A DNA stretch of 64,000 nucleotides, from contig OZ219918.1 in assembly GCA_964291415.2 (NCBI GenBank), positions 448,001 to 512,000 of the forward strand. The letters are read 5' to 3'. The number at the start of each line of letters is the position of its first letter. Within the stretch, counting starts at the first letter, position 1. Position numbers and translations under genes: made by a program. Shown piece by piece: positions 1 to 64,000 of this stretch. The notes under the pieces were generated by a model that saw only the letters and a list, made by a program, of their open reading frames with translations, ran no database searches and was not told the origin of the DNA. This DNA is from Alphaproteobacteria bacterium. Lineage in GTDB: Bacteria > Pseudomonadota > Alphaproteobacteria > SP197.

Positions 1-622
1 CCTCGAGCGCCTGATCGGCGTTGTTCTTGAGTGGAACCTTCCTGCCGCCACGCAGTCCCTCGTCGGCCGTGATGAGAAAGCGCGAGTCGCAGTCGTGGAT
101 GCGGCTGGCAAGGGCGTCCGGCGAGAACCCTCCGAACACGACGGAATGAACGGCGCCGATCCGGGCGCAGGCGAGCATGGCCGAAGCCGCCTCGGGGATC
201 ATCGGCATGTAGATGGTGACCCGATCGCCGCGGCTCACGCCCATCCCGAGGAGGGCGTTGGCCATCCGGCAGACGTCTTCGTGAAGTTCCCGGTAGGTCA
301 GTGTGCGCGAGTCCTCCCCGGGGTCGTCCGGCTCCCAGATGATGGCTGCCTGATCGCCGCGCGCCGCGAGGTGCCGGTCGAGGCAGTTGGCCGCGACATT
401 GAGTTCGCCGTCCTCGAACCACCTGATGTCCACACCATCGTCGTAGGTCGTGTTCTTGACCTTCGAATAGGGCGTGATCCAGTCGATCCGCAGGCCGTGC
501 CGTGCCCAGAAGCCCTCCGGGTCGCGAATCGATTCCTCGTACATGGCAAGGTAGGCATCATTGTCGACATGGGCCCGCGAAGCCCATCCTGATGGAACGC
601 CATGGACAACTTCGTCGGTCAT
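1..622 (-). CDS. acs: acetyl-CoA synthetase, N-terminal part (runs off window start)
   Basis: Manual translation from ATG at 622: [64 protein letters not shown], a typical Acs N-terminus. Not in the ORF track because it is truncated. Confidence 0.92.
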
Positions 623-753
623 GGGAACCTCGTCTCTGATCGCCAGGAAGTGTGGCCCGACACGCCTCCCGGAATCAAGAATCCACCACCTGGTGCCATT
701 GTCCCCTGACGGCACGGCGGGATAGTCTTGGCAGACGCGTGGCGGGGGGGATC

Positions 754-1500
754 ATGCAGCTCAGTCTTTCCACATGGCAGGAAGTGGAACACTACCTGGA
801 GTCGCATTCCGGCATCATCATGCCGGTGGGCTCCACCGAACAGCACGGCCCGGGCGGTCTGATCGGAACCGATGCCATCTGTCCGGAGATTGTCGCCCGT
901 CGTCTCGGCGAGGAGACCGGTGTTCTTGTGGCGCCCACCCTTGGCATCGGGGTGGCGCAGCATCATCTCGGTTTTTCCGGGTCGATGTGTCTGCGTCCCT
1001 CGACGCTCATGAGCGTCGTCCGGGACTGTGTCGTCTCCCTCGCCCGTCACGGATTCGACCGGTTCTTCTTTCTCAACGGGCACGGCGGGAACATTGCCAC
1101 CATCCATGCGGCGATCGCCGAAATCCACTCCGAGGTCTCGATGCGCACCAGGCCCGTGGAACGCCCCCTGCGCTGCACGCTGTCGAACTGGTGGGATTCG
1201 GCGGGCGTACGGTCGATTTCGAAGGAACTCTACGGGGCCGACGAGGGCGAACATGCGACGTGCAGCGAGGTCTCGGTCACCTGGTTTGCCTTTCCCGACC
1301 ACATCAAGAAGGTCAACCTTGCCGGAAGGGCGCCTGCCTGGTCGGGGTTCCACGATTCGGACGACTACCGCAGGCGCTATCCCGACGGGCGGATCGGCAG
1401 CCTGCCGTCACTCTCCACGCCCGATGCGGGACGTCGCCTGGTGGACGCGTCGGTGAAGGATCTTGCCGGCAAGCTCAACCGTTTTCTCGATGAACCCTGA
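754..1500 (+). CDS. creatininase/creatinine amidohydrolase family protein
   Basis: PVGSTEQHG..GTD, NGHGGN and HA..E motifs; start taken at MQLSLSTW. Confidence 0.88.
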   Translation: MQLSLSTWQEVEHYLESHSGIIMPVGSTEQHGPGGLIGTDAICPEIVARRLGEETGVLVAPTLGIGVAQHHLGFSGSMCLRPSTLMSVVRDCVVSLARHGFDRFFFLNGHGGNIATIHAAIAEIHSEVSMRTRPVERPLRCTLSNWWDSAGVRSISKELYGADEGEHATCSEVSVTWFAFPDHIKKVNLAGRAPAWSGFHDSDDYRRRYPDGRIGSLPSLSTPDAGRRLVDASVKDLAGKLNRFLDEP

Positions 1501-1533
1501 CTGGAAGTGGTGACGTATCCCATGGGCAATGTC

Positions 1534-3075
1534 ATGAATGGGGCCGAGAGCCTCGTGCGCACGCTCGTCAAAGGCGGGGTGGACACCTGTTTCACCAACC
1601 CCGGCACCTCGGAAATGCACTTTTGCGCCGCCCTCGACAAGGTCGATGGCATGCGGTGCATCCTGGGCCTCTTCGAGGGCGTGGTGACCGGCGCCGCCGA
1701 CGGCTACGGACGCATGAAGGACGACCCGGCGGCAACGCTTCTTCATACGGGTCCCGGACTGGGGAACGGTCTCGCCAACCTGCACAATGCCAGAAAGGCG
1801 CGCACACCCATCGTCAACATCGTCGGCGAGCACGCGACCTATCACATTGCCCATGACGCACCGCTGACCGCCGATATCGAGGGCATTGCCTGGCCGGTTT
1901 CGGACTGGGTGAGGACCAGCGCGGACGCGGTGTCGGTCGCCGCCGACGGGGCGGCGGCGATTGCCGCGGCGCGCACTTCGCCGGGGCAGATCGCCACCCT
2001 CGTTCTTCCGGCGGACACGGCGTGGAACGATGCGGAGGGTCCTTCCCCGGTTCCGCATGTCCCGGCGCCGCAACGCGTGGACGAAGCCCGGGTCAAGGCA
2101 TGCCGGGACGCGCTCACGTCCGGCGAGCCGGCGCTGATCCTGCTTGGCGGCCGGGCATTGCGCGCCGATGCAACCGAGTTGGCCGGGCGTATCGCCGAGT
2201 GCACGGGCGCTCTCCTCATGACCGAGTTCGCCGGCGCCCGCACGGAGCGCGGCGCCGGCCGGGTCAACCCGGAACGCATGCCCTATGTGGTTGATGTCGC
2301 GCTCGCCGCCACTGCCGGATTACGCCATGTCATTCTCGTCGGAGCGAAAATGCCGGTGGCTTTCTTTGCCTATCCCGGCAAGCCGAGCCTGCTCGTTCCC
2401 GAGACAGCCCGCCCGGTTGAGCTTGCGGGCGTAGCGGACGATGTCGTGGATGGTCTGGAGCGCCTTGCAGACGACCTCGGCGCCATGGGGTGCGAGCCCC
2501 GCCGCGAGCCGGCAAAGAGGCCAGACCCTGGCTCCGGGGATCTCGATATCCACAAGATCGCCGCGGCGATCGGCCACCTGATGCCTGAAGGGTGCATCGT
2601 CTCCGACGAGGCGATCACATCGGGACGCATGCTCCACCCCTACACCGCGGGATGTCCGCACCATGACTGGCTGTTCGGGACCGGAGGATCCATCGGCCGC
2701 GCCTTGCCCGAGGCGACGGGTGCGGCGGTTGCCTGTCCCGACCGCAAGGTGCTCTGTCTTACCGGTGACGGCAGTGCGCTCTACACGGTCCAGGCTCTGT
2801 GGACCCAGGCACGTGAACAGCTCGACGTCGTCACGGTGATCTATGCCAACCGGACCTACGCCATTCTCCACACCGAACTTCTGAATGTCGGCGCCACTCC
2901 GGGACCGAAGGCCCACGACATGTTCGATCTCGACCGGCCCGAGATCAACTGGGTCGAGATGTCGCATTCCATGGGTGTCGAGGCCCGGCGGGCGGACACC
3001 GCCGAGGAATTCAACGAGGCTCTCGCCGCCGGATTTGCGACATCCGGACCGTTCCTGATCGAAGCCAGGATCTGA
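1534..3075 (+). CDS. thiamine-pyrophosphate enzyme (acetolactate synthase large subunit-like)
   Basis: MNGAESL..NPGTSEMH, LFEG..TGAADGY, TPP motif GDGSALY..N. Confidence 0.88.
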   Translation: MNGAESLVRTLVKGGVDTCFTNPGTSEMHFCAALDKVDGMRCILGLFEGVVTGAADGYGRMKDDPAATLLHTGPGLGNGLANLHNARKARTPIVNIVGEHATYHIAHDAPLTADIEGIAWPVSDWVRTSADAVSVAADGAAAIAAARTSPGQIATLVLPADTAWNDAEGPSPVPHVPAPQRVDEARVKACRDALTSGEPALILLGGRALRADATELAGRIAECTGALLMTEFAGARTERGAGRVNPERMPYVVDVALAATAGLRHVILVGAKMPVAFFAYPGKPSLLVPETARPVELAGVADDVVDGLERLADDLGAMGCEPRREPAKRPDPGSGDLDIHKIAAAIGHLMPEGCIVSDEAITSGRMLHPYTAGCPHHDWLFGTGGSIGRALPEATGAAVACPDRKVLCLTGDGSALYTVQALWTQAREQLDVVTVIYANRTYAILHTELLNVGATPGPKAHDMFDLDRPEINWVEMSHSMGVEARRADTAEEFNEALAAGFATSGPFLIEARI

Positions 3076-3374
3076 ACGGAGCCGTCACGGTCGTGGTGGC
3101 ATCGCAGGTCGTCTTCCAGTCGGAGAACGCCATGTGCTGCAACCTGAGTCGGCGAGAACCGGACGTTGCCGCCGTGCTTTGACAATCCGTCGTCGGCGAT
3201 GCTGATCGCAGCAATCGCGGCGCCCGGAGATGCACGGTCGACGTGCGATGGCGCCACCTGACAGCCGCAGACTGCATTTGCACGGCCGTGGTAGGATTGC
3301 GGCCAAACGGGCTCCAGATGGTCGCAATCGCACCGGCATCGTTCACTTCCTGATTCCTTGAGAGACGAGAGAAC

Positions 3375-4292
3375 GTGGAACCCTTGAAGATCGCCACGCG
3401 GGGAAGCCAGTTGGCACGGTTGCAGGCCAACATCGTCCGCGAGGCGCTGATGGCGCGTCATCCCGACCTCGCAACGCCGGAACTGGTCGTCGTGCGCACC
3501 ACCGGCGACAGGGTCCGGGACCGCCCTCTCGCCGAGGTGGGGGGCAAGGGCGTCTTCACCGCGGAAATCGATCGGGTGGTGGCCCGGGGCGAGGCCGATC
3601 TTGCCGTTCATTCCATGAAGGACGTGGAAACCACCGTTGCAGCGCAGGTGGTGCTGGGCGCCATCATGCCGCGCGCCGATCCCCGCGATGCCCTGGTCTC
3701 GACCGTTGCCGCCTCGATCGGCGATCTTCCCGAAGGTGCCCGGGTCGGCACGTCGTCGATACGCCGCCGTGCGCAACTTCTCGGCCGGCGGCCCGATCTC
3801 GAGATCGTGACCTGGCGAGGCAACGTTGATACGCGCCTTGCCCGGTTGAAGGAGGGAAAGGCCGCAGCGACGCTGCTGGCGGCAGCCGGCCTGGAGCGAC
3901 TGGGCCTTCTGCACGAGGCGACGGCACTCCTAGACCCGGACGAGATGCTCCCTGCCGCCGGTCAGGGCGCCATCGGTGTGACATGCCGCGCCGGGGAGTC
4001 CGAAATCCTGGCCCTGCTGGAGACCATCGATGATGCGTCCACCAGACATTGTGTCGGGGCGGAACGTGCCGTCATCGCGGTCCTCGACGGATCGTGCCGG
4101 ACACCCGTCGCCGCCCTCGCCACACTGGACGGCGGCAACGTGCGGGTCCGTGCCCAGGTGCTGTCGGATGACGGCAGCCGGTGGACGATGAGTGAAGACA
4201 GGGGCGCGGTGGCCGAGACCGTGGGCAGGGCGGTCGGCGAGAGGCTGTTGAGTCGTGCAGGCAGGGATCTCTACGGGAGCCGGATTCCGTGA
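3375..4292 (+). CDS. hemC: hydroxymethylbilane synthase
   Basis: IATRGSQLA, GGKGVF, AVHSMKD, GTSSIRR, RGNVDTRL, cofactor Cys in GSCRTP. Confidence 0.96.
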   Translation: MEPLKIATRGSQLARLQANIVREALMARHPDLATPELVVVRTTGDRVRDRPLAEVGGKGVFTAEIDRVVARGEADLAVHSMKDVETTVAAQVVLGAIMPRADPRDALVSTVAASIGDLPEGARVGTSSIRRRAQLLGRRPDLEIVTWRGNVDTRLARLKEGKAAATLLAAAGLERLGLLHEATALLDPDEMLPAAGQGAIGVTCRAGESEILALLETIDDASTRHCVGAERAVIAVLDGSCRTPVAALATLDGGNVRVRAQVLSDDGSRWTMSEDRGAVAETVGRAVGERLLSRAGRDLYGSRIP

Positions 4293-5008
4293 CGGTTCTC
4301 GTCACGCGGCCGAAGAGGGACTCCCTTGCCTTTGCGGCCATTCTCCGGAGTCGCGGAATCGAGTCCCTCATTGCTCCGCTGCTGGAGATCGTCGACATCA
4401 CCATCACGCTCGGCGACCTCGACGATGTCCAGGGATGTGTGGTGACGAGCGCCAACGGCGCCGATGCCCTCGCACGGGCCACGGCGAACCGTTCTCTTCC
4501 GGTCCTTGCTGTCGGCACGGCCTCGGCAGCCCGGGCCAGGGAGCACGGCTTCGCTGGTGTCCATGCCGCCGGAGGCGATCTGGAGAGCCTGGCAGTCCTC
4601 ATCCGCCAGAACCTCGAGCCTGCGTCCGGGCGGCTTGTCCATGTGTCGGGCTCGAGAATCGCCGGCGACCTTGCGGGTCTCCTGGCGAGGGACGGATTCG
4701 TCGTCGAACGCGTAGTCGGCTATCATGCGGACGCTGCCAGCGGCCTTCCGCAGGCGGCCCTGGCTGCGCTTCGCGGAGGCGATCTTTTGGGTGTGGCGCA
4801 CTTTTCGCCGCGAACGGCTGCCATCTTCATGAAGCTCGTTCGCGAGGCGGGCGCCGATGCGTTCTTGCAGTCGCTCGTCGGATTCTGTCTGAGCGATGCT
4901 GTCGCCCGGAACCTCGAGGGATCGGGCTGGAAAGATCTGGTCGTGGCTCCTCGCAGTGATGCAGAGAGTCTTGCGGAGTGCATCGTCCTTGCCGGAGAAC
5001 ATTCATGA
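4289..5008 (+). CDS. hemD: uroporphyrinogen-III synthase
   Basis: VLVTRP, TSANG, AVG..SA, FSPRTA; overlaps the hemC stop (GTGA). Confidence 0.93.
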   Translation: MTVLVTRPKRDSLAFAAILRSRGIESLIAPLLEIVDITITLGDLDDVQGCVVTSANGADALARATANRSLPVLAVGTASAARAREHGFAGVHAAGGDLESLAVLIRQNLEPASGRLVHVSGSRIAGDLAGLLARDGFVVERVVGYHADAASGLPQAALAALRGGDLLGVAHFSPRTAAIFMKLVREAGADAFLQSLVGFCLSDAVARNLEGSGWKDLVVAPRSDAESLAECIVLAGEHS

Positions 5009-6069
5009 CGTCTGACGACAGCAGCGAGCCGGCGAACGACAGCACCAGCCACGCTCCCTGGGCCCGGAGACCGGTGCTGGCTGCAAAGCGGTACGCCGGA
5101 TGGTTGGCGTCGGGGATTCTCGTTCTGGTGGTGGCGGCCCTTGTGGCCGGGCTGGCCTGGCTATGGTCCGAGATGCGCGACACCACGGCGCGCCTTGCCG
5201 ATCTCGAGGAACGTGTGATTCACCTCGCTGTGGAAGACGGCGAGACGGATGTTGACCCGGCCGTGACGCATCTCACGCAACGTCTTGATGCGGCGGAAGC
5301 CGCTTTCGCCGCTGAAGGCGAGCTCCGCGCCGGACTGGAAGCGCGACTTGCCGAACTTGTCCAGCGTATCGAGCAGTTCGAAGAAGACCTGAAGGATGCA
5401 CCGCCCCCGATTGCTCCTGGCAGTGACATCAAACGCTCCGGTGTCGCGGACCGGGAACGAGCCCGCCTGATCGACATGCTTCGTCGGGAGGTGGCGACCC
5501 TTCGCGAGATGCTGGACACCCTCGCCGCCCGCTCCGGTGGTCACGGCGCAGCCTTCGTCGTCGCCGTTGGCCAGTTGCGGGAGGCCGTCGACAGCGGCCG
5601 GCCGTTTGTCGCGGAACACGAGGCCGTCGCCGTCCTCGAAGCGAATGATCCAGGGATCAAGGCAGACCTTGACATCCTGGCCCGTCATGCCGGCGCCGGC
5701 ATTCCCACCCATCGCGCACTCGAGGAGTCACTGGGGCACGTGGTCGCGTCCGCGAGCAGCGCGCTGAAGGTGGCGGCGGCAGGCGGATGGGTCGACGAGA
5801 CCCTGGCCCATATCGAAAGTCTCGTCACCGTTAGGCGGATCGACGGTGAGGAGCTTTCCGGTACCGGCAGTCCGGCGACGATTCGCAGGATCGAGGCGGC
5901 GGTGGCCACGGGAAACCTTGAAGAGGCGTTGCGGGAGATCGACTCCCTTCCGCTTGAGTCTGCCGGAACCATGGCCCAATGGGCCGGGCAGGCGAGGGCC
6001 CGCGTCGAGGCCGATGGCGCTCTCGATCGTCTCCATGCGCGGGCGATTTCCAGCGTCACGCAACCATGA
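5005..6069 (+). CDS. COG4223/mitofilin-like membrane-anchored coiled-coil protein
   Basis: Single N-terminal TM, coiled coil, GRPF..E and LVTVRR motifs; conserved position between hemD and hemY in Alphaproteobacteria. Confidence 0.8.
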   Translation: MTSDDSSEPANDSTSHAPWARRPVLAAKRYAGWLASGILVLVVAALVAGLAWLWSEMRDTTARLADLEERVIHLAVEDGETDVDPAVTHLTQRLDAAEAAFAAEGELRAGLEARLAELVQRIEQFEEDLKDAPPPIAPGSDIKRSGVADRERARLIDMLRREVATLREMLDTLAARSGGHGAAFVVAVGQLREAVDSGRPFVAEHEAVAVLEANDPGIKADLDILARHAGAGIPTHRALEESLGHVVASASSALKVAAAGGWVDETLAHIESLVTVRRIDGEELSGTGSPATIRRIEAAVATGNLEEALREIDSLPLESAGTMAQWAGQARARVEADGALDRLHARAISSVTQP

Positions 6070-7412
6070 TCGCTCTCGTCTTCTACGTCATTGTCATGGC
6101 CGCGGTGATCGGCGGCATCGTGTGGATTGCCGATCGCGGGGGCAGCGTCACCTTCGTCTGGGATGTCTGGGAAGTGACGACCGACACGCCGATCCTGATT
6201 CTCGGGATCCTTCTCCTCGTTGTCGTGTCGGTGGTTGCGGTGCTCCTTTTCCAGTGGATCTGGCGCGGACCGCGTCGCATCCGGCTCGCCCTGGGCGATC
6301 GCCGCAAGGAGAAGGGTTGGCAGGCGTTGACGTCAGGACTCGTGGCGGTGGCGGCCGGCGACGCCCCGGGCGCCCGGGCCCATGCGAGGAGAGCCGACAG
6401 GCTGCTCGACCGGCCACCGCTCACCCTGCTTCTGACGGCCCAGGCCGCCCAGCTCGATGGGGACGACAAGGAGGCGGACCGGCGCTTTCGCGCCATGCTG
6501 GAGCGCCCGGAAACGGAGTTTCTGGGCCTTCGCGGCCTGATGGCGGCGGCCCTGAGGAAGGGCGATCGCGAGGCCGCGGCGGAGTATGCACGCAAGGCCC
6601 ATGCTCTCAGACCCGATGCCGCGTGGGCCGCCGAGGCCGTCTTCGAGTTGCAGACAAGGGCAGGGGACTGGACCGCCGCCCGCCAGACTCTGAAATCCGC
6701 CCGTGATCGCAAGGTCATCGAGGCCGTACCGGGACGTCGGCGCCATGCTGTCCTGCTGGTCGAGGAAGCGGTGCGGGCCCACGAGGAAGGGCGCCGCGAC
6801 GAGGCGCTCAAGTTCGCCCGCACGGCTCACGGCGAGGCACCGGACCTGGTGCCGGCGGGCTGCATCCTCGCCCGGCTTCTCATCGACTCCGGAAAGGGAA
6901 CCCAGGCCGTTCGAGTCGTCGAAAAGGCCTGGAAGATGGCTCCGCATCCGGATCTGGCCGATCTCTACATCGAGGCCTGCAGTGACGAAGGGGCCAGCCG
7001 CTATCGTCGCATGGAACGTCTGCTCGACCTCAACGAGGATGACCGGGAGGCTCATGTGGCTGCAGCGCGGGTGGCGATGGAATCGAAGCTGACAGGTGAG
7101 ATGCGACGCCATCTCAACGCCATTGGCACGACGGGTCTGGCACCCCGGGAGATCCGTCTGTGGGTCGACCTCGAAACCAGCGAGAACAACGCCGAGAAAG
7201 CCGCCGAGTGGCAGACCCGCATGATCGAGGCGAGCCCGGACAGGACCTGGCAATGTAGCGGCTGTGGCCATATCACGCGGACATGGCGTGCTGTCTGTGA
7301 CGCATGCGGACGTTTCGACGCCATGGTCTGGCGCAGTCCGGGCACTGTGGAGGAGGCCCACTCTCCGGTCCTGGCATCACGCGCACCGGCTGAACCCGTG
7401 ACGCTGTCATGA
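6066..7412 (+). CDS. hemY: HemY-like TPR membrane protein (HemY_N family; not a protoporphyrinogen oxidase)
   Basis: Two N-terminal TMs, LLLTAQAAQL, ETEFLGLRGL, PHPDL, C-terminal CxxC..CxxC; synteny. Confidence 0.85.
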   Translation: MIALVFYVIVMAAVIGGIVWIADRGGSVTFVWDVWEVTTDTPILILGILLLVVVSVVAVLLFQWIWRGPRRIRLALGDRRKEKGWQALTSGLVAVAAGDAPGARAHARRADRLLDRPPLTLLLTAQAAQLDGDDKEADRRFRAMLERPETEFLGLRGLMAAALRKGDREAAAEYARKAHALRPDAAWAAEAVFELQTRAGDWTAARQTLKSARDRKVIEAVPGRRRHAVLLVEEAVRAHEEGRRDEALKFARTAHGEAPDLVPAGCILARLLIDSGKGTQAVRVVEKAWKMAPHPDLADLYIEACSDEGASRYRRMERLLDLNEDDREAHVAAARVAMESKLTGEMRRHLNAIGTTGLAPREIRLWVDLETSENNAEKAAEWQTRMIEASPDRTWQCSGCGHITRTWRAVCDACGRFDAMVWRSPGTVEEAHSPVLASRAPAEPVTLS

Positions 7413-7475
7413 GTGTTGAGCCATTGACCATGGTGCCGGCTTGCGACTAGGTTCCCCGCCCGACCGGGTGGCCCA

Positions 7476-7550
7476 GCCGAAGTAGCTCAGTGGCAGAGCA
7501 ACTGATTCGTAATCAGTAGGTCGGGAGTTCGAATCTCCCCTTCGGCACCA
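7476..7550 (+). tRNA. tRNA-Thr (CGT)
   Basis: GCCGAAG acceptor stem pairing with CTTCGGC, D-arm GCTCAGTGGCAGAGC, anticodon arm ACTGA-TTCGTAA-TCAGT, GTTCGAA T-loop, encoded CCA. Confidence 0.97.
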
Positions 7551-7574
7551 TTTTGCAGGACCCCTTTTGGAGCC

Positions 7575-8708
7575 ATGGCCGCATTCGATGTCATCATCAT
7601 TGGCGCCGGGGTGGTGGGCGCGTCCCTTGCCTGGCGCCTTGCGCCATCATGCAGGGTGGTGGTTGTCGAGGCGGAGGACCAGCCGGGCTATCACAGTACC
7701 GGACGATCAGCGGCCCACTACACCGACGTGATCGGTGGCGGGGTCGTCCAGGCTCTCAGCGCCGCGACCAGACCCTTTATCGAGAACCCGCCACCAGGAT
7801 TCACCGACGTGTCCCTGATCAGGAGGCGTCCCGTTCTCCTTCTCTTCGGGACCGAAACCCGGGACGCGGCATTCACGCGTCACGGGCTGCGCCACGTGAT
7901 CGGACACCTGCTCTTCGAACTCGATCATGAGGAATGTCTCCGGCGGTGTCCGGTCCTCAAGCCGGAGAAGATCGAATCGGGGCTCTGGGAACCAGCCGCC
8001 GGTGACATCGATGTCCACGCCATCCATGGAGCCTATCTGAGAGCGGCGCGAGCGTCCGGCGCCACCATGCTCCTCAACGCACCGGTTTCCGGAATGGAAC
8101 GCCGCAGTGGTGTCTGGCACGTGTCGGTGCCCGGAAGGACTTTCGAGGCGCCCATCGTGGCCAATTGCGCCGGCGCCTGGGGCGATGTGGTGGGCCGCAT
8201 GGCCGGGGCGGCACCGGTCGGCCTCGTGCCCATGCGCCGCACCGCCTTCACGTTCCGGGGGCCGGACGGCATGGACCACGGCGCCTGGCCGCTGGTGGCC
8301 GATGACGGCGAGAGTTTCTACTTCAAGCCGGAGGCCGGGCTGATTCTCGGATCCCTGGCCGACGAACAGCCAAGCGAACCCTGTGATGCCGCGCCCGAGG
8401 AACTGGACCTCGCCCTTGCCGCGCACCGGATCATGGATTGGACCACTCTCGACATCCGGCGCATGGAGAGCCGGTGGGCCGGATTGCGAAGCTTCGTCCC
8501 GGACAGGCTGCCGGTGACGGGATTCGATCCTGCATGCGAGGGGTTTTTCTGGAATGTCGGCCAGGGAGGCGCCGGCATCCAGACGTCGACAGGTCTTTCC
8601 GCCTATGCCGCCTGCGTCATGCTCGGCAACAGCCTGCCGCCGGACCTCGTCGAAGCAGGCCTGGATTCCGGGACCCTTTCGCCCTCGAGACTGGGCGGCG
8701 CCCGCTGA
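7575..8708 (+). CDS. FAD-dependent oxidoreductase, DadA/D-amino-acid dehydrogenase family
   Basis: IIGAGVVG Rossmann motif, GYHSTGRSAA, WAGLRSF, GQGGAGIQ. Confidence 0.88.
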   Translation: MAAFDVIIIGAGVVGASLAWRLAPSCRVVVVEAEDQPGYHSTGRSAAHYTDVIGGGVVQALSAATRPFIENPPPGFTDVSLIRRRPVLLLFGTETRDAAFTRHGLRHVIGHLLFELDHEECLRRCPVLKPEKIESGLWEPAAGDIDVHAIHGAYLRAARASGATMLLNAPVSGMERRSGVWHVSVPGRTFEAPIVANCAGAWGDVVGRMAGAAPVGLVPMRRTAFTFRGPDGMDHGAWPLVADDGESFYFKPEAGLILGSLADEQPSEPCDAAPEELDLALAAHRIMDWTTLDIRRMESRWAGLRSFVPDRLPVTGFDPACEGFFWNVGQGGAGIQTSTGLSAYAACVMLGNSLPPDLVEAGLDSGTLSPSRLGGAR

Positions 8709-8719
8709 TCTCCCGGTGA

Positions 8720-8738
8720 CAGCGGGCGCCGCCCGTTG
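8720..8738. terminator. short GC hairpin between convergent genes
   Basis: CAGCGGGC-GCC-GCCCGTTG; no clear U-tract. Confidence 0.25.
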
Positions 8739-8746
8739 ATGCGTGA

Positions 8747-10135
8747 TCAGGCTGCGTCGAGCAGGCTCTCCTGGCGGACGTACTCCAGGGTGTCGTCGAG
8801 TGCCGCCTTCAGGCGATCGAAGATCTGGTGAATCTGTTCTTCCTCGATGATGAGGGGAGGACAGACCGCGACGGAGTTCCCTCCGGCCGCCCGCACGATG
8901 AGGCGGTGCGCAAGGCATCGTTCGCCACAGTAGTTGGCGATGGCCGGCGGGAAGTTGTCCCTGGTCTCCTTGTCCCTGACGAGCTCCACGGCGCCGATGA
9001 GACCGACCCCCCTGGCTTCGCCGACGATCGGGTGATCGCCGAGGGCCATGAGCCGCTCCTGCATCACCGGCGCCACCTTGGCCACGTGGTCGGCAATGTT
9101 GATTTCGTCGTAGATCTTGAGGGTCTCCACGGCAACCGCCGCCGGAACGGGGTGGCCCGAATAGGTGAAGCCTGTCGCAAACACGCCGTTGTCGTCGGAG
9201 AAGTCGCGAATCGGTCCATAGACCTTCTCGTTCACGATTACCGCGCTGATCGGCAGGTAGGCCGAGGAGAGCTGCTTGGCCACGACCATGATGTCGGGCT
9301 TGATGCCGTAGGTGTTGGAACCGAACAGCTGGCCGGTGCGGTGGAAACCGCAGATCACCTCGTCGGCGATCATCAGCACGTCGTACTTCGCCAGGACGGC
9401 CTGGATCTTCTCGAAATAGCCGGTGGGCGGCACGATGACGCCGCCGGCGCCCATGACAGGCTCGGCGATGAAGGCGGCCACGGTCTCGGGTCCCTCGGCA
9501 AGAATCATCTGCTCGAGTTCCTCGGCCCTGCGGGTCGCGAAATCCTCTTCCGATTCACCCTCCAGGCCTTCGTGGTACCAGTGCGGTGAGCCGGTGTGCA
9601 TGATGTTGGCGATCGGCAGATCAAAGCCCTGGTGCATCAGCGGAATGCCGGTGAGGCTGCCCGAGGACACGCAGATACCGTGATAGCCGCCCAGGCGGGC
9701 GATGATCTTCTTCTTTTCGGGCTTGCCGCGGGCGTTGTTGTAGTACCAGACGAACTTCACCGCATGGTCATTCGCCTCGGAGCCGGAATTGGCGAACCAG
9801 ACACGCGCCATGGGGGCAGGCGACATGTCGATCAGGCGTTCGGCCAACTCGATGGACGGCATCGAGGAGCGGTGAAAGAAGGCGTGGTAGTAGGGGAGCT
9901 TGCGCATCTGCGCCGCCGCCGCCTCCACCAGCCGTTCGTTGTTGAAGCCGAGCGAGGTGCACCACAGGCCGGCGAGCCCCTCGATGTAGGTGTTGCCTTC
10001 GAGATCCTCGACATGGACTCCGTTGCCCTTCTCGATGATGAGAGGGCCTTCCTTCTCGTGAACCACCAGGTTGGAGTAGGGGTGGATGAGGGTTGCGGCG
10101 TCGCGCGCGTGGGGAGAGTTGGGGATGACGGTCAT
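8747..10135 (-). CDS. class-III PLP aminotransferase (omega-amino acid/polyamine type)
   Basis: GLWC, SGSEAND, FIAEPVMGAGG, DEVICGF.RTG, AKQLSS, GFTYSGHP. Confidence 0.92.
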   Translation of the reverse strand: MTVIPNSPHARDAATLIHPYSNLVVHEKEGPLIIEKGNGVHVEDLEGNTYIEGLAGLWCTSLGFNNERLVEAAAAQMRKLPYYHAFFHRSSMPSIELAERLIDMSPAPMARVWFANSGSEANDHAVKFVWYYNNARGKPEKKKIIARLGGYHGICVSSGSLTGIPLMHQGFDLPIANIMHTGSPHWYHEGLEGESEEDFATRRAEELEQMILAEGPETVAAFIAEPVMGAGGVIVPPTGYFEKIQAVLAKYDVLMIADEVICGFHRTGQLFGSNTYGIKPDIMVVAKQLSSAYLPISAVIVNEKVYGPIRDFSDDNGVFATGFTYSGHPVPAAVAVETLKIYDEINIADHVAKVAPVMQERLMALGDHPIVGEARGVGLIGAVELVRDKETRDNFPPAIANYCGERCLAHRLIVRAAGGNSVAVCPPLIIEEEQIHQIFDRLKAALDDTLEYVRQESLLDAA

Positions 10136-10297
10136 GGCGGGTTCCTCACTGGCAGGTCGGGTCTTGTGCCGTCCTCTTTAGTCCACTTCCCCACAGAAGG
10201 CCACACTCCCGGGACGGTCAATCGCGACTCGCCGGCATGGTCCATGGCCGCTATGGTGACCGGCATTCGCCACGCCACGCAAAGCGGTTCTCCATTC

Positions 10298-13200
10298 ATG
10301 CCGGAAGGCGAGGTCAGCCTCGATGACAAGTACGTCCTTGAAGAAGGACGTGTCTACCTGACGGGCATCCAGGCCCTGGTCCGCCTGCCCCTGGAACAGC
10401 GCCGGCGCGATGCCAGGGCGGGGCTCGACACGGCCGGGTTCATTTCCGGATACCGCGGTTCCCCCCTGGGCGGCTATGACCAGCAGCTCTGGCGCGCCGC
10501 GGCACACCTCGAGACGCACCGCATCCACTTCCAGCCGGGCATCAACGAGGATCTCGCGGCGACAGCCATCTGGGGCAGCCAGCAGGCCCAGTTGTTCGAT
10601 GACGCACGCCATGACGGGGTGTTCGCCTACTGGTATGGCAAGGGACCGGGAGTCGACCGTTCCGGGGACGTCTTCAGACATGGCAATCTGGCCGGATCAG
10701 CGAAACATGGCGGTGTGCTGCTGATTGCCGGCGACGATCACGGCTGCCGGTCCTCGACACTGCCGCACCAGAGCGAACAGGCCTTTGTGGCCGCCGGCAT
10801 TCCGGTTCTCAACCCGGCGGGCGTGGCGGAGATTCTCGATTTCGGCATCATCGGCATGGAAATGTCCCGCTATTCAGGATGCTGGATCGGTTTCAAGACG
10901 ACGGCGGACAACCTCGATGCATCCTCGTCGATCGAACTCGTGCCGGACCGGCCCGTCGTCACACGTCCCTGCGTCGACACGGTGGCGGGGGGACTCAACA
11001 TCCGCTGGCCCGATGATCCGATGCGCCAGGAGGAGCGCCTGCAGGACCACAAGCTCGGCGCCGCCAGGGCCTTTGCCCGGGCGAACCGTCTCGACCGCAT
11101 TGTCGCAGGCAGCCACAAGGCGCGCCTCGGAATCGTGGCGGCCGGGAAGTCCTGGCTCGATCTGGCCCAGGCCCTGGACGATCTCGGACTTGACGCCGCC
11201 GCCATGGTGGCTGTCGGTCTGCGTATCTACAAGGTGGGCATGACGTGGCCTTTGGAGACGGAGGGTCTCGGGGAGTTTGCTGCGGGTCTCGAGGACATTC
11301 TGGTCATCGAGGAAAAGCGCGCTCTCATCGAAACCCAGATCAAGGAGGCTCTCTATCATCTGCCGGCGACGCAGCGGCCACGCGTGAGCGGCAAGCGCGA
11401 TGCTGAAGGAGCACCTCTCGTGGCGTCGGATGGCGAACTGGATCCGTCCATGATCGCCCGCATCATCGCGCCCCGCCTCGACGCGCTCACAGGTTCCACG
11501 ACCTTCAGCGGGCGGTTCCGCGCCCGCCGCCAGCCAGCCCCTGCCGGTGAGCCGCCACCCCTCGAGCGCACGCCCTATTTCTGTGCCGGCTGCCCGCACA
11601 ACACGTCGACCAGGGTGCCTCCGGAAAGCCGGGCCCTGGCCGGCATCGGCTGCCACTACCTGGCGCTCGGCATGAAGAGGAATACCGCGACCTTCACCCA
11701 CATGGGCGCGGAAGGCGCCTCATGGATCGGCCAGGCTCCGTTCGTTGCCACGGACCATGTCTTCGTCAATCTGGGTGACGGCACCTACAGCCACTCAGGC
11801 TTGCTGGCGATCCGCGCCGCCGCGGCGGCAAACGTCAACATCACCTACAAGATCCTGTGCAACGACGCTGTTGCGATGACCGGCGGGCAGAGCGCCGACA
11901 TTGATGTCAGCCCGCCCCGGATCGCCCGCCAGGTGGCTGCGGAGGGAGCACGGGAGATCCGTGTCGTCACCGACGATCCGGCGAAGTATCCGTCGACGAC
12001 GCGCTGGCCAGAGGGCCTGACGGTGCATCATCGCGACGACTTGGAACAGGTCCAGCGCGCCCTGGCGAAGGTTCCCGGCCTGACGGTTCTCATCTACGAC
12101 CAGACCTGTGCCGCGGAGAAGCGCCGGCGTCGCAAGCGCGGCACCATGCCGATCCCTGCACAGCGTGTCGTCATCAACGAGGACGTGTGCGAGGGGTGCG
12201 GCGACTGCGGTCTCAAGTCGAACTGTGTGGCGATCGTTCCGGTGGAGACCCCGTCCGGTCGCAAGCGGCAAATCGATCAGTCGTCGTGCAACATGGACAT
12301 GTCCTGCATCAAGGGATTCTGCCCGGCCCTCGTGACCGTCACCGGTGTCCGGCCGCGCCGCGGCAACAAGGATTCGCTTCATTCCCTGGCGTCAGGACAC
12401 CTGCCGCAACCGGCCGTGGCGCCTCTCGACAGGCCGTGGGACATCGTGGTGGCGGGCATTGGCGGTACCGGGGTGGTCACGGTCGGCGCGCTCCTCGGCA
12501 TGGCGGCCCATGTCGCGGGCAACGGTGTCACGGTTCTCGACATGATCGGCATGGCCCAGAAAGGCGGCGCCGTGGTCAGTCACGTCCGTATCGCCAGGTC
12601 TCCCGGCGAGCTTCACGCGCCGCGGATCACCGACGGCGGGGCCCGCCTGCTGCTCGCCTGCGACATGGTCACAGCGGCGGCGCCGGATACGCTTCGCAAG
12701 CTGGCGCCCGGCACGACCACGGCCGTCGTCAACACCGAGAAGACGATGACGGGCGCCTTTGCCCTCGACCCCGATCTCGAGTATCCGCTTGCGGCCCTCG
12801 AGAAGGCCCTCGGGGAGGCGGTCGGCAGCGCGGCAATCCACGTCGTCGATGCCACGCGCCTCGCCAGAACTCTGCTCGGTGACGGCATCGCCGCCAATCT
12901 CTTCATGCTCGGCTATGCCCTGCAGAAGGGTCTTCTTCCGCTCCCGGGCCACGCCATCGACAGGGCCATCGAACTCAACGGCGTTGCCGTCGAGACCAAC
13001 AGGCAGGCGGTGCTCCTGGGACGGCATGCGGCCCATGACATGGCGGCGGTCCGCAATCTGGTGCCGGCGGGAGAAGAACCGGACACCGGCGATCAGCGGC
13101 CACTCGTGGAGCGCAATGCCGCCTTCCTCGCATCCTGGCAGGACCGTTCCTGGGCCGAGAGGTACCTGGATCTCGTCCATCGCGTCTCGGATGCCGAGCG

Positions 13201-13771
13201 CAGGCTGACACCGGGCAGGGATGGACTTGCCGCTGCCGTTGCCCGCCAGGCCTTCAGGCTGATGTCCTACAAGGACGAATACGAGGTAGCGCGGCTCTAT
13301 GTCGACGGCACATTCGCGAAGAGGCTGAAAGACACCTTCGAGGGCAAACCGTCATTGCAGCTCCACCTGGCGCCGCCCTTGATCTCGCGCCGCGATCCGT
13401 CGACCGGCCACCGGTTGAAGCGGACCTTCGGCAGCTGGATCCTCGTAGTGTTCCGCGGCCTCGCGGCCATGCGGCGGCTGCGTGGCACCGTTCTCGACCC
13501 CTTCGGCTGGCAACGGGAACGGCGCGAGGAACGCAAGCTGATCTCCGATTACTTCGATCTCATGAACGAGGTTGCCATCGCACTGACACCCGCAAACCAC
13601 GCTGCCGCCGTGGACCTTGCCAACGTCCCCTCTCAAATTCGCGGCTTTGGTCACGTCAAGGATGAAGCCATCGCCCGAGCCCGCGCACAGGAAGCCGAAG
13701 CTCTGACCGCATTCCGAAGCGCCACGTCAGAAGACGCCATCCGCAACCCTCTGGCAACGCCGGTTGCCTGA
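10298..13771 (+). CDS. indolepyruvate ferredoxin oxidoreductase, fused alpha/beta
   Basis: SGYRGSPLGG, CAGCPHN, GDGTY.HSG, CEGCGDC..SNC, GIGGTGV, YKDEYEVARL; start at MPEGEVSL (upstream ORF extension is antisense to the aminotransferase). Confidence 0.93.
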   Translation: MPEGEVSLDDKYVLEEGRVYLTGIQALVRLPLEQRRRDARAGLDTAGFISGYRGSPLGGYDQQLWRAAAHLETHRIHFQPGINEDLAATAIWGSQQAQLFDDARHDGVFAYWYGKGPGVDRSGDVFRHGNLAGSAKHGGVLLIAGDDHGCRSSTLPHQSEQAFVAAGIPVLNPAGVAEILDFGIIGMEMSRYSGCWIGFKTTADNLDASSSIELVPDRPVVTRPCVDTVAGGLNIRWPDDPMRQEERLQDHKLGAARAFARANRLDRIVAGSHKARLGIVAAGKSWLDLAQALDDLGLDAAAMVAVGLRIYKVGMTWPLETEGLGEFAAGLEDILVIEEKRALIETQIKEALYHLPATQRPRVSGKRDAEGAPLVASDGELDPSMIARIIAPRLDALTGSTTFSGRFRARRQPAPAGEPPPLERTPYFCAGCPHNTSTRVPPESRALAGIGCHYLALGMKRNTATFTHMGAEGASWIGQAPFVATDHVFVNLGDGTYSHSGLLAIRAAAAANVNITYKILCNDAVAMTGGQSADIDVSPPRIARQVAAEGAREIRVVTDDPAKYPSTTRWPEGLTVHHRDDLEQVQRALAKVPGLTVLIYDQTCAAEKRRRRKRGTMPIPAQRVVINEDVCEGCGDCGLKSNCVAIVPVETPSGRKRQIDQSSCNMDMSCIKGFCPALVTVTGVRPRRGNKDSLHSLASGHLPQPAVAPLDRPWDIVVAGIGGTGVVTVGALLGMAAHVAGNGVTVLDMIGMAQKGGAVVSHVRIARSPGELHAPRITDGGARLLLACDMVTAAAPDTLRKLAPGTTTAVVNTEKTMTGAFALDPDLEYPLAALEKALGEAVGSAAIHVVDATRLARTLLGDGIAANLFMLGYALQKGLLPLPGHAIDRAIELNGVAVETNRQAVLLGRHAAHDMAAVRNLVPAGEEPDTGDQRPLVERNAAFLASWQDRSWAERYLDLVHRVSDAERRLTPGRDGLAAAVARQAFRLMSYKDEYEVARLYVDGTFAKRLKDTFEGKPSLQLHLAPPLISRRDPSTGHRLKRTFGSWILVVFRGLAAMRRLRGTVLDPFGWQRERREERKLISDYFDLMNEVAIALTPANHAAAVDLANVPSQIRGFGHVKDEAIARARAQEAEALTAFRSATSEDAIRNPLATPVA

Positions 13772-14118
13772 GCCTTCATTGTACGGTCGGAACACGCTGA
13801 ACCATCGTTCCATTGGTCTTTCCGGTTCTCGGAGTAGCACCAGCGTGTGTCGGGCCGAACGACAAAGATCGGTTGCAAGGCCGCCCGATCGTTCATTGCT
13901 GAGGTCGGCGTCGGGTGCCTTTGTGTTGGCAGGCGAGTGTCAATCCGTCGTGACGAGGCTCAACACTGGTAGATGCTTGTCGCAAGGCAACGACTTGACA
14001 GGGTCGGGTCCCGATTGAACTTCGGTCACGGGCTGCGCGGGCACCGATGGAAGACGGCGCCCGCCATGTCCGTCAGCAGCTGATGTTTCCTGTCCGGGCT
14101 GGCCATTCAATCAGCGTC

Positions 14119-14985
14119 TCAGAGGATCTCCATCGGTGCCTGGGGTACCTCCTTCCAGAAATCGGGGTCGTGACCGGGGAATATTCGGGCGCCCCTGGCT
14201 CGCATTCGGCGCAGAAGCAGCAGCGAGTCCAGCATCTGCGAACGATCGTGGACCAGCTTCGGCAAATGAAGTTCCTCCAGGGTCTGACGGAAGTAGCAAG
14301 CGTCTGCCGCGAGCACGATGTCACCCGCTTCCAGACGAACCATGAGCGACTGGTGACCGGGAGTGTGACCGAAGGTAGGGATCGTCACCACAGTGCCATC
14401 GCCGAAGACATCATGCTCCCCGTGGACCTGGTGAACCAGGTGACCGTGGTCGTAGTCCTGCAGGTTGTAGGCATTGGCTTCCATAAGTTCGGGCGTATGG
14501 CCTGCCTCCCATTCCCTTTGCTGGATAATGACCTTGGCGTTGGGGATGAGTTCGTTGCCGCCGGAATGATCGAAGTGCAGGTGGCTGTTCACAACGTACG
14601 CAATCTGTTTGGGATCGATCTCGAGCTGATTGAGGCGCGAAGCGATGTCCTCACCGGGCCGGAAGTGAATGTCGAAGAACTTCGCCAGAGCACCGATACG
14701 GCCATGTGGGTCGTGTCCACTTTCGGGATGCAGGCCAGTGTCGAACAGAACATATCCTTTGGGGTGCTGGATCAGGTAGGTCGGGATGGGAAAGCGGATC
14801 CGACCCGACTCGCGTGCAAGCATCATGGAGACGTCAGCGCTGAGCCAGCCGCAGGTCATCGCATAGAGCTTGACAGCGGACGAATGACTCGACGAGCGCG
14901 CAACTGCGGTCGAGCGGGCCCCCTTCAGCGTCTCCCACCAGGCCTGGTTGCGCTCCAGGGCGAGCGCGCTCTCACGTGGGTCCAT
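14119..14985 (-). CDS. N-acyl-homoserine lactonase family metallo-beta-lactamase-fold hydrolase
   Basis: LFDTG, SHLHFDHSGG (HxHxDH), GHTPGHQS, DACY as in the AiiA/AttM family. Confidence 0.85.
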   Translation of the reverse strand: MDPRESALALERNQAWWETLKGARSTAVARSSSHSSAVKLYAMTCGWLSADVSMMLARESGRIRFPIPTYLIQHPKGYVLFDTGLHPESGHDPHGRIGALAKFFDIHFRPGEDIASRLNQLEIDPKQIAYVVNSHLHFDHSGGNELIPNAKVIIQQREWEAGHTPELMEANAYNLQDYDHGHLVHQVHGEHDVFGDGTVVTIPTFGHTPGHQSLMVRLEAGDIVLAADACYFRQTLEELHLPKLVHDRSQMLDSLLLLRRMRARGARIFPGHDPDFWKEVPQAPMEIL

Positions 14986-17002
14986 GGCGCGTTCCGCTTG
15001 TTGTCATAGTGTCTATCCCGTCCGCGGCGCGGGGAATTCCGCCGGTCGCTGCCGAGTCCTCGGTGAGCGCAACAACCTTCTTGGTCGTCGAGGTCGAGAG
15101 TTCCATCCTGTAAGCGAGAAGCCAAATGAGAAGAACGCCCAGCCCCCACCATAAAAGCTGCCAGGCCCAGATGGAGGGCATCCGGAAATCCCAGCCCCCG
15201 TAGCCTGTGTCCGGCGCGCCAAACAGATAGTTGCCAATAACGATGCATGGCCCGACCGCGAAGAACAACCAAATCATCGTTGCGACCCAGGCGAAGGTGA
15301 CGAAGCGCCGCCTTCGCGCGGAGAGGCCGGCGTACTCCGCCAGGAAGCGGTGAATGCGGTAGCGACCCTCTGCACCGTCATCATCGCGTGTCAGGACCGA
15401 ACCAAGAATGCAGACAAGAAGATTGGCGACGAGACCCCAGGCAGCGGCATGGATGGTCCAGGGCCATTGACCCCAGGGCAGTGTGCCGCGAGTGAGCGCC
15501 TGTCCCAGCGGATCGGTCAGAACTACGACAATGGAGCCCACCACAATGCCGGCCGCAACGCCTTGCCGGGTGAACCAGCGGACCCACGCGACGCCCAGCA
15601 GCGCGGGCCAGAGCTGCACAGCGAGCGCCAGAGCCAGCCCGCCGAGCACGACCATGCCGTCGCGCTCGAGAGTTGCCATGAGAAGCGCGGCGACCGTGGC
15701 CAGCAGAGTCGCCACCCGGGCGAAGCGTTTCTGGAGCCGATCGTCGGCATGGGGATTGAAAAAGCGCATGTAGAGATCACGGGTGACGAGTGCGCCGGCA
15801 CTCGCCATGTAGGCGCCGCCTGCGGCCTTGATTGCGGCGATCATGCATACGGTCACGATGCCGAGAAGCCAGGGAGCAGACGCGCCGACAAGGTCGATCA
15901 GGTTCGCGACCAGCCTACCCTCCTCGCCGTTGTCGAGCGGTGGAAGAACGCGTTTCAGTTCCAGGCCTGCGGCGTTGACCTCCGGACTCGCACCTAGCAA
16001 AAGCCCGCCGAGACCCTGCAGTGTGACGAAAACGAAGAGAAGCACTCCCGCCGCACATGCCGACGCCCAGACCTGCTGCGGTGCGAAGGCGCCAGGATCC
16101 CGGCTGGCGAAGGCCCACATGGAGAACGCCGGTGATGCCTGGATGCCCATCAGGGCGACCATGAAGCTCATCACCATGAGACTGGTCCAGGGACCTCCCT
16201 GGGGCACCTCCTTGTTGAGCCCGTCGCTCCATTGCACCACGCCAGGTGTGGCGAACAACCCGTTGAAGTCGCCACCGCCATAGCCCAGTGTCGTTCCCCA
16301 TGGGCCTGTGGGTGTGCTTGCGATCACAGCCAAAGCCCTGTTGAGCGGGTCGAATCCGCCCACGAGATCAAGCGTCACAAGCCCCAGGATGCTGACGCCG
16401 ACAGCGATCAGCAGAGTTTGCAGTGTCGTGACGTACGCCACGGCTCGAAGTCCGCCGAGCGTCACGTAGATGACCAGGACGACGGCAAGGGTCCACATTG
16501 CCAAGTCGCGCGAGAGCAGGCCACCGGTTACGAGACTTATGAGGCCCCCTGCGAAGCCGAACAGCATACCGAGAAACGGGACGGCAAACAGAAGGGCGAC
16601 GATGACTGTGAACACACGGATGATATCGGAGCCGTAGTAGGCCGCGAACATCTCGCCTGGTGTGACGAAACCAAATCGCTTGCCGAGTATCCACTGCCGC
16701 TTGAGGAAGATCACCCCCGTCAGCGGCACGACGACAGCAGCGAATGCGATGTAGCCTGCCTGAAGGCCATCGCGCAGAATTAACGCGGGTCCGCCGATGA
16801 AGAGCCACCCGGCGAACGAGGTCGCCGTGGCCGCCATGACGAAAACCCAGGTGTTGAGACTGCGCCCGGCGACGAAGTAGGCGCTGGCAGTCTTGGCCTC
16901 GCGCGCACCCCTGACTCCCCAGAAAACGCAGTAGCTCCAATAAAGCACGGCGAAGAGGCCAAGCCAAAGCAGTCTCGACCCGTAGAGGCCGCCGTCGGTC
17001 AC
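14972..17002 (-). CDS. sodium:solute symporter (SSS) family transporter
   Basis: YFVAGRSL..W, ATSFAGW.FIGGP, GFVTPGE, YVTLGGLRAVAY; many TMs; start overlaps the LacI stop. Confidence 0.9.
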   Translation of the reverse strand: MTDGGLYGSRLLWLGLFAVLYWSYCVFWGVRGAREAKTASAYFVAGRSLNTWVFVMAATATSFAGWLFIGGPALILRDGLQAGYIAFAAVVVPLTGVIFLKRQWILGKRFGFVTPGEMFAAYYGSDIIRVFTVIVALLFAVPFLGMLFGFAGGLISLVTGGLLSRDLAMWTLAVVLVIYVTLGGLRAVAYVTTLQTLLIAVGVSILGLVTLDLVGGFDPLNRALAVIASTPTGPWGTTLGYGGGDFNGLFATPGVVQWSDGLNKEVPQGGPWTSLMVMSFMVALMGIQASPAFSMWAFASRDPGAFAPQQVWASACAAGVLLFVFVTLQGLGGLLLGASPEVNAAGLELKRVLPPLDNGEEGRLVANLIDLVGASAPWLLGIVTVCMIAAIKAAGGAYMASAGALVTRDLYMRFFNPHADDRLQKRFARVATLLATVAALLMATLERDGMVVLGGLALALAVQLWPALLGVAWVRWFTRQGVAAGIVVGSIVVVLTDPLGQALTRGTLPWGQWPWTIHAAAWGLVANLLVCILGSVLTRDDDGAEGRYRIHRFLAEYAGLSARRRRFVTFAWVATMIWLFFAVGPCIVIGNYLFGAPDTGYGGWDFRMPSIWAWQLLWWGLGVLLIWLLAYRMELSTSTTKKVVALTEDSAATGGIPRAADGIDTMTTSGTRHGPT

Positions 17003-18051
17003 CGGACCATCGCCCCCGCACGCCGGTCGCGATGCGTGTTGCGCGGGATCATTTCGCCTGCAATAGAGCGGTGAACAGGTGCCATGTCGGGATTGTCGTC
17101 GATTTCGCGGATCAACCTTACGGTCTCGGCCGCCATCCGCCGCATCGGATGACGATAGGTGGTCAGCGCATGGGAAGGCCAGCCAGCCATGGCAACGTCA
17201 TCGAATCCGACGACGGAGATGTCACGGGGTACGTCGCGCTTCAGTCCGTGACGCAGTGCATCAACTGTGCCAAAGGCGACGATGTCGTTGGCGCAGAATA
17301 TTGCGTCCAGATCGGGGACGGCGCGGATCAGGCGACAGGCCGCTGCATATCCGTCCTCGTAGGAGAACACCTCGGGAAGGTTGTCCCTGACGATCGTGAG
17401 GCCCGCCTCCGCGCAGCGCTCGACGAAGCCGCTGCCGCGGTCGATCGAGGTTGTCGCGTCGGGCGTACCGGCAATGTAGGCCATGTTGCGGTGGCCGGTT
17501 TCGATGAGGAACTCGGCGATCTCGCGACCGCCCCGCCTGTTGTCGCAGGTCACCGCAAAGGTCTCGGTTTCGGGAATATAGCGGTTGAAGAAGATCAGGT
17601 TGGTTCCGGTATCGATTGTCGCCATGGTGCGCTGGAACGAGACTGTTGCGGTCATGAGGATGATGTACTCGGGCTGATACAGCATGCCCTGTGGCAGCAC
17701 CTCGTCGGTCGTCTTTCCCTCGGGGACGTGAAACAGCATGACTCGGAGGCCGTGTTTTTGAAGTTCGCCGGTCAGGATCGCCATGACCTCTGGAAAGAAC
17801 GGGTTGAAGACGTCCGAGATGAAGATGCTGACGATGCGGGTCTTCTGGGTGATCAGGCTTCGAGCGAAGGGGTTGGGCTGGTATCCCATCGCCTTGGCGC
17901 GTGCGAGGATACGGTCGCGAGTATCCGGGGCGATCTGAGAGTCGGGCGAGAACGCACGCGAGACTGTCGAAATCGACACACCGAGTTCCTCGGCGACGTG
18001 CCGCGCCGCTACCGTCCTGCCGGCTGACTTTGGTTTTCCGGTATTGTCCAT
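16999..18051 (-). CDS. LacI-family transcriptional regulator
   Basis: HTH VAEELGVSISTVSRA, hinge YQPNPFARSL, FCANDIVA, ISVVGFDD. Confidence 0.95.
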   Translation of the reverse strand: MDNTGKPKSAGRTVAARHVAEELGVSISTVSRAFSPDSQIAPDTRDRILARAKAMGYQPNPFARSLITQKTRIVSIFISDVFNPFFPEVMAILTGELQKHGLRVMLFHVPEGKTTDEVLPQGMLYQPEYIILMTATVSFQRTMATIDTGTNLIFFNRYIPETETFAVTCDNRRGGREIAEFLIETGHRNMAYIAGTPDATTSIDRGSGFVERCAEAGLTIVRDNLPEVFSYEDGYAAACRLIRAVPDLDAIFCANDIVAFGTVDALRHGLKRDVPRDISVVGFDDVAMAGWPSHALTTYRHPMRRMAAETVRLIREIDDNPDMAPVHRSIAGEMIPRNTHRDRRAGAMVR

Positions 18052-18172
18052 CGCCCCAGACCCGATCAGCGCTCCTCAGTCACTCTACGCACCGTGCCAA
18101 CACTTCCTCCACCCCGCTCCGTGGAAAACAGCTTACTGATACGGATCACGATTGATTGAGCGTATGCCTGGC

Positions 18173-18242
18173 TGCAAACCTTTGCAAGACGCAAGATACC
18201 ATGTTGCAAAGGTTTGCATTGCCATTGTATCCAATCTAGGCT
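18173..18242 (+). promoter_or_regulatory. two LacI-type operators and a sigma70-like promoter for the ABC-opsin-flotillin operon
   Basis: TGCAAACCTTTGCA (18173-18186) and TGCAAAGGTTTGCA (18205-18218) are near-palindromes and reverse complements of each other. TTGCAT (18214-18219), 17 nt, TAGGCT (18237-18242) overlaps operator 2. Confidence 0.72.
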
Positions 18243-18369
18243 CGTCTCGGGCGAGCAGGGTTCAAGGCTTGTCGTCTGCCGATTCTGAGGGGTTAAGGCC
18301 TGACGCAGGACGGGGAGGCGCGACTGGCTGGCCCAGGTTCATGTTCATACACATTGGGAGGTTAAGGTA

Positions 18370-19542
18370 GTGACACAACTAACGAGAACCGCGGCCGCAC
18401 TGGCCGTCAGTCTGAGTGTCGGGACGGGTGCCGCATTGGCGGAAGGTCTCGACGAATTGCCGGAAGAGATAGTCGCCCGGACCTACAGCTCGGAAATGAT
18501 CGATCCGGCCCAGCCGGTCGAGGCAAGTATCTACCGTGACTGGAAATCACCAAGCGAACCGCCCTGGACGATCGGTTACGCCAGTTCCTATGCCGGTAAC
18601 ACCTGGCGGGCGGCCGTCATGGATCGGCTGATCCAGAGCATTCTGCCCAAGTGGCAGGAACTGGGATTGGTGGACGACGTCTTTGTCACCCAGTCCAACC
18701 TGAACGATTCGGTGCAGATCCAGCAGATGCGCCAGCTTGTTGATCAGGGTGTGGACGCGATCATCGTCTGCTGCTCGAACCCGACAGCACTCAATGCAAC
18801 GGTCAAGTATGCATATGAGCGAGGTGTGCCGACCTTCTCGTTCACCGGTTACCTGACATCACCCTATGCCGTGAACTCGTCAGTGAACTATCAGCTGGCC
18901 GGTTTCGAGATCGGCAAGTGGATGGCCGAAGAGGTTGGCGGTGAAGGAAGCATCCTTGTGGTCGAGGGCATTCCTGGCACTTCCGGTTCTGACTCGCAGC
19001 ACCGCGGCGTCCTGCTCGGTCTCGAGTCATACCCCGACATCGACATTGTCGGCGAGATCGCGGGCATGTGGACAGACCAGGTCGCCCAGGGTGAGGTTCA
19101 GAAGTGGTTGTCCACCAACCCTGGCCAGCTTGACGGCATCGTCGTGCAGTCGGCTGCGGAGATGGGCGTGTTGCGGGCCCTGCAACAATCGGGCCGGGAG
19201 ATGGTTCCTGTGGCGATTGGCGGCGAGCTCGGCGCCCTTTGCTACTGGCGCAAGAACCCTGGCTACATCAGCACGACCTTCCAGGTCTGGCCTCCCGGTG
19301 ATGATTTCGAGCTGATCTGGAACATCATGATGCGGACGCTTCAGGGTCAGGGCCCGAGGGTGCAGTCAATTCTCGTGGATCCATTCGAGTTCACTTATTC
19401 GGATCTCGAGGGTGTCCTCGACGAGAACTGCGACGAGAACTCCCAGCTGTGGCTCGAGGTCGGGCCTGCGGCCTGGGGTGCCGAAGACTATCTCGACCAG
19501 TTCTTCCTGCGTCCCGCAGATCCGACCCAGTACCAGCCCTGA
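18370..19542 (+). CDS. sugar-type ABC transporter substrate-binding protein (RbsB-like)
   Basis: Signal peptide (ALA-E), GNTWR, QIQQMRQLVDQGVDAII, EGIPG; GGGAGG SD before GTG. Confidence 0.9.
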   Translation: MTQLTRTAAALAVSLSVGTGAALAEGLDELPEEIVARTYSSEMIDPAQPVEASIYRDWKSPSEPPWTIGYASSYAGNTWRAAVMDRLIQSILPKWQELGLVDDVFVTQSNLNDSVQIQQMRQLVDQGVDAIIVCCSNPTALNATVKYAYERGVPTFSFTGYLTSPYAVNSSVNYQLAGFEIGKWMAEEVGGEGSILVVEGIPGTSGSDSQHRGVLLGLESYPDIDIVGEIAGMWTDQVAQGEVQKWLSTNPGQLDGIVVQSAAEMGVLRALQQSGREMVPVAIGGELGALCYWRKNPGYISTTFQVWPPGDDFELIWNIMMRTLQGQGPRVQSILVDPFEFTYSDLEGVLDENCDENSQLWLEVGPAAWGAEDYLDQFFLRPADPTQYQP

Positions 19543-19584
19543 TCGGGCCGGTTTCGACTGAGGCCGTTTGACTCCGGATCGCTG

Positions 19585-21402
19585 ATGCCTTCCGAAGAAA
19601 CCGTGAGTTCCCAACAGGAGCTCCCCGGCGCCGCCGACCAGATGTCGGCGGCGCCGGCTTTCGTCGATGCGGATATTGTTGTGACCAATGTGCACAAGAC
19701 GTTCGGCGTCACGCGCGCGCTCGACGGAGTTTCCTTCAGTGCACGATGCGGCGAGATTCACGCTATCGTGGGTGGCAACGGTTGCGGCAAATCAACTCTG
19801 GCCAAGGTCATTTCGGGCGTCCTTCCCATCGACAGCGGTCAGGTGTCGGTTCTGGGACATGCACCCGGCAGCCCGCGCGAAGCGCGTCTGGCAGGCATCG
19901 CGACGGTCTTCCAGGAAGTTCTGGTGGCTGACCATCTGACGGTGCTCGACAATCTGTATGTCGGCGCTGACGGTCTCTGGTCCAAATCCCTGTCGTTCCG
20001 CGAAAAGTATGCAAGGGGCGAAGCCTTGATGCGTGACCTCAGCGGGGTTGATATCGACCCTGACGAGATCGTCGGTGGCTTGTCGCTGTCGATCAAGCAG
20101 TGGATCACCATCGGCCGCGCATTGATACAGGAACCCCGCGTCCTCATCCTCGATGAGTCCTCTGCAGCCCTCGATTTCGATTCGACCGAGAAGCTCTTCG
20201 AGAAGATGCGCGAACTGCGCGACAAGGGCGCCGCCGTGCTCATCGTGACCCATCGCATTGCCGAGCTGATTCGCGTATCCGACCGCGCCACGGTGCTGCG
20301 TGACGGGCGCGACGTTGGTGTACTGGCCAAGGAGGAAGTGACCGAACAGAACCTCTTGGGCCTGATGACCGGGAGGAGCCAGTCCACCGAGAGCGACGCC
20401 ACCAACTCGGTGGCGCCGGCCCGCGACGACACCGTGATGAGTGTACGTGGGCTCAAGGTTTGGGAAGGCAGCAAGGGTATCGACTTCGATCTCCACCGTG
20501 GCGAGGTGGTGGGTGTCGCCGGACTCGACGGGCAGGGCCAGGATGAGTTCGTGCGCGTGCTCGCCGGCGTCCAGCCCGCACTCGAAGGCGTACCCCTGGT
20601 GCGCAGTGGGCCCGGCAATCTGGCCGAGCTTCACGGACTTGAGGACGCTGATCGATTCCGTGTCGCCTACGTCTCGGGCGATCGCAAGCAGGAGGGAATC
20701 TTCCCCAACCTCTCGGTTTTCGAGAACCTTGCAATCGCGCTCTATCCCAGGGAACTGAAGACGCGCTTCGGCAATGTTATCGACTGGCCTTCACTGGCCA
20801 GCGTGTTCGAAAACTGGCGCCAGAAGCTCTCCATCAAGATCGGTTTGGCGTCCGACAAGGTCACATCGCTGTCGGGCGGCAATCAGCAGAAGGTGCTGAT
20901 CGGTCGCGCGATGGCCCTCAACCCGAGAATCCTTGTGCTCAACGACCCGGCGCGCGGCATCGACGTTGAGGCCAAGCGCGAACTTTATGATCATCTGCGC
21001 GACTTTGCCGCCCGAGGCGAATCCGTGGTCTTCATGTCGAGCGAACTTGAGGAGTTCATTGGACTTTGCACGCGCGTGATCGTGTTCCGTCATGGCGAGA
21101 TCTTCGACGCGTTCGCTGGCGACGACATCGAGCCGGCGCGCCTCCTCGAGGCCATGTTCGGCCAGACCTCCGGTCGTGGGGCCCGCCTTGCCGCGGGCGC
21201 GGATTCGGGACCAGCCGTTGTGGACAGTGATCCTGTGCCAGAGTCCGAGCGGGAAGCGCCGCGCAGGCAACATCGACCTCGGCCAGATGCAATCCGGATC
21301 ATTGACTTCGATGCCGAACGCAGGGAGCACCGCAGTCAGGGTGCAGTGGACACTCGGCAACCTGCGGAAAAGCGCATGAAGATAGTCTATTCGGACGGCT
21401 GA
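19585..21402 (+). CDS. CUT2 sugar ABC ATPase (two NBDs) with a disordered, motif-bearing C-terminal tail
   Basis: Walker A GGNGCGKS, ILDES, VTH; second NBD GLDGQGQ, LSGGNQQK, LNDP; about 80 extra residues after LLEAMFG; start uncertain (19585/19642). Confidence 0.9.
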   Translation: MPSEETVSSQQELPGAADQMSAAPAFVDADIVVTNVHKTFGVTRALDGVSFSARCGEIHAIVGGNGCGKSTLAKVISGVLPIDSGQVSVLGHAPGSPREARLAGIATVFQEVLVADHLTVLDNLYVGADGLWSKSLSFREKYARGEALMRDLSGVDIDPDEIVGGLSLSIKQWITIGRALIQEPRVLILDESSAALDFDSTEKLFEKMRELRDKGAAVLIVTHRIAELIRVSDRATVLRDGRDVGVLAKEEVTEQNLLGLMTGRSQSTESDATNSVAPARDDTVMSVRGLKVWEGSKGIDFDLHRGEVVGVAGLDGQGQDEFVRVLAGVQPALEGVPLVRSGPGNLAELHGLEDADRFRVAYVSGDRKQEGIFPNLSVFENLAIALYPRELKTRFGNVIDWPSLASVFENWRQKLSIKIGLASDKVTSLSGGNQQKVLIGRAMALNPRILVLNDPARGIDVEAKRELYDHLRDFAARGESVVFMSSELEEFIGLCTRVIVFRHGEIFDAFAGDDIEPARLLEAMFGQTSGRGARLAAGADSGPAVVDSDPVPESEREAPRRQHRPRPDAIRIIDFDAERREHRSQGAVDTRQPAEKRMKIVYSDG

Positions 21403-21413
21403 GGGCGGGAGCG

Positions 21414-21770
21414 ATGGAAATGAAGCGCATGAAGATCGTGGAGTTTGATGACGAGGGAAGGCCGGTCGAACGGCAGGGACCGACTGCATCTCCGCGCGTG
21501 ACGTCGGAATGCAGCGGGCCGGTCAGGATCGTGGCCTTTGGTGATGAACCCGAGGACAACCTCGGCGTGGAGACTGCACCGGACGCGCCGAAGATAAAGA
21601 TCAGGGAGTTTGATGGCGCTGGCGCGCCGAGACCGGCGGGTGAGCCAATGCGCTTTCGTATCCCGTCGGAAAAGAGCATCAGGGTTGTCGAGTTCGATGA
21701 CGACGGCAAGCCCAGGCGGCGCGAGAATGGTTCGGGTGCGCGTGGCATCAAGATTGTCGAGTTTGACTGA
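21414..21770 (+). CDS. small protein of five [IMV][KR][IV]xxF[DG] repeats; may be the frameshifted tail of the ATPase
   Basis: MKIVEFD, VRIVAFG, IKIREFD, IRVVEFD, IKIVEFD-stop; GGGAG lies 8 nt before the ATG at 21420. Confidence 0.7.
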   Translation: MEMKRMKIVEFDDEGRPVERQGPTASPRVTSECSGPVRIVAFGDEPEDNLGVETAPDAPKIKIREFDGAGAPRPAGEPMRFRIPSEKSIRVVEFDDDGKPRRRENGSGARGIKIVEFD

Positions 21771-21821
21771 GCATCTGCCTTCCGGCCGGCGGGAAGGAAT
21801 GCGGAAAAGGGAAGGGCGAGC

Positions 21822-24044
21822 ATGAGCGAAACCGACGTCAGACGTCCGTCCTCGTCGGCCCATTCGTTTCTCATGGTGCCGATCATTCTGCTGTTCGTGC
21901 TGATCGTGGTCGCCGTACTCAGAAGTCCCAGTCTGGTAACGGGGCCGGGTCTGGGCAGCGCTGTCATTGTCGCTGCGCCGCTGATCCTGGCGACCTACGC
22001 GCTGACTGTTATCGTGATGGCGGGCCGTGGCGGCGTCGATCTTTCGATAGGACCGCTCATCGGTTTCATCAACGTCACCATGATTCAGCTTCATGCGGTC
22101 GGGGTCGTGACGTCGGTGGTCGATGTTTTCCTGTACGCGATTGCCGTGGGCATCGCCTATCAGCTGATCATGGGACTGATCATCTGTTACGTGCGGATTC
22201 AGCCCATTATCGTGGCGCTGGCAGGCTTTCTGACACTTGCGGGGCTCAATCTCGTCATACTGCCGCGGCCAGGCGGAGTCGCACCGCAGTGGATGAGTTC
22301 CTGGGCTCTGGGCGAGTCGATCTGGACACCTGTGCTGGCGATTCTCGCCGTCGCGACTGCCGCTTGGTTCCTGTTCACGCGCACCGCCTTTTTCAACCAT
22401 CTGCGCATCATGGGCGCGGACGAGAGAACTGCCTACACAGCGGGCGTCAACATCGTCGTCGTGCGGCTGGGCGCACATGTCGTCGCGGGAGTCTATGCCG
22501 GACTTGCGGCAATCTGTTTCACGTCGTTGATCAGTTCCGGAGACCCGACTCAGGGCAGCACCTATACGCTGATGGCCGTGACAGCGCTCGTTCTGGGCGG
22601 CACGAGCCTGGCCGGCGGACGCGGCAGTATCATCGGATCGCTGTTGGGGGCGCTGAACATCTATCTCATCACCTATGTGCTCGCGACGTTCAACTTCGGC
22701 ATGGTGCAGAGCTTTGTCACCCAGCTCGCCTATGGCGTGATTCTGGTTGTTGCCTTGCTGCTCACGATTCTTCTTCCACAGATCCAGCGCGCCATGCGTT
22801 ACGTGTCGCCCTATGTCGTGTTCGCTTTCCTCGGTCTCACCGCCGCCGGAGCGATGCTCTATGCCCAGGACGTCGTGCTCGAGACCGTTGGAACGTCGCT
22901 CGCCGGGACCTCGCTGAGCGGCCAGTCGCTCAGCGGGCAGTCTCTCAGTGGAACCTCGTTGAGTGGCACGTCCCTGACGACTCAGGCCGAAGCGCCTGCC
23001 GATCCTACCGGTACACCCATCGTCGTCGCGGCGGTGGTGATCGCTGCAGCGGTTTACCTTATCTGGCTGCTTTACAGGCATCTGAATTTCGCGACCGTCG
23101 CTCTGATTGGCGTCGTTTCACTAATCGTATTGGGCTATGCGGTCCATGATGGAGGCATACCCGAGCAGCGCTCCGTGGAGATGGTCGGCAACTGGGCGAT
23201 GGAAAAGGCACAGACCCCGTTCGTACTAGGTGCCGAGAAGCCACCTGAACCGGCAGTGCAGGTGCTGTCATTCGAGGAGTCACCGCTTTTCGGTGCGGCA
23301 CTGGCGGGTGCCGGGACGCTGGTTCTCGGCACCATTCTGATCTTCACGACGGTGCCACAGATACAGCAGCGGAGGGTCGGTGAAAACTCGCTGCTTTTCA
23401 TGTCTGTCGTCGGCTTGATCATAGCCGCGGGATTGATCTACTGGCTGCAGGATGGCGCTGGAGCAAGCAAGCTGTTCGCGGGTGCGCTCGGTGCGCTGGT
23501 TGTAGGCGCCATGCTTTTCGTGGTGACGCTCCCCCGGTTCCAGGACCGCATCCGGAACATCACCATGGTGATGGTGACGCTGATTGCGCTCGTGGCGCTG
23601 ATCAGCACGTTCCTTGCAAATGTTCCGCCCCTGTCGACGAGTCCTGTGCCGCTGTTGACCGCAGCGGCTCCTGAACCTCTGGAAGCGGCCGCACTGTCAA
23701 ACGGCTTTTTCCTTGCAGTCGTACTGCTTCTTGTCGCGGGCGTGACCCTCTATCTTCTGGTGATTCCGGGCGTGCGTCGCCACGTCATGTCGAACGTGCC
23801 GCTTGGCGCAGGGATCCGTTCCTACTCCTACACCACGTTGTTTGTTTCGGTCAGCGCCACGGCCTTCGCTTGTGCGGTGCTGATGGTTGCAGGTGCGCCG
23901 TTGTGGAAAGTCGTGGTCGCCGCACTTGCCGTGCTGATAGCAACCAAGTTCGGTTACCACTTCTTGCGTGATTACCGGCGCAGGCGCCCAACCGTGCCTC
24001 GTCTCAAGACACCGCGAGCCCTTCGGGTGTCGAGGAGGGTCTGA
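21822..24044 (+). CDS. sugar ABC permease (RbsC-like core) with a ~400-aa multi-TM C-terminal extension
   Basis: GVDLSIG, IQPIIVAL, GADERTAYTAG, LGGTSLAGGRGS core, then SLSG(T/Q) repeats and many extra hydrophobic segments. Confidence 0.88.
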   Translation: MSETDVRRPSSSAHSFLMVPIILLFVLIVVAVLRSPSLVTGPGLGSAVIVAAPLILATYALTVIVMAGRGGVDLSIGPLIGFINVTMIQLHAVGVVTSVVDVFLYAIAVGIAYQLIMGLIICYVRIQPIIVALAGFLTLAGLNLVILPRPGGVAPQWMSSWALGESIWTPVLAILAVATAAWFLFTRTAFFNHLRIMGADERTAYTAGVNIVVVRLGAHVVAGVYAGLAAICFTSLISSGDPTQGSTYTLMAVTALVLGGTSLAGGRGSIIGSLLGALNIYLITYVLATFNFGMVQSFVTQLAYGVILVVALLLTILLPQIQRAMRYVSPYVVFAFLGLTAAGAMLYAQDVVLETVGTSLAGTSLSGQSLSGQSLSGTSLSGTSLTTQAEAPADPTGTPIVVAAVVIAAAVYLIWLLYRHLNFATVALIGVVSLIVLGYAVHDGGIPEQRSVEMVGNWAMEKAQTPFVLGAEKPPEPAVQVLSFEESPLFGAALAGAGTLVLGTILIFTTVPQIQQRRVGENSLLFMSVVGLIIAAGLIYWLQDGAGASKLFAGALGALVVGAMLFVVTLPRFQDRIRNITMVMVTLIALVALISTFLANVPPLSTSPVPLLTAAAPEPLEAAALSNGFFLAVVLLLVAGVTLYLLVIPGVRRHVMSNVPLGAGIRSYSYTTLFVSVSATAFACAVLMVAGAPLWKVVVAALAVLIATKFGYHFLRDYRRRRPTVPRLKTPRALRVSRRV
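22890..22979 (+). repeat. in-frame 15-bp imperfect tandem repeat encoding G(T/Q)SL(S/A) x6
   Basis: GTSLA-GTSLS-GQSLS-GQSLS-GTSLS-GTSLT with synonymous codon variation. Confidence 0.9.
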
Positions 24045-25468
24045 TGAAGCCCACACAGCACCGCTTCTACAAGTGGCTCGGGTTCCTCTTCGCGCTCCTG
24101 GTTGCCGGCGGCAGCGTGATTCTCGGAATCGTCGAGGAGATTGAAGCCCAGTACATTCTGTTCTCGGCGATCGCCACCTTCGCCATCGTGCTGTGGGCTT
24201 GGCATCACTTCTCGGTCCGCTGGGTCTACGATCTCGACGGCATGGCGCTCGATAGCATGAGCCGGGAGAATCGGGGATCGTCGGAAGAGCCGTCCGAAGT
24301 GCCGCATCACGAGCAAAGCACGGGCCGCTACGTGCGATTCCTCGCGCTCGAATACAAGCACATCATCATCGGTTTCCTGATTTTGCTTGGGTTGTTCCTG
24401 ATTGTCGCCTTCTCGGTGGAGGATTTCTGGACCTGGAACAACATCATCGCTTCTGTCGTCGTGGCGGTGTTCATCGGCATCGCCTTCATGCTCAATCGAA
24501 CGGTCTCCGAGAACTCGTCAGCCTTCATCGGCGTCACGGTCCTGCTTGGTCTTTTCATTGTCGGCTCGCTTGTCGTCGACGGCTTCTTCTCGGCGATCAA
24601 CATCAAGTCAATGCTGGTCTTTGCATCCTTTCTCGGGCTTGCATGCGTCGGTCAGACACTTGTTGTCCTGCTGGGTGGGCTGGATCTCTCGATTCCCTTC
24701 GTCATCGGTTCAGCCAACGTAGCGTTGCTCTATCTCCTGGGGCTCGGCGTGCCGTCCTGGTTCGCGGTGATCGCGATCCTGATCCTCGGGGCCATCATCG
24801 GGGTCATCAACGGCCTCCTCAGTTTTCGACTGCAGGGCCAGGCACTGATCGTCACGCTCGGTGTGGGCTTTGCGGTCGCAGGTGGCACGCAGATTCTGAC
24901 AAGCATCGGTACACGCTATTCGGGCAACGTCTTCGGCGTGGTGCCCGAGTGGCTCACCAATATCGCAGCGATGAATGGACGCACCTTCGGGCTCGACTTT
25001 CCGCCGGTGATCGTGATCTGGATCGCTGCGGCAATCTTGCTCACCATCGCGATGCGCAACACGGTCTTTGGGCGCAGGCTCTATGCGCTGGGTGGCAGCC
25101 GCAGAGCGGCCAGGCGTCTATCGATCTCGGAGCGCAATTACTGGATTGCGGTCTACGGAGCATCGGGCTGCATCGCGGCGATGACTGGAGCCCTGCTGCT
25201 GGGCTGGTCGGGTGGCGGCTTCATCGGTGTCGGGGATCCTTACCTCTTCATGACACTTGCTGCTGTGGTGATTGGTGGCACCTCGCTCCTGGGCGGCTGG
25301 GGCGGTTATGGCTTCACCGTAATCGGTGTGCTCGTACTGCAGGTGCTGTCGTCCTTTCTGGTCGGCATCGGCCTGTCCTTCGAGGGCCAGCAGTTCGTTT
25401 TCGGCCTGCTGATCCTGCCCATGGTCGCCATGTATGCCCGCTCGCCGCACATTCGAACACAGATCTGA
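24044..25468 (+). CDS. second sugar ABC permease with an N-terminal extension
   Basis: GQTLVVLLGGLDLS, GRRLYALG, AAVVIGGTSLLGG; about 160-aa extra N-terminus. Confidence 0.9.
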   Translation: MKPTQHRFYKWLGFLFALLVAGGSVILGIVEEIEAQYILFSAIATFAIVLWAWHHFSVRWVYDLDGMALDSMSRENRGSSEEPSEVPHHEQSTGRYVRFLALEYKHIIIGFLILLGLFLIVAFSVEDFWTWNNIIASVVVAVFIGIAFMLNRTVSENSSAFIGVTVLLGLFIVGSLVVDGFFSAINIKSMLVFASFLGLACVGQTLVVLLGGLDLSIPFVIGSANVALLYLLGLGVPSWFAVIAILILGAIIGVINGLLSFRLQGQALIVTLGVGFAVAGGTQILTSIGTRYSGNVFGVVPEWLTNIAAMNGRTFGLDFPPVIVIWIAAAILLTIAMRNTVFGRRLYALGGSRRAARRLSISERNYWIAVYGASGCIAAMTGALLLGWSGGGFIGVGDPYLFMTLAAVVIGGTSLLGGWGGYGFTVIGVLVLQVLSSFLVGIGLSFEGQQFVFGLLILPMVAMYARSPHIRTQI

Positions 25469-25513
25469 ACGAGGCAGGTATGACATCAGGACGCCCTATC
25501 GAGGAACGACACC

Positions 25514-26236
25514 ATGAGTGAGATGCTGCAACCAAATGACATCGTCGGCATGTCATTCTGGCTCATGACCCTCGCCATGGCGGGTGCGGCAGCATTCTTC
25601 CTGCTGGAGCGTCGTCGCGTGGAGCGCCGCTGGCAGGCGGCGCTGACCACGCTCGGCGTCGCCATGCTGGTCTCGGCACTGAGCTATGTGAATCTCGCGG
25701 GCGTCTGGGCAGGCAAGGGCGAAGTGTCGACGATTTACCGTTTCGCCGAGTGGCAGCTGACGGTGCCGCTCCTTACAGTGACCTTCTACCTGGTGCTGTG
25801 TGCGGTGACGAAGGTTCCAGCAGCATTGTTCTGGCGCCTTCTGGTGGCCTCGGGTGTACTCACGGCTGCGGGTTACCTCGGTTCGGCGGGCTTCGTCAGC
25901 CCAACACTGGGCTTCCTCGTTGCGCTCGCCGGCGGTCTCTACATCCTGGGCGAAATCTACCTTGGCGAGGCGGGAAGGCTCAATGCCAACAGCGGCAATC
26001 AGAAGGCCCAGACCGCGTTCAGCGCGATGCGCCTTATCGCAACCATCGGCTGGGCGATCTATCCGCTGGGCTACTTCATGGAGTACCTGGGCGGCGGCGT
26101 CGACAATGAAGCGATCAATCTGATCTACAACCTCGCTGATTTTCTCAACAAGCTCGCATTTGGCCTCATCGTCTGGCAGGCCGCGGCGAACGACAGGGAA
26201 GCGGACGGAAATCGCTCGCCGCTGTCAGGCGCATGA
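25514..26236 (+). CDS. proteorhodopsin-like microbial rhodopsin, flotillin-associated type, ETT motif
   Basis: Seven hydrophobic segments; VGMSFW, helix C YRFAEWQLTVPLLTVTFY, helix F GWAIYPLGY, helix G IYNLADFLNK with retinal Lys213. Confidence 0.93.
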   Translation: MSEMLQPNDIVGMSFWLMTLAMAGAAAFFLLERRRVERRWQAALTTLGVAMLVSALSYVNLAGVWAGKGEVSTIYRFAEWQLTVPLLTVTFYLVLCAVTKVPAALFWRLLVASGVLTAAGYLGSAGFVSPTLGFLVALAGGLYILGEIYLGEAGRLNANSGNQKAQTAFSAMRLIATIGWAIYPLGYFMEYLGGGVDNEAINLIYNLADFLNKLAFGLIVWQAAANDREADGNRSPLSGA

Positions 26237-26297
26237 GCGGACAAAGAAACAAGAGATCCGTGAACCGCGATGTGGGGCGCAGAAGGGGAGTTGAAGC

Positions 26298-28361
26298 ATG
26301 ACCGGAGCTGACATCATCACCACGATCCTGCTTGCAGGCATCCTGATCGCGGTCATCGTCTACCTGCTGTACTGGCTGTACCGGCGCTCGTCCAAGGAAG
26401 TCGCCTTCGTGCGCACAGGCCTGGGTGGCGAAAGGGTCGTCATAACCGGTGGTGCGCTTGTGCTGCCCATCGTCCACAACGTGACGCTGGTGGGAATGAA
26501 CACGTTGCGTCTGGAGGTCAGGCGGGACGGCGATCAGGCACTCATCACCAAGAACCGGATGCGCATTGACGTGGTGGCCGAGTTCACCGTGCGCGTGCGG
26601 TCTGACCCGGAGGCCGTGTCGTTGGCAGCCCAGACGCTGGGACGGCGATCCATGAGTGCCGATGATGTCAAGGAGGTTGTCCAGGGTCGTTTCGTTGATG
26701 CCCTTGCAAGCGTTGCCGCCCGGATGACCATGGACGACATCCAGGAGAACCGTGACGTCTACATGAAGGATGTCCGGGCAATCATCGAGGAGAGCGTGGC
26801 GCGCAACGGACTGGAAATCGAGGCCGTGTCGCTCACCGGCCTCGACCAGACCAGCATCGAACGGTTCAATCCGTCAAACGCCTTTGACGCCGAAGGTCTG
26901 ACCCGACTGACCGAACAGATCGAAACACGCAAGAAGGCCAGAAATGACATAGAACAGGACACGATGGTTGCGATTCGGTCGAAGAACCTCGAGGCCGAAG
27001 TCGAGGCGCTCGAAATTGACCGCAAGAGCGAATACGCGCGGCTCGAACAGGAACGCGAGGTCGCAAAGCAGCGGGCTTTGGAGAAAGCACAGATCACGAT
27101 GGAACGGGCTGCCCGGGACCGGGAGGCTCAAGAGGCGGAGATTCGCGCCGAAGAGGAAGTCGAGATTGCCCGCATTCAGCGTGAAAAGGCCCTGGAGGCC
27201 GAGCGGTCCTTGCGTGAGACGACGCTGACGGAGGAGATCGAGGCCCGGCGCAAGCACCGCAACGACGTGGAGCGCGACACCCAGATTGCGATCCGCGCGA
27301 AGGACCGTCAGGCGGAAGTGGAGATCCTGGAGATCGAGAAGGAGATCGAATTCGCAAGGCTCGGTCAGCAAGAAGCCATTGCCGGACAGCGCGCAACGCA
27401 GATGGCCGAGATTGCCAGGCGTCAGTCGAGTGGCGAGCAGGAAGCGGAGACCGCTCGCATTGCCGCGCTGGAGGCCATTGAGCGCGCTCGCATTCTTCAG
27501 GAAAGAGCGGTGGAGTCCGAGCGCATCGCGCGCAATCAGGAAGTCGATCGCCTGGAGGTGCTGCGCCGCAAGGTTCTGCAACTCGAGGAGCAGGAGCGCG
27601 CCATTGCCATCACACGCAAGGAGAAGGACAAGGCCGAGGCGCAGGCCGAAACCGAGGAGGCCCGCGCCCGGGCCGTCGAAGCCGAGGAGAAAGTCGCCTC
27701 GGCGCGGGAGCGGGAGGCTGCTGAGCGACGCAAGCTCGTCGAACTCATCGAGGCTGCTCGTGCGGTCGAGAGCGAAGCGCTCCAGCTCACCACCATTGCC
27801 GCGGCGCAGACCAACGCAGCTGAACAGAAGGCTGCGGCCGACCGTTTCGCCACACTGTCGGAGAAGCTGCGTTACGAAGTCGATGCCGAGGGCAGGCGTG
27901 CCCTCAACGAGGCGGAGAACATCCGCACCGATGACAACCGTGAACATGCTCTGCGCATGAAGCTTCTGGAGCACATCGAGGGCATCGTGCGTGAGAGCGT
28001 CAAGCCGCTGGAGAACATCGACTCCATCAAGATCCTTCAGGTCGACGGCGTACCGGGCGTCAACAGTCCGTCGGACGTTGGCCGCGGCGGAGCCGGTTCC
28101 GGTGATCCCGCCTCTGGTGGGGGCAGCATGACCGACCGCATCGTGAATTCGGCCATGAAGTATCGCACTCAGGCGGCATTCGTAGACGGCTTGATGAAGG
28201 ACCTGGGACTGCCGATGGAGCACCTCGGCAGCGCGGGTGGCCTGTCCTTCCGCAACTTTGCTGAAGCACCTCCCGAGGATGTCGCGGACGGTAAGCCGGG
28301 TGGAGACCATACCGACGACGATAACGTCGAGGACAGCGGGCCATCAGACGACGACAAATAG
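26298..28361 (+). CDS. flotillin / SPFH (band 7) family protein
   Basis: N-terminal TM, AFVRTGLGG, LITKNRMRIDV, NAFDAEGL, long Ala/Glu coiled coil, ESVKPLENIDSIKILQV. Confidence 0.93.
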   Translation: MTGADIITTILLAGILIAVIVYLLYWLYRRSSKEVAFVRTGLGGERVVITGGALVLPIVHNVTLVGMNTLRLEVRRDGDQALITKNRMRIDVVAEFTVRVRSDPEAVSLAAQTLGRRSMSADDVKEVVQGRFVDALASVAARMTMDDIQENRDVYMKDVRAIIEESVARNGLEIEAVSLTGLDQTSIERFNPSNAFDAEGLTRLTEQIETRKKARNDIEQDTMVAIRSKNLEAEVEALEIDRKSEYARLEQEREVAKQRALEKAQITMERAARDREAQEAEIRAEEEVEIARIQREKALEAERSLRETTLTEEIEARRKHRNDVERDTQIAIRAKDRQAEVEILEIEKEIEFARLGQQEAIAGQRATQMAEIARRQSSGEQEAETARIAALEAIERARILQERAVESERIARNQEVDRLEVLRRKVLQLEEQERAIAITRKEKDKAEAQAETEEARARAVEAEEKVASAREREAAERRKLVELIEAARAVESEALQLTTIAAAQTNAAEQKAAADRFATLSEKLRYEVDAEGRRALNEAENIRTDDNREHALRMKLLEHIEGIVRESVKPLENIDSIKILQVDGVPGVNSPSDVGRGGAGSGDPASGGGSMTDRIVNSAMKYRTQAAFVDGLMKDLGLPMEHLGSAGGLSFRNFAEAPPEDVADGKPGGDHTDDDNVEDSGPSDDDK

Positions 28362-28406
28362 ACGACCAGCGCAGGCGGAACGTCACTGACTTAAGGGGAC
28401 TGGGAC

Positions 28407-28796
28407 ATGAGTATCGATGTCAACAGCTGGGCAGCCAAGTACAAGCAGCTCACCAATGCTGACGAAACCATTCAATGCATGGGAAGGTATTACACCTGTA
28501 CGTTCATGTTCGACATGGGCACACGGAAGGTCATCGTCGAAATGCACGATGGCAAGGTGAAGGGCATCAACACGAACCCGGCGCCGATGGATCCCTACGA
28601 TTTTGCCTTGCGCGCCAGTCCTGAGACCTGGCGCGAGTTTGCCCAGCCGATGCCCAAGCCAATGTATCACGGCATCTTTTCGGCGAGCTTCCAGCGTGAC
28701 CTCAAACTCGAGGGCAATTTGCTGGTGTTGATGCAGAACCTGAGGAATTTCACCGTGCAGTTCGAGTTGCTGCGCCAGTCCGGCGTCCCGGTCTAG
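28407..28796 (+). CDS. SCP2 sterol/lipid-carrier-like small protein
   Basis: DFALRASPETW and LKLEGNLLVLMQNL resemble SCP2-domain C-termini; size 129 aa. Confidence 0.6.
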   Translation: MSIDVNSWAAKYKQLTNADETIQCMGRYYTCTFMFDMGTRKVIVEMHDGKVKGINTNPAPMDPYDFALRASPETWREFAQPMPKPMYHGIFSASFQRDLKLEGNLLVLMQNLRNFTVQFELLRQSGVPV

Positions 28797-28848
28797 GCCG
28801 GTCGCCACTACGCCACGAAACACGAACGCCAAGTCGAGGGCAACAACC

Positions 28849-29700
28849 ATGGTCAAGCATTCTCCGGTCACCGGCCGCTACGTCACGATCGAAGTTGACG
28901 GCAACGAGTACAAAGTCTTCTACCTGCACAATGGCACCGGACAGCCGCTGATTTGTCAGCACACGGCGGGTGCTCACAATCATCAATGGCGTGGCCTTCT
29001 GGAGGACGAGGAGATCACCCGGGACTACAACGTGATTGCCTACGACCTGCCGCGTCACGGCAAGTCGGATCCGCCGCACAACAAGGAGTGGTGGAAAGAT
29101 GAGTACCGCCTGACGGCTGACCACTACGTCAACTTCATCGTCACGTTATGCGACGCACTTGAACTCAAGGAACCGATCTTCATGGGGTCGTCCTTCGGCG
29201 GCAACGTGGCGCTGCAGCTTGCGCTGAGGCGGCCGGACCGTTTCAAGGCGGTGATTCCCGTTGAGGCAGCCGACTATGCGCCTGGCTTCTTTCTCGATTG
29301 GTGGCGCCATCCGCACGCCAACGCCGCCCAGGTCTGCGCCTCGGGAGTGTGGGACTTGATGGCCCCGCAATCCCCGGACATGGACCGATGGCTCACTTGG
29401 CACTACTACACGCAGGGTTCGGAGGCCTTCAAAGGCGATCTCTACTTCTATTCGGTCGACCACGACCTGCGTGACGAGCTTGTCAACATCGACGGGAGGC
29501 GGTGCCCTGTCATCATGATGACGGGGACATACGATTACCTGACGCCCCCCGAGGCAACCGAGAATACCGCGCGCCAGATCAAGGGCGGCGTCTACATTGA
29601 AATGGAGGACATCGGGCATTTTCCCATGAGCGAGAATCATGAACTGTTCCGTGTCTATCTCAAGGAGGCGCTGCGCATCATCAGGGAGCGCAAAGGCTGA
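28849..29700 (+). CDS. alpha/beta-fold hydrolase
   Basis: QHTAG oxyanion region, DLPRHGKS, nucleophile GSSFGG, G.YDY, GHFP. Confidence 0.9.
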   Translation: MVKHSPVTGRYVTIEVDGNEYKVFYLHNGTGQPLICQHTAGAHNHQWRGLLEDEEITRDYNVIAYDLPRHGKSDPPHNKEWWKDEYRLTADHYVNFIVTLCDALELKEPIFMGSSFGGNVALQLALRRPDRFKAVIPVEAADYAPGFFLDWWRHPHANAAQVCASGVWDLMAPQSPDMDRWLTWHYYTQGSEAFKGDLYFYSVDHDLRDELVNIDGRRCPVIMMTGTYDYLTPPEATENTARQIKGGVYIEMEDIGHFPMSENHELFRVYLKEALRIIRERKG

Positions 29701-30094
29701 CACATCGCCTGTACGGGCAAGGGCGCGATCGTGGATCCCGCCGTCGGTTTCCAGTCACGCGTTGACTGCGGGACTTGACGTCACGGTATCGGGCTCATTC
29801 TTGAGTTCTGGTGCGGGCGCGCTCCACGTTTCGGGCGATGAGGCAGAGTGTCGGGATGACGAAACAGACTGGAGTTGCCGCGGGGACTCAACATGATCGG
29901 CTACTTCGAGGACGGTTTTCCCGGCGCCCATGCCCAGCGGTGCCTGCTCGCCAGGTCCGGTTGACGAGAAAAACCCCGCCATTTCCTGCAGCGACGCCGT
30001 GCATTGCTGACGGTCCGGCATGGCGCCGTGGTGTCCGGCCATCGGGCGTTGCGAGCCTGGCGTCTGGCTCGATCCGACAAGACGAGGCAGTTTC

Positions 30095-30985
30095 ATGAAC
30101 GCACACGAGGGACATGTGCCGCTCTGCCAGGGAGCCGATCCGTCGCCACGCCCTTCGTGGGTCGGGATGCCGGAGGGGGCCTGCGACGCGCACATGCACA
30201 TCTTCGGGGCCCGCGCACGCTATCCGATGGTGCCGGACCGCAACTATACTCCGCCGGAAGCAACGGTCGAAGCCTACGAGGCGCTGGCCCGTGTGCTTCA
30301 CATTCGGCGAACGGTGATCGTCCAGCCCAGCGTCTACGGTGTCGACAATGCGTGCACGCTCGATGCTCTGCTGGCCCTGTCGCTTGAAGCCCGTGCCATC
30401 GTGGCAGTCGACAACAGCGTGAGCGACGCCGAGCTTCAGCGCCTGCATGCCCGAGGCGCCCGGGGCATTCGCTTCAATCTGCTGATGAGAGGCGGTATCG
30501 GGATCACGGACGCCGAATGCCTTGCCGAGCGCATCAAGGGCATGGGCTGGCATATCGAGGTGATGATGGACGTTTCCTCCGACCCGGAGCTTACCGAGCG
30601 CCTCGGCCGTCTCGGTGTGCCAGTCGTGTTCGATCACATCGGTCATATCCGACCGGGCACTCGCACTGATGATCCGGGTTTCCAGGCCATGGTCCGACTG
30701 GTGGGAGATGGGGGCGCCTGGGTCAAGCTCTCGGGTGCCTACCGCGTCACGGTCGAGGATCGGACCCCCTATGCGGATGTCGGCGCGCATGTCCGTGTCC
30801 TGCTCGAAGTCAATCCGCAACGGTGCCTCTGGGCCACCGACTGGCCGCACCCAGGCATCAACGTCCCGATGCCCAACGACGGCGCCCTGCTTGACATGCT
30901 CGGCTACTGGGCACGCGACGCAGCGCTGCGCCGTCGCATACTGGTCGACAACCCCGCTGATCTCTACGGCTTCGGAGCGCTCTAG
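30095..30985 (+). CDS. amidohydrolase_2 family, 2-pyrone-4,6-dicarboxylate lactonase (LigI)-like
   Basis: CDAHMH, VQPSVYGVDN, RGIRFN, FDHIG, WVKLSGAYR, WATDWPH. Confidence 0.85.
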   Translation: MNAHEGHVPLCQGADPSPRPSWVGMPEGACDAHMHIFGARARYPMVPDRNYTPPEATVEAYEALARVLHIRRTVIVQPSVYGVDNACTLDALLALSLEARAIVAVDNSVSDAELQRLHARGARGIRFNLLMRGGIGITDAECLAERIKGMGWHIEVMMDVSSDPELTERLGRLGVPVVFDHIGHIRPGTRTDDPGFQAMVRLVGDGGAWVKLSGAYRVTVEDRTPYADVGAHVRVLLEVNPQRCLWATDWPHPGINVPMPNDGALLDMLGYWARDAALRRRILVDNPADLYGFGAL

Positions 30986-31390
30986 TCCGAGCACAGCCAT
31001 TCATTTGTCAAGGTCAGCCGGATCCGCAGGTGACGTGACGGTGAATTCACCGTGAGATTTCATGCCGTCGGTTCTTCCAACAATGCACCGGTCACGCATC
31101 CACAACGCGGCTGGCCCCATCAGACCGCCATATGATGCTCGCGGGGTATGCTCCCAGGGCATCGACGCACCCTCAAGGGCGTGTTCAATGGTGCCCGTAG
31201 CGTCGATCGCCTGCCTGGACCGCAGTCTCTCATCGACATTCCAACATCTGCGGGCGTTCGTGGATCAGCGTTAGCTGAAGGCTTTCCTTGGAGGTTGGAG
31301 CGAAGCAGCAGGCTTTGGCCGCAGGCACGATGTCACGAGCCTCCAGACGAATCAGGCGCGAGTGGCGCAAGCGGGGACAAGGAGCAATCC

Positions 31391-31771
31391 ATGATGGACC
31401 TGAAACGAAGCGGTGTGATCGTGTTCACCGAGCAGTACGAGGCGTGTGTCGACTTCTATCGTCGGGTCCTGGAACTGCCGGAAATGTTCTCGCTCGATGA
31501 CGAGCATTCCACGCTCACCTGCCTGGACATGGGCGGGAGCTACCTGATGATCGAAACCGGCGGCACGGCGATGCCGAAAGGGCGATCCATCGAGCAATGC
31601 CCGGTCAAGCTGAGGTTCAACGTCGCCGACGTCGATGCTGCCGCCCGTCTTCTGGAGTCGCGCGGCGTCATCGTCGTCATCAGACGAGAGGCCTGGGGAA
31701 CTGTCGGCGATTTCGTCGATCCGGACGGGAACCGCTGTTCGCTGCGCGACGAAGACTCGTTCCTTCCGTAA
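31391..31771 (+). CDS. VOC/glyoxalase family protein
   Basis: CVDFYRRVL, LRFNVADVD, WG..GDFVDPDGN; AAGGAG SD. Confidence 0.85.
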   Translation: MMDLKRSGVIVFTEQYEACVDFYRRVLELPEMFSLDDEHSTLTCLDMGGSYLMIETGGTAMPKGRSIEQCPVKLRFNVADVDAAARLLESRGVIVVIRREAWGTVGDFVDPDGNRCSLRDEDSFLP

Positions 31772-31838
31772 GTTCCCGGAGGGTGTTTCACCAGCGACAC
31801 TCGTCCATGAGGGCGCAGGTTCCGCCACGCCCTTTCAG

Positions 31839-32321
31839 TCAATTCCGGGCCTGGAGATCCTCGGGGGAATCGCCCAAGAGGTAACGCGGACCGGGACCCA
31901 GGCTGCCGGCGACATCACCGTGGTTGTAGAGAGCGCAACTGTCGAGCGACAGGCATCCGCAGCCGATGCATGACGCAAGCTGGTCCCGCAAGCGTTCGAG
32001 AGCGGCGATCCGTTTGTCGAGCCATGGTTTCCATCGTCTCGCAAGCTCCTGCCAGTCCGCGCGGGTCGGAGACCGGCCCGCGGGCAGATCGTCGAGCATC
32101 GCGCGCACTTCCTCGAGTGTCAGGCCCACCCGTTGCGCGGCCCGGATGAACGAGACCCGGCGAATCACGTCGCGCGCATAGCGCCTCTGATTGCCCGGCG
32201 TGCGCAGCGACTCGATCAAGGCCTTTTCCTCGTAGAAGCGGAGCGCTGACGTAGCGAGCCCCGTGCGCCGGGCAACGTCTCCGATCGAGAGGCTGGTTTT
32301 CTGCCATCGCGTGGTCTGCAT
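31839..32321 (-). CDS. soxR: redox-sensitive transcriptional activator SoxR
   Basis: MerR HTH LSIGDVARRTG..SALRFYE, GNQRRY, [2Fe-2S] motif CIGCGCLSLDSC. Confidence 0.95.
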   Translation of the reverse strand: MQTTRWQKTSLSIGDVARRTGLATSALRFYEEKALIESLRTPGNQRRYARDVIRRVSFIRAAQRVGLTLEEVRAMLDDLPAGRSPTRADWQELARRWKPWLDKRIAALERLRDQLASCIGCGCLSLDSCALYNHGDVAGSLGPGPRYLLGDSPEDLQARN

Positions 32322-32325
32322 GGTC

Positions 32326-32356
32326 TTGACCTCAAGTTTACTTGAAGTTTTAGCAT
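32326..32356 (+). promoter_or_regulatory. SoxR-activated promoter with sox box
   Basis: -35 TTGACC (32326-32331), 19-bp spacer, -10 TAGCAT (32351-32356); dyad CCTCAAGTTTACTTGAAG (32330-32347) close to the canonical CCTCAAGTTAACTTGAGG. Confidence 0.88.
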
Positions 32357-32388
32357 CGCTTCCAGGCGCATCGCAAAGGGAGATCGCC

Positions 32389-33857
32389 ATGCAGGAGAAG
32401 GTGCACGGCCGGTTCCGGACTCGCAGACCGTCAGCTGGCGCGAGGTCGTGCGCGCGAAGGCACTTGCCCCTGTTGCTCGTGATGTGCCTGGCTGATCTGG
32501 TTGCATGCGGCCAACACGTTGCTGGCAGCGACGACACTTCCGGAAGCGGTCGGCGACATCGGCGGCCTGCGCCTCATCAGTTGGGCATTCGCCCTTTACC
32601 TGATGGGTTCGATCGTCGCCGCCGGCGGCGGTGAGCGCCTTCGTGGCGCGTACCGGACTGCGCCTTGCCATGCTGGTTTCGGCGCTGCTCTACACCTTCG
32701 GGTGCATTGCGTGTGCCGCGGCGCCGGCGATGCCCGTCCTGCTTGCGGGCCGCACGGTGCAGGGAGCGGGCGGCGGAGCGCTGGTCGCACTGGTCTTCAT
32801 TGCCCAGAACCGTTTCTTCCCGGATCGGCTGGTGCCGAGGATCGTCGCATGCCTTTCATTGACATGGACGGCTTCCGCGCTCAGCGGACCGCTCATCGGT
32901 GGTGCGTTCGCGACCGCTGGCCTGTGGCGCTTCGCCTTCTGGTCGTTCGCCTTGCAGGGTGTGGTGCTGGCGGTGTTGCTGTATCCGATGCTTGCCCGCG
33001 CAAGGTCCGATGCGCCCCTGGAGGCAAGGCAACTCCCGGTTGTGCGCCTGATGTTAGTCGCCGGCGCCATCCTCGTGATCTCGTTTGCGGGAGCCGCCAG
33101 TTCGGTCCTCGTCTCGGCCGTGCTCCTGCTGGCGGGGTGCATGTGCGTGTGGCTGTTTGCCGTGCGCGACGCCGCCGCGTCCCGCCGTCTCAGGCTTCTG
33201 CCAAACCATGCGACCAGCCTCGCCCATCCTGTCGGATGCGGCATTGCGATGACCTTCGTGCTCGGTCTTTGCATGATGTCGTTCAGCGTCTACGGCCCCA
33301 TTCTGCTGATCCGGCTGTATGGTCTGACACCTCTTGAGGCCGGCCTTGTGGTGGTGACCGAATCGCTCGGCTGGGGTGCCGGCGCGTTTTTCCTGTCCGG
33401 ACTGGCGCCCACATACGAGGGCCGGCTGATTCGGCTTGGCAGTGTCCTGCTGGCGGCCGGACTCGCCGCACAGGCGTGGTTTGTTCCCCATGGTCCGTTG
33501 TGGTTTGTCGTCGCATCCGCCTTCATCGGCAACGCCGGATTCGGCATGATCTGGGGCTACGTCATCAAGCACGTGGTCGCGAGCACCGGGCGCGATGACC
33601 GGGACCGGGCGAGTTCCATGCTGCCGAGTACACAGCAGACCGCATTCGCGATCGGCGCCGCGCTGACCGGTATCATCGCCAACGCGCTCGGGTTCGAGCG
33701 GATGTCGCAGCCCGGGGAGTTCAGAACCGCCGCACTTTGGCTTTTCGGCGCCTTCGTGCCGCCCGCCGTGATCGGAACCTTGATCGCGTGGCGCTTCAGC
33801 CGCCTTATCGCCCCCGCCCGCTGCCCATCTCCTGCAGATTCCTTGAAACCTGATTGA
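32389..33857 (+). pseudogene. MFS efflux transporter with at least two frameshifts in its first 250 bp (pseudogene or sequence error)
   Basis: MFS N-terminus is spread over three frames: ...LPLLLVMCLA / IWLHAANTLLAATTLP..YLMGSIVAAG / VSAFVARTGLR...; apparent extra bases near 32494 and 32630. Confidence 0.75.
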
Positions 33858-33951
33858 TGGATGTCACGGCAGCGGCCTGCCTCCGGTCGCCAGGGTGGCG
33901 TCCGTCAGGATCTCGAACACGCGTCGGAGACTCCGGGCGATTCCGCTGGGA

Positions 33952-35124
33952 TCAGGGGCCGATGGCGTCGAGTGAAGCGTCGAGTTCGGCGATGAGGTCG
34001 GTCTCGTCCTCGATGCCCACCGAGAGGCGCACCAGGCTGTCGGTGATTCCCAGTTCCTCGCGCACGCCGGCCGGCACGGAGGCATGGGTCATGATGGCGG
34101 GGTGCTCGATCAGGCTCTCGACACCGCCGAGGCTCTCGGCAAGGGCAAAGAGACGGCACGCCTCGAGGAACCTGCGGGTTCCGGCGAGGTCGGTGTCGAG
34201 AACGGCCGACACCATGCCCCCGAAGGCGTTCATCTGGGTCGAGGCAAGACGGTGCTGCGGGTGAGTGGCCAGTCCGGGATAGTGGACGCGCCTGACCCGT
34301 GGGTGCCTCTCGAGGTGCCGGGCGATGGCGAGCGCATTGGCCGAGTGACGCTCCATCCTGAGGTGCAGGGTCTTCAGCCCCCTCAGGGCGAGGAAGGCGT
34401 CGAAAGGCCCCTGGATGCCGCCGACAGCGTTCTGCAGATAGCCGAGTCGATCAACGAGGCCGCTGTCGTCCGCAGCCACGACGAGTCCTCCGACCATGTC
34501 CGAATGGCCGTTGAGGTACTTGGTCACGGAATGGACGACGAGATCGAAGCCGTGATCGATCGGCCGCTGGATCCACGGCGTGGCGAAGGTGTTGTCGCAG
34601 ACCGCGATGCACCCCGCTTCGCGGGCGACGCGGCTCACCATGGAAAGATTGACCACGGACAGCAGGGGGTTGGTCGGCGTTTCCACCCAGATCATCCGGG
34701 TATCCCGGGTCATGGCGCTGCGCAGCGCCGCCTCGTCGGTCATGTCGACAAAACTGAAGGACAGTCCGGCACTGTCCTGGCGGACACCGGTAAAGAGCCT
34801 GCGGGTGCCGCCGTAAAGGTCATCCCCCGCCACCACATGGCTCCCCGACGCCAGAAGTTCCAGAATTGTCGACGTCGCGGCGAGCCCGGACGCGAAGGCG
34901 AAACCCCGGCTGCCATTCTCGAGATCGGCAACGCAGGCCTCCAGGGCCCCGCGTGTCGGATTCTGGGATCGCGAATACTCATACCCCTTGTGGACACCCG
35001 GGCTCTCCTGGACATAGGTCGACGTGGCATAGATCGGTGTCATGATGGCCCCGGTCGAAGGATCGGCCGACTGGCCCGCATGGATGGCCCGGGAGGCGAA
35101 TCGGGGGCGATTGGGACGTGTCAT
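33952..35124 (-). CDS. metB: cystathionine gamma-synthase/gamma-lyase (Cys/Met metabolism PLP enzyme)
   Basis: YEYSRSQNPTR, FASGLAA, WVETPTNP, DNTFATP, HSVTKYLNGHSD, LAESLGGVESL. Confidence 0.85.
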   Translation of the reverse strand: MTRPNRPRFASRAIHAGQSADPSTGAIMTPIYATSTYVQESPGVHKGYEYSRSQNPTRGALEACVADLENGSRGFAFASGLAATSTILELLASGSHVVAGDDLYGGTRRLFTGVRQDSAGLSFSFVDMTDEAALRSAMTRDTRMIWVETPTNPLLSVVNLSMVSRVAREAGCIAVCDNTFATPWIQRPIDHGFDLVVHSVTKYLNGHSDMVGGLVVAADDSGLVDRLGYLQNAVGGIQGPFDAFLALRGLKTLHLRMERHSANALAIARHLERHPRVRRVHYPGLATHPQHRLASTQMNAFGGMVSAVLDTDLAGTRRFLEACRLFALAESLGGVESLIEHPAIMTHASVPAGVREELGITDSLVRLSVGIEDETDLIAELDASLDAIGP

Positions 35125-35233
35125 GGGGTCGAACTCATCTGTGACGTTCCTTCCTTGCAGTCTTGCCCCGTCCAGCGTCAAGCTGCGGCGCTTCCCCTTT
35201 TCAGGATGGTCCGATCCGGCGGGAGACGGGAGA

Positions 35234-36670
35234 ATGGTGATGAGCGACGACGATCTCAACTACATGTCCGCTTCGCAGGCGGCGCGGTGCTTTAGGGAAC
35301 GCACACTGTCGCCGGTGGACCTGCTGGAGTCCCTGATCGAACGGGCCGAGGCCATATCCGACACCATCAATCCCTTTGGCGACTGTTACTTCGACGAGGC
35401 GCGCCAGCAGGCAAGGGAAGCCGAGAAGGCCTTCATGGGCGGCGGCGCGGACCCCGGACCGCTGGCCGGTGTTCCCCTGGCGGTCAAGGATTCCTCGCGC
35501 ATCTCCGGCAGGCGGTCGGCGCGGGGCTCGATGATCTACCGGGACAACATCGACGAGGTGACCGATCCCGACATCGCGAGGCTTCTGGAGGCCGGCGCCA
35601 TCCTCTTCGCGCGCACGACGATGCCCGAGTTCGGGTGGCTCTATACAACCCACTCGCGCCTGTGGGGTGTCACCCACAATCCCTGGCGCCACGGTATCTC
35701 TCCCGGCGGCTCCTCCGGCGGTTCGGCTGCCGCCCTGGCCGCCGGCGCCACCACCATCGCCACCGGTGGCGACAGCACGGGCTCGATCCGGCAACCGGCA
35801 AGCCAGTGCGGGATCGTCGGCTGGCAGGCGCCTTTCGGACGCATTCCCATGCCCGGAAGGAGCAGCTTTGCCATGTACCTGCATCACGGGCCCATGACCC
35901 GTTCGGTGAGGGATGCGGCGTGGATGGCCAATCTCATGTCGGGCCCCCATCCCCTCGATCACAACAGCCTGGCCGACAGGGTCACGGTGCCGGAAGACCC
36001 CGACAGCATCGCCGGCATGAAGATCGCCTGTTCGATCGATCTGGGTTGCTACGAGGTCATCGCCGACGTGGAACGTCAGACGCGTCTGGCCCTGGCGGCT
36101 CTCGAGGATGCCGGGGCCGTCATCACCGAGGTGCCGGTGGACTGGGCTGAAGAGGCGATTCGCCTCGGTCACGGCGGTCAGGAGTTCCTTGCCGCCGACG
36201 AGTTCGCGAAGATCCTCGAAAATCACGGCGACATCGTCAGCGACTACATGCCCGAGCTCGTGGCCACCACCAGGCGCTTCACGGCTGCCGATTACAGTCG
36301 CTCGCTGGAGGTCGCCGGCGAGGTCTGGAACAACCATCTCGGACCCCTCTTCGAGCGCCATGACATCTTCATCACACCCACGGTGTCCTGTCCGCACCTC
36401 CCGGCGACGGCGTGGCAGCAGGACACCGTCAACGTCAACGGCAAGGATGTCACCGACACCCAGACCGCCATGACCGTGCTGTGGAACATGTTCGGCCATT
36501 CGCCGGTGCTTGCGGTGCCGTCAGGGTTGACCGCAGACGGTCTTCCGACCGGTATCCAGATCGTCGGCCGGCCCTTCGCGGACGGTTCGGTGTTCCGTGT
36601 CGGTCACGCGCTGGAGGAACGCCGTCCCTGGCTCGACTGCCCGGAACGCCGGCCCGTGCTGGCCCTCTGA
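35234..36670 (+). CDS. amidase signature family enzyme
   Basis: GVPLAVKD, PGGSSGGS, GGDSTGSIRQPA. Confidence 0.92.
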   Translation: MVMSDDDLNYMSASQAARCFRERTLSPVDLLESLIERAEAISDTINPFGDCYFDEARQQAREAEKAFMGGGADPGPLAGVPLAVKDSSRISGRRSARGSMIYRDNIDEVTDPDIARLLEAGAILFARTTMPEFGWLYTTHSRLWGVTHNPWRHGISPGGSSGGSAAALAAGATTIATGGDSTGSIRQPASQCGIVGWQAPFGRIPMPGRSSFAMYLHHGPMTRSVRDAAWMANLMSGPHPLDHNSLADRVTVPEDPDSIAGMKIACSIDLGCYEVIADVERQTRLALAALEDAGAVITEVPVDWAEEAIRLGHGGQEFLAADEFAKILENHGDIVSDYMPELVATTRRFTAADYSRSLEVAGEVWNNHLGPLFERHDIFITPTVSCPHLPATAWQQDTVNVNGKDVTDTQTAMTVLWNMFGHSPVLAVPSGLTADGLPTGIQIVGRPFADGSVFRVGHALEERRPWLDCPERRPVLAL

Positions 36671-36771
36671 ACGGGGAGTACCGGCGCCTGGTCCCAGATC
36701 TGCCTTCCGATGGATTGTGATCCGGCCGGAGGTCGATTGGAATGGCGGCTGTTGCGGTCTAGCATCCCGGC

Positions 36772-38784
36772 ATGACGGTTCGCACGAAGTTTCCGCGAGA
36801 GGTTCGCGAGGAACGCTATCTTCGTATTCCGGTATCGCGGGGGCGGTGCTTGGCCGGGCGCATGTGGCTGCCCGTCGACAGCAGCCATGATCCGGTGCCG
36901 GCCATCGTCGAGGCGATTCCATACAGGCGGCTCGACGGAACCATTATTCAGGACGCCCTGACACATCCCTGGTGGGCGGGTCACGGCTATGCCTCCATCC
37001 GTCTCGACCTCGCCGGCTCCGGCGATTCCGGTGGCGTGCTCCACGATGAGTATCTCGCGTGCGAGCAGGACGATCTCTGCGAGGCGCTGGCATGGATCGC
37101 AGCGCAGCCGTGGTGCAGCGGCGCCACCGGCATGGTGGGGATTTCCTGGGGAGGCTTTGCCGCTCTCCAGGTCGCCGCCCGCCGCCCGCCATCGCTCAAG
37201 GCAATCGTCACCTGCTGTTCCACGGACGACAGGTACCGTGACGATGTCCACTACATGGGCGGCTGCCTGCTCAACGATGGCATCAGCTGGGGGAGCGGCC
37301 TCTTCTCGTGCCTGTCCCGCTGGCCGGATCCTCTCATCGTCGGCGATGCATGGCGGGAGATGTGGCGGGAACGCCTCGAAACCACGGGATGCCCGATGAT
37401 CGACTGGTTCCGCCACCAGCGCCGCGACGCCTTCTGGAAACACGGTTCGATCGGCGAGGACCCGGCCGCCGTCGAGGCCGCGGTCTTCATTGTGGGCGGC
37501 TGGACGGACGGCTACACCAATGCGGCACTGCGCATGATGGAACGGCTCCAGGCGCCGCGGCGCGCCCTCATCGGGCCCTGGACCCACGTCTATCCCCACT
37601 TCGGATTCCCCGGGGAGCCGGTCGGTTTTCTCCAGGAAGCCCTGCGATGGTGGGACCGGTGGCTGAAGGACGTGGAGAACGGTATCGATCATGAGCCGGC
37701 GCTCACCGTGTGGATGCAGGAGGAGGCGACACCCCACCCGATGCACCCCGTGATCGGCGGCCACTGGATGAATGTGGACGGATGGCCGCCGGCGACGTCG
37801 TCCCGGTCCCTCTTTCCCGGCGACGGGACGCTCGACAGCGAACCGGCCCGGGACCTGGCGCACCGCGTCGCGACACCGCTCACCGGCGGCCTGGCCGGGG
37901 GCGAGTGGTGCCCCCGGGATGGCGGTGGCACCGGTCCGGAGTTCGCGTCCGACCAGGCGGTGGACGACATGCTGTCGCTCGTTTTCGACAGCGCGGTTCT
38001 CGCCGAACCGCTCGCCATCCTTGGCGCTCCGGAGGTGACACTCGATCTCGCCAGCGACCGTGCCCAGGCCCAGGTCGCCGTCCGGCTCTGCGAGGTCACG
38101 CCGGAAGGCCGGTCGGTCCGGGTGAGTTTCGGTCTTCTCAATCTGGCACACCGCCATTCCCATGAGTGGCCGGCACCGATGATTCCCGGAGAACGCGAGC
38201 GCGTTGTCGTGAGGCTGAACGACACGGCATGGCGCTTCCATCCGGGCAACAGGATTCGCCTCGCCATCGCGACCGGTTACTGGCCCATGGCCTGGCCGTC
38301 GCCGGAAACGGTCACACTGACACTCAATGTCGCAGGGTCCCTGCTTCAACTGCCGGTGATCCGGGAGACCAGGGTCGCGGCCGCTCCCGCCGGGCCCGAA
38401 TTCGCGGCGGATCACCCGGTGACCGTGCTCGAGAAGGAAGAAGCGCGCCTGACGGTCACGAGAGACCTGGGTCCAGGCGAGGTGCAGTTCCACCGCATCG
38501 ACGACACCGGTCGGGTCCGTCTCGATGACATCGATCTCGTGGTGTCCAAGAGGTCGGAAGAGATTTTCCGCATTCGCGAGGACGACCCCTCGAGCGCGCG
38601 CACCGACATGGTCCGCATCGCCAGGGCGGAACGCGGCGACTGGCGGCCCGGGACGGCGGCGCGGATGACCGTCACGTGCGATTCCGAGACCTTCCATATC
38701 GCCGCCACGCTCGAGGCGTTCGACCATGACAGGCGTTTTCTGGCGCGCCAGTGGAACGAGTCCGTTCCGCGAGATCACATGTGA
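36772..38784 (+). CDS. CocE/NonD family hydrolase (X-Pro dipeptidyl-peptidase-like)
   Basis: PYRR, GISWGG nucleophile, GGWTDGY, IGPWTH, C-terminal PepX-like domain. Confidence 0.9.
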   Translation: MTVRTKFPREVREERYLRIPVSRGRCLAGRMWLPVDSSHDPVPAIVEAIPYRRLDGTIIQDALTHPWWAGHGYASIRLDLAGSGDSGGVLHDEYLACEQDDLCEALAWIAAQPWCSGATGMVGISWGGFAALQVAARRPPSLKAIVTCCSTDDRYRDDVHYMGGCLLNDGISWGSGLFSCLSRWPDPLIVGDAWREMWRERLETTGCPMIDWFRHQRRDAFWKHGSIGEDPAAVEAAVFIVGGWTDGYTNAALRMMERLQAPRRALIGPWTHVYPHFGFPGEPVGFLQEALRWWDRWLKDVENGIDHEPALTVWMQEEATPHPMHPVIGGHWMNVDGWPPATSSRSLFPGDGTLDSEPARDLAHRVATPLTGGLAGGEWCPRDGGGTGPEFASDQAVDDMLSLVFDSAVLAEPLAILGAPEVTLDLASDRAQAQVAVRLCEVTPEGRSVRVSFGLLNLAHRHSHEWPAPMIPGERERVVVRLNDTAWRFHPGNRIRLAIATGYWPMAWPSPETVTLTLNVAGSLLQLPVIRETRVAAAPAGPEFAADHPVTVLEKEEARLTVTRDLGPGEVQFHRIDDTGRVRLDDIDLVVSKRSEEIFRIREDDPSSARTDMVRIARAERGDWRPGTAARMTVTCDSETFHIAATLEAFDHDRRFLARQWNESVPRDHM

Positions 38785-38871
38785 TGGAAGGCCGCTTCAA
38801 CACGATGACAGGAGCTCGCCGGGTTCTCCGCCCGGCCGCGGAGCCGTCACCCGCCGGTTCGGGAGAGTCGG

Positions 38872-40386
38872 TTGAGACGGCGGGACGCCAAGAGACGGGC
38901 GCGACGCCCTGCGAGCGACCTCGTGCCGCAGACGCCGTGGCGGCGCCTCGTGAATCCCTATCCGCCGCTTGGAATCCTCTCCGCCGACCATCTCGAGTCC
39001 ATTCATGACACGTCGTTGCGCGTTCTCGAGGAGCTCGGAATCGAGTTCCTGCTCGACGAGGCCCGCGAACACCTCAAGGCGGTCGGCGCCGAGGTGACGG
39101 GCCAATGCGTGCGTTTCGACCGGGCGCTGGTCATGGAACTGGTGTCACGGGCTCCGCCGGAGTTCACGCTTCATCCGCGCAACCCCGAGCGCGCCGTCAC
39201 CTTCGGCGGCAACCACATCGCCTTCAATTCGGTGGGCGGTCCGGCGAACGCCAGCGATCTCGACGGCGGCCGCCGGCAGGGAAACTTCGCGGACTTCAAG
39301 AACTACATTCGGCTGATACAGAGTCTCGATGTCCTGCACCTGTGTGGCGGCGTTCCCATAGCGCCGATCGATCTGGATGCCGAGACACGCCATCTCGACT
39401 GCATTCAGGCGATCCTGACGCTCTCCGACAAGGTCTGGCACGCCTCGGGCCTGGGCCGCAAGCGGGTGAGCGATGCCGTCGACATGCTGGCCATCGCGCG
39501 GGGCGTCTCGCGGGAGGAGGTGCGCCGGAAACCCGGGTTCTTCACCACAATCAATGTCAATTCGCCGCGGCGCATCGACGGCCCCATGCTCGAAGGGCTG
39601 ATCGAGGCGGCAACCAACGGCCAGGCGGTCTCGTTGACACCCTTCACGCTTTCCGGCGCCATGAGTCCCGCAACCCTTCCAGGCTCGCTGGTCCAGCAGA
39701 ACGCCGAAGCGCTGGCGGGCATCGCCTTCGCCCAGGTCGTTGCTCCCGGAGCGCCGGTCTTCTATGGCAGTTTCACCAGCAACGTCGACATGAGGACGGG
39801 CGCACCGGCTTTCGGGACACCGGAGTACACCAGGGCCACGCTGGTGAGCGGTCAGCTGGCCCGCCGCTACAATCTCCCCTACCGCTCCAGCAACACGAAC
39901 GCTTCGAATACCGTCGATGCCCAGGCAGCCTATGAATCCCAGATGTCGATCTGGGGCGCCGTGCTGGGCCACGCCAACCTCCTTCACCATGCCGCCGGCT
40001 GGCTCGAGGGGGGGCTGACGGCCAGCTTCGAGAAGGCGGTGCTCGATGCCGAGATGCTGCAGATGATCGGCGAGTTTCTGCAGCCCCTCGTCGTCGATGA
40101 CGAGACTCTCGCCTTCGATGCCATTGCCGAGGTTCAGCCAGGCGGGCACTTCTTTGGCGCGCAACATACCCTTCGCCACTACGACACCGCGTTCTACCAG
40201 CCCATGCTGTCCGACTGGCGCAATTTCGAAACCTGGCACGAGGACGGCGCCAGGAACGCGACCAGCCGGGCCAACCGGATCTGGAAGGACCTGCTGCGGC
40301 GCTTCGAGCCGCCGCCGCTCGATCCTGCACGCGCCGAGGAACTCGAGGCATTCGTGCGTCGACGCAAGGAAGAGGAAGCACCATGA
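38872..40386 (+). CDS. trimethylamine methyltransferase (MttB) superfamily, non-pyrrolysine type
   Basis: NVNSPRR, TPFTLSGAMSP, QQNAEALAG, DMRTGAPAFGTPE, HAAGWLEGGL; no in-frame amber codon; TTG start uncertain. Confidence 0.9.
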   Translation: MRRRDAKRRARRPASDLVPQTPWRRLVNPYPPLGILSADHLESIHDTSLRVLEELGIEFLLDEAREHLKAVGAEVTGQCVRFDRALVMELVSRAPPEFTLHPRNPERAVTFGGNHIAFNSVGGPANASDLDGGRRQGNFADFKNYIRLIQSLDVLHLCGGVPIAPIDLDAETRHLDCIQAILTLSDKVWHASGLGRKRVSDAVDMLAIARGVSREEVRRKPGFFTTINVNSPRRIDGPMLEGLIEAATNGQAVSLTPFTLSGAMSPATLPGSLVQQNAEALAGIAFAQVVAPGAPVFYGSFTSNVDMRTGAPAFGTPEYTRATLVSGQLARRYNLPYRSSNTNASNTVDAQAAYESQMSIWGAVLGHANLLHHAAGWLEGGLTASFEKAVLDAEMLQMIGEFLQPLVVDDETLAFDAIAEVQPGGHFFGAQHTLRHYDTAFYQPMLSDWRNFETWHEDGARNATSRANRIWKDLLRRFEPPPLDPARAEELEAFVRRRKEEEAP

Positions 40387-41519
40387 ACGAGAACCTGTTC
40401 GACCCGCATCGCTACGCGGCCACCAGACGGCCGTTGCTGGAGGCCGAGACACTTCCCGGGGAGTGCTACACCTCCGAGGGCTTCTTCCGCCGCGAGGTGG
40501 AGACGATTTTCATGAAGTGCTGGAACTTCATCGGCCGGGAGGACCGGGTGCCGGAGCCGGGCTGCTATTTTTCCCTCGACTTCGTCGGCATCCCCGTCGT
40601 CATCGTGCGTGGCCGGGATTCAAGGGTCCGCGCCTTCGCCAACACCTGTCGGCACCGCGGCGCCCGGGTGGTGTCGGGCGAGGGCCGGTCTCACACCTTT
40701 TCCTGCCCCTACCACGCCTGGACATACGCCATCGACGACGGACGCCTCATCGGCGCCATGGACATGGAGGAGACGACCGGCTTCGACCGCAAGCATTTCG
40801 GTCTCATCGAACTCAGGCTGGAAATCTGGGCCGGGTTCATGTTCCTGAACTTCGATTCCGAGGCCGAATCGCTGGAGTCCTGGCTCGGCGATCTTCCCCG
40901 GATTCTCGCCCCTTACGATCTTGACGCCATGGTGACGACGAGGCGCGTCAGTTATGACCTCGACTGCAACTGGAAGGTCTATGTCGAAAACGCGATGGAG
41001 AGCTACCATGTTCCCACCGTTCACCAGCAGACCATCCAGAAGCAGAAACGCGATCACAATCCGCCGATTGAGGCCGATGGCCAGTACTGCGGGCTGTTCA
41101 CCCGCCACAAGGGGAGCCGCGCCCTGCTCGAGGGCATGAAGGGCTTCCCCCATATCCCCACCCTCGAGGGGCGCTCGGCCGAGGGCACCTACTACATCCT
41201 TCTCTATCCCTCGACCATGTTCGGCCTGACCTACGACTGCATGTGGTGGCTTGAACTCCATCCGCTCTCGGCCGGGAAGACGCGGCTGATCGTCGGATCC
41301 TGCTTTCCCGATTCGACCGCACAGCGCAGCGATTTCGCCGAGCTGGCGCCCAACTACTACGAGCGCTGGAACCGGTCGATCGTCGAGGACAACGACGTCT
41401 CCAATCTCCAGCAGATCGGCCTTTGCTCGCCCTTTGTCTCGCCAGGCAGGTTCAGCCACCTCGAACCCCTGGTTCACGCCATCGACAACTGGGTCCTCGA
41501 CCGCGTGCTCGATCCATGA
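40383..41519 (+). CDS. Rieske non-heme iron oxygenase alpha subunit (choline monooxygenase/GbcA-like)
   Basis: CRHRG..CPYH Rieske motif, NWK..ENAMESYHVPTVH, ED. Confidence 0.9.
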   Translation: MNENLFDPHRYAATRRPLLEAETLPGECYTSEGFFRREVETIFMKCWNFIGREDRVPEPGCYFSLDFVGIPVVIVRGRDSRVRAFANTCRHRGARVVSGEGRSHTFSCPYHAWTYAIDDGRLIGAMDMEETTGFDRKHFGLIELRLEIWAGFMFLNFDSEAESLESWLGDLPRILAPYDLDAMVTTRRVSYDLDCNWKVYVENAMESYHVPTVHQQTIQKQKRDHNPPIEADGQYCGLFTRHKGSRALLEGMKGFPHIPTLEGRSAEGTYYILLYPSTMFGLTYDCMWWLELHPLSAGKTRLIVGSCFPDSTAQRSDFAELAPNYYERWNRSIVEDNDVSNLQQIGLCSPFVSPGRFSHLEPLVHAIDNWVLDRVLDP

Positions 41520-42505
41520 CACTGAAGGTTCACGTCAGCTTCCTTTCCGCCCAGGCGCGCGTCTTCCACGTGACCGAGGATCTGGTGGCGGAGGCGTCGG
41601 CGCGTCATCCGGACCTCGCGCGCCATGTCCGTTTCGACTGGAGCGTGGACCATGACCGCTTTGCCGAAGGCGTGGCTGACGCCGACATCCTGATCGGCTG
41701 GCGGTTTCCCATGCGCGAACTCAGGTCCATGGCGCCGAGGCTCACGTGGATCACGCTCACCGGAGCCGGAACCGAACACCTGCAGCCCTTCGACTGGACC
41801 TGGCGGGGCCTTGCCATCACCAACAACAGCGGCGTCCATGGCTCGAAAGCTGCCGAGTTTGCCGCGGCGTCGGTGCTCGCCATGGCGCACGGACTGCCGC
41901 ACTTCGCCCATGCCAAGGCCGAGCGGCGGTGGTCGCGGCGGTTCACCACCCGGATCGAGGGCGGGACAGCCGTCGTGATCGGCCTGGGCGGCATGGGCGG
42001 CCCGACGGCGCGCTGGCTGCGTCAGCGCCTCGCCATGAATGTGATCGGCGTCACGCGCCGCGGCCAGCCTTTCCGCTGGGCCGATCGCGTGGTCGCCGTC
42101 GATGCCATCGACACGGTACTGGGCGAGGCCGATACCGTCGTCGTGATGGCGCCGCTCACGCCGGAGACCCGCAACCTTCTGGATCGCCGCCGGCTCTCGC
42201 TGATGAAACCGGGGGCGACGCTCCTCAACATGGGGCGGGCTGCGATCGTCGACGTCGATGCGCTCGGCGACCTTCTCGAAAGCGGTCATCTCGCAGCGGC
42301 CCATCTCGATGTCTTCGACCCCGAACCGCTGCCTCCCGACTCGCGCCTGTGGACGGTCCCCGATCTCTTCATGTCGCCCCACTGCTCGTCAGACGATGTC
42401 AGGACCTACATTCCCGACACGCTGGATCTCTTCTTCGACAACCTTTCCCGCCGGATTCGCGGCGCCCGGCTGCGCAACCGAATCAGCACCGTGCACCGGT
42501 ACTGA
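41516..42505 (+). CDS. D-2-hydroxyacid dehydrogenase family protein
   Basis: GLGGMG, PLTPET, NMGR, LDVFDPEPL, SPH. Confidence 0.88.
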   Translation: MTLKVHVSFLSAQARVFHVTEDLVAEASARHPDLARHVRFDWSVDHDRFAEGVADADILIGWRFPMRELRSMAPRLTWITLTGAGTEHLQPFDWTWRGLAITNNSGVHGSKAAEFAAASVLAMAHGLPHFAHAKAERRWSRRFTTRIEGGTAVVIGLGGMGGPTARWLRQRLAMNVIGVTRRGQPFRWADRVVAVDAIDTVLGEADTVVVMAPLTPETRNLLDRRRLSLMKPGATLLNMGRAAIVDVDALGDLLESGHLAAAHLDVFDPEPLPPDSRLWTVPDLFMSPHCSSDDVRTYIPDTLDLFFDNLSRRIRGARLRNRISTVHRY

Positions 42506-42507
42506 CG

Positions 42508-42936
42508 ATGGTGGCGCACGAACGCTTCCGGGTCTTCGACACCGACCAGTGGTATCGCGGTCAGCAGAAACTGGGATCGCGCCTCGCCATGGTGGTGCGC
42601 GCCGGGCGCTGGCTGGCGATACGCGGCCAGACCGGGCACGATCTTGACGGCACGTTCCATGGTCGAGGTGACGTCGCCTGCCAGACCGGGCAGGCGATGA
42701 AGAACCTCAGGACTCTGCTCGCGGAAGCGGGTGGCAACCTCGAGGACGTCTGCAAGGTCCGGCTGTGGGTGAGGGACCGCGCCTTCATCGAACCGGCATC
42801 AAGGGTGCTTGGCCAGCACTTCCGCGGCATTCCCATCATCCTCGATACGGCCGTCATCAGCGCCTTTGCCCGCCCCTGGCTCGACATGGAAATCGACGTC
42901 TGGGCCGTGCTGCAAGACCGGGACAGACAGCGTTGA
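42508..42936 (+). CDS. RidA/YjgF family protein
   Basis: RGQTG, GDV..QT..AM.N...LL.EAG, MEIDV; start at ATG 42508. Confidence 0.8.
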   Translation: MVAHERFRVFDTDQWYRGQQKLGSRLAMVVRAGRWLAIRGQTGHDLDGTFHGRGDVACQTGQAMKNLRTLLAEAGGNLEDVCKVRLWVRDRAFIEPASRVLGQHFRGIPIILDTAVISAFARPWLDMEIDVWAVLQDRDRQR

Positions 42937-43150
42937 AGAGGAAGTTCCCGGTTTGCGACGGTGGATTGGTTCAGGCACATCGGCTCCTGCTGTCTCTTGA
43001 CCGAAGGGCATCATCGCCGTCCTCATCGTGACCGGATCTCGCCTTTGCTGCATGGCGGGGAGATTGTGGTGTTCAACGTCTGCATCACTTGGTCGATACA
43101 CCGCCGCCACGCTGTCAATGCGATCCACCGAATCACAGGGATGAACGAAG

Positions 43151-43621
43151 TCAATCCGGCTCGCCGTGCTCTGCGTGGTAGCGATGTCGGCCCAGCCGTT
43201 CCTGGTAGTCATGCGTGCGCCAGTCCGCACGGAACAGCCATTGCTCTTCCGACTGCCGTTGGGCGAGGACCGGATCAATCTCCACTTCGTCGAATCCGCT
43301 TCGCCGCGCCATGGCGAATTGATCCGCGAGGATGCGGCCTGCCGCACGCAGCCGGCCCCGGTAGCCCAGCAGCCGCAGGTAGCGAGCGAGCGAGAAGCCC
43401 CGACCGTCCATGTGTGACGGGAAGGCAATGCGAATGAGGGCGATGCGCCCGAAGAGGGGTGCGATGTCTTCGGCCGGCGCGGTGTTCTCGACATCCAGCG
43501 CCGCGCAATCAGGCAGAGCGCCGTGGCCGTCATCTCCAGGCCACTGGACAAATTCACCGCGCCAGTCGTCGTCCTGGAACCCTGTATCGCGGACAAGAAT
43601 TCCGGAGTTTCGGCGTTCCAT
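43151..43621 (-). CDS. DUF934 family protein (sulfite reductase partner)
   Basis: I.FPSHMDGRGFSLAR.LR, LRAAG..LADQ, RRSGFD; synteny. Confidence 0.85.
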   Translation of the reverse strand: MERRNSGILVRDTGFQDDDWRGEFVQWPGDDGHGALPDCAALDVENTAPAEDIAPLFGRIALIRIAFPSHMDGRGFSLARYLRLLGYRGRLRAAGRILADQFAMARRSGFDEVEIDPVLAQRQSEEQWLFRADWRTHDYQERLGRHRYHAEHGEPD

Positions 43622-43624
43622 GGG

Positions 43625-45295
43625 CTAGCGTCCCGCGGCCAGGGCGGTGTCGGAATAGAGCGCCGCCTTGAAGGGCTGCATGCCGACGCGCCGGTAGGTG
43701 GCGAGAAAGGCCTCATCATCGTTCGTGCGGAGTTCGAGGTAGGTGTCGATCAGCCGCTCCACGGCAGGAACGACGTCGTCCGCCGCAAACCCGGGACCTG
43801 TGCGTTCGCCGAGCGAGGCCGTTTCCGTTCCGTCGCCACCGAGAGTGATCTGGTAGTTCTCGACGCCGGCGCGATCAAGGCCGAGAATGCCGATGTGTCC
43901 GACATGATGGTGTCCGCAGGCGTTGATGCAGCCCGATATCTTGATCTTGAGATCGCCGATCCGGCGTTCGTCCTCGCGCTCCTTCATTCGAGTGGCAATA
44001 CCCTGGGCGATCGGAATGGAGCGGGCGGTGGCGAGATTGCAGTAGTCCATTCCCGGGCAGGCTATGATGTCCGATGCCAGCCCGACATTGGCGGTGGCAA
44101 GTTCCGCCTTGCGCAACGCCGCGTGCACCGCCGGTACATCGCGCTTGTGCACGTGGGGCAGAATGCAGTTCTGCTCGTGACTGATCCGGATCTCGTCATG
44201 GCCATAGCCCTCCGCCAGGTCGGCGATGACGCGCATCTGCTCTGCCGTGGCATCGCCCGGAGTGGCGCCGTGGGCCTTGAGCGAGATGGTGACGATCGCG
44301 TACCCGGGATTTCGGTGCGCATGGAGATTGGTATCGACGAACGACCGGAAGACCGGATCGCGCGCGAGCGCCGTGTCGAATGCACCGGTTGGCGCCTCGA
44401 TGAAGGCCGGAGCGGCGAACATCGCGTCAATACGCCTGAGGAGAGCACGGTCCGCGCCTGCGAATGCGTCCCGCTGAATCCGGAAGCGTTGCTCGACGCT
44501 CTCGCGAAAGGCCTCGATCCCGTGCTCGCTGACCGTGATCTTGATGCGCGCCTTGTAGATGTTGTCGCGGCGCCCGACGGCGTTGTAGACCTGCAGGATG
44601 GACTCGATGTAGGGCAACAGGTCCGCCTCGGGCAGGAAGTCGCGGATGACCGTACCGATCATCGGGGTGCGCCCGAGGCCACCGCCGACGCAGACCTCGA
44701 AGCCGGACTCGCCTGAACCATTGCGGATCATGCGGAGTCCGATGTCGTGCGCCCGGGTCACGGCGCGGTCGATGGGGGATCCACTCACCGCGATCTTGAA
44801 TTTCCTGGGCAGGAACGCGAATTCCGGGTGATCGGTCGACCACTGCCGCAGCAGTTCGGCGGTCGGGCGCGGATCGGCGATTTCGTCGGCGGCCGCGCCG
44901 GCGAAGTGATCGGCGGTGACGTTGCGAACGCAGTTGCCGGATGTCTGGATCGCATGCATCTCCACGTCCGCGAGAGCGTCGAGGATATCCGGCACGTCCT
45001 TCAGCCTGGGCCAGTTGAACTGGATGTTCTGGCGTGTCGTGAAGTGTCCGTATCCCTTGTCCCAGCGTTCCGCGATGTGGGCCAGCTGCCGCATCTGTCG
45101 GCCGTCGAGCGTTCCGTAGGGGATGGCGACGCGAAGCATGTAGGCGTGCAGCTGCAGGTAGAGTCCGTTCATCAGCCGCAGCGGCTTGAATTCCTCCTCG
45201 GTCAGGGAGCCCTCAATGCGGCGTTCCACCTGCTGGCGGAACTGTGCCACCCGAGCGCGCACGAATTCCCGGTCGAAGCTGTCGTATCTGTACAT
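43625..45295 (-). CDS. cysI: sulfite reductase hemoprotein (siroheme, 4Fe-4S)
   Basis: RLMNGLYLQLHAYMLR, HFTTRQN, TSGNCVRN, LPRKFK, CPGMDYC, SGCINACG. Confidence 0.93.
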   Translation of the reverse strand: MYRYDSFDREFVRARVAQFRQQVERRIEGSLTEEEFKPLRLMNGLYLQLHAYMLRVAIPYGTLDGRQMRQLAHIAERWDKGYGHFTTRQNIQFNWPRLKDVPDILDALADVEMHAIQTSGNCVRNVTADHFAGAAADEIADPRPTAELLRQWSTDHPEFAFLPRKFKIAVSGSPIDRAVTRAHDIGLRMIRNGSGESGFEVCVGGGLGRTPMIGTVIRDFLPEADLLPYIESILQVYNAVGRRDNIYKARIKITVSEHGIEAFRESVEQRFRIQRDAFAGADRALLRRIDAMFAAPAFIEAPTGAFDTALARDPVFRSFVDTNLHAHRNPGYAIVTISLKAHGATPGDATAEQMRVIADLAEGYGHDEIRISHEQNCILPHVHKRDVPAVHAALRKAELATANVGLASDIIACPGMDYCNLATARSIPIAQGIATRMKEREDERRIGDLKIKISGCINACGHHHVGHIGILGLDRAGVENYQITLGGDGTETASLGERTGPGFAADDVVPAVERLIDTYLELRTNDDEAFLATYRRVGMQPFKAALYSDTALAAGR

Positions 45296-45298
45296 GCG

Positions 45299-45601
45299 TC
45301 AACTCCCCGCCTGCTTGCCGTGGCAGTAGTTGGAGGGCCCCGTTGCGCGAAGAACCTCCCGGACATGGATAGGTTCCGGCCCCAGACGACGTCCGGGCGC
45401 GGCCACCGCCAGATAGGGACCGACGATGGCATCTTCCTGCGCCTCGGCCGCCGCAAGGCTTCGGTTCGCTTCGTCCTCGTCCTCGAAGAGGCGCGCGTCG
45501 CCTGGGCGGCGCGTCCATGCGCCATCGCGCGCAAGGTAGACGACTTCGCCATCAAGGAGGTCGTTTGCGGTCAGAACGCAGGGCCTGAAAGAGCGGGCCA
45601 T
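45299..45601 (-). CDS. DUF2849 family protein
   Basis: LTANDLLDGEVVY, IVGPY, RE..RA.GPS; synteny. Confidence 0.85.
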   Translation of the reverse strand: MARSFRPCVLTANDLLDGEVVYLARDGAWTRRPGDARLFEDEDEANRSLAAAEAQEDAIVGPYLAVAAPGRRLGPEPIHVREVLRATGPSNYCHGKQAGS

Positions 45602-47004
45602 CAGACAGCCTCCCGGCGGACGCCGAAGCCGGCTTCAGCCCTCCGCGTGGCGACGCGTGGCAGGATGCCGAGCATCAGCACCACCGGTCCCTCAGGGCGT
45701 GCCTCGTCCAGCGCGTCGGGCAGGCCGAGCAGCGTCGTCGCGACGATCCGCTTGTCCTGACGCGAGGCGTTCTCGACGATCGTGACCGGGGTTGACGGCG
45801 CAGCCCCGCGCATCAGCAGTCGCCCGCGCAGGAAGGCGGCCGCCCGCTTGCCCATGTAGATCGCGGCGACGGACCCGGGCCGGGCAAGGGCAGCCCAGTC
45901 ATGCTCGGCGAACCCGTCAACATCGTGGGCCGTGATGAGGCGAAGTTCCGAATTGCGTCCACGCCGTGTGAGCGAGACCCCCATGTCTGCAGCCGCCCCG
46001 GCGGCGGCCGTGATTCCTGGAACAACCTCCCAGGGGATCTGCGCAGCCTCCAGCGCCTCGATCTCTTCGTCCAGCCTGCCAAGCACCGCCGGATCGCCGG
46101 ACTTGAGGCGGATCACGTGCTGTCCTTTCCGGGCGCGACGTACCAGCAGCGCGTTGATGCGCGCTTGTGACCACGACGGGCCGTATCCCGATTTGCCTGC
46201 GCAGACGCGCTCTGCCTCCCGACGTGCGAGCTCAAGCACCTGCGCGGAGACCAGCCGGTCATGCACCACGATGTCCGCCTCATGCAGAAGGTTGCGCGCC
46301 TTGAGCGTGAGCAGTTCCGGATCTCCCGGTCCGGCGCCAACGAAGGAGACCAGTCCGGGAGGGTGGTCCGCGATTGCCGCCTCGTCGAGCAGCGAACGGA
46401 GCGTTTCGCGGGCACCGTTCCTGCCCTCCCTGGCATAGCTTCGAGGGCCGCGCCGGAAGAAGTACTCGGACCAGAGCGCCCGTCGCATCCGGCCCGTAGG
46501 CACGCTCTCGCACCTGTGCCGGAATGCCTGTCCGATGCGCGCGAGAGGCCCGAGGCAAGTCGGCAGCTGCGCCTCGATTGCCGCCTTGAGGTTTCGGGCC
46601 AGTACGGGAGCCGTCCCTTCGGTTCCAATGGCCACCGTGACCGGATCGCGATCCACGATGGCGGGCGTGATGAAGTCGCTGCCTTCGAGATTGTCGACAA
46701 TGTTGACGGGGATCCCGTGCCGCCGCGCCAGCGCGGCAGCGCGCGCATCCTCCGTGGAATCACGGTTCGCGCAGTAGATGAGTGCCGCACCGGCGAGATC
46801 GCCGGATTCCACGCGACGCGCATTGTGGCGCAACGCGCCTTCACGGTGCCATGCCAGGATTTCAGGATCCGGGTCCGGGCCGAACACGGAGATCCTGGCA
46901 TCGCTCTTCAGAAGCAGGCGCAGCTTGGCCACCGCAACCTGCCCGATGCCGGAGACGACGACGCGCCGGCCCGCGAGGCGAAGGAAGATCGGAAAATGCT
47001 GCAC
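45601..47004 (-). CDS. cysG: siroheme synthase
   Basis: FPIF, NIVD..DFITPAIVDR, VGAGPGDPELLT, RLKSGDP, VPGITAA. Confidence 0.93.
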   Translation of the reverse strand: MQHFPIFLRLAGRRVVVSGIGQVAVAKLRLLLKSDARISVFGPDPDPEILAWHREGALRHNARRVESGDLAGAALIYCANRDSTEDARAAALARRHGIPVNIVDNLEGSDFITPAIVDRDPVTVAIGTEGTAPVLARNLKAAIEAQLPTCLGPLARIGQAFRHRCESVPTGRMRRALWSEYFFRRGPRSYAREGRNGARETLRSLLDEAAIADHPPGLVSFVGAGPGDPELLTLKARNLLHEADIVVHDRLVSAQVLELARREAERVCAGKSGYGPSWSQARINALLVRRARKGQHVIRLKSGDPAVLGRLDEEIEALEAAQIPWEVVPGITAAAGAAADMGVSLTRRGRNSELRLITAHDVDGFAEHDWAALARPGSVAAIYMGKRAAAFLRGRLLMRGAAPSTPVTIVENASRQDKRIVATTLLGLPDALDEARPEGPVVLMLGILPRVATRRAEAGFGVRREAV

Positions 47005-47150
47005 GGTGACTGCCCGTTACCGTTTTCGCTTGGTGTCAGCGAAGTGTACAGATTTTCTAAACGATTGACAGACAGTCCGGAAAATATGGACAGAATTCAA
47101 GACTGGTGGTTAGCTACAGAAATAACTCTCCATTTGTGACGGAGGCGGCG

Positions 47151-47627
47151 ATGACTGTCCAGCTCGATGGCGTCGATCGGAACATTCTTGCAGCGATGCA
47201 GGAGGACGCTTCGCGCTCCCTCGACGACATCGCGGAGAGAGCCGGCGCGTCGCGGACGTCGGTATGGCACAGGATACGAAAGCTCCGCGCAGCCGGGATC
47301 ATTCGGCAGAACACGGTTCTCCTCGACCCCGACAAGCTGGGGCTGGAGGCGTGCTTTTTCGTGCTCATCCGAACCTCCGAACATCAAAAGGACTGGCAGG
47401 AGCGGTTTCTGGAGACGCTGAAGGGGCGCCCGGAGGTACTGGAGGCCCACCGCCTGGCGGGTGATGTCGACTACATCCTGAAAGTCCGCGTGAGAAACGC
47501 CCGGGCCTATGACGATTTCTACCAGGCGCTCATTTCCCAGGTGAAGGTCTTCAACATCACGTCCCTTCTGTCCATGGAGGAGATCAAGTCGACGACCGAG
47601 TTGCCTCTCCGTGGGCAGGACGATTGA
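47151..47627 (+). CDS. Lrp/AsnC family regulator (DecR-like)
   Basis: LDGVDRNIL HTH, HRLAGDVDYILKV, MEEIKSTTELP; divergent from cysG. Confidence 0.9.
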   Translation: MTVQLDGVDRNILAAMQEDASRSLDDIAERAGASRTSVWHRIRKLRAAGIIRQNTVLLDPDKLGLEACFFVLIRTSEHQKDWQERFLETLKGRPEVLEAHRLAGDVDYILKVRVRNARAYDDFYQALISQVKVFNITSLLSMEEIKSTTELPLRGQDD

Positions 47628-47852
47628 GGACGAACCCCGGTTTGTGCATGGCCGGGCCGCGGATCATCGCCTGCCCTGGCGCCGGTTGTCCCGACGGGTT
47701 CGGCGACGATGTCGAGATGCCGGCGGAGGCTGCCGCGCAGCCCGGCAGGCAAGTGGATCGAAAGGACCCTCTTCGTTCCGGTTGCCCTGATACGGCAATC
47801 CTTCCACCATGGACGGATGGATCGGGACACACCGTCAGCAAAGGCAAGACCC

Positions 47853-49226
47853 ATGATGTACAAGTCCCCGCCGTCGAAGGCACCATCCGCGAACCGTCCT
47901 GGCCTGCCTGACATCGGCCGTCGCTCGTTCCTTGCCGGTCTTGGCGCGACGATGGTCGCGCCTCGCCTTGCATACGCCCAGTTTCCATCCAATCCCGATG
48001 TGATCGTAATCGGAGCGGGAACCGCGGGACTGGCAGCGACCCAGGTGCTCATGGACCATGGCCTCGAGGCCCTGCTCATCGAGGCTTCCGGCAGGATTGG
48101 CGGACGCGCCTACACCGAGACGACGACCTTCGGCGTGCCTTACGACCACGGTGCGCACTGGCTCCATGTTGCTGCAAGCAACCCATTCGTGGCCTACGGT
48201 CGCAAGCATGGCTTCGACGTCTACCCGGCCTCGGACACCTACCGTGTGTTCGACGACGGTCGTGAACTGGACGACCAGGAGCAGGACACGCTCTGGAATG
48301 CCTGGGGCGAGCTCTACCGAGCCATCGGCGCCGAGGGCGAAAGAGGCAACGATATCTCCGCCGCCGAGGCTGCGGCCGGAATCGAGGGTCCCTGGTCGGC
48401 GACGGCGGCTTTCGGCATCGGACCCTGGAGCATGGGCAAGGATCTCGAGGACTTCTCCGTCGTCGACTGGTGGAGCGGCGCCGACGGAGCGGACTGGTTC
48501 TGCCGCGAGGGATTTGGCGCCCTGATAGCCCACTGGGCCGGTAACGTTCCGGTGTCGCTCAACACCAGGGCCACACGCATCGACTGGAGCGCGGATGGGG
48601 TCATCGTCGAGACGGACCAGGGCTTGATTCGCGCCCGCGCCGTCATCGTTACGGTATCGACCGGTGTCCTGGCGTCCGGCGCCATCAATTTTTCTCCGGT
48701 GCTTCCGGCGCCCAAGACGGAGTCCTTCGAGAGGGTCTCCATGGGGCTCTACAACCATATCGCGCTGCAGTTTTCCGAGGATGTCTTCGGCATGGGTCCC
48801 GACGGCTATCTCGTGTTCCGCGTGGACGATGACCGCAGGGGCTTCGGTGTGCTCACGAACGCCGGCGGGCACGGACTTGCCTACTGCGATGTCGGTGGCA
48901 GCTGGGCCCGTGATCTTGAACGGGAATCGCCGCAAGCCCGCATCGACTACGCCATGGGCGAACTGCGCGGCATGCTGGGAACCGGTATCGACAACCACTT
49001 CGTGAAGGGAGCGGTCACATCATGGGGCCGGAACCCGCTGACCCTGGGCTCCTACGCCTCGGCCGAACCAGGGGCTCATGCCCTGAGGTCCGTGTTGCGG
49101 CAACCGGTGGGCGAGCGGATCTTCTTCGCGGGCGAGGCCTGCCACCGGTCCCTGTGGGCGACGGCCGCGGGCGCGCGACTCTCGGGCGAGGAGGTCGCCC
49201 GCGATGTGGCCCGCAACCTCAACTAG
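47853..49226 (+). CDS. Tat-exported flavin monoamine oxidase family protein
   Basis: RRSFLAG Tat signal, IGAGTAG, EASGRIGGR, GAHW, FAGEA. Confidence 0.88.
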   Translation: MMYKSPPSKAPSANRPGLPDIGRRSFLAGLGATMVAPRLAYAQFPSNPDVIVIGAGTAGLAATQVLMDHGLEALLIEASGRIGGRAYTETTTFGVPYDHGAHWLHVAASNPFVAYGRKHGFDVYPASDTYRVFDDGRELDDQEQDTLWNAWGELYRAIGAEGERGNDISAAEAAAGIEGPWSATAAFGIGPWSMGKDLEDFSVVDWWSGADGADWFCREGFGALIAHWAGNVPVSLNTRATRIDWSADGVIVETDQGLIRARAVIVTVSTGVLASGAINFSPVLPAPKTESFERVSMGLYNHIALQFSEDVFGMGPDGYLVFRVDDDRRGFGVLTNAGGHGLAYCDVGGSWARDLERESPQARIDYAMGELRGMLGTGIDNHFVKGAVTSWGRNPLTLGSYASAEPGAHALRSVLRQPVGERIFFAGEACHRSLWATAAGARLSGEEVARDVARNLN

Positions 49227-49417
49227 ACATCATGGATCGACCTGCTCTCGTTGATGTCGCTCGGCACTCTCGCAATCCTCACCCACGATCCTCGAGGCCG
49301 GGTCGGTCCAGGCTTGCTGCCCGGGATTGCACGGCATTTTCCTGTCCGGCAGGGAAGGTAGCCCTGGTCGCGTTCCGGTGATTGCCTTGCCGGCCCTGGC
49401 ACAGTAATCCTTCCGTC

Positions 49418-49843
49418 ATGGGCGGATGGATCGAGACGCACCGTTCGATGGTGACGGCATGGGACTGTGACCACCAGGGCCACATGAATGCCGTCCAGTA
49501 TTATGCCAAGTTCGACATGGCGGGCTGGCACATGATCCAGCGCTCGGGCGTCACGCGGGAAAGGCTGGAGGCGGACAACCTGGGATTTGTCGATGTCCGC
49601 GTGGAGATCGACTTCGTGGGCGAAATGGTCGTCAACGATCCCCTGGTCATCGAGTCGGGTGTCGAGAAACTGGGCAACTCCTCGCTCACCTTCCGTTCGA
49701 CGATGCGCCATGCCACGACCGGTGCGGTGACGGCGCGCTTGCGGTGCACGACACTGTGCTTCGATCTCGCGGAACGGGTCAAGAAGACCATTCCCGACGA
49801 TATTCGCGCCCATCTCGAACCTCTGGTCATCGGGGATGACTGA
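49418..49843 (+). CDS. acyl-CoA thioesterase (hotdog fold)
   Basis: DCDHQGHMN, LGNSS. Confidence 0.85.
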   Translation: MGGWIETHRSMVTAWDCDHQGHMNAVQYYAKFDMAGWHMIQRSGVTRERLEADNLGFVDVRVEIDFVGEMVVNDPLVIESGVEKLGNSSLTFRSTMRHATTGAVTARLRCTTLCFDLAERVKKTIPDDIRAHLEPLVIGDD

Positions 49844-51317
49844 TACCAGGCGCCTCGCCACGGTGCTGGCCGCCTGCTGCGCTCTCGTCCTGACGGCGGC
49901 GGGGTGCACGAACAATCCCGCCACCGGTGGATCGATGTTCTCGCTGGTCAGCGAAAACGAGGAACGGGCGATCGGCGCCGAACACCACCCGGAGATCCTC
50001 AACGAGTACGGTCTCTACGAGGAATTTCCCCGGATCAACGCCTATGTGGCCATGGTGTCCGCCCGGATGCTGGCGGCATCGGACATCTCCTCCCAGGTGC
50101 TCACGGTGACGGTTCTCGATTCAGATGTGGTCAACGCCTTCGCCCTGCCGGGTGGCTACATCTACGTGACACGCGGGCTTCTGGCACTCGCCAACAACGA
50201 GGCCGAGCTTGCCGGCGTGATCGGTCACGAGATCGGCCATGTCGCCGCCCGCCATACGGCGCAGCGTCTCACCTGGGCCCGGGTTGCCGGTGTCGCCGTC
50301 ACGGTGGTCGATGCATCGACCTCCCATCTCGGCTACGGCGGGCTGGCCACCGACCTCAGCGGGTTGGCCGCCCGTGGGGTCATCGCCGGTTTCAGCCGCG
50401 AGCAGGAGATTGAATCCGACACTCTCGGGGTCCGCTACCTTGCCCGTGCCGGTTACGATCCATACGCCATGGCAACCTTTCTCGGACATCTGGAGCGGCA
50501 CTCGGAACTGCGAGACGCGCTATCGCCTCTCGATCGCGATCCGTCGTTGCTGACGCGCTGGTTTGCGACCCATCCCCGGACAGCCGACCGTGTTGTCCTT
50601 GCCGCGCGCGAGGCCCGGTCCGAGGCCGACACGCGCAGCCTCGACCGGGACCCCTATCTGCGGATGATCGACGGCATCGCCTACGGCGAGCGGGCGGACG
50701 AGGGACGCATCCTCGAACGCCGCTTCGTGCATCCGACATGGCGATTTGCCTTCGATGTACCGGAAGGTCTGGCGATGTTCCGGGTGAACGGCCAGGTGCG
50801 TGCCTACGACGATGCCGGCGCCCTTGTCGCGTTCGATGGCGTCGAGGAGATCCACCGCGGCGCGACATCCCACCTCCTCGGGTGGGCGGACGAACTTCGC
50901 GTGAGGATCGACGACCCCGTGGCCTTCGAAGTCGCGGGGTTCCAGGCAGCCGGAGGACGTTTCCGCGCTTCCTCCGATGGCACTGTCAGGCACTACCGGA
51001 TCGTGGCGATCGCCCTCAACCCGGGCCGGGTAGCCAGGTTCCTGTTTGCCGTGCCGGCGGGCGGGGCCGGCGACGTTGACGATCTGGCAGAGCAGACGCT
51101 GGCGAGTTTCAGGCGGTTGTCGGCGGATGAGGCTGATGCGACCGGCCCGTTGCGTGTCAGGGTCGTCGAGGTCGCTCCGGGTGACAGCATCGATTCACTG
51201 AGCCGGATGATGGCGTTCGAGGACCACCGCCGGGAACGGTTCATGGCCCTCAACGGATTCGACGAGGACGCCGACCTTGCTCCCGGCATGCTGGTCAAGG
51301 TGGTCCGTCTCGAGTGA
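49836..51317 (+). CDS. M48 family Zn metalloprotease lipoprotein
   Basis: Lipobox AAGC, VNAFALPGG, GHEIGH, FSREQE, THP; LysM-like C-terminus. Confidence 0.9.
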   Translation: MTDTRRLATVLAACCALVLTAAGCTNNPATGGSMFSLVSENEERAIGAEHHPEILNEYGLYEEFPRINAYVAMVSARMLAASDISSQVLTVTVLDSDVVNAFALPGGYIYVTRGLLALANNEAELAGVIGHEIGHVAARHTAQRLTWARVAGVAVTVVDASTSHLGYGGLATDLSGLAARGVIAGFSREQEIESDTLGVRYLARAGYDPYAMATFLGHLERHSELRDALSPLDRDPSLLTRWFATHPRTADRVVLAAREARSEADTRSLDRDPYLRMIDGIAYGERADEGRILERRFVHPTWRFAFDVPEGLAMFRVNGQVRAYDDAGALVAFDGVEEIHRGATSHLLGWADELRVRIDDPVAFEVAGFQAAGGRFRASSDGTVRHYRIVAIALNPGRVARFLFAVPAGGAGDVDDLAEQTLASFRRLSADEADATGPLRVRVVEVAPGDSIDSLSRMMAFEDHRRERFMALNGFDEDADLAPGMLVKVVRLE

Positions 51318-52554
51318 CCGGCCCGGCCCGGTCGAGCATGGCATGGAGCAGGACGTTGCACCCCGCCGCGAGATCACCGGGTGTGGCATGTTCGATCTCA
51401 TTGTGACTGATGCCCCCCTCGCAGGGAACAAAGATCATGGCCGTTGGCGCCACCCGGCTGACGTAGACGGAATCGTGACCGGCGCCCGATACCATGTCCA
51501 TGTGATCGCAGCCTGCCAGCACCGCAGCGCGGCGTACCGCATCGACACACCCTGCATCGAATGCGACGGGAGGTGACGACCAGATCTTCTCCACCTCGAT
51601 CGTGACACCGGTGGCCGATGCCGTGCGTGCCGCGATCTCGCGGAGGGTTCTTGCCATCCGTTCGTAGGCCACCTTGTCGGGATGCCTGAGATCGACGGTC
51701 AGAGCCACCTCTCCGGCGATGGTGTTACGGGTGCCGGACGGCATGCAGCTCTCGATCTTGCACGTGGCGCGGCCGTGAGGCGCTTCGACAAGGGCAAGGC
51801 CATTGATCTCCCCGATCAGTGCGGCCGCCGCAACGACGGCGTCGCGGCGCATCTCCATCGGAGTGGGCCCTGCATGGGCTTCCATGCCGGCAAGGCGAAC
51901 GTCGAACCAGTGCAGTCCCTGGACACCCGTCACGACACCGACGGTCTTGCCCGTTGCCTCGAGGATGGGTCCCTGTTCGATGTGGGCCTCGAAATGGCCC
52001 CCCAGCTGATGACTGCCTGGTTCCTCGTCCCCGAGGTAGCCGATGCGTTCGAGTTCCCCGCCAAGGGTCTTGCCGTCGGCATCGGTTCGCGAATGCCCGT
52101 ATTCGAGGCTGAACTCCCCGGAGAACACGGCCGAACCGATCATCGCAGGAGCAAACCGTGCTCCTTCCTCGTTGGTCCAGCAAATCACCTCGATGGGCGC
52201 CTCCGTCTCGATCTCGGCATCGTTGAGCGTGCGTACGACCTCGAGTCCGGCGAGTACGCCATAGACTCCGTCGAACTTGCCGCCGGTGGGCTGGGTATCG
52301 AGATGGCTTCCGGTGGAGACGGCAAGGGCCTGCGGGTTCGTGCCCGGGCGTCGGGCAAAGATGTTCCCCATGCGGTCGACGCGGCATGTCATGCCGGCCG
52401 CCTCGCACCAGCGAACAAAGAGATCGCGCCCTTCGCGGTCGTCGTCGGTCAGCGCGAGACGGCAGTTGCCGCCCTTCGGGGTGGCCGCGATCCGGGCCAT
52501 TTCCATGATGGCGTCCCACAGGCGTTCGCCGTCGATTCTCAGATTGCCGGTCAT
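51295..52554 (-). CDS. Zn-dependent N-carbamoyl-amino acid amidohydrolase (beta-ureidopropionase/allantoate amidohydrolase family)
   Basis: GSHLDTQPTGGKFDG, WTNEEGARF, EAHIEQGP, HAG, SGAGHD, ISHNE. Confidence 0.92.
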   Translation of the reverse strand: MTGNLRIDGERLWDAIMEMARIAATPKGGNCRLALTDDDREGRDLFVRWCEAAGMTCRVDRMGNIFARRPGTNPQALAVSTGSHLDTQPTGGKFDGVYGVLAGLEVVRTLNDAEIETEAPIEVICWTNEEGARFAPAMIGSAVFSGEFSLEYGHSRTDADGKTLGGELERIGYLGDEEPGSHQLGGHFEAHIEQGPILEATGKTVGVVTGVQGLHWFDVRLAGMEAHAGPTPMEMRRDAVVAAAALIGEINGLALVEAPHGRATCKIESCMPSGTRNTIAGEVALTVDLRHPDKVAYERMARTLREIAARTASATGVTIEVEKIWSSPPVAFDAGCVDAVRRAAVLAGCDHMDMVSGAGHDSVYVSRVAPTAMIFVPCEGGISHNEIEHATPGDLAAGCNVLLHAMLDRAGPVTRDGPP

Positions 52555-52572
52555 GTTCCTTGTCTTTGCCGG

Positions 52573-53400
52573 TTACATGATGATTTGGTCAACGAGGTGC
52601 GCCTTGTGGTCGAAACAGCCGGCCACCAGCCTTCGTTGCCTTCCACCATCGAGCGATGCCCGGTAGGCGCCGATGTCGACGCCACGCTGGTCGGGATCGA
52701 AGCCGCGGACCACGTAACGGATGTTGCCGTAGGGCTTGCTCAAGGCATGAAATCCTCCCGGATTCCACCAGAAGGCATCGGACTGGATCTCGAGAGGCCG
52801 CCCGGGATCGAGTCCGGCGTGCACGAACAACAACGTACGGTCGGCGGTCAGGCAGGCCCGCTTGAGATGACTCATCAGCGCGCTATGCCCAGGACGGCGG
52901 TGCATGGCTTCCCTCAGCCGGGTGGTCCAGGTCATCAGGGCCTGGGTTCCGCGGCCGGCAGCCTGCAACCCCTGGTCGGCCGAGTGCCCGTAGGATTCGA
53001 TGGCGTCCGAAATCCCATGGTCCAGCATCCAGGCCAGCACGCCGGCAGCGTCGACCGCCAGGTGAAGTTGCTGGAGCCTGTGCCACATCTCTTCCTGACT
53101 GCCGCGGAGAAACACGATGTCCCCGGGCGCCATGCCGCGCATGGCGAGAATTGCCCGGCGAAAGGCGATCAGTTCGTCAAGCGTACCGGCGGGATCCTCG
53201 CCATCTCCAAGGTAGTTGCCAAGGTAGACGAGACGATCGCCAAAACGGAACCGATCGACGAGGACGTCATGCAGGGCAATGAGGTTCTTGCGCCGGCCGT
53301 TGATCGACGCGACGGCCCAGATACGCCGCCAGCTTCCGAAGACGGCGAACCGGTCGGGGTCAAGTGCAGATGTCGCCTCTCTCTCCCGTGGCGTGATCAT
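52573..53400 (-). CDS. PPP/metallophosphoesterase-fold protein with degenerate catalytic motifs
   Basis: WAVASING, LGNYLG, LRGSQE, FVHAGLDP, VRG align to GDIHG, GDYxDRG, RGNHE, HAG, HGH. Confidence 0.75.
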   Translation of the reverse strand: MITPREREATSALDPDRFAVFGSWRRIWAVASINGRRKNLIALHDVLVDRFRFGDRLVYLGNYLGDGEDPAGTLDELIAFRRAILAMRGMAPGDIVFLRGSQEEMWHRLQQLHLAVDAAGVLAWMLDHGISDAIESYGHSADQGLQAAGRGTQALMTWTTRLREAMHRRPGHSALMSHLKRACLTADRTLLFVHAGLDPGRPLEIQSDAFWWNPGGFHALSKPYGNIRYVVRGFDPDQRGVDIGAYRASLDGGRQRRLVAGCFDHKAHLVDQIIM

Positions 53401-53445
53401 GAGATCCTCCGATGAGGACCGAAAGCACACAAGGAGTAGTAGTAG

Positions 53446-53946
53446 TCAGGCGGCCCGCAGGGATTTCTCGATCTTGCCTTCCGCCTGATCCTGCTTGACA
53501 CCCTCGACAGCCGCCAACTCGCGCGACAGTCGATCAAGCGCGGCTTCGTAGAGTTGCCGTTCGCTGTAGGATTGCTCGGGCTCGCCAACCCTGACGTGAA
53601 GGTCGCGTACGACCTCGGCGATGGAGACAGGGTCACCGGAGTTGATCTTGGCCTCGTACTCCTGGGCACGTCTGCTCCACATGGATCGCTGTTTGCGGGC
53701 CCGCCCTTTCAGGGTGGTGAGCGCGCTCTTCATGATATCCTTTGACGAGAGCTTGCGCATGCCGGAAGAGGAGAGCTTGGCCAAGGGAACGTGCAGGATC
53801 ATCTTGTCCTGTTCGAAGTTGACGACCACCATTTCGAGGCAGGCCCCGCCGATCGTCTGGGTTTCCACCTTTTCGACCTTGCCAAGACCATGTGTCGGAT
53901 ACACAACGTGATCACCGGGTTTGAGATTGAGCTGTTCACTTGTCAT
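53446..53946 (-). CDS. carD: CarD/CdnL family transcription regulator
   Basis: VVYPTHGLG, MWSRRAQEYEAKINSG, QSYSERQLYE. Confidence 0.95.
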   Translation of the reverse strand: MTSEQLNLKPGDHVVYPTHGLGKVEKVETQTIGGACLEMVVVNFEQDKMILHVPLAKLSSSGMRKLSSKDIMKSALTTLKGRARKQRSMWSRRAQEYEAKINSGDPVSIAEVVRDLHVRVGEPEQSYSERQLYEAALDRLSRELAAVEGVKQDQAEGKIEKSLRAA

Positions 53947-54290
53947 TGTCGGATAACCTGCTGACCCTTTCTTCTTCCTTGATCATTGCCCCGGGCACCG
54001 CGCACGACATCACGGCGCCGACACCGCACTCTGTCATCAGTGATCCCGACTGCCGGGACGACACCAAGGCCTTGCCACCGGTCCCGGGGTGAGGGAGCCG
54101 CGAATCTAGCAGAAAGACAGCCTGAAGGGAAGTCCCCGCTTGCGATATGGCTCCCATGCCGCCGGACTCGAAGGGGCGCCCGCGTGGTCTGAGGACCACC
54201 TGTCGGACCACGGGAAAAGTCGTGCTCGGGTGCCGGCGCCCATCGGGCGTGCCGGGCTGGCGGCAGGAGTGAGCAGGTGACGACGGATGC

Positions 54291-54623
54291 TCAACCGTCA
54301 CCCGGATTGGGGCTGAAATACTTCTTCTTGTCCTTCACGTCGCGCCATTCGTCGGAATCGGCAGGGTGATCCTTCTGGCGGGTGATGTTGGGCCAGACTT
54401 CCGCATACTCCCTGTTGACCTCCAGCCACTCCTCGAGGCCGGGGTCGGTGTCGGGCTTGATCGCATCCACCGGGCATTCGGGCTCGCACACCCCGCAATC
54501 GATGCATTCGTCCGGGTGGATCACCAGCATGTTCTCACCTTCGTAGAAGCAGTCCACGGGGCAGACCTCGACGCAGTCGGTCAGCTTGCACCGTATGCAG
54601 GACTCAACAACGATGTAGGTCAT
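54291..54623 (-). CDS. fdxA: 7Fe ferredoxin
   Basis: [39 protein letters not shown]. Confidence 0.95.
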
Positions 54624-54700
54624 GAAGATCTCCACGCCCTGGACTGACAAGAAGGTGATGGTCGGGTCGTCAAGGTTATCTGGGACTTCCACGTCGACCG

Positions 54701-55180
54701 TCAAGTGGGAGGAGTAGACTCCAATCGTGCCAGGCATGCCTGGGCGCGACGCCGTGCCAGCGCCCGGTCGCCGTCATCGATGTGCAGCAGGCCGGCGATT
54801 CTGCGCACCAGCGAATCCTCGTAGGCATGGAGTTCACCGTCGGCGAGAACCACCTGCCACAGCCGCTGCATCATGCTCAACCGCTCCGCGGCATCGAACT
54901 CTGCCTTGAGAACCCTCGTGAACCGGTGCCAGCACACCGCATCGCCAGCGATCCGTGTGGCCTCGTCGACAAGGACCTGCACTTCACCGGTGTCGAGATC
55001 GAAGTGATCTTCGAGCACGTCGTGAATGTGCTGCATCTCGCGGTCATCGACGTGGCCGTCGACCAATGCCGCCTCGACGAGGATGCAGGCCGATGCCATG
55101 CGCAACTCGTCCTCGGGTGACGGCGTCGGGGACGTGTCGGACGCACCCATGTCAAGGAGTTTTCTGATCCGGGCGAACAT
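54701..55180 (-). CDS. TerB family protein
   Basis: EAALVDG....[21 protein letters not shown]. Confidence 0.85.
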
Positions 55181-55217
55181 CTTAAGGATGCGTCATGGCA
55201 GAAAGACTCCGCCGCGG

Positions 55218-55495
55218 TCAAGTTGGACAATCGGGCGGCGTCAGGTCCTCGTAGAGTTCCGCTGCCTCCCGGGCGGGCCCCCGCCGGGTCGAGATGGCGA
55301 TCACCCGGATGACACGCACGCGGCGATTCTGCGGGAAAGTGAGGATGTCACCCGGATGAAGTGTGCCGTGGGACTTGGTGACCCGCCGCCGGTTGAGCCG
55401 CAAGCGGCCGCTCGCCACGAGTTGTGTCGCCATGGACCTGGTCTTGAAGAACCGGGCATGCCACAGCCACCTGTCGATGCGCATGGCGACGGTGT

Positions 55496-55499
<4 letters not shown>
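55218..55499 (-). CDS. S4-domain RNA-binding protein (Hsp15/HslR-like)
   Basis: RIDRWLWHARFFKTRS, RRGPA.EA..LY. Confidence 0.9.
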
Positions 55500-57967
<2,468 letters not shown>

Positions 57968-58224
57968 GGCGGCACCTTCACCGTGAAGCGGATCAGTTGC
58001 AAGGAGTCTCTCGGCCCTTGCCGCACCATGCGCCCGCGTCTATGTCAACGGTGCTGCGTCTCTGCAGGGGAATGGGCCATGAATCTCCGTACCGACTTCA
58101 CAGGCAGGGGCCAGCTGGCGGCACCGGATGGCGCCATGACCCGCCATCAGGAAGCGGGTGCTGCCCACGGATGCACCGGGCCCGGTCGGGTGCTATCGTG
58201 AGGCGGGCAGGCAAAGGGATGTGC

Positions 58225-58983
58225 ATGGTTGCGGCAAGGGGGATTCTGGCTCTCGTCATCATGGCGACTCTGGCTGCCTGCGGCACGGATGACCCGGACA
58301 CCTACGTGGAGAGACCGGTCGAGGAGATCTACAACAATGCGGTCAACCTGCTCGAGGCGGGAGAACGCGGCCTCGCGGTGGCCGAATTCGAGGAAGTCGA
58401 GCGCCAGCATCCCTATTCGCAATGGGCGAAGCATGCCCAGGTCATGTCCGCGTATGCCAGTTATCTGCAAGGCGATTTCGACGCGGCAGTTGCCTCCGCT
58501 TCTCGATTCATCGAATCCCATCCGGGCAACGAGAACGCGGTCTACGCCTATTATCTCATTGCCCAGAGCTACTACGAACGCATTTCGGACGTGGAACGCG
58601 ACCAGCGCATGGCCGAAAAGTCGCGGGATGCCTTTCTCGAACTGCTGCGGCTCTTCCCGGATTCGCCATACAGCCGCGATGCCACTCTCAAGCTGGAATT
58701 GACCCTCGACCACCTCGCCGGCAAGGAGATGGACATCGGCCGCTGGTACCAGCGTCGCGGCGCCTACATCGCGTCTGTCAATCGGTTCAGCACGGTCATC
58801 GATAACTACCAGACGACATCCCATGTCCCCGAGGCGCTGTTCCGCCTCGTGGAGACATACCTGGCGCTCGGACTCGTTCTCCAGGCGCGTGAATCAGCGG
58901 CGGTTCTTGCTCACAACTATCCCGGCAGCATCTGGTACGAGGATGCCTGGTCATTGCTGGCCCAGCACCAGTTGCTTCCCTGA
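58225..58983 (+). CDS. bamD: outer membrane assembly lipoprotein BamD
   Basis: Lipobox LAAC, VERQHPYS.W, RDQ, DHLAGKEM.IGR.Y, EAL.RLVE. Confidence 0.93.
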   Translation: MVAARGILALVIMATLAACGTDDPDTYVERPVEEIYNNAVNLLEAGERGLAVAEFEEVERQHPYSQWAKHAQVMSAYASYLQGDFDAAVASASRFIESHPGNENAVYAYYLIAQSYYERISDVERDQRMAEKSRDAFLELLRLFPDSPYSRDATLKLELTLDHLAGKEMDIGRWYQRRGAYIASVNRFSTVIDNYQTTSHVPEALFRLVETYLALGLVLQARESAAVLAHNYPGSIWYEDAWSLLAQHQLLP

Positions 58984-59034
58984 GGCGGTGATGCCCGGCC
59001 CCGCACAGATGCATGAGGTGATCCGGCCATCGTC

Positions 59035-60687
59035 ATGCTGACTTCGCTCAGTGTCCGCAATCTGGCGGTCATCGAACGCATCGATCTCGAGTTCGGCAAT
59101 GGGCTGACGGTTCTCACCGGTGAAACCGGAGCCGGCAAGTCCATTCTTCTCGATGCACTGGGGCTGGTCATCGGCCGCCGTGCAGACATCTCCATGATCC
59201 GGCCCGGTGCCGAGAAGGCGTCGGTGACGGCCACCTTCCGCATCGGCCGGGAGAGCGCCGTCATCGGCATGCTCGAAGAGCGCGGCATCGAATGCGACGA
59301 GGAACTCGTCGTCCGTCGGCAGGTCAGGGCGGATGGCCGCAGTCTTGCCCATGCCAATGACGAGGTCATCGGCGTGACGCTCCTGAGGGAGATTGGCGAT
59401 CACATCGTCGAGTGCCATGGTCAGCAGGACCAGCGCGGATTGTTGAGGCCTGCGACCCACCGGATGCTGCTCGATGCCTTCGCCGACAACCGGGAGACCG
59501 TCGACGGGGTCGGCCAGGCCTTTGCAGCATGGCAGGAGGCGAAGCAGAAGCTGGAGAGCCTCGAATCCGACCAGGCCGGACGACAGGAGACAGCGGACGC
59601 CCTTGCCGGCGATCTCCGTGACCTCGAGATGCTTGATCCCGGCGAGGACGAGGAGGACATCCTCGCAGCCACGCGAACCAGGCTCGCCAACAGCCGCAAT
59701 GTGGCCGAGGCAATGGACATCGCGGCAGCGGCGCTCTCCGGAGATCATGGTGTCGATGACGGACTCGCCACCGCCAGCGCTGCGCTGGTGCGGATCAGGG
59801 ACGTCGCCGGCGGTCTTGTCGATGATGCCCTTGACGCCGTCGACCGCGCCCTGGTCGAGACCGCGGAGGCCTCGTCCGCCCTGGCGCGTGCGGCTGCGGG
59901 ACTCGAGGACGAAGCCGACCGGCTCGACGAGATCGAAGAGCGCCTGTTCGCCCTGAAGAGCGCCGCACGGCGCCACCGGACAACGGTGGCCGGCCTCCTT
60001 GAGGTGCGCGAGCGCCTTGCTCGCGATCTTGCGGCGGTGGAGGGTCTTGAGGCGGAGATGATCGCCGCCAGGGAGGATGAGGCCCGGCTGCGGGACGTGT
60101 TCCGGGGTGCCTGCGATGTTCTCGGACAACGTCGCCGCAAGGCGGCGCTTTCCCTCGATGCCGCAGTGACGGCGGAACTGGCGCCGCTGAGGATGGACCA
60201 TGCCGTGTTCACCACCCGCCTCGAGACGCGGGAGGCCGCCGGATGGGGCGCCGACGGCGCCGAGACCGTGCAGTTCACGGTGGTGACGACACCCGGGGCC
60301 GCTCCCGGCCCGCTCGGCAGGATCGCCTCGGGAGGCGAGCTGTCACGATTCATGCTCGCCCTCAGAGTCGCCGGACAGGGCGACGAGCCGGCCGGCACCC
60401 TCATCTTCGACGAGATTGACAGCGGTGTGGGTGGCGCGGTCTCGGACGCAATCGGCGAACGGCTGCGCCGGCTCGGTCAGCGCACCCAGGTTCTCGTCGT
60501 GACCCATGCTCCCCAGGTGGCGGCGCATGCCGACCACCACGTACTGCTTTCCAGGGACGATGCGGCCGTTGCCGAGGCGCGGACGCTTTCAGGCAACGAT
60601 CGCCGGGAGGAACTGGCCCGCATGCTTGCCGGGGCCCACATTACCGAGGAATCCCGCGCCGCCGCCGCAAGCCTCCTCAAGCCATGA
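59035..60687 (+). CDS. recN: DNA repair protein RecN
   Basis: TGETGAGKS, HGQ, ASGGELSR, FDEIDSG, VTH. Confidence 0.95.
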   Translation: MLTSLSVRNLAVIERIDLEFGNGLTVLTGETGAGKSILLDALGLVIGRRADISMIRPGAEKASVTATFRIGRESAVIGMLEERGIECDEELVVRRQVRADGRSLAHANDEVIGVTLLREIGDHIVECHGQQDQRGLLRPATHRMLLDAFADNRETVDGVGQAFAAWQEAKQKLESLESDQAGRQETADALAGDLRDLEMLDPGEDEEDILAATRTRLANSRNVAEAMDIAAAALSGDHGVDDGLATASAALVRIRDVAGGLVDDALDAVDRALVETAEASSALARAAAGLEDEADRLDEIEERLFALKSAARRHRTTVAGLLEVRERLARDLAAVEGLEAEMIAAREDEARLRDVFRGACDVLGQRRRKAALSLDAAVTAELAPLRMDHAVFTTRLETREAAGWGADGAETVQFTVVTTPGAAPGPLGRIASGGELSRFMLALRVAGQGDEPAGTLIFDEIDSGVGGAVSDAIGERLRRLGQRTQVLVVTHAPQVAAHADHHVLLSRDDAAVAEARTLSGNDRREELARMLAGAHITEESRAAAASLLKP

Positions 60688-60858
60688 GACAACAAGGTGG
60701 TAGGATCTGAAGCTCTCGACAGCGGGAAGCAGGGGACCACACAACAGGTGTTTCGGGGAACTCCAGCGGGTGATTCGGCGGGTTTGAAAGGCAGCCGATG
60801 TGGACGACTATGCGGAAGACCTGCACAGCAGCGCCTTCGGGAAGGGATCGTGTTGTGA

Positions 60859-63003
<2,145 letters not shown>

Positions 63004-63007
63004 CGCG

Positions 63008-63775
63008 TCAGTCGAACTGCGAGAAATCGGGAGGGCGTTTCTCGAGGAAGGCGTTGAAGGCCTCGCGCGCCTCCGGCGACCGGACCGCACCCGCGAACAG
63101 CGGGGTTTCCTCGGCAACAACGGCGCCGAGATCACCGTAGCCGGCCTTCACGCGCGCCTTGGTCAGGCGCAGTGATGCGGCGGGCTTTGCGGCGAGGCGG
63201 CGGGTGATGCGAAGGCTTTCGGCTTCGAGGATGTCTGCTTCGAAAACACCGTTGACCATGCCGATGTCACGGGCGGTCGCGGCATCGAAGGCGTCAGCGA
63301 GCAGCATCAGTTCCATGGCGCGCTGGTGGCCGGCAAGGCGCGGCAGCAGGACCGTGGAGGCTGCTTCCGGGAAGACGCCAAGATCGACGAAGGGAAAGCG
63401 GAACGTGGCGCCGGCCGCGGCGTGAACGAGGTCGCAGTGAAGCAGCATCGTTGCACCCACACCCACCGCCAGTCCGTTGACGGCGGCGACAAGCGGCACC
63501 TCGAGTGCAGCCAGGGCGTGAAGGAAGCCGCCGGCGCCGGGGAGGCGGTCTCCCGACTGCTCCTCGAGAAAGGAACCGACGTCGTTGCCGCTTGAGAAGG
63601 AATCACCGCTCCCGGTGATCCAGATGGCCTTGACCCTGCGGTCGTCGTTGGCGCCGTTGAATGCCGCCTCGAGCATCCCGTACATCTCGCGGGTCAGCGC
63701 GTTCTTCTTGTGTGGCCGGCTGAGACGGATCTGCAGGATGCCGTCAGCCGTCGCCGTCACGATGTCCTGGCTCAT
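63008..63775 (-). CDS. enoyl-CoA hydratase/isomerase family protein
   Basis: RPHKKNAL, FSSGND, AVGVGATMLLHCD, PEAAS. Confidence 0.9.
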   Translation of the reverse strand: MSQDIVTATADGILQIRLSRPHKKNALTREMYGMLEAAFNGANDDRRVKAIWITGSGDSFSSGNDVGSFLEEQSGDRLPGAGGFLHALAALEVPLVAAVNGLAVGVGATMLLHCDLVHAAAGATFRFPFVDLGVFPEAASTVLLPRLAGHQRAMELMLLADAFDAATARDIGMVNGVFEADILEAESLRITRRLAAKPAASLRLTKARVKAGYGDLGAVVAEETPLFAGAVRSPEAREAFNAFLEKRPPDFSQFD

Positions 63776-64000
63776 GATTCCTGTTTTCCTTCGAGGGTCG
63801 GCTTGCCGGTGGCCGCCGGATGGCCGGGCTGTTGCAGGTGAATGAAGGTTACCGAGGCCATGACGAGCAGACCACCGGCAATGATCCAGGGCGAGAGGGC
63901 TTCGCCGAGAAAGAAGACGCCGCCGGCAATGCTCGTCACCGGAACCAGCAGCAGGAACGGCACGATCTGGTTCATCCGGTAACGGCCGATCAGGCGGAAC
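63772..64000 (-). CDS. DMT/EamA family transporter, C-terminal part (runs off window end)
   Basis: LIGRYRMNQIVPFLLLVPV...GEAL....IAGGLL. Confidence 0.75.
   Translation of the reverse strand, partial: FRLIGRYRMNQIVPFLLLVPVTSIAGGVFFLGEALSPWIIAGGLLVMASVTFIHLQQPGHPAATGKPTLEGKQES

Follow-up and report, generated by a model that had tools for sequence, protein, structure and literature searches.

A flotillin-associated rhodopsin island with an extended CUT2-type ABC importer

A 17.6-kb stretch of the window (the whole stretch of DNA analysed, 64,000 nucleotides) is an accessory gene island of an already described type, the flotillin-associated rhodopsin (FAR) cluster. That kind of cluster was known; what we add is that the opsin–flotillin pair sits, in nearly all loci examined, within the gene set of one particular CUT2-type ABC importer. 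The analysis also brings to light importer extensions that occur only beside such opsins, peptide motifs of the KIVEFD type, a diverged second cluster of equal architecture, a large-genome host with sponge-metagenome matches and neither proteorhodopsin nor Blh, and an opsin with V84 and G120. We lean, by a little more than even confidence, to reading the island as a FAR-cluster variant whose genes, induced by a substrate, serve its uptake and processing, with the opsin and flotillin as membrane partners.

The island and its host

In a FAR-less congener (G027), window positions 10000–13717 (89% identity) and 31312–31768 (85%) lie only 154 nt apart and the island between these matching flanks is missing; within the genus, 7 of 23 genomes have it. 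No repeat of at least 10 nt was found at its flanks, and its GC content is 0.58 to 0.62 against 0.645 for the genome. The host genome is 4.4 Mb with 64.5% GC in 5 contigs, at a marker-gene completeness of 100%, and near-identical pieces of the DNA are present in runs labelled sponge metagenome. Its one rhodopsin gene is the FAR itself, and no proteorhodopsin was found in it. A second rhodopsin match is likewise absent from five of the seven FAR-bearing genomes of the genus; in the other two it is a lysine-less type-2 opsin. Blh (PF15461) is absent from the host genome by a search that, run identically on 151 genomes of the class, was positive in 6, and a true lycopene cyclase was not found there either. 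The genome does hold an RPE65-family carotenoid oxygenase gene, split over two reading frames. Within the island, the 370-aa ORF is retained only in the closest loci (L003–L006, 65–77% identity).

Table 1. Features of the island, in window coordinates
Feature	Position	Strand	Size	Basis or remark
Accessory island with the entire system, ends approximate	13720-31310		~17.6 kb	empty site in FAR-less congener G027
Metallo-beta-lactamase (MBL) fold, lactonase-like hydrolase	14119-14985	-	288 aa	Lactamase_B, E 4e-22
Sodium:solute symporter, long C-terminal part	14972-17002	-	676 aa	SSF, E 5e-31
LacI-family repressor	16999-18051	-	350 aa	LacI HTH + Peripla_BP_3
LacI-type operator 1, TGCAAACCTTTGCA	18173-18186		14-bp palindrome	palindrome match
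LacI-type operator 2, TGCAAAGGTTTGCA	18205-18218			32 bp from operator 1 and its exact complement
Periplasmic substrate-binding protein, CUT2 type, signal peptide	18370-19542	+	390 aa	Peripla_BP_4, E 4e-36
Fused two-domain ABC ATPase	19585-21402	+	605 aa	family models
Repeat-motif ORF	21414-21770	+	118 aa	no Pfam or NCBIfam match
Permease 1	21822-24044	+	740 aa	BPD_transp_2, residues 49-315 only
Permease 2	24044-25468	+	474 aa	BPD_transp_2, residues 187-458
Flotillin-associated rhodopsin, V84-type	25514-26236	+	240 aa	Bac_rhodopsin
Long flotillin	26298-28361	+	687 aa	Band_7 + Flot
Flotillin duplicated coiled-coil segment	26901-27197 and 27219-27515	+		
SCP2-like small protein	28407-28796	+	129 aa	SCP2, E 0.0067, weak, under cut-off
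Alpha/beta hydrolase	28849-29700	+	283 aa	Abhydrolase_1, E 1e-22
ORF, family unassigned, inside island	29888-31000	-	370 aa	no Pfam or NCBIfam match

Gene layout and control

Nine co-oriented genes fill the plus strand from 18370 to 29700 and diverge from the genes for LacI, the symporter and the lactonase, a layout proposed in the first-pass annotation and confirmed by gene coordinates and family matches. The gaps between the nine are, in order, 42, 11, 51, −1, 45, 61, 45 and 52 nt; the minus-strand genes overlap by 14 and 4 nt. A separate promoter or terminator before the opsin gene had been named as evidence against the linked reading; consensus scans placed no promoter there and no terminator-like site in the gap on either side. 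Those two gaps have folding z-scores of −0.1 to +1.5 and no stable hairpin, and Shine-Dalgarno-like sequences stand upstream of the opsin (GAGGA) and flotillin (GGGGAG) genes. Three short contigs from a sponge metatranscriptome library match permease 2 and the flotillin with 0–1 mismatches, a weak hint of expression that may be carried-over DNA; none of these contigs crosses a gene junction. By Pfam and NCBIfam family matches, the island has no transducer gene.

A promoter with paired LacI-type operators had been suggested for the divergent region. The operators stand: two perfect palindromes against 0.02 expected, with two found in 0 of 100 shuffles, some 150–200 nt from the start of the binding-protein gene. 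The promoter is unconfirmed: a consensus scan placed no sigma-70-like site there. Among the 20 genome loci with a visible upstream region, 15 have a lacI match and all 15 keep the palindrome, the second site being present also in L003–L006 and L010. In the five without a match (L009, L014, L018, L023 and L024) the palindrome is missing from four, and L009 has a copy with one mismatch. The proposed LacI control has a conserved operator wherever LacI is found, but is not general to the system because a quarter of the loci, 5 of 20, have no LacI match; judged from sequence, it is lineage-specific. The repressor scores below the cut-off of every NCBIfam equivalog, and the transporter and enzyme matches all fall under their curated equivalog cut-offs too.

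An importer with extra parts

CUT2, or carbohydrate uptake transporter 2, is the family of Rbs, Xyl, Ytf and Lsr. As in those importers, the island has one Peripla_BP_4 protein, a fused two-domain ATPase, two BPD_transp_2 permeases and a LacI-family repressor. Unlike them, its permeases have approximately 390 and 185 extra residues with membrane segments, its ATPase has a motif-bearing tail, and its operon additionally holds a motif-repeat ORF along with opsin and flotillin genes. Among solved structures, the binding protein comes closest to sugar-binding proteins of the CUT2 type (4rs3, 5hko and 4rsm, E ~1e-22); the ATPase reaches ~340 bits, under cut-off, against models of the ribose/xylose/galactofuranose type.

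The ATPase tail is about 75 residues long (~21172–21402) and has two KIVEFD-like motifs, the second forming its extreme end. Five motifs of this type make up the 118-aa ORF, with charged linkers between them and one motif at the C-terminal end; across 19 aligned loci all five are retained, motif residues being invariant and linkers free. Half of the ten motif matches in the host genome lie in this ORF or in the ATPase tail, and these repeated motifs are present also on other enzymes of related clusters. In permease 1, a CUT2 core (residues 1–350) is followed by an extension of ~390 residues (22872–24044) in which a short SLSG repeat accompanies about nine hydrophobic segments; in distant loci the core is 67–69% identical and the entire protein 46–48%. 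Permease 2 has a membrane extension of 185 residues at its N terminus (24044–24598) in which no repeat is detectable. The earlier claim that the ATPase, both permeases and the flotillin all have extra repeated segments therefore survives for the ATPase motifs, the SLSG repeat and a flotillin duplication, and fails for permease 2. The companion question, whether the extensions co-occur with the opsins, has a clear answer for permease 2: in 33 genomes of the order the permease 2 extension was found in 11 places, in 9 genomes, each adjoining a FAR-type opsin of type 1 or type 2, with no case elsewhere.

An opsin that keeps its lysine

PsFAR, from Pseudothioglobus (PDB 9r21; double mutant 9r23), is the closest solved relative of the opsin, at E ~1e-80 and ungapped over residues 2–230, ahead of the proteorhodopsins at 1e-62 or weaker. 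Like PsFAR, the opsin keeps S54, R76, T83, D209 and K213 and lacks a carboxylate proton donor at residue 90, where T90 would fit a non-pump; W180, Y183 and P184 are retained as well. Unlike PsFAR, it has V84/G120 for H84/E120, E79 for D79 and S57 for F57. A preprint (bioRxiv 10.1101/2025.04.29.651185) reports that PsFAR binds no retinal owing to H84 and E120, and that only the H84V/E120G double mutant does so, absorbing at 498 nm, non-pumping and nearly bistable. The window's opsin natively has the two residues that restore binding in that mutant. The same preprint states an aromatic residue at 84 for all FARs, to which the clade of our opsin is an exception: all 77 tree rows of this sister clade have a small residue there.

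The Schiff-base lysine is less constant. In L008, whose cluster is fully syntenic, the opsin carries R213; that of type 2 carries L213 together with H84 and A79. On the tree, the lysine was lost at least two times within the clade while the gene context stayed unchanged, and among the 119 rows kept from the first protein search, 21 have R or V in its place. Such losses recall the lysine-less rhodopsins, Rh-noK, as does the type-2 leucine, but the window's opsin itself keeps its lysine, and Rh-noK adjoins a functional proteorhodopsin, not a flotillin and an importer (PMC10308929). Retinal is probably dispensable, because of the arginine in L008, the leucine in the second cluster and a genome without Blh. 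The opsin may have a light-dependent role, because it keeps K213, D209, R76, W180, Y183 and P184 together with V84/G120.

Flotillin, SCP2-like protein and enzymes

The flotillin is the only one in the host genome. Its residues 202–300 and 308–406 form an internal duplication (49.5% identity, E 2e-32). In genomes of the order, FAR-linked flotillin frames are 666–766 aa long and unlinked ones 552–588. The SCP2-like protein is 67–97% identical over 33 loci; in the atlas its neighbours, at a score of 0.97, carry the name 'putative SCP2 domain-containing protein', and its AF2 model is poor (pLDDT 56.5). The alpha/beta hydrolase is the cluster's most conserved protein, at 82–99% over 31 loci that include Gammaproteobacteria and low-GC plankton; it carries GSSFG, Asp and GH motifs, and its closest solved proteins come no nearer than E 1e-10. 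The gene for the MBL-fold protein directly follows that of the hydrolase in most distant loci. A lactone theme, raised before, fits this protein, whose closest solved relatives are N-acyl-homoserine lactonases (9khq, E 3e-38), while against the AttM-family AHL lactonase model it scores 186 bits for a cut-off of 390. Most related loci have the symporter, and classic FAR loci have it too.

A gene set that travels together

All 20 sufficiently long genome loci hold the binding protein, ATPase, two permeases, opsin, flotillin, SCP2-like protein and hydrolase in identical order; the 118-aa ORF, missed by tblastn in seven of them, was found in each by its reading frames. The flotillin lies directly 3' of the opsin in 25 of 25 genome loci and 70 of 71 classic ones. 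For the 59 classic marine FAR loci with at least 2 kb of upstream sequence, the gene directly 5' of the opsin encodes the binding protein in 39 and the long permease in 18. An ABC/SCP2/hydrolase set beside opsin–flotillin homologues, anticipated in the first-pass annotation, is thus the rule: the set is complete in 20/20 genome loci, and an importer gene adjoins the opsin in 57/59 classic loci. The set stays together in Alphaproteobacteria, in Gammaproteobacteria and in the classic marine FAR clusters. Many low-GC loci have their ATPase and permease genes on the opposite strand, some kb off. Four genomes (G018, G021, G024 and G025) have a paralogous, deeply diverged type-2 cluster of binding protein, ATPase, SCP2-like protein, hydrolase, two permeases, opsin and flotillin, whose parts are 29–45% identical.

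What the module may do

In the mechanism we propose, the nine genes would form one transcript that LacI keeps off until a small polar ligand (a sugar, polyol or lactone-like compound) arrives. The importer would take the ligand up, and the hydrolase and lactonase would process it. The opsin and flotillin would be non-photochemical partners organising the membrane patch of the extended importer, a role for which retinal would probably be dispensable. A hydrophobic ligand for the importer is a guess, and contact among opsin, flotillin and importer, including through the accessory domains, is conjectural.

Less probable is a role for the opsin as a light sensor that binds retinal and cycles slowly, its retinal coming from the surroundings or from the carotenoid oxygenase, such that light gates the flotillin patch or importer and the module integrates substrate and light. 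The retinal-binding PsFAR mutant, the native V84 and G120 with K213 and the other retained residues, the small residue at 84 throughout the sister clade, T90 and the RPE65-family gene all speak for it. Yet that gene is split, a host complete by its marker genes lacks Blh and lycopene cyclase, the island lacks a transducer gene, and the full cluster persists in L008 with arginine for K213, the lysine being repeatedly lost in an unchanged context. Much less plausible is a selfish or independent opsin–flotillin unit lodged by chance in an ABC operon with no common function. The lack of a junction-bridging transcript and the low-GC loci with a displaced ATPase and permeases are in its favour, but the association outlasts rearrangements, divergence at class level and an ancient duplication, and in the 33 genomes searched the special importer extension never strays from such opsins. 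We give very little credence to heterocomplexes of the FAR with the cell's proton-pumping proteorhodopsin, united by a flotillin raft so that the FAR tunes the pump for dim light, as proposed in the Synthesis of PMC10308929, where every FAR-bearing single-cell genome has a proteorhodopsin. For our host this idea is contradicted, an unassembled gene aside, by the single rhodopsin gene; most FAR-bearing relatives in the genus also lack a second one, and the near-identical DNA comes from sponge-metagenome runs, not a plankton setting.

Relation to published clusters

The first-pass annotation knew of no characterisation of the full architecture; as a gene cluster, the FAR type was described in 2023 by Haro-Moreno et al. 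in Pelagibacterales, HIMB59 and Pseudothioglobus (PMC10308929). Their cluster comprises a flotillin, a sterol-carrier domain, an inner-membrane translocator, a sodium symporter and alpha/beta hydrolases. The window shares with it an opsin followed directly by a long flotillin (~660–690 aa), an SCP2-like protein, an alpha/beta hydrolase, a translocator (equivalent to the BPD_transp_2 permeases), a sodium symporter and the status of an accessory island missing from close relatives. The terms ABC, LacI, periplasmic and lactonase are absent from the main text of PMC10308929, which does not name the ABC importer. Unlike the streamlined hosts of that paper, ours has a large, GC-rich genome with sponge-metagenome matches and no proteorhodopsin paralogue. 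The window's unit also differs in including LacI with its operators and an AHL-lactonase-like gene, in having no biotin-carboxylase or PxpA genes, and in the sister-clade position of its opsin. Two of our loci, L105 and L108, have a DNI/F84 opsin with LamB_YcsF and biotin carboxylase, and L105 a carboxyltransferase; they match the HIMB59/SAR11 description in PMC10308929 and have their core in common with the window.

An opsin of the flotillin-associated kind

FArhodopsins, the flotillin-associated rhodopsins (FARs), are abundant in SAR11, HIMB59 and Pseudothioglobus. The opsin in the window has the Pseudothioglobus FAR (PsFAR; PDB 9r21, double mutant 9r23) as its best solved relative, aligned without a gap over residues 2-230 at E ~1e-80 and scoring 277 bits against 215 bits or fewer for the proteorhodopsins, every one of which ranks behind PsFAR. 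The published FAR cluster is an accessory stretch of ~26 kb. Its opsin gene precedes a flotillin gene of 1,977 bp, and it also encodes a protein with a sterol-carrier domain, an 'inner membrane translocator', a sodium symporter and alpha/beta hydrolases (PMC10308929). Because PsFAR is the nearest solved relative and these parts recur around the opsin, the window system is a FAR cluster variant, of a kind already known. The words ABC, LacI, periplasmic, lactonase and sponge are absent from the main text of PMC10308929, whose gene table is a supplement. A full-text search found no literature assigning a function to FArhodopsins, and beyond that paper and the PsFAR preprint it returned passing mentions only. 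One HIMB59-clade isolate, LSUCC0245, reportedly has 'possible rhodopsin homologs' for which no function is predicted (bioRxiv 10.1101/2023.02.22.529538).

The residues at the informative positions are S54, R76, E79, T83, V84, T90, G120, D209 and K213. Ser at 54, where proteorhodopsins have Ala, and T90, with no carboxylate proton donor, are FAR traits. The triad E79/T83/T90 takes the place of the DTE of a proton pump (equivalents of D97/T101/E108), and Ser stands at 57 instead of the helix-B histidine. An aromatic residue at 84 is stated for all FARs (bioRxiv 10.1101/2025.04.29.651185); ours has V84 together with G120, and we therefore class it as a FAR variant. It has company. In a tree of 120 rows, 42 sequences with H or Q at 84 form one side of a branch with an SH-aLRT of 100, and the other 77, the window opsin among them, have V, A, L, I or T there and make up a sister clade of the H84 FARs; this was a quick tree with one clear DTE pump only (P0012), so placement against true pumps is weakly tested. 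A flotillin gene lies 61 nt downstream of the opsin gene on the same strand, and it follows directly in all 25 related genome loci and in 70 of 71 classic loci, by which we mean low-GC metagenome loci carrying H84/E120 FARs.

FARs have been observed in genomes that also encode a bona fide proteorhodopsin (PMC10308929). The window's genome, with a marker-gene completeness of 100%, has one PF01036 match. To our knowledge, the sole published idea for FArhodopsins is that they assist proteorhodopsin, and the one solved example is retinal-free. Their coexistence in some genomes suits that idea; a FAR system in a large-genome bacterium that lacks proteorhodopsin counts against it. What the window offers instead is an opsin-flotillin pair tied to one ABC importer with unusual extensions and, in a single lineage, to a putative LacI switch, so the ligands of the binding protein and the repressor could reveal what FARs do. 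The value of the cluster lies there: as a variant of a known one, it narrows the roles FARs might have and opens direct experiments.

Gene layout and transcription

An ORF list and Pfam/NCBIfam scans of the window bear out the gene map of the first-pass annotation, and with it the observation of a cluster combining an opsin, a flotillin, an importer and a LacI regulator.

Features of the cluster and its flanks (window positions)
Feature	Position	Strand	Remarks
TPP-enzyme / POR / DUF6537 oxidoreductase, 1391 aa	9596-13771	+	indolepyruvate:ferredoxin oxidoreductase-like
MBL-fold hydrolase	14119-14985	-	Pfam/NCBIfam; one of three overlapping minus-strand genes
Sodium:solute symporter, 676 aa	14972-17002	-	Pfam/NCBIfam; overlaps neighbour genes
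LacI-family regulator	16999-18051	-	Pfam/NCBIfam; one of three overlapping minus-strand genes
Palindrome, left copy	18173-18186		14 bp
Palindrome, right copy	18205-18218		14 bp
Nine-gene set	18370-29700	+	gaps -1 to 61 nt
Genes 1-3 of the set		+	Peripla_BP_4 binding protein; fused two-domain ABC ATPase, 605 aa; family-less ORF, 118 aa
Genes 4-6 of the set		+	BPD_transp_2 permeases, 740 and 474 aa; Bac_rhodopsin, 240 aa (25514-26236)
Genes 7-9 of the set		+	flotillin, 687 aa; weak SCP2 match, 129 aa; alpha/beta hydrolase, 283 aa
ORF, 370 aa	29888-31000	-	no Pfam/NCBIfam match
Glyoxalase-fold protein	31148-31771	+	just right of the island
MerR-family regulator	31839-32537	-	just right of the island

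A Peripla_BP_4 binding protein, a fused double ATPase and two BPD_transp_2 permeases together make an importer of the CUT2 type, with every equivalog score under its cut-off. Extra segments had been claimed for the ATPase, both permeases and the flotillin, each as a repeat. The segments are there: ~390 additional residues with ~9 hydrophobic segments in permease 1, a membrane extension of 185 residues at the N-terminus of permease 2, and a tail of ~75 residues on the ATPase. Internal duplication is what we can state for the flotillin (99 residues, 49.5% identical). That protein has Band_7 at 36-183, Flot at 507-638 and hydrophobic segments at 6-24 and 47-65, which makes it a member of the SPFH family; against the FloT equivalog it reaches 29 bits, the cut-off being 700.

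A separate promoter or terminator before the opsin gene was looked for. A consensus scan of the gaps flanking that gene found no terminator-like or promoter-like site, the gaps fold no better than shuffles, and Shine-Dalgarno-like sequences precede both the opsin and the flotillin genes. A sigma-70 consensus scan of the divergent region between lacI and the binding-protein gene found no promoter, and an Rfam search of window positions 13000-32000 gave no match at E 0.1 or better. Runs labelled as sponge metagenomes contain pieces of the window with 0-1 mismatches. Reads were mapped from four of 24 listed runs, namely the sole RNA run (X15) and three others, in which uncovered parts are uninformative. 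The one sponge metatranscriptome library yielded three short contigs, again with 0-1 mismatches, on permease 2 and the flotillin, where DNA carry-over is possible; none of these X15 contigs bridges a gene junction.

The importer keeps company with the opsin

From species-representative genomes that encode an opsin relative we gathered 25 loci, and we ran tblastn on these with every protein of the window. Their source records name Alphaproteobacteria, Rhodospirillaceae, Kiloniellaceae, Gammaproteobacteria and Ectothiorhodospiraceae. All 20 loci that are long enough keep the order binding protein, ATPase, permease 1, permease 2, opsin, flotillin, SCP2-like protein, hydrolase; the small repeat ORF, missed by tblastn in seven of the 20, is present in each of them on reading frames. 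The five short or cut loci retain every part they cover. In distant loci the hydrolase is still 91-94% identical to that of the window, followed by the SCP2-like protein (77-81%), the binding protein (~70%), the opsin (61-68%), the flotillin (~60%) and LacI (~48%). One of the five short loci, the 4-kb contig L015 (867-1291), has the opsin and then only fragments of the next genes, 115 residues from the start of the flotillin fused to 29 from the end of the hydrolase, which looks like an internal cluster deletion or a misassembly.

The association reaches the classic set, 80 metagenome loci with a GC of 0.34-0.49. Among the 59 with at least 2 kb upstream, the gene directly before the opsin is that of the binding protein in 39, that of the long permease 2 in 18 and neither in two. 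Opsin-flotillin homologues had been expected to sit beside the same ABC, SCP2 and hydrolase genes, and so they do, in 20 of 20 genome loci, with an importer gene before the opsin in 57 of 59 classic ones. The expected co-occurrence of the extensions with the opsin also holds for permease 2, whose 185-residue extension appears at 11 places in nine of the 33 genomes searched from the window's order, every place adjoining a FAR-type opsin. Of those 33, seven have a FAR-type opsin, and the same seven have a hydrolase that is 93-99% identical; all belong to one genus (seven of its 23). Flotillin family members are found in 15 of the 33, with frames of 666-766 residues when linked to an opsin and 552-588 when unlinked. 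Long open frames in the genome G020 hinted at a permease-opsin fusion; they proved to be two separate genes, read in different frames and divided by a stop.

The strongest argument that the proteins of a FAR cluster work together comes from a second, paralogous type, because the same parts list survives a deep divergence. We found it in four genomes of the genus (G018, G021, G024 and G025), two of which also carry the first type. The example at G025:C1:2486000-2504000 begins with a binding protein, an ABC ATPase with a C-terminal PEBP (phosphatidylethanolamine-binding) domain, an SCP2-like protein (29% identical) and a hydrolase (45%), and continues with two permeases, the second having an N-terminal extension, an opsin, a 731-aa flotillin and a family-less protein of 736 aa. 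Its opsin is 32% identical, with Leu at the lysine position, His at 84 and Ala at 79.

A probable LacI switch in one lineage

LacI-family operators have as their consensus a palindrome of TGNAAACGTTTNCA type. The divergent region, 318 nt long, holds two 14-bp palindromes of this type that are exact complements and lie 32 bp apart; two were observed against 0.02 expected, and no shuffle reached two. With the LacI gene they form a predicted repressor-operator pair. Every one of the 15 LacI-bearing loci has the palindrome TGCAAACG(A/T)TTGCA, or a near variant, in the stretch that separates lacI from the binding-protein gene. Of the five loci without a LacI match, four (L014, L018, L023 and L024) do not have it, and the fifth, L009, has a copy with one mismatch. 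The gammaproteobacterial loci have an aminotransferase as their upstream neighbour. Since the palindrome tracks the LacI-bearing loci and some loci show no LacI match, LacI control is well supported in the window's lineage and not universal to the system. The first-pass annotation had read the genes as an integrated unit under LacI; that reading is partly supported: the integrated, LacI-linked unit stands, and physical contact among its proteins and the nature of the substrate, on which the reading also touched, keep the rank of proposals.

Repeated motifs and the tether idea

The 118-aa ORF is present in 19 of 19 aligned loci. Within it a KIVEFD-like motif (type A) recurs five times, the last copy at the end of the ORF, with invariant motif residues and free linkers. 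Two more copies sit in the ATPase tail, the second forming the C-terminus. A second motif, type B (Y-S/T-x-x-D-x-x-x-F-x-x-L-M), occurs in four copies per tail in those loci where the genes for the SCP2-like protein and the hydrolase are missing, and L031 and L104 have it too; in classic low-GC loci it replaces type A, or stands beside it, at the same position. The type B loci, in the ATPase tail or the adjacent ORF, are L069, L079, L082, L086, L090-L092, L095, L096, L098, L099, L031 and L104. In the type-2 cluster the PEBP domain takes the place of the tail, and the SCP2-like and hydrolase genes adjoin the ATPase gene.

Two of the loci, L105 and L108, match the HIMB59/SAR11 FAR cluster as described in PMC10308929 in having LamB_YcsF and biotin carboxylase genes, L105 also having a carboxyltransferase and a DNI/F84 opsin. 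Both share the core of the window cluster. The biotin carboxylase of L105 (4697-6205), like that of L108 (~1500-2600), ends in a tail of 57 residues that carries the two-motif tag known from the ATPase tail. The L105 carboxyltransferase protein (1-819, minus strand) is extended at its N-terminus, and this extension has type-B-like motifs. Tags shared with such enzymes suggest modular tethers. Cargo peptides load encapsulins and microcompartments in a comparable way. FAR clusters might encode a tagged membrane metabolon, in which motif tethers would gather the ATPase and the cluster enzymes on a shared partner at an opsin-flotillin patch; we put this forward as a speculation that is rather unlikely to be right as it stands.

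Who might the partner be? By a fixed pattern, 22 of the 24 loci that have both the SCP2-like protein and the hydrolase contain at least two type A copies, against none of the 10 loci without them; the loci are related and represent perhaps five lineages on each side. This distribution points to the SCP2-like protein or the hydrolase as the putative receptor. The two exceptions, L104 and L105, both hydrolase-bearing, show variant forms of the motif by eye. The flotillin is another candidate because its conserved C-terminal strand, IKILQVDG, resembles type A. A complex prediction for hydrolase, SCP2-like protein and 118-aa repeat peptide scored 0.00 in both runs and is uninformative either way. 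We also considered whether KIVEFD might be a genome-wide client tag, and set the idea aside: a loose pattern matches 10 times in the genome, five of them within the cluster. Conserved motifs and a second paralogous cluster give concrete hypotheses on how the parts hold together.

Is retinal needed?

In PsFAR, H84 and E120 fill the retinal pocket, and only the H84V/E120G double mutant binds retinal, absorbing at 498 nm, non-pumping and nearly bistable (bioRxiv 10.1101/2025.04.29.651185). The window opsin is a natural FAR with both of these mutant pocket residues, and with its lysine-less close relatives it provides a series for the retinal question. The Schiff-base lysine has been lost at least twice within the sister clade (21 rows), and one locus, L008, has R213 in a complete syntenic cluster. 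The opsin of L026 (10001-10680), which matches residues 1-199 only and differs at 209 and 213, may be decaying. In the window's genome there is a single rhodopsin gene; no Blh family match was found there, by a search positive in six of 151 genomes of the class, and a search for lycopene cyclase returned FAD-motif matches only. Given the lysine losses and these absences, retinal is probably dispensable for the system, and the window opsin itself may still bind it. The only candidate retinal route found lies outside the window at G000:C2:979039-980369, the sole RPE65-family carotenoid cleavage oxygenase, which runs over two overlapping frames; a frameshift, a fault of the assembly or damage to the gene could account for this.

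Possible ligands

The binding protein is nearest to CUT2 sugar and polyol binders. The MBL protein has N-acyl-homoserine lactonases as its nearest solved relatives (E 3e-38), yet scores 186 bits against the AttM equivalog cut-off of 390, and we therefore call it lactonase-like and go no further. The alpha/beta hydrolase has Ser-Asp-His signatures and no close solved relative: its alignment profile found no solved structure at E 1e-10, a single-sequence search brought up only distant esterases, MCP hydrolases, D14 and enol-lactonase, and its AF2 model (pLDDT 54.9) leaves the lid, 140-217, unmodelled. The SCP2-like protein scores 17 bits against PF02036 (cut-off 21.3), its Atlas neighbours bear SCP2-like names and have no Pfam family in common, and its AF2 model is poor (pLDDT 56.5). 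A small polar lactone, sugar or polyol-like compound would be a reasonable guess for the ligand. A vitamin-B6 lactone pathway was suggested by weak matches to 4-pyridoxolactonase and a 'B6 ABC'; the family scans detected no dehydrogenase or oxygenase family among the island proteins, and we rejected it.

The island and its flanks

The congener G027 has no such cluster, and its counterparts of the two flanks, which in the window reach up to 13717 and resume at 31312, are separated by 154 nt, so the ~17.6 kb between them represents an insertion or a deletion. The island ends were searched for direct and inverted repeats, and none of at least 10 nt turned up. Just inside the right-hand end, the 370-aa ORF is confined to the closest loci, at 65-77% identity. 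The oxidoreductase gene at the left border is conserved in G027, and the glyoxalase-fold gene is the right-hand anchor common to both genomes.

Follow-up and report, generated by a model that had tools for sequence, protein, structure and literature searches.

Flotillin-associated rhodopsins (FAR) are encoded in gene clusters whose companions, in the accessible part of the 2023 FAR paper, are an SCP2-like gene, an 'inner membrane translocator', a sodium symporter and an alpha/beta hydrolase (PMC10308929). The suggestion on function made in that part is limited to 'membrane microdomains' (PMC10308929), and the accessible part of the 2025 FAR structure preprint reports no obvious flotillin contact site (10.1101/2025.04.29.651185). 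As described in the portions available of two structural reports, solved SPFH cages contain one cap strand per subunit, arranged in a parallel barrel (PMC11260169, PMC12407830), which has 44 strands in the flotillin cage (PMC11260169) and 16 in the stomatin cage (PMC12407830); the second of these portions also provides a precedent for transporters enclosed by SPFH cages (PMC12407830).

The window, which is the whole 64-kb stretch of DNA analysed here, contains a neighbourhood that is the published FAR gene cluster (Table 1). It shows every companion gene type listed for FAR clusters, the SCP2 match being weak, and differs in its organism, which is a high-GC alphaproteobacterium and not a member of a streamlined marine lineage. 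Compared with solved structures, the rhodopsin matches 9r23 and 9r21, both 'flotillin-associated rhodopsin', with E 1e-81, and proteorhodopsins with 1e-62. The FAR gene adjoins the flotillin gene on the same strand in the window, where it lies immediately 5' of it, and also in the five genome loci and in the three plasmids, and all five genome loci show the same gene order: substrate-binding protein, ATPase, small ORF, permease, permease, rhodopsin, flotillin and hydrolase. The SCP2-like protein is 67% identical to the product of the gene upstream of the hydrolase in locus L009, and the hydrolase is unusually conserved, with 93-99% identity across loci L001-L005. The plus-strand ORF at 14047-15009 was rejected as a gene, since it is the shadow of the minus-strand lactonase. 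Neither ABC, ATPase, repeat nor small protein is found in the main text of Haro-Moreno et al. 2023 (PMC10308929), and the accessible part of the preprint by Kovalev et al. 2025 (10.1101/2025.04.29.651185) contains nothing relevant on ABC, repeats or a small protein; the motif and the small protein presented here appear to be undescribed in the main text of the former and in that part of the latter.

Table 1. Features of the FAR cluster in the window and of its motif copies (positions are those of the window).
Feature	Position	Strand	Remarks
Metallo-beta-lactamase-fold lactonase-like gene, AttM relative	14119..14985	-	Pfam Lactamase_B; 33% identical to L009 AttM
Sodium:solute symporter	14972..17002	-	Pfam SSF; homologue of the 637-aa 'hypothetical' after flotillin in L009
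LacI-family regulator	16999..18051	-	Pfam LacI and Peripla_BP_3
Periplasmic substrate-binding protein of the transporter	18370..19542	+	Pfam Peripla_BP_4
ABC ATPase, two nucleotide-binding domains, sugar (CUT2) type, 605 aa	19585..21402	+	Pfam ABC_tran, two stretches
ATPase C-terminal extension, residues about 529-605, flexible, two motif copies	21169..21399	+	Past all NCBIfam ATPase profiles
Tail motif 1, IRIIDFD then AE	21292..21312	+	I[RK][IV][IV]D[FS][DGE]AE in 9/9 ATPases
14-nt repeat AAGCGCATGAAGAT, copy 1	21370..21383	+	Encodes KRMKI, in ATPase tail; repeat family D1
Tail motif 2, MKIVYSDG, imperfect, ATPase extreme C-terminus	21376..21399	+	IVYSD invariant in 9/9 orthologues
Small 118-aa protein, five motif copies	21414..21770	+	Homologues found; GGGAG three bases 5' of ATG
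14-nt repeat, copy 2	21423..21436	+	Encodes KRMKI, start of small ORF; repeat family D1
Small-protein motif 1, MKIVEFD	21429..21449	+	I8, V9, E10 and F11 at least 90% conserved
Small-protein motif 2, VRIVAFG	21522..21542	+	F42 invariant
Small-protein motif 3, IKIREFD	21594..21614	+	E65 and F66 invariant
Small-protein motif 4, IRVVEFD	21678..21698	+	V92 and F94 at least 90% conserved
Small-protein motif 5, IKIVEFD, extreme C-terminus	21747..21767	+	K113, I114, V115 and E116 invariant
Permease, 740 aa, ~400-aa C-terminal membrane extension	21822..24044	+	Pfam BPD_transp_2 over residues 49-315 only
Second permease, 474 aa, ~150-aa N-terminal extension	24044..25468	+	Pfam BPD_transp_2 over residues 187-458
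Flotillin-associated rhodopsin (FAR)	25514..26236	+	Best solved-structure matches 9r23, 9r21
Flotillin, YqiK type, 687 aa, N-terminal membrane helix	26298..28361	+	Pfam Band_7 and Flot
Flotillin strand IKILQVDG, residues 577-584, candidate mimicked element	28026..28049	+	Best non-self motif-matrix match in the window, weak
129-aa SCP2-like protein	28407..28796	+	Weak Pfam SCP2, E 0.0067, below cut-off
Alpha/beta hydrolase	28849..29700	+	Pfam Abhydrolase_1

The region between 21292 and 21770 contains seven copies of a short motif, two in the roughly 75-residue tail of the ABC ATPase and five in the adjacent 118-aa ORF, with the consensus [IM]-K-I-[VIR]-E-F-[DG], often followed by D-[DE]-G-x-P. 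An earlier note on this DNA had listed these seven copies, and a sequence check located all of them where it had placed them. The pattern given there, [IMV][KR][IV]xxF[DG], shows seven matches in the six frames of the 64-kb window: six are inside 21292-21767, and one, IRVHLFG at 19383, is out of frame, while MKIVYSD at 21376 falls outside the pattern and was added to the seven by eye. A stricter pattern gives 38 on-target matches versus one off-target match in ~407 kb of window and loci read in six frames, so the motif is clustered far beyond chance. Motif starts in the small ORF are spaced by 31, 24, 28 and 23 residues, with linkers of 24, 17, 21 and 16 residues between the motifs, and its 83 linker residues include 12 P, 11 G and 31 R, E, D or K. 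The same note had described the DNA as diverged apart from a 14-nt direct repeat, and this description holds: besides the repeat only the motif-coding stretches recur, with 63-86% identity to the reference copy and a mean pairwise identity of 66% among the seven 21-nt motif copies.

In the ATPase, the NCBIfam sugar-ATPase profiles YtfR, XylG, AraG and RbsA all stop by residue 506-532, and the protein thus extends about 73 residues past the normal end of its family. This extension has no domain match in Pfam. Among nine orthologues, I570, D574, A577, E578 and I600-V601-Y602-S603-D604 are invariant and the linkers are variable. Tail motif 1 is the counterpart of the single tail motif present in the plasmid ATPases, and the ATPase of the gammaproteobacterial locus L005, which ends with IRIVYSDE before the stop codon, keeps the IVYSD of tail motif 2.

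The 118-aa ORF singled out in the earlier note is a real conserved gene family, with 13 homologues and, by profile search, 64 representatives at E<=1e-3, 39 of them at E<=1e-10. Two further profile matches were spurious and were left out of all counts: P0028, a 4819-aa eukaryotic repeat protein of the BRCA2 type, and P0077, an unrelated repeat protein. Five is the commonest motif number (35 of 67 family proteins), the protein ends with a motif in 57 of the 67, and the first motif begins at residue 6 in 38 proteins and directly at residue 1 in another 23. Some members are fused to enzymes: P0063, P0071 and P0072 are ABC ATPase C-termini bearing four to five motifs, and P0074, which scores 438 bits as an AttM equivalog against a cut-off of 390, has four motifs at its N-terminus. 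That the ORF belongs to no named family agrees with the database scans, which gave no Pfam (E<=0.01) and no NCBIfam (E<=0.001) match; a search of a protein atlas with the small protein gave no usable match, and a tblastn search against plasmids matched nothing. Among four orthologues, non-synonymous differences are found in 9.5% of the comparisons of motif codons and in 31% of those of linker codons, and synonymous differences are about equally frequent (15.7% and 17.9%, respectively). Amino-acid changes are thus about threefold rarer in the motifs with synonymous changes alike, which bears out the suggestion that selection acts on the peptide and not on the DNA. A largely disordered chain, as proposed before, is likewise what AlphaFold2 predicts (pLDDT 67, pTM 0.20), with no globular fold and only one hairpin, formed by motif 2 and the preceding RVTSEC segment (strands 29-34 and 37-42).

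The genomic context is known for nine loci, four of which are close relatives (about 90% identical). Based on narrow patterns from a six-sequence alignment, the genome scan covers close relatives only and would miss distant members. The earlier note had tied the motif to flotillin and opsin neighbours, and its distribution follows this association: it is in the ATPase tail of all nine FAR/flotillin/ABC loci, six of which also contain the small protein, and it has no match in the three related loci lacking both FAR and flotillin (Agrobacterium attKLM, Rhodococcus and Peribacillus). Judging from these sequences, the motif is specific, among the loci examined, to clusters pairing FAR with flotillin. 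The hydrolase and its SCP2-like partner are also found, motif-free, in Rhodococcus and Peribacillus. Three plasmids of cultured isolates, located through the lactonase fusion, carry the cluster: those of Martelella sp. AD-3, Pararhizobium gei and Hoeflea sp. IMCC20628. In each of them one motif lies ~10 residues short of the ATPase C-terminus and another opens the extended AttM reading frame, so that in these three plasmids the true N-terminus of the AttM lactonase is a motif, in place of the small protein. The whole 123-kb Hoeflea plasmid, read in six frames, contains exactly two motif matches, in the ATPase tail and in AttM. The isolate plasmid clusters stand beside genes of the gamma-butyrolactone/hydroxybutyrate pathway. 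The lactonase-like gene of the window is without the motif.

We give about an even chance to the motif being a strand-forming docking tag of the FAR cluster, which binds a common FAR/flotillin receptor and co-localises cytosolic proteins. The short conserved peptide is found on a variable, predicted unstructured terminal segment, and the same peptide is present on ATPase tails, on AttM lactonase N-termini and in free-standing arrays. Since the tag is also on a second enzyme, the AttM lactonase, a docking tag fits better than a feature of the transporter only. The tag would stand at the end of a flexible leash, some 45-60 residues long, on the cytosolic proteins of the cluster: on the ABC importer ATPase this is the C-terminal tail, and on the AttM-type lactonase of other lineages it is the N-terminus. 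All of these tags would bind the same receptor within the membrane assembly of FAR and flotillin, flotillin being the first candidate, and the importer and the downstream enzyme would be kept together in a flotillin microdomain. An ATPase tail that became detached is the most likely origin of the 118-aa protein, whose five-copy array may act on the same receptor as a multivalent cross-linker or adaptor; as it consists of docking tags with no cargo, its acting as a cross-linker or a competitor is speculative. A complex prediction with four copies of flotillin 520-660 and the small protein, run without controls, gave a score of 0.00 and a mark of 0.32, values that weigh neither way on binding.

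A more specific version of the docking tag, which we consider unlikely, is that of a flotillin-cage targeting signal mimicking the flotillin strand IKILQVDG. The motif would join or cap the apex barrel, the ATPase and the lactonase would be held in a flotillin-bounded membrane patch with the retinal-less rhodopsin, and the five-copy protein would give five barrel strands and could set or close the cage. This strand, the putative cap strand of this flotillin, and the motif IKIVEFD[DG] share I-K-I, a hydrophobic-polar-hydrophobic run and D-G. A search of solved structures with the flotillin matches only the SPFH domain of flotillin-2, so that no sequence alignment with a solved cage positions the cap strand. 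The matrix score of IKILQVDG is 4.7 versus 22-35 for the true motif copies, and in hhalign the motif and the flotillin strand give a probability of 0.4% and E 0.16, which is not statistically significant. I577, K578, I579, Q581, V582 and G584 are invariant in 41 YqiK-type flotillins, and because the strand is invariant in all those aligned, nothing ties it specifically to FAR clusters.

It is similarly doubtful that the motif copies pair with one another, strand to strand between molecules, across the ATPase tail, the N-terminus of the lactonase and the five-copy protein, the last of which would be a hub drawing transporters and enzymes together in a patch or condensate. The isolates show exactly two copies per cluster, on two proteins expected to cooperate, the five-copy protein would gain a clear hub role, and the abundance of P, G and charged residues in the linkers suits a stickers-and-spacers design. 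The AlphaFold2 model of the small protein joins motif 2 to its neighbouring segment, but as a monomer it has no confident assembly of motifs, and two isolated 7-residue strands are not likely to bind stably. Such pairing also leaves the confinement of the motif to clusters with FAR and flotillin unexplained.

Docking on the nucleotide-binding domains of the ATPase itself, which would regulate transport, seems improbable to a comparable degree. The tail would serve as a plug, either autoinhibitory or acting in trans, with the small protein as its competitor or mimic, and the lactonase would dock on the importer for the hand-over of substrate. C-terminal domains regulate other ABC importers, as in the ATPases MalK, MetN and ModC. 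The small ORF is flanked by the ATPase and permease genes, as a gene for an accessory subunit might be, and motif arrays are fused to the ATPases in P0063, P0071 and P0072; however, sugar-type ATPases outside these clusters have no such tail (a search with the tail retains only five proteins among 421 candidates), and the strict link to FAR and flotillin is again left without an explanation. The AlphaFold2 model of the ATPase with nine orthologues (pLDDT 41) is uninformative, being too poor to place the tail relative to the domains.

Two further explanations concern the small ORF. That it encodes a precursor with several cores for a ribosomally synthesised, modified peptide, cut at the repeats by the neighbouring hydrolase and moved by the ABC system, is very unlikely: its small size, repeated conserved core and variable spacers, with ABC and alpha/beta hydrolase genes nearby, give it the expected appearance, but the same motif is found inside enzymes (ATPase tail and lactonase N-terminus), Pfam scans of the cluster genes gave no modifying-enzyme family, the transporter belongs to the binding-protein-dependent importer type and not to an exporter type, and in Rhodococcus and Peribacillus the hydrolase and its SCP2-like partner occur without the motif. 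We give hardly any credence to the ORF being a functionless, decaying remnant of a longer ATPase tail that a stop codon divided; the 14-nt repeat and the peptide KRMKIV are common to the end of the ATPase and the start of the ORF, and fused ATPase-array forms exist, but the ORF is intact and unchanged in length from Alpha- to Gammaproteobacteria, is preceded by a ribosome-binding site of its own and shows purifying selection on its motifs, and the terminal IVYSD of the ATPase is invariant in the nine orthologues. Secreted functional amyloids of the curli CsgA or FapC type have a signal peptide and imperfect repeats folding into stacked strands; this type was rejected for the small protein, which shows no signal peptide (its N-terminus, MEMKRMKIVEFDDE, is charged and has no hydrophobic signal sequence) and no stacked strand structure in the model.

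For the function of FAR and of bacterial flotillin domains, a conserved tag shared by ATPase and lactonase would be a testable handle on which proteins are recruited and how. Since the cluster is on plasmids of cultured isolates near gamma-butyrolactone/hydroxybutyrate genes, genetics is feasible and there is a candidate substrate class. If the docking tag binds the flotillin cage, it would be a first client-recognition rule for SPFH scaffolds, and if it targets the cage by mimicking the flotillin strand, the first targeting signal known for any SPFH protein.

Among known systems, MalK, MetN and ModC resemble this ATPase in the extra C-terminal segment on an importer ATPase, but theirs are folded domains, whereas here the segment shows variable linkers and two short conserved motifs with no domain match. 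Encapsulin cargo-loading peptides and the encapsulation peptides of microcompartments are short terminal peptides, joined by a flexible linker to several unrelated enzymes and encoded beside the shell gene. The FAR-cluster motif differs from them in forming arrays of up to five copies and a cargo-less free-standing protein, and in that the flotillin cage is membrane-attached and its binding of the motif putative; it resembles them in being terminal, flexibly linked and present on several unrelated enzymes, and in having the gene of a large oligomeric cage as a neighbour.

The motif copies are located at the end of an ABC ATPase gene and in the small ORF that follows it. In a six-frame search of the 64-kb window, the pattern [IMV][KR][IV]xxF[DG] shows seven matches: six within 21292-21767 and one, out of frame, at 19383. 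With MKIVYSD as an imperfect seventh copy, the seven copies described in the earlier note are confirmed. The ATPase tail reads ...PDAIRIIDFDAERREHRSQGAVDTRQPAEKRMKIVYSDG up to its stop, and the small protein shows a five-residue N-terminal lead-in followed by MKIVEFD, VRIVAFG, IKIREFD, IRVVEFD and IKIVEFD, in this order, the last motif being the C-terminus. Its linkers are 16-24 residues long and, in agreement with their description as Pro/Gly/charged, their 83 residues include 12 P, 11 G and 31 R/E/D/K. The 14-nt direct repeat of that description, AAGCGCATGAAGAT, is at 21370 and 21423; beyond it, repetition is limited to the motif-coding DNA (63-86% identity to the reference copy; mean pairwise identity of 66% among the seven 21-nt copies), so the DNA between copies is diverged, as had been claimed.

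Coordinates of the features in the window and in the plasmid loci
Feature	Sequence	Coordinates	Strand	Remarks
Long ORF, rejected as gene	window	14047-15009	+	no family match
Metallo-beta-lactamase-fold lactonase relative	window	14119-14985	-	33% identical to AttM
ABC ATPase gene	window	19585-21402	+	605 aa
Small ORF	window	21414-21770	+	118 aa, directly after ATPase gene
Permease gene	window	21822-24044		~400 aa C-terminal extra, including SLSGQ/SLSGT low-complexity run
Permease gene	window	24044-25468		~150 aa N-terminal extra
Rhodopsin gene	window	25514-26236		directly upstream of flotillin gene
SCP2-like gene	window	28407-28796		precedes hydrolase gene
Alpha/beta hydrolase gene	window	28849-29700		
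Extended AttM N-terminal stretch	Martelella plasmid, NZ_CP014276.1 (L006, L008)	L006 6001-6168		
Extended AttM N-terminal stretch	Pararhizobium plasmid, NZ_CP119410.1 (L009)	L009 14007-14171		
Flotillin gene	Pararhizobium plasmid, NZ_CP119410.1 (L009)	L009 21617-23281		
Extended AttM N-terminal stretch	Hoeflea plasmid, NZ_CP011481.1 (L010)	L010 13878-14042		

NCBIfam sugar-ATPase profiles end by residue 506-532 of the window ATPase, and the tail is, at sequence level, an add-on to a sugar-type ATPase. Across nine orthologous ATPases the tail linkers are variable, with conservation of the first motif, I[RK][IV][IV]D[FS][DGE]AE, and of the terminal IVYSD; the gammaproteobacterial tail (genome-scan locus L005) shows AVIDFEN, IRIVDSD and a terminal IRIVYSDE. 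KRMKIV and the 14-nt repeat are common to the ATPase end and the small-ORF start, which suggests that the free small protein is in origin a detached ATPase tail; the split would be old, since L005 also has a separate small ORF.

A word-based search found 13 homologues of the small protein among 39 candidates; when aligned, these show few or no changes in the motif columns, and divergent linkers. The profile search with this family, on 1.84 billion representatives, gave 64 proteins at E<=1e-3, 39 at <=1e-10 and four at <=1e-30. Family statistics refer to 67 proteins: the numbered entries P0001-P0078 less the spurious P0028 and P0077, the fusions or fragments P0063, P0071, P0072 and P0074, and the ATPases P0014-P0018. 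P0028 is a 4819-aa eukaryotic BRCA2-type protein (E 1.5e-15, 15 stretches) taken as a spurious repeat-on-repeat match, and P0077 was dropped as a spurious repeat protein. The median length is 117 aa, and 35 proteins contain five motifs, 18 contain four, 12 contain three, one contains two and one contains a single motif. The C-terminus is a motif in 57/67, 38 proteins have their first motif at residue 6 and 23 have it at residue 1, and the median start-to-start spacing is 26. A looser pattern shows 262 instances across 61 proteins, with the consensus [IM]-K-I-[VIR]-E-F-[DG], often followed by D-[DE]-G-x-P. The small protein has no match in Pfam or NCBIfam, in line with the earlier statement that no named family was recognised, and no usable match in the protein atlas. 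With the ATPase tail alone as query, only five proteins were found among 421 candidates. P0063, P0071 and P0072 are ABC ATPase C-termini with tails of 4-5 motifs, and P0074 is an AttM-family lactonase (NCBIfam equivalog, 438 bits versus a cut-off of 390) with four N-terminal motifs; therefore, motif arrays come in three forms: ATPase-fused, lactonase-fused and free.

Codons were compared among four gap-free orthologues (the window and genome-scan loci L001-L003), which give six non-independent pairwise comparisons. Non-synonymous differences are 9.5% in motif codons versus 31.3% in linker codons, and synonymous differences 15.7% versus 17.9%; by these codon counts selection acts on the peptide, as the earlier note had suggested. 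The small protein is the least conserved product of the cluster overall (75-80% identity across L001-L004), and the genes from symporter to hydrolase show 89-99%; such low identity is consistent with conserved motifs on free linkers. Its AlphaFold2 model, from a 53-row alignment (window plus 52 family members, fragments and near-duplicates excluded), shows a pLDDT of 67 and a pTM of 0.20, with a single regular element, a hairpin (strands 29-34 and 37-42) that pairs motif 2 with the preceding segment. The protein does not look folded in this prediction, which agrees with the disordered chain proposed before. The N-terminus is charged and lacks a signal sequence, which places both the ATPase tail and the small protein in the cytosol.

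The window rhodopsin shows its best match to the solved flotillin-associated rhodopsin (FAR) 9r23 and 9r21 (E 1e-81), and the motif neighbourhood is, by its genes, the published FAR cluster. According to the main text of the 2023 FAR paper (PMC10308929), the rhodopsin adjoins flotillin, together with an SCP2-like gene, an inner membrane translocator, a sodium symporter and alpha/beta hydrolases, and the function of the cluster is left open. The window FAR keeps the retinal lysine (DFLNK) and, in the alignment, has V and G where the solved retinal-less FAR has H and E, which according to its authors block retinal (10.1101/2025.04.29.651185). It may therefore still bind retinal. An E is at the usual counter-ion D position (AEW), giving E-T-T by count. 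The Pararhizobium rhodopsin also has the solved FAR as best match (E 5e-39), with R replacing the retinal lysine.

The genome scan found five loci, four in Alphaproteobacteria and one in Gammaproteobacteria, all of them in metagenome-assembled genomes. From binding protein to hydrolase, all five have their genes in the same order, and each contains the tail motifs and a five-motif small ORF. Gene context is known for nine loci, four of them close relatives; every FAR/flotillin locus opened contains the motif, and the three related loci lacking both FAR and flotillin (Agrobacterium attKLM, Rhodococcus and Peribacillus) show none, which bears out the proposed correlation with flotillin/opsin. 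Matches to the strict pattern in the ~407 kb covered were 38 on target and one off target.

With P0074 as query against plasmids, complete FAR clusters were found on plasmids of the cultured Martelella sp. AD-3, Pararhizobium gei and Hoeflea sp. IMCC20628, strains that are thus open to genetic study. Their order is IclR, SCP2-like, hydrolase, AttM, binding protein, ATPase, two permeases, 'bacteriorhodopsin', flotillin, a 141-aa membrane protein, symporter and iron alcohol dehydrogenase; Martelella additionally has a succinate-semialdehyde dehydrogenase. The small ORF is absent from the three clusters, and each contains exactly two motifs. One is in the ATPase, ~10 residues before the C-terminus (IRIIEFD, IRVVEFD, IKIVEFD), and the other forms the first residues of an extended AttM reading frame (MKIIEFDEKG, MKIVEFDDKG), which begins 30-57 nt past the hydrolase stop and extends ~55 codons upstream of the annotated start. 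The annotated start thus appears to be ~55 codons too far downstream in the three plasmids; a ribosome-binding site, GGAGGAGG, is evident upstream of the extended frame in Pararhizobium only, with nothing comparably clear in Martelella and Hoeflea. The whole 123-kb Hoeflea plasmid shows these two matches alone in six frames. Since AttKLM-type gamma-butyrolactone/hydroxybutyrate pathway genes surround the plasmid clusters, with lactonase and iron alcohol dehydrogenase in all three and the IclR regulator alongside, their gene content suggests a lactone-related substrate for the importer.

Among the other genes, the alpha/beta hydrolase stands out from its neighbours by a much higher conservation: 93-99% identity across L001-L005, the neighbouring genes dropping to 39-71% in L005. 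The window hydrolase is 82% identical to that of Pararhizobium, 76% to Rhodococcus, 61% to Peribacillus and ~50% to haloarchaeal plasmids. A ~130-aa gene precedes it in the five annotated loci (Martelella, Pararhizobium, Hoeflea, Rhodococcus and Peribacillus), and in Rhodococcus (L011) and Peribacillus (L012) an aldehyde dehydrogenase follows it and FAR, flotillin and ABC genes are absent. Both window permeases have large extra membrane segments; the plasmid counterpart of the first is 464 aa, with a much shorter extension. The long ORF upstream is a shadow of the minus-strand lactonase relative, and still shows 66-75% 'conservation' across loci.

The cluster itself is already known. The main text of the 2023 FAR paper contains no ABC, ATPase, hypothetical, repeat or small protein, and its supplementary gene table may list the ORF as hypothetical; the available text of the 2025 preprint holds nothing relevant on ABC genes, repeats or the small protein. 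A full-text search for the six-letter motif gave nothing related, and one under the names of the cluster gave nothing on the motif or the small protein. In the available text of the FAR literature searched, neither the motif, the small-protein family and the motif on the lactonase, nor the cluster in cultured isolates beside butyrolactone-pathway genes, is mentioned.

The motif fits a docking tag on a leash, since this short, putatively strand-forming terminal peptide is attached through a free linker 45-60 residues long, is shared by two cytosolic proteins with linked functions and is restricted to clusters encoding a large membrane scaffold. The earlier interpretation is partly supported, as regards a multivalent docking motif tied to the flotillin/rhodopsin system. 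We infer that every copy would bind one common receptor of the FAR/flotillin assembly, so that importer and lactonase would be kept together, the five-copy small protein being a multivalent cross-linker or adaptor. The SCP2-like protein and the hydrolase are less likely receptors, because the pair also exists motif-free in other phyla (Rhodococcus and Peribacillus loci); the candidates left are FAR, flotillin and the extended transporter.

A segment similar to the motif, IKILQVDG, is found at residues 577-584 of the flotillin. With a position matrix from 192 motif instances run on the six-frame window, this segment is the best non-self match (4.7 versus 22-35 for true copies and 0.7 for the next match). 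In the hhalign comparison of the two family profiles, the sole alignment pairs motif 3 with it (probability 0.4%, E 0.16), and it is invariant in 41 YqiK-type flotillins aligned irrespective of gene context. The Pararhizobium flotillin ends ...LSKIVYTEP..., like the terminal KIVYSDG of the window ATPase; the window flotillin shows, by eye, LSFRNFAEAP at roughly the corresponding place, and its FRNF part shows at least 90% conservation across the 41. Solved flotillin and stomatin cages have a parallel barrel at the apex, to which each subunit contributes one strand that follows its cap helix (PMC11260169, PMC12407830), so mimicry of the flotillin strand by the motif is conceivable, as a lead rather than evidence. 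Transporters are known to lie within SPFH cages (PMC12407830), and one bacterial flotillin reportedly holds unfolded proteins (PMC11222466).

Follow-up and report, generated by a model that had tools for sequence, protein, structure and literature searches.

An open-pocket member of the flotillin-associated rhodopsin family in a large alphaproteobacterial genome

Introduction

Flotillin-associated rhodopsins (FArhodopsins, FARs) were defined as a family by Haro-Moreno et al. (2023) and abound in the ocean. The motifs described for them are DTT, DTL or DNI. Their gene cluster has been described as including a sterol-binding-domain protein and a sodium symporter, and the same source cites a DTE-Q to DTT-T change that abolished function in a proteorhodopsin (PMC10308929). 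The sole member studied so far, PsFAR of Pseudothioglobus (PDB 9r21), does not accept retinal, and mutagenesis has traced the block to H84 and E120 (Kovalev et al., 2025, preprint). The engineered H84V/E120G protein (PsFAR-DM, PDB 9r23) binds all-trans retinal with absorption at 498 nm and has a long-lived 375 nm state; its photochemistry is slow and near-bistable, and it transports no protons. The same preprint describes Ser54 as a FAR-specific stabiliser of the unbound lysine, the residue being Ala in proteorhodopsins, and it states that in all FARs a His or Phe at position 84 takes up the polyene site. Proteorhodopsin hosts that lack retinal pathways are known, and scavenging of retinal has been proposed for them.

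Here we analyse an opsin gene in a 64,000-nucleotide stretch of DNA (the window; contig OZ219918.1 of assembly GCA_964291415.2) from an alphaproteobacterium of the SP197 lineage. A preliminary description of the window had seen an opsin with an E-T-T motif and an altered ring pocket, had inferred that it does not pump, and had brought in FArhodopsins only as a comparison. The protein is itself a member of that family and belongs to a distinct subclade, which we call 'open-pocket', in which the residues that block retinal in PsFAR are replaced.

Results

The opsin gene and its product

The reading frame matches Pfam Bac_rhodopsin with 111 bits (E 6.6e-32), its ATG is preceded at 8 nt by GAGGA, and comparison with four relatives gives dN/dS values of 0.06-0.18. 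This is a genuine gene under purifying selection. An AlphaFold2 model (pLDDT 89) has seven helices and finds PsFAR (9r21) as its best Foldseek match (TM 0.90); the proteorhodopsin pumps Med12 BPR (4jq6), GPR (7b03) and PsPR (9r22) share the fold at TM 0.86-0.89. The best sequence matches in the PDB are 9r23 (E 1.4e-81) and 9r21 (8e-80), the best proteorhodopsin reaching 1e-62. Neither the opsin nor the SCP2-like protein encoded nearby (Table 1) matched an NCBIfam model.

Table 1. Features of the opsin locus, with positions in the window
Feature	Position	Strand	Details
Sodium:solute symporter family protein	14972..17002	-	Pfam SSF 5e-31
LacI-family regulator	16999..18051	-	Pfam; divergent from the transporter-opsin operon
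Periplasmic solute-binding protein (Peripla_BP_4)	18370..19542	+	Pfam, synteny
ABC transporter ATPase	19585..21402	+	Two ABC_tran domains; Pfam, synteny
ABC permease 1 (BPD_transp_2)	21822..24044	+	740 aa; Pfam, translation, synteny
ABC permease 2 (BPD_transp_2)	24044..25468	+	474 aa; Pfam; stops 46 nt short of the opsin start
Opsin, FArhodopsin family, 'open-pocket' G141 subclade	25514..26236	+	240 aa, 7-TM; Pfam PF01036
Flotillin	26298..28361	+	687 aa; Pfam Flot 1.9e-31, Band_7 8e-14
Small SCP2-like (sterol/lipid carrier-like) protein	28407..28796	+	129 aa; Pfam SCP2 E 0.0067, below cut-off
Alpha/beta-fold hydrolase	28849..29700	+	283 aa; Pfam Abhydrolase_1 1.4e-22
Amidohydrolase_2 protein	30020..30985	+	Pfam; sub-threshold in NCBIfam: 4-sulfomuconolactone hydrolase

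Residues are numbered from a phmmer alignment to PsFAR (9r21/9r23), which runs ungapped from 2-230 to 2-230, and from MAFFT tables. On this basis the key residues are S54, S57, R76, F77, E79, W80, T83, V84, L87 and T90 in the first half of the protein and L116, G120, F134, A137, G141, W180, Y183, P184, D209 and K213 in the second; every residue named in the preliminary description proved correct. The same columns in 12 DTE-type proteorhodopsin representatives have H/N57, D79, T83, E90, M116 and W/Y141. The opsin thus has E-T-T where the pumps have D-T-E, Ser in place of the His75 partner, Leu for the helix-D Met and Gly for the helix-E Trp. The pumps further differ in A54, in usually having an N-terminal signal sequence, and in having no flotillin linkage. 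PsFAR is 53% identical, has an equally short N-terminus and shares S54, R76, W80, T83, F134, W180, Y183, P184, D209 and K213. The differences between the two are H84 to V, E120 to G, W141 to G, Y77 to F and D79 to E; position 90, Thr in the opsin, is likewise non-carboxylic in PsFAR (Leu in the alignment tables, Met according to the preprint).

The E-T-T motif had been taken as distinctive, and a literature search for an 'ETT motif' in rhodopsins gave no match. Glu occurs at position 79 in 6 of 121 aligned sequences, with at least three independent origins, and Asp and Glu alternate there among relatives that are 93-95% identical: P0001 and L006 (94-95% identity) have Asp, and the nearest relatives read DTT. 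Judged from these alignments, E79 is a minor, recurrent and conservative D/E variant.

Placement within the FArhodopsin family

In a quick IQ-TREE analysis of 118 rows, the opsin falls in a clade of 67 rows (SH-aLRT 95), the G141 subclade. Its sister is a 28-row clade with the Pseudothioglobus- and HIMB59-type FARs (support 99), and both lie, apart from the DTE pumps, inside a 97-row group whose joint FAR node has moderate support (SH-aLRT 86). The opsin is a FArhodopsin-family member because a flotillin gene follows it, as in 80/80 related loci; the branching and a non-DTE motif without a carboxylic donor (E79-T83-T90) are those of FARs as well. The signature of the subclade is V/A84, G/A120 and G141 in 67/67 rows, with position 84 being V in 46, A in 16, L in 3, I in 1 and T in 1. 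Its hosts are large-genome bacteria and in part sponge-associated; a literature search for flotillin-linked rhodopsins in sponge symbionts gave no match. The subclade has already been sampled in print, since in the part of Table S4 of Haro-Moreno et al. (2023) available to us the row Canadian Lakes 3300037189-C1150277 carries the subclade signatures RFADWQLTVPLL and LAGGLYILGE, with Arg at the lysine site. Most freshwater FArhodopsins in that part of the table are far more divergent: they have G/A/L at the D79 site, R120 and W141, and Q/T/L/V/R where the lysine would be. The opsin keeps its lysine, and its host lineage is marine or sponge-associated.

The retinal pocket

At the two positions most informative about the pocket, which the preliminary description had passed over, the opsin has V84 and G120. 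These are the residues of PsFAR-DM, that is, the proteorhodopsin state: the aromatic residue of FARs at 84 is absent, and so is a bulky residue at the ring site (E120, or W137 in HIMB59), where the opsin has G120 and A137. Together with F134 and the pocket residues of helices C, F and G, V84 and G120 are common to the opsin and the proteorhodopsin pumps, and outside G141, L116 and F77 every pocket residue is that of proteorhodopsin. The altered ring pocket described earlier is, at positions 84 and 120, in the proteorhodopsin state and does not form the FAR-type block. PsFAR-DM is artificial, has no donor either, and is the sole experimental proxy for the opsin, from which it differs in W141, Y77, D79 and Q87 (here G141, F77, E79 and L87). 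The FAR-type S54 is present in the opsin and in 59/67 subclade rows and is Ala in 12/12 DTE pumps.

A reading of G141 as the helix-E 'fenestration' glycine of carotenoid-antenna rhodopsins (Gly156 in xanthorhodopsin) was ruled out: the xanthorhodopsin Gly column corresponds to F134 here, and four xanthorhodopsin-like representatives have Gly at column 134. In the available part of Table S4, likewise, the Gly of the xanthorhodopsin LWGFL stretch aligns with a proteorhodopsin Phe, and the G141 column with a xanthorhodopsin Phe.

At position 213 the 67 subclade rows have K (51 rows), R (12) or V (4), and at least seven K/non-K changes map onto the subclade tree. The pocket columns are equally conserved with and without the lysine (mean entropy 0.56 in the 16 lysine-less rows against 0.60 in the 51 lysine-bearing ones). 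W80, G141, W180, Y183, P184, Y187 and D209 are alike in both sets, with the exception of one lysine-bearing E209.

Host genome and retinal supply

The host genome (4.44 Mb, 64.5-66% GC, estimated completeness 100%) is high in GC and non-streamlined, as had been suggested, unlike the PsFAR host of ~1.3 Mb. Its single PF01036 match means that there is no second rhodopsin. A single rhodopsin is likewise found in 22/24 other subclade genomes and in 8/8 large genomes with blocked-type FARs. The proteorhodopsin paralogue expected of a FAR in the same streamlined genome is absent here. The lack of blh/crt genes first seen in the window extends to the whole genome, which has no Pfam BCD (blh) match, no CrtI above cut-off and no full-length lycopene cyclase; a pathway leading to beta-carotene or retinal is not recognisable in it. 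Across the subclade, blh was found in 0/25 genomes and CrtI above cut-off in 2/25, both lysine-less; as positive controls, blh was recovered beside crtI and crtY in two HIMB59-type genomes with proteorhodopsin.

An oxygenase of the RPE65/carotenoid-cleavage family is encoded in 19/25 subclade genomes against 1/12 other FAR genomes and, within the subclade, in 18/21 lysine-bearing against 1/4 lysine-less genomes (uncorrected Fisher p 2e-4 and 0.03, the counts being confounded by relatedness). It has no NCBIfam equivalog match (165-294 bits against cut-offs of 650-800), and the host's own gene is split by a frameshift. Two SQS_PSY matches in the genome are HpnD, beside HpnE and dxs, and HpnC; despite these, a hopanoid link was set aside, as no squalene-hopene cyclase C-domain was found.

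The flotillin and the gene cluster

The flotillin gene, overlooked in the preliminary description, begins 61 nt after the opsin stop, and no terminator-like site was found in this gap; the two co-oriented genes are almost certainly co-transcribed. Its product has an N-terminal TM helix, an SPFH/Band_7 domain, a long coiled coil and a Flot C-terminal domain, and the TM segment shows almost no variation among homologues. The order of opsin and flotillin directly downstream on the same strand is that of PsFAR and of all the related loci. An SCP2-like gene follows the flotillin in 73/80 loci (71-97% identity), and no other gene of the cluster is as well conserved as the hydrolase, found in 74/80 (82-99% over ~280 aa); its conservation extends to HIMB59-type loci, where the opsin is 51% identical. 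The SCP2-like protein has no PDB sequence match at E 0.01, and the hydrolase has none at E 1e-10 and sub-threshold matches only in NCBIfam.

Upstream, a homologue of permease 2 directly precedes the opsin in most loci, and permease 1 is extended by a lengthy additional membrane region and carries an SLSGQ/SLSGT repeat. The LacI-family regulator occupies the same place in alphaproteobacterial loci, and homologues of the symporter lie near FAR clusters at varying positions (tblastn matches in many loci). The locus thus has the inner-membrane translocators, sterol-carrier-like protein, alpha/beta hydrolase and sodium symporter of FAR clusters. The Thioglobus locus differs from most related loci in its weak, displaced permease matches and in having no SCP2-like or hydrolase gene. 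The Amidohydrolase_2 gene, with tblastn matches only in the four nearest relatives (L006-L009), is probably outside the core cluster.

Prediction of a complex between the opsin and flotillin residues 1-200 scored 0.00, which is no answer and carries no weight either way. Of the contigs from a sponge metatranscriptome run (X8), two map with at least 99% similarity to the flotillin gene, at 27137-27395 and at 27750-27984, and the opsin has none; the RNA library possibly contains DNA, and transcription of the opsin is neither supported nor excluded by them.

Discussion

The opsin is almost certainly not a proton pump because T90 replaces the carboxylic donor, S57 replaces the His and PsFAR-DM transports no protons, which agrees with the non-pumping protein first proposed. 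For its function, we give about an even chance to an open-pocket FArhodopsin with a flotillin-linked core role in which retinal is not needed. That the core role is independent of retinal is probable on four counts: the FAR-type S54 is kept; the lysine has changed repeatedly and pocket conservation is the same without it; blh is missing throughout the subclade genomes and CrtI is confined to two lysine-less ones; and Asp and Glu alternate at position 79 among close relatives. Light sensing by means of scavenged retinal may still occur.

In such a role the opsin, like PsFAR, would form an oligomeric 7-TM membrane body that acts with the flotillin scaffold in a membrane microdomain; the transporter, lipid carrier and hydrolase encoded alongside would probably be further partners. 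Covalent retinal would not be required. The main part of K213 may be that of a buried cation which pairs with E79 and D209 and is kept in place by S54, as it is in PsFAR without retinal. Since V84, G120, A137 and G141 leave the pocket without filling side chains, it would be in one of three states in vivo: closed by an inward shift of helix E, filled by a non-covalent hydrophobic molecule, or filled by retinal when this is available.

Other observations count against a retinal-independent role. The opsin lacks the retinal blockers and retains K213, D209, W80, W180, Y183 and P184; within the subclade, P0012 combines A54 with E90, a pump-like state; the oxygenase is enriched; and proteorhodopsin hosts without a pathway may scavenge retinal. 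They suggest an alternative that is possible, if rather doubtful, namely that the opsin is a naturally retinal-competent FAR. All-trans retinal, scavenged or made by the oxygenase from host or dietary carotenoids, would be bound at K213 with E79 as counterion, and with a slow, near-bistable photocycle, in the absence of a donor, the protein would switch the flotillin microdomain or the transporter in response to light rather than pump. The residues shared with PsFAR-DM, and a pocket that is otherwise nearly that of proteorhodopsin, argue for this reading, as do the lysine kept in about three quarters of the subclade rows and the bias of the oxygenase towards the subclade and its lysine-bearing genomes. 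Against it stand the missing blh, CrtI and CrtY, an oxygenase that falls below every NCBIfam equivalog cut-off and is frameshifted in this host, the relatedness that confounds its counts, the repeated lysine changes with undiminished pocket conservation, the retention of S54, and G141, which removes the ring-flanking Trp of proteorhodopsins and PsFAR-DM. The wider proposal that the whole G141 subclade consists of natural, light-switchable and near-bistable flotillin partners that use scavenged or oxygenase-made retinal, evolutionary intermediates between pumps and the retinal-less marine FARs, is somewhat unlikely.

A structural role, or the binding of another ligand, is plausible. As a sub-case of the retinal-independent role, the opsin fold may be a receptor or holder of a non-covalent hydrophobic ligand (a fatty acid, an isoprenoid or another lipid), delivered or processed by the SCP2-like carrier and the hydrolase. 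In proteorhodopsin without retinal, decanoate occupies the pocket, and helices E and F leave an opening between them. The pocket (V84, G/A120, A/S137 and G141, the last in every row) is conserved whatever the residue at the lysine site, and the carrier and hydrolase genes are the most conserved of the cluster. None of the FARs has a known ligand, however, and in PsFAR the pocket is taken up by side chains and water. The two glycines at 140-141 could just as well let helix E pack inward and close the site, and the Pfam match behind the SCP2 assignment lies below the cut-off. We regard this more specific reading as unlikely. A working proteorhodopsin variant that pumps protons outward without a donor is very improbable: donor-less pumps exist, such as the DTG-type rhodopsins, and the counterion pair E79/D209, R76, T83 and K213 are present, but the closest proxy does not pump, the genome has no retinal pathway, S54 and the missing His75 equivalent accompany a branching with FARs rather than pumps, and the DTT-T change left a proteorhodopsin without function.

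In conclusion, a large sister branch of the retinal-blocked FARs naturally carries the permissive residues, in large genomes with no proteorhodopsin partner and no blh, and with the flotillin and the rest of the cluster kept. This removes the notion that FARs act solely through an effect on a proton pump in the same host, and it singles out the SCP2-like protein, together with a hydrolase of unusual conservation, as the likely constant core of the system. The subclade offers natural proteins in which retinal and no-retinal states can be compared without engineering, and a test case for light sensing. If it is retinal-competent, a bacterial opsin would put a membrane microdomain or a transport system under the control of light.

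The opsin and its gene cluster

Among solved structures, a sequence search places the opsin closest to the FArhodopsin (flotillin-associated rhodopsin, FAR) of Pseudothioglobus, PsFAR: the engineered H84V/E120G entry 9r23 (E 1.4e-81) and PsFAR itself, 9r21 (E 7.6e-80), rank ahead of the best proteorhodopsin match, 4jq6 (E 1.1e-62). Foldseek is in line with this ranking (9r21, TM 0.90, 53% identity), and the AlphaFold2 model from a 28-row alignment is confident and has seven helices (pLDDT 89.0, pTM 0.84). Because the alignment to PsFAR is ungapped over residues 2-230, PsFAR numbering is used directly. Alignments and site tables bear out every residue read off in the preliminary description (S57, R76, E79, W80, T83, L87, T90, L116, G141, W180, Y183, P184, D209 and K213). 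The gene is under purifying selection: comparisons with four relatives at 91-95% identity give dN/dS of 0.06-0.18, and the N-terminus of the neighboring flotillin gives similar values (0.07-0.10).

That flotillin, which the preliminary description had overlooked, starts 61 nt past the opsin stop. Shine-Dalgarno-like sequences precede both genes, and no terminator-like site was found between them. The gene order agrees with the “FAR cluster” in the available excerpts of Haro-Moreno et al. (2023; PMC10308929).

Features of the opsin cluster and of related loci in the compared genomes
Feature	Location	Strand	Remarks
Solute-binding protein		+	upstream of opsin
ABC ATPase		+	upstream of opsin
Permease 1	21822-24044	+	upstream of opsin; BPD_transp_2; 740 aa
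Permease 2		+	upstream of opsin; BPD_transp_2
Opsin	25514..26236	+	240 aa; Pfam Bac_rhodopsin E 6.6e-32
Flotillin			687 aa; Pfam Flot 1.9e-31 and SPFH/Band_7
SCP2-like protein	28407-28796		small; downstream of flotillin
Alpha/beta hydrolase	28849-29700		downstream of flotillin
LacI regulator			divergent from opsin operon
Sodium:solute symporter			divergent from opsin operon
Squalene gene loci L002, L003	G000:C4:1624114-1627863; G000:C2:1040119-1043871		window's genome
Split oxygenase gene, L004	G000:C2:977539-981474, ~2454-2475		window's genome
Second cluster, L086	G004:C1:2494500-2501500, 1721-6073		close relative

A scan limited to a single genome for each species, using aligned relatives of the opsin as the query, recovered 80 loci, all with a flotillin homologue directly after the opsin; 73 contain the SCP2-like gene and 74 the hydrolase. 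One locus, on a 4-kb contig (L020), yielded no intact opsin ORF and was omitted from the protein tables. No other gene of the cluster is nearly as well conserved as those of the hydrolase (82-99% identical over ~280 aa in all 74 loci) and the SCP2-like protein (71-97%); in low-GC HIMB59-type SAGs, where identity falls to 51% for the opsin and 47% for the flotillin, the hydrolase stays within its range. The hydrolase has no PDB sequence match at E 1e-10 and no NCBIfam match above cut-off, and the SCP2-like protein no PDB sequence match at E 0.01 and no NCBIfam match. Permease 1 is roughly double the usual size, with a Ser/Leu/Gly/Thr/Gln repeat (SLSGQ/SLSGT units) and more hydrophobic segments after its BPD_transp_2 domain. 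The GC content of the cluster region (window 14000-32000) is 60-62%, against 65-67% in the flanks and 64.5-66% in the five contigs, and the opsin tree intermingles Alpha- and Gammaproteobacteria; both are compatible with horizontal spread of the cluster.

Phylogeny and hosts

The opsins recovered from the loci were aligned together with the best 120 relatives in the database and 24 representatives from farther away. A quick maximum-likelihood tree (118 rows after merging of sequences above 92% similarity) puts the window's opsin in a clade of 67 rows (SH-aLRT 95), here the G141 subclade, adjoining a 28-row clade (support 99) of “blocked” FARs with retinal-blocking residues. The preliminary description had used FARs as an outside comparison; the opsin does stand apart from the pumps, but it lies within the FAR group that these two clades form (SH-aLRT 86).

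Characteristic residues of the opsin groups
Group	Residues
DTE pumps	A54, H/N57, Y77, D79, V84, E90, M116, G120, W141
Pseudothioglobus-type FARs	S54, H84, E120, W141
HIMB59-type FARs	N83, F84 with W137 or E120, W141
Window's group	S54, F77, D/E79, T83, V/A84, G/A120, F134, A/S/G137, G141

In a small branch of the subclade (P0020, P0021, P0047, P0056), Val replaces the Schiff-base lysine and a Lys occupies helix-C position 87, the spectral-tuning site; K87 may thus represent a buried lysine that has moved. P0071 carries K87 as well as K213. Another member, P0012 (938-nt contig), nested in the window's 20-row subgroup, combines G141 with A54 and E90, a pump-like D-T-E state; should this protein be functional, a retinal pump could tolerate G141.

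Record titles give the subclade hosts as Alphaproteobacteria MAGs of 2.8-6.1 Mb, two freshwater Hyphomicrobiales-type MAGs, Kiloniellaceae and Rhodospirillaceae (sponge bins among both taken together), Gammaproteobacteria and Ectothiorhodospiraceae. All marine FARs are assigned to Pelagibacterales, HIMB59 and Pseudothioglobus in the excerpts of Haro-Moreno et al. (2023). One “freshwater unknown taxon” row of their Table S4 is a lysine-less G141 member, so that the group had already been sampled, though apparently not discussed in those excerpts. Short contigs from a sponge metagenome of another study match portions of the opsin-flotillin stretch (window 24800-28400) exactly, with no differences in the opsin region, and several other public runs containing parts of the stretch are labelled sponge metagenome, which suggests a sponge-associated host.

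Retinal pocket

Gly156 is the glycine that presumably serves as the carotenoid window of xanthorhodopsin. An equivalent role for G141 was considered and rejected: in a published alignment the xanthorhodopsin Gly column is F134 here, and xanthorhodopsin-like representatives carry Gly at column 134.

According to the available part of Kovalev et al. (2025; bioRxiv 10.1101/2025.04.29.651185), PsFAR binds no retinal because the polyene site is taken up by H84 and the ring site by E120. Binding of all-trans retinal (maximum 498 nm) returns only when both are replaced, in the mutant H84V/E120G; this mutant transports no protons, builds up a long-lived 375 nm state and is “almost bi-stable”. V84 and G120, engineered in that mutant, are native in the window's opsin, and with Ala137 the HIMB59-type Trp blocker is absent too. 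Position 141, Trp in pumps and PsFAR, is Gly in 67/67 subclade rows. By these known determinants, the pocket is predicted to be open and more spacious than that of a pump.

Genome content and retinal supply

The window's genome (4.44 Mb, 5 contigs, estimated completeness 100%, contamination 9%) holds a single rhodopsin match and no heliorhodopsin, Blh, CrtI above cut-off or full-length lycopene cyclase match, extending to the whole genome the absence of blh/crt genes first noted for the window. In a census of 37 genomes (25 of the G141 subclade, 12 with other FARs), Blh was absent from all 25 and from all 8 large genomes with blocked FARs; it was found in two HIMB59-type genomes beside proteorhodopsin, crtI and crtY, which are positive controls. 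Among the other 24 subclade genomes, 22 have FAR as their sole rhodopsin; the remaining two encode an additional FAR that lacks the lysine and is accompanied by a flotillin of its own. A second permease-opsin-flotillin cluster occurs in two close relatives (L086; L087 in G003) and is absent from the window's genome; its opsin (L086; 247 aa, 31% identity, 35 bits on Pfam) is very divergent, has Leu in place of the lysine and is similar to the “freshwater unknown taxon” FARs in the available Table S4 (PMC10308929).

Counts that ignore relatedness, and with no NCBIfam equivalog matched, place an RPE65/carotenoid-cleavage-family oxygenase in 19/25 subclade versus 1/12 other FAR genomes and, within the subclade, in 18/21 lysine-bearing versus 1/4 lysine-less genomes. 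The only such gene in the window's genome is split over two frames, which reflects a genuine frameshift or else an assembly error (indel); the two parts correspond to residues 3-373 and 381-500 of an intact homologue from genome G001.

The two SQS_PSY genes of the window's genome are HpnD and HpnC, which together with HpnE indicate a squalene pathway; HpnD and HpnE adjoin dxs, HpnC lies elsewhere, and the squalene-hopene cyclase C-domain has no match in this genome. In the excerpts of Haro-Moreno et al. (2023), squalene-type isoprenoids figure in the discussion of what bacterial flotillin microdomains are made of.

Possible roles of the opsin

Genome content, the census, lysine loss, S54 and the D/E exchange at position 79 support a conserved role independent of retinal. 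Of the 67 subclade rows, 51 have K at residue 213, 12 have R and 4 have V, with at least seven changes on the tree, and the pocket columns are equally conserved in lysine-less and lysine-bearing rows. S54, the FAR-specific partner of the unbound lysine in the available part of Kovalev et al. (2025), is present in the window's opsin, and D and E interchange at position 79 among close relatives. The opsin could then, with about equal odds for and against, be an oligomeric seven-transmembrane partner of the flotillin scaffold and perform its conserved role without a Schiff-base retinal. In that case K213 would act as a cation buried between E79 and D209, and the unfilled pocket might contain a hydrophobic molecule or be closed by helix E, which has a GG pair at 140-141.

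A less probable but serious alternative is that the opsin binds retinal and, without pumping, works on the microdomain as a slow photoswitch. The permissive V84/G120 state, the retention of K213 in most of the subclade and the pump-like A54 and E90 of P0012 point this way, as does the view, in the accessible text of Hirschi et al. (2024; PMC11322631), that proteorhodopsin hosts without the pathway scavenge retinal and that the empty pocket otherwise contains a fatty acid. The oxygenase, commoner in the subclade and in its lysine-bearing genomes, adds to this, but its distribution is uncorrected for relatedness, the enzyme matches no NCBIfam equivalog and the copy in the window's genome is split. 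A proton pump is very improbable: as the preliminary description noted, the opsin is without the pump motif, and the PsFAR mutant sharing its residues at 84 and 120 does not pump.

Conclusion

The FAR family was described in 2023 (PMC10308929) and its structure in 2025 (10.1101/2025.04.29.651185), so the finding is not categorically new. Relative to the literature covered, and as far as the available parts of these sources go, the novelty lies in the existence of a large sister branch whose pocket is unblocked by nature and whose G141 is nearly invariant, and in its occurrence as sole rhodopsin in genomes that are large, high in GC and in part sponge-associated. E-T-T likewise appears new in print as a variant, our literature search having paired no “ETT motif” with a rhodopsin, yet it is a minor D/E variant. 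The G141 subclade opens FAR function, and the question of light sensing, to direct experiment on natural proteins.
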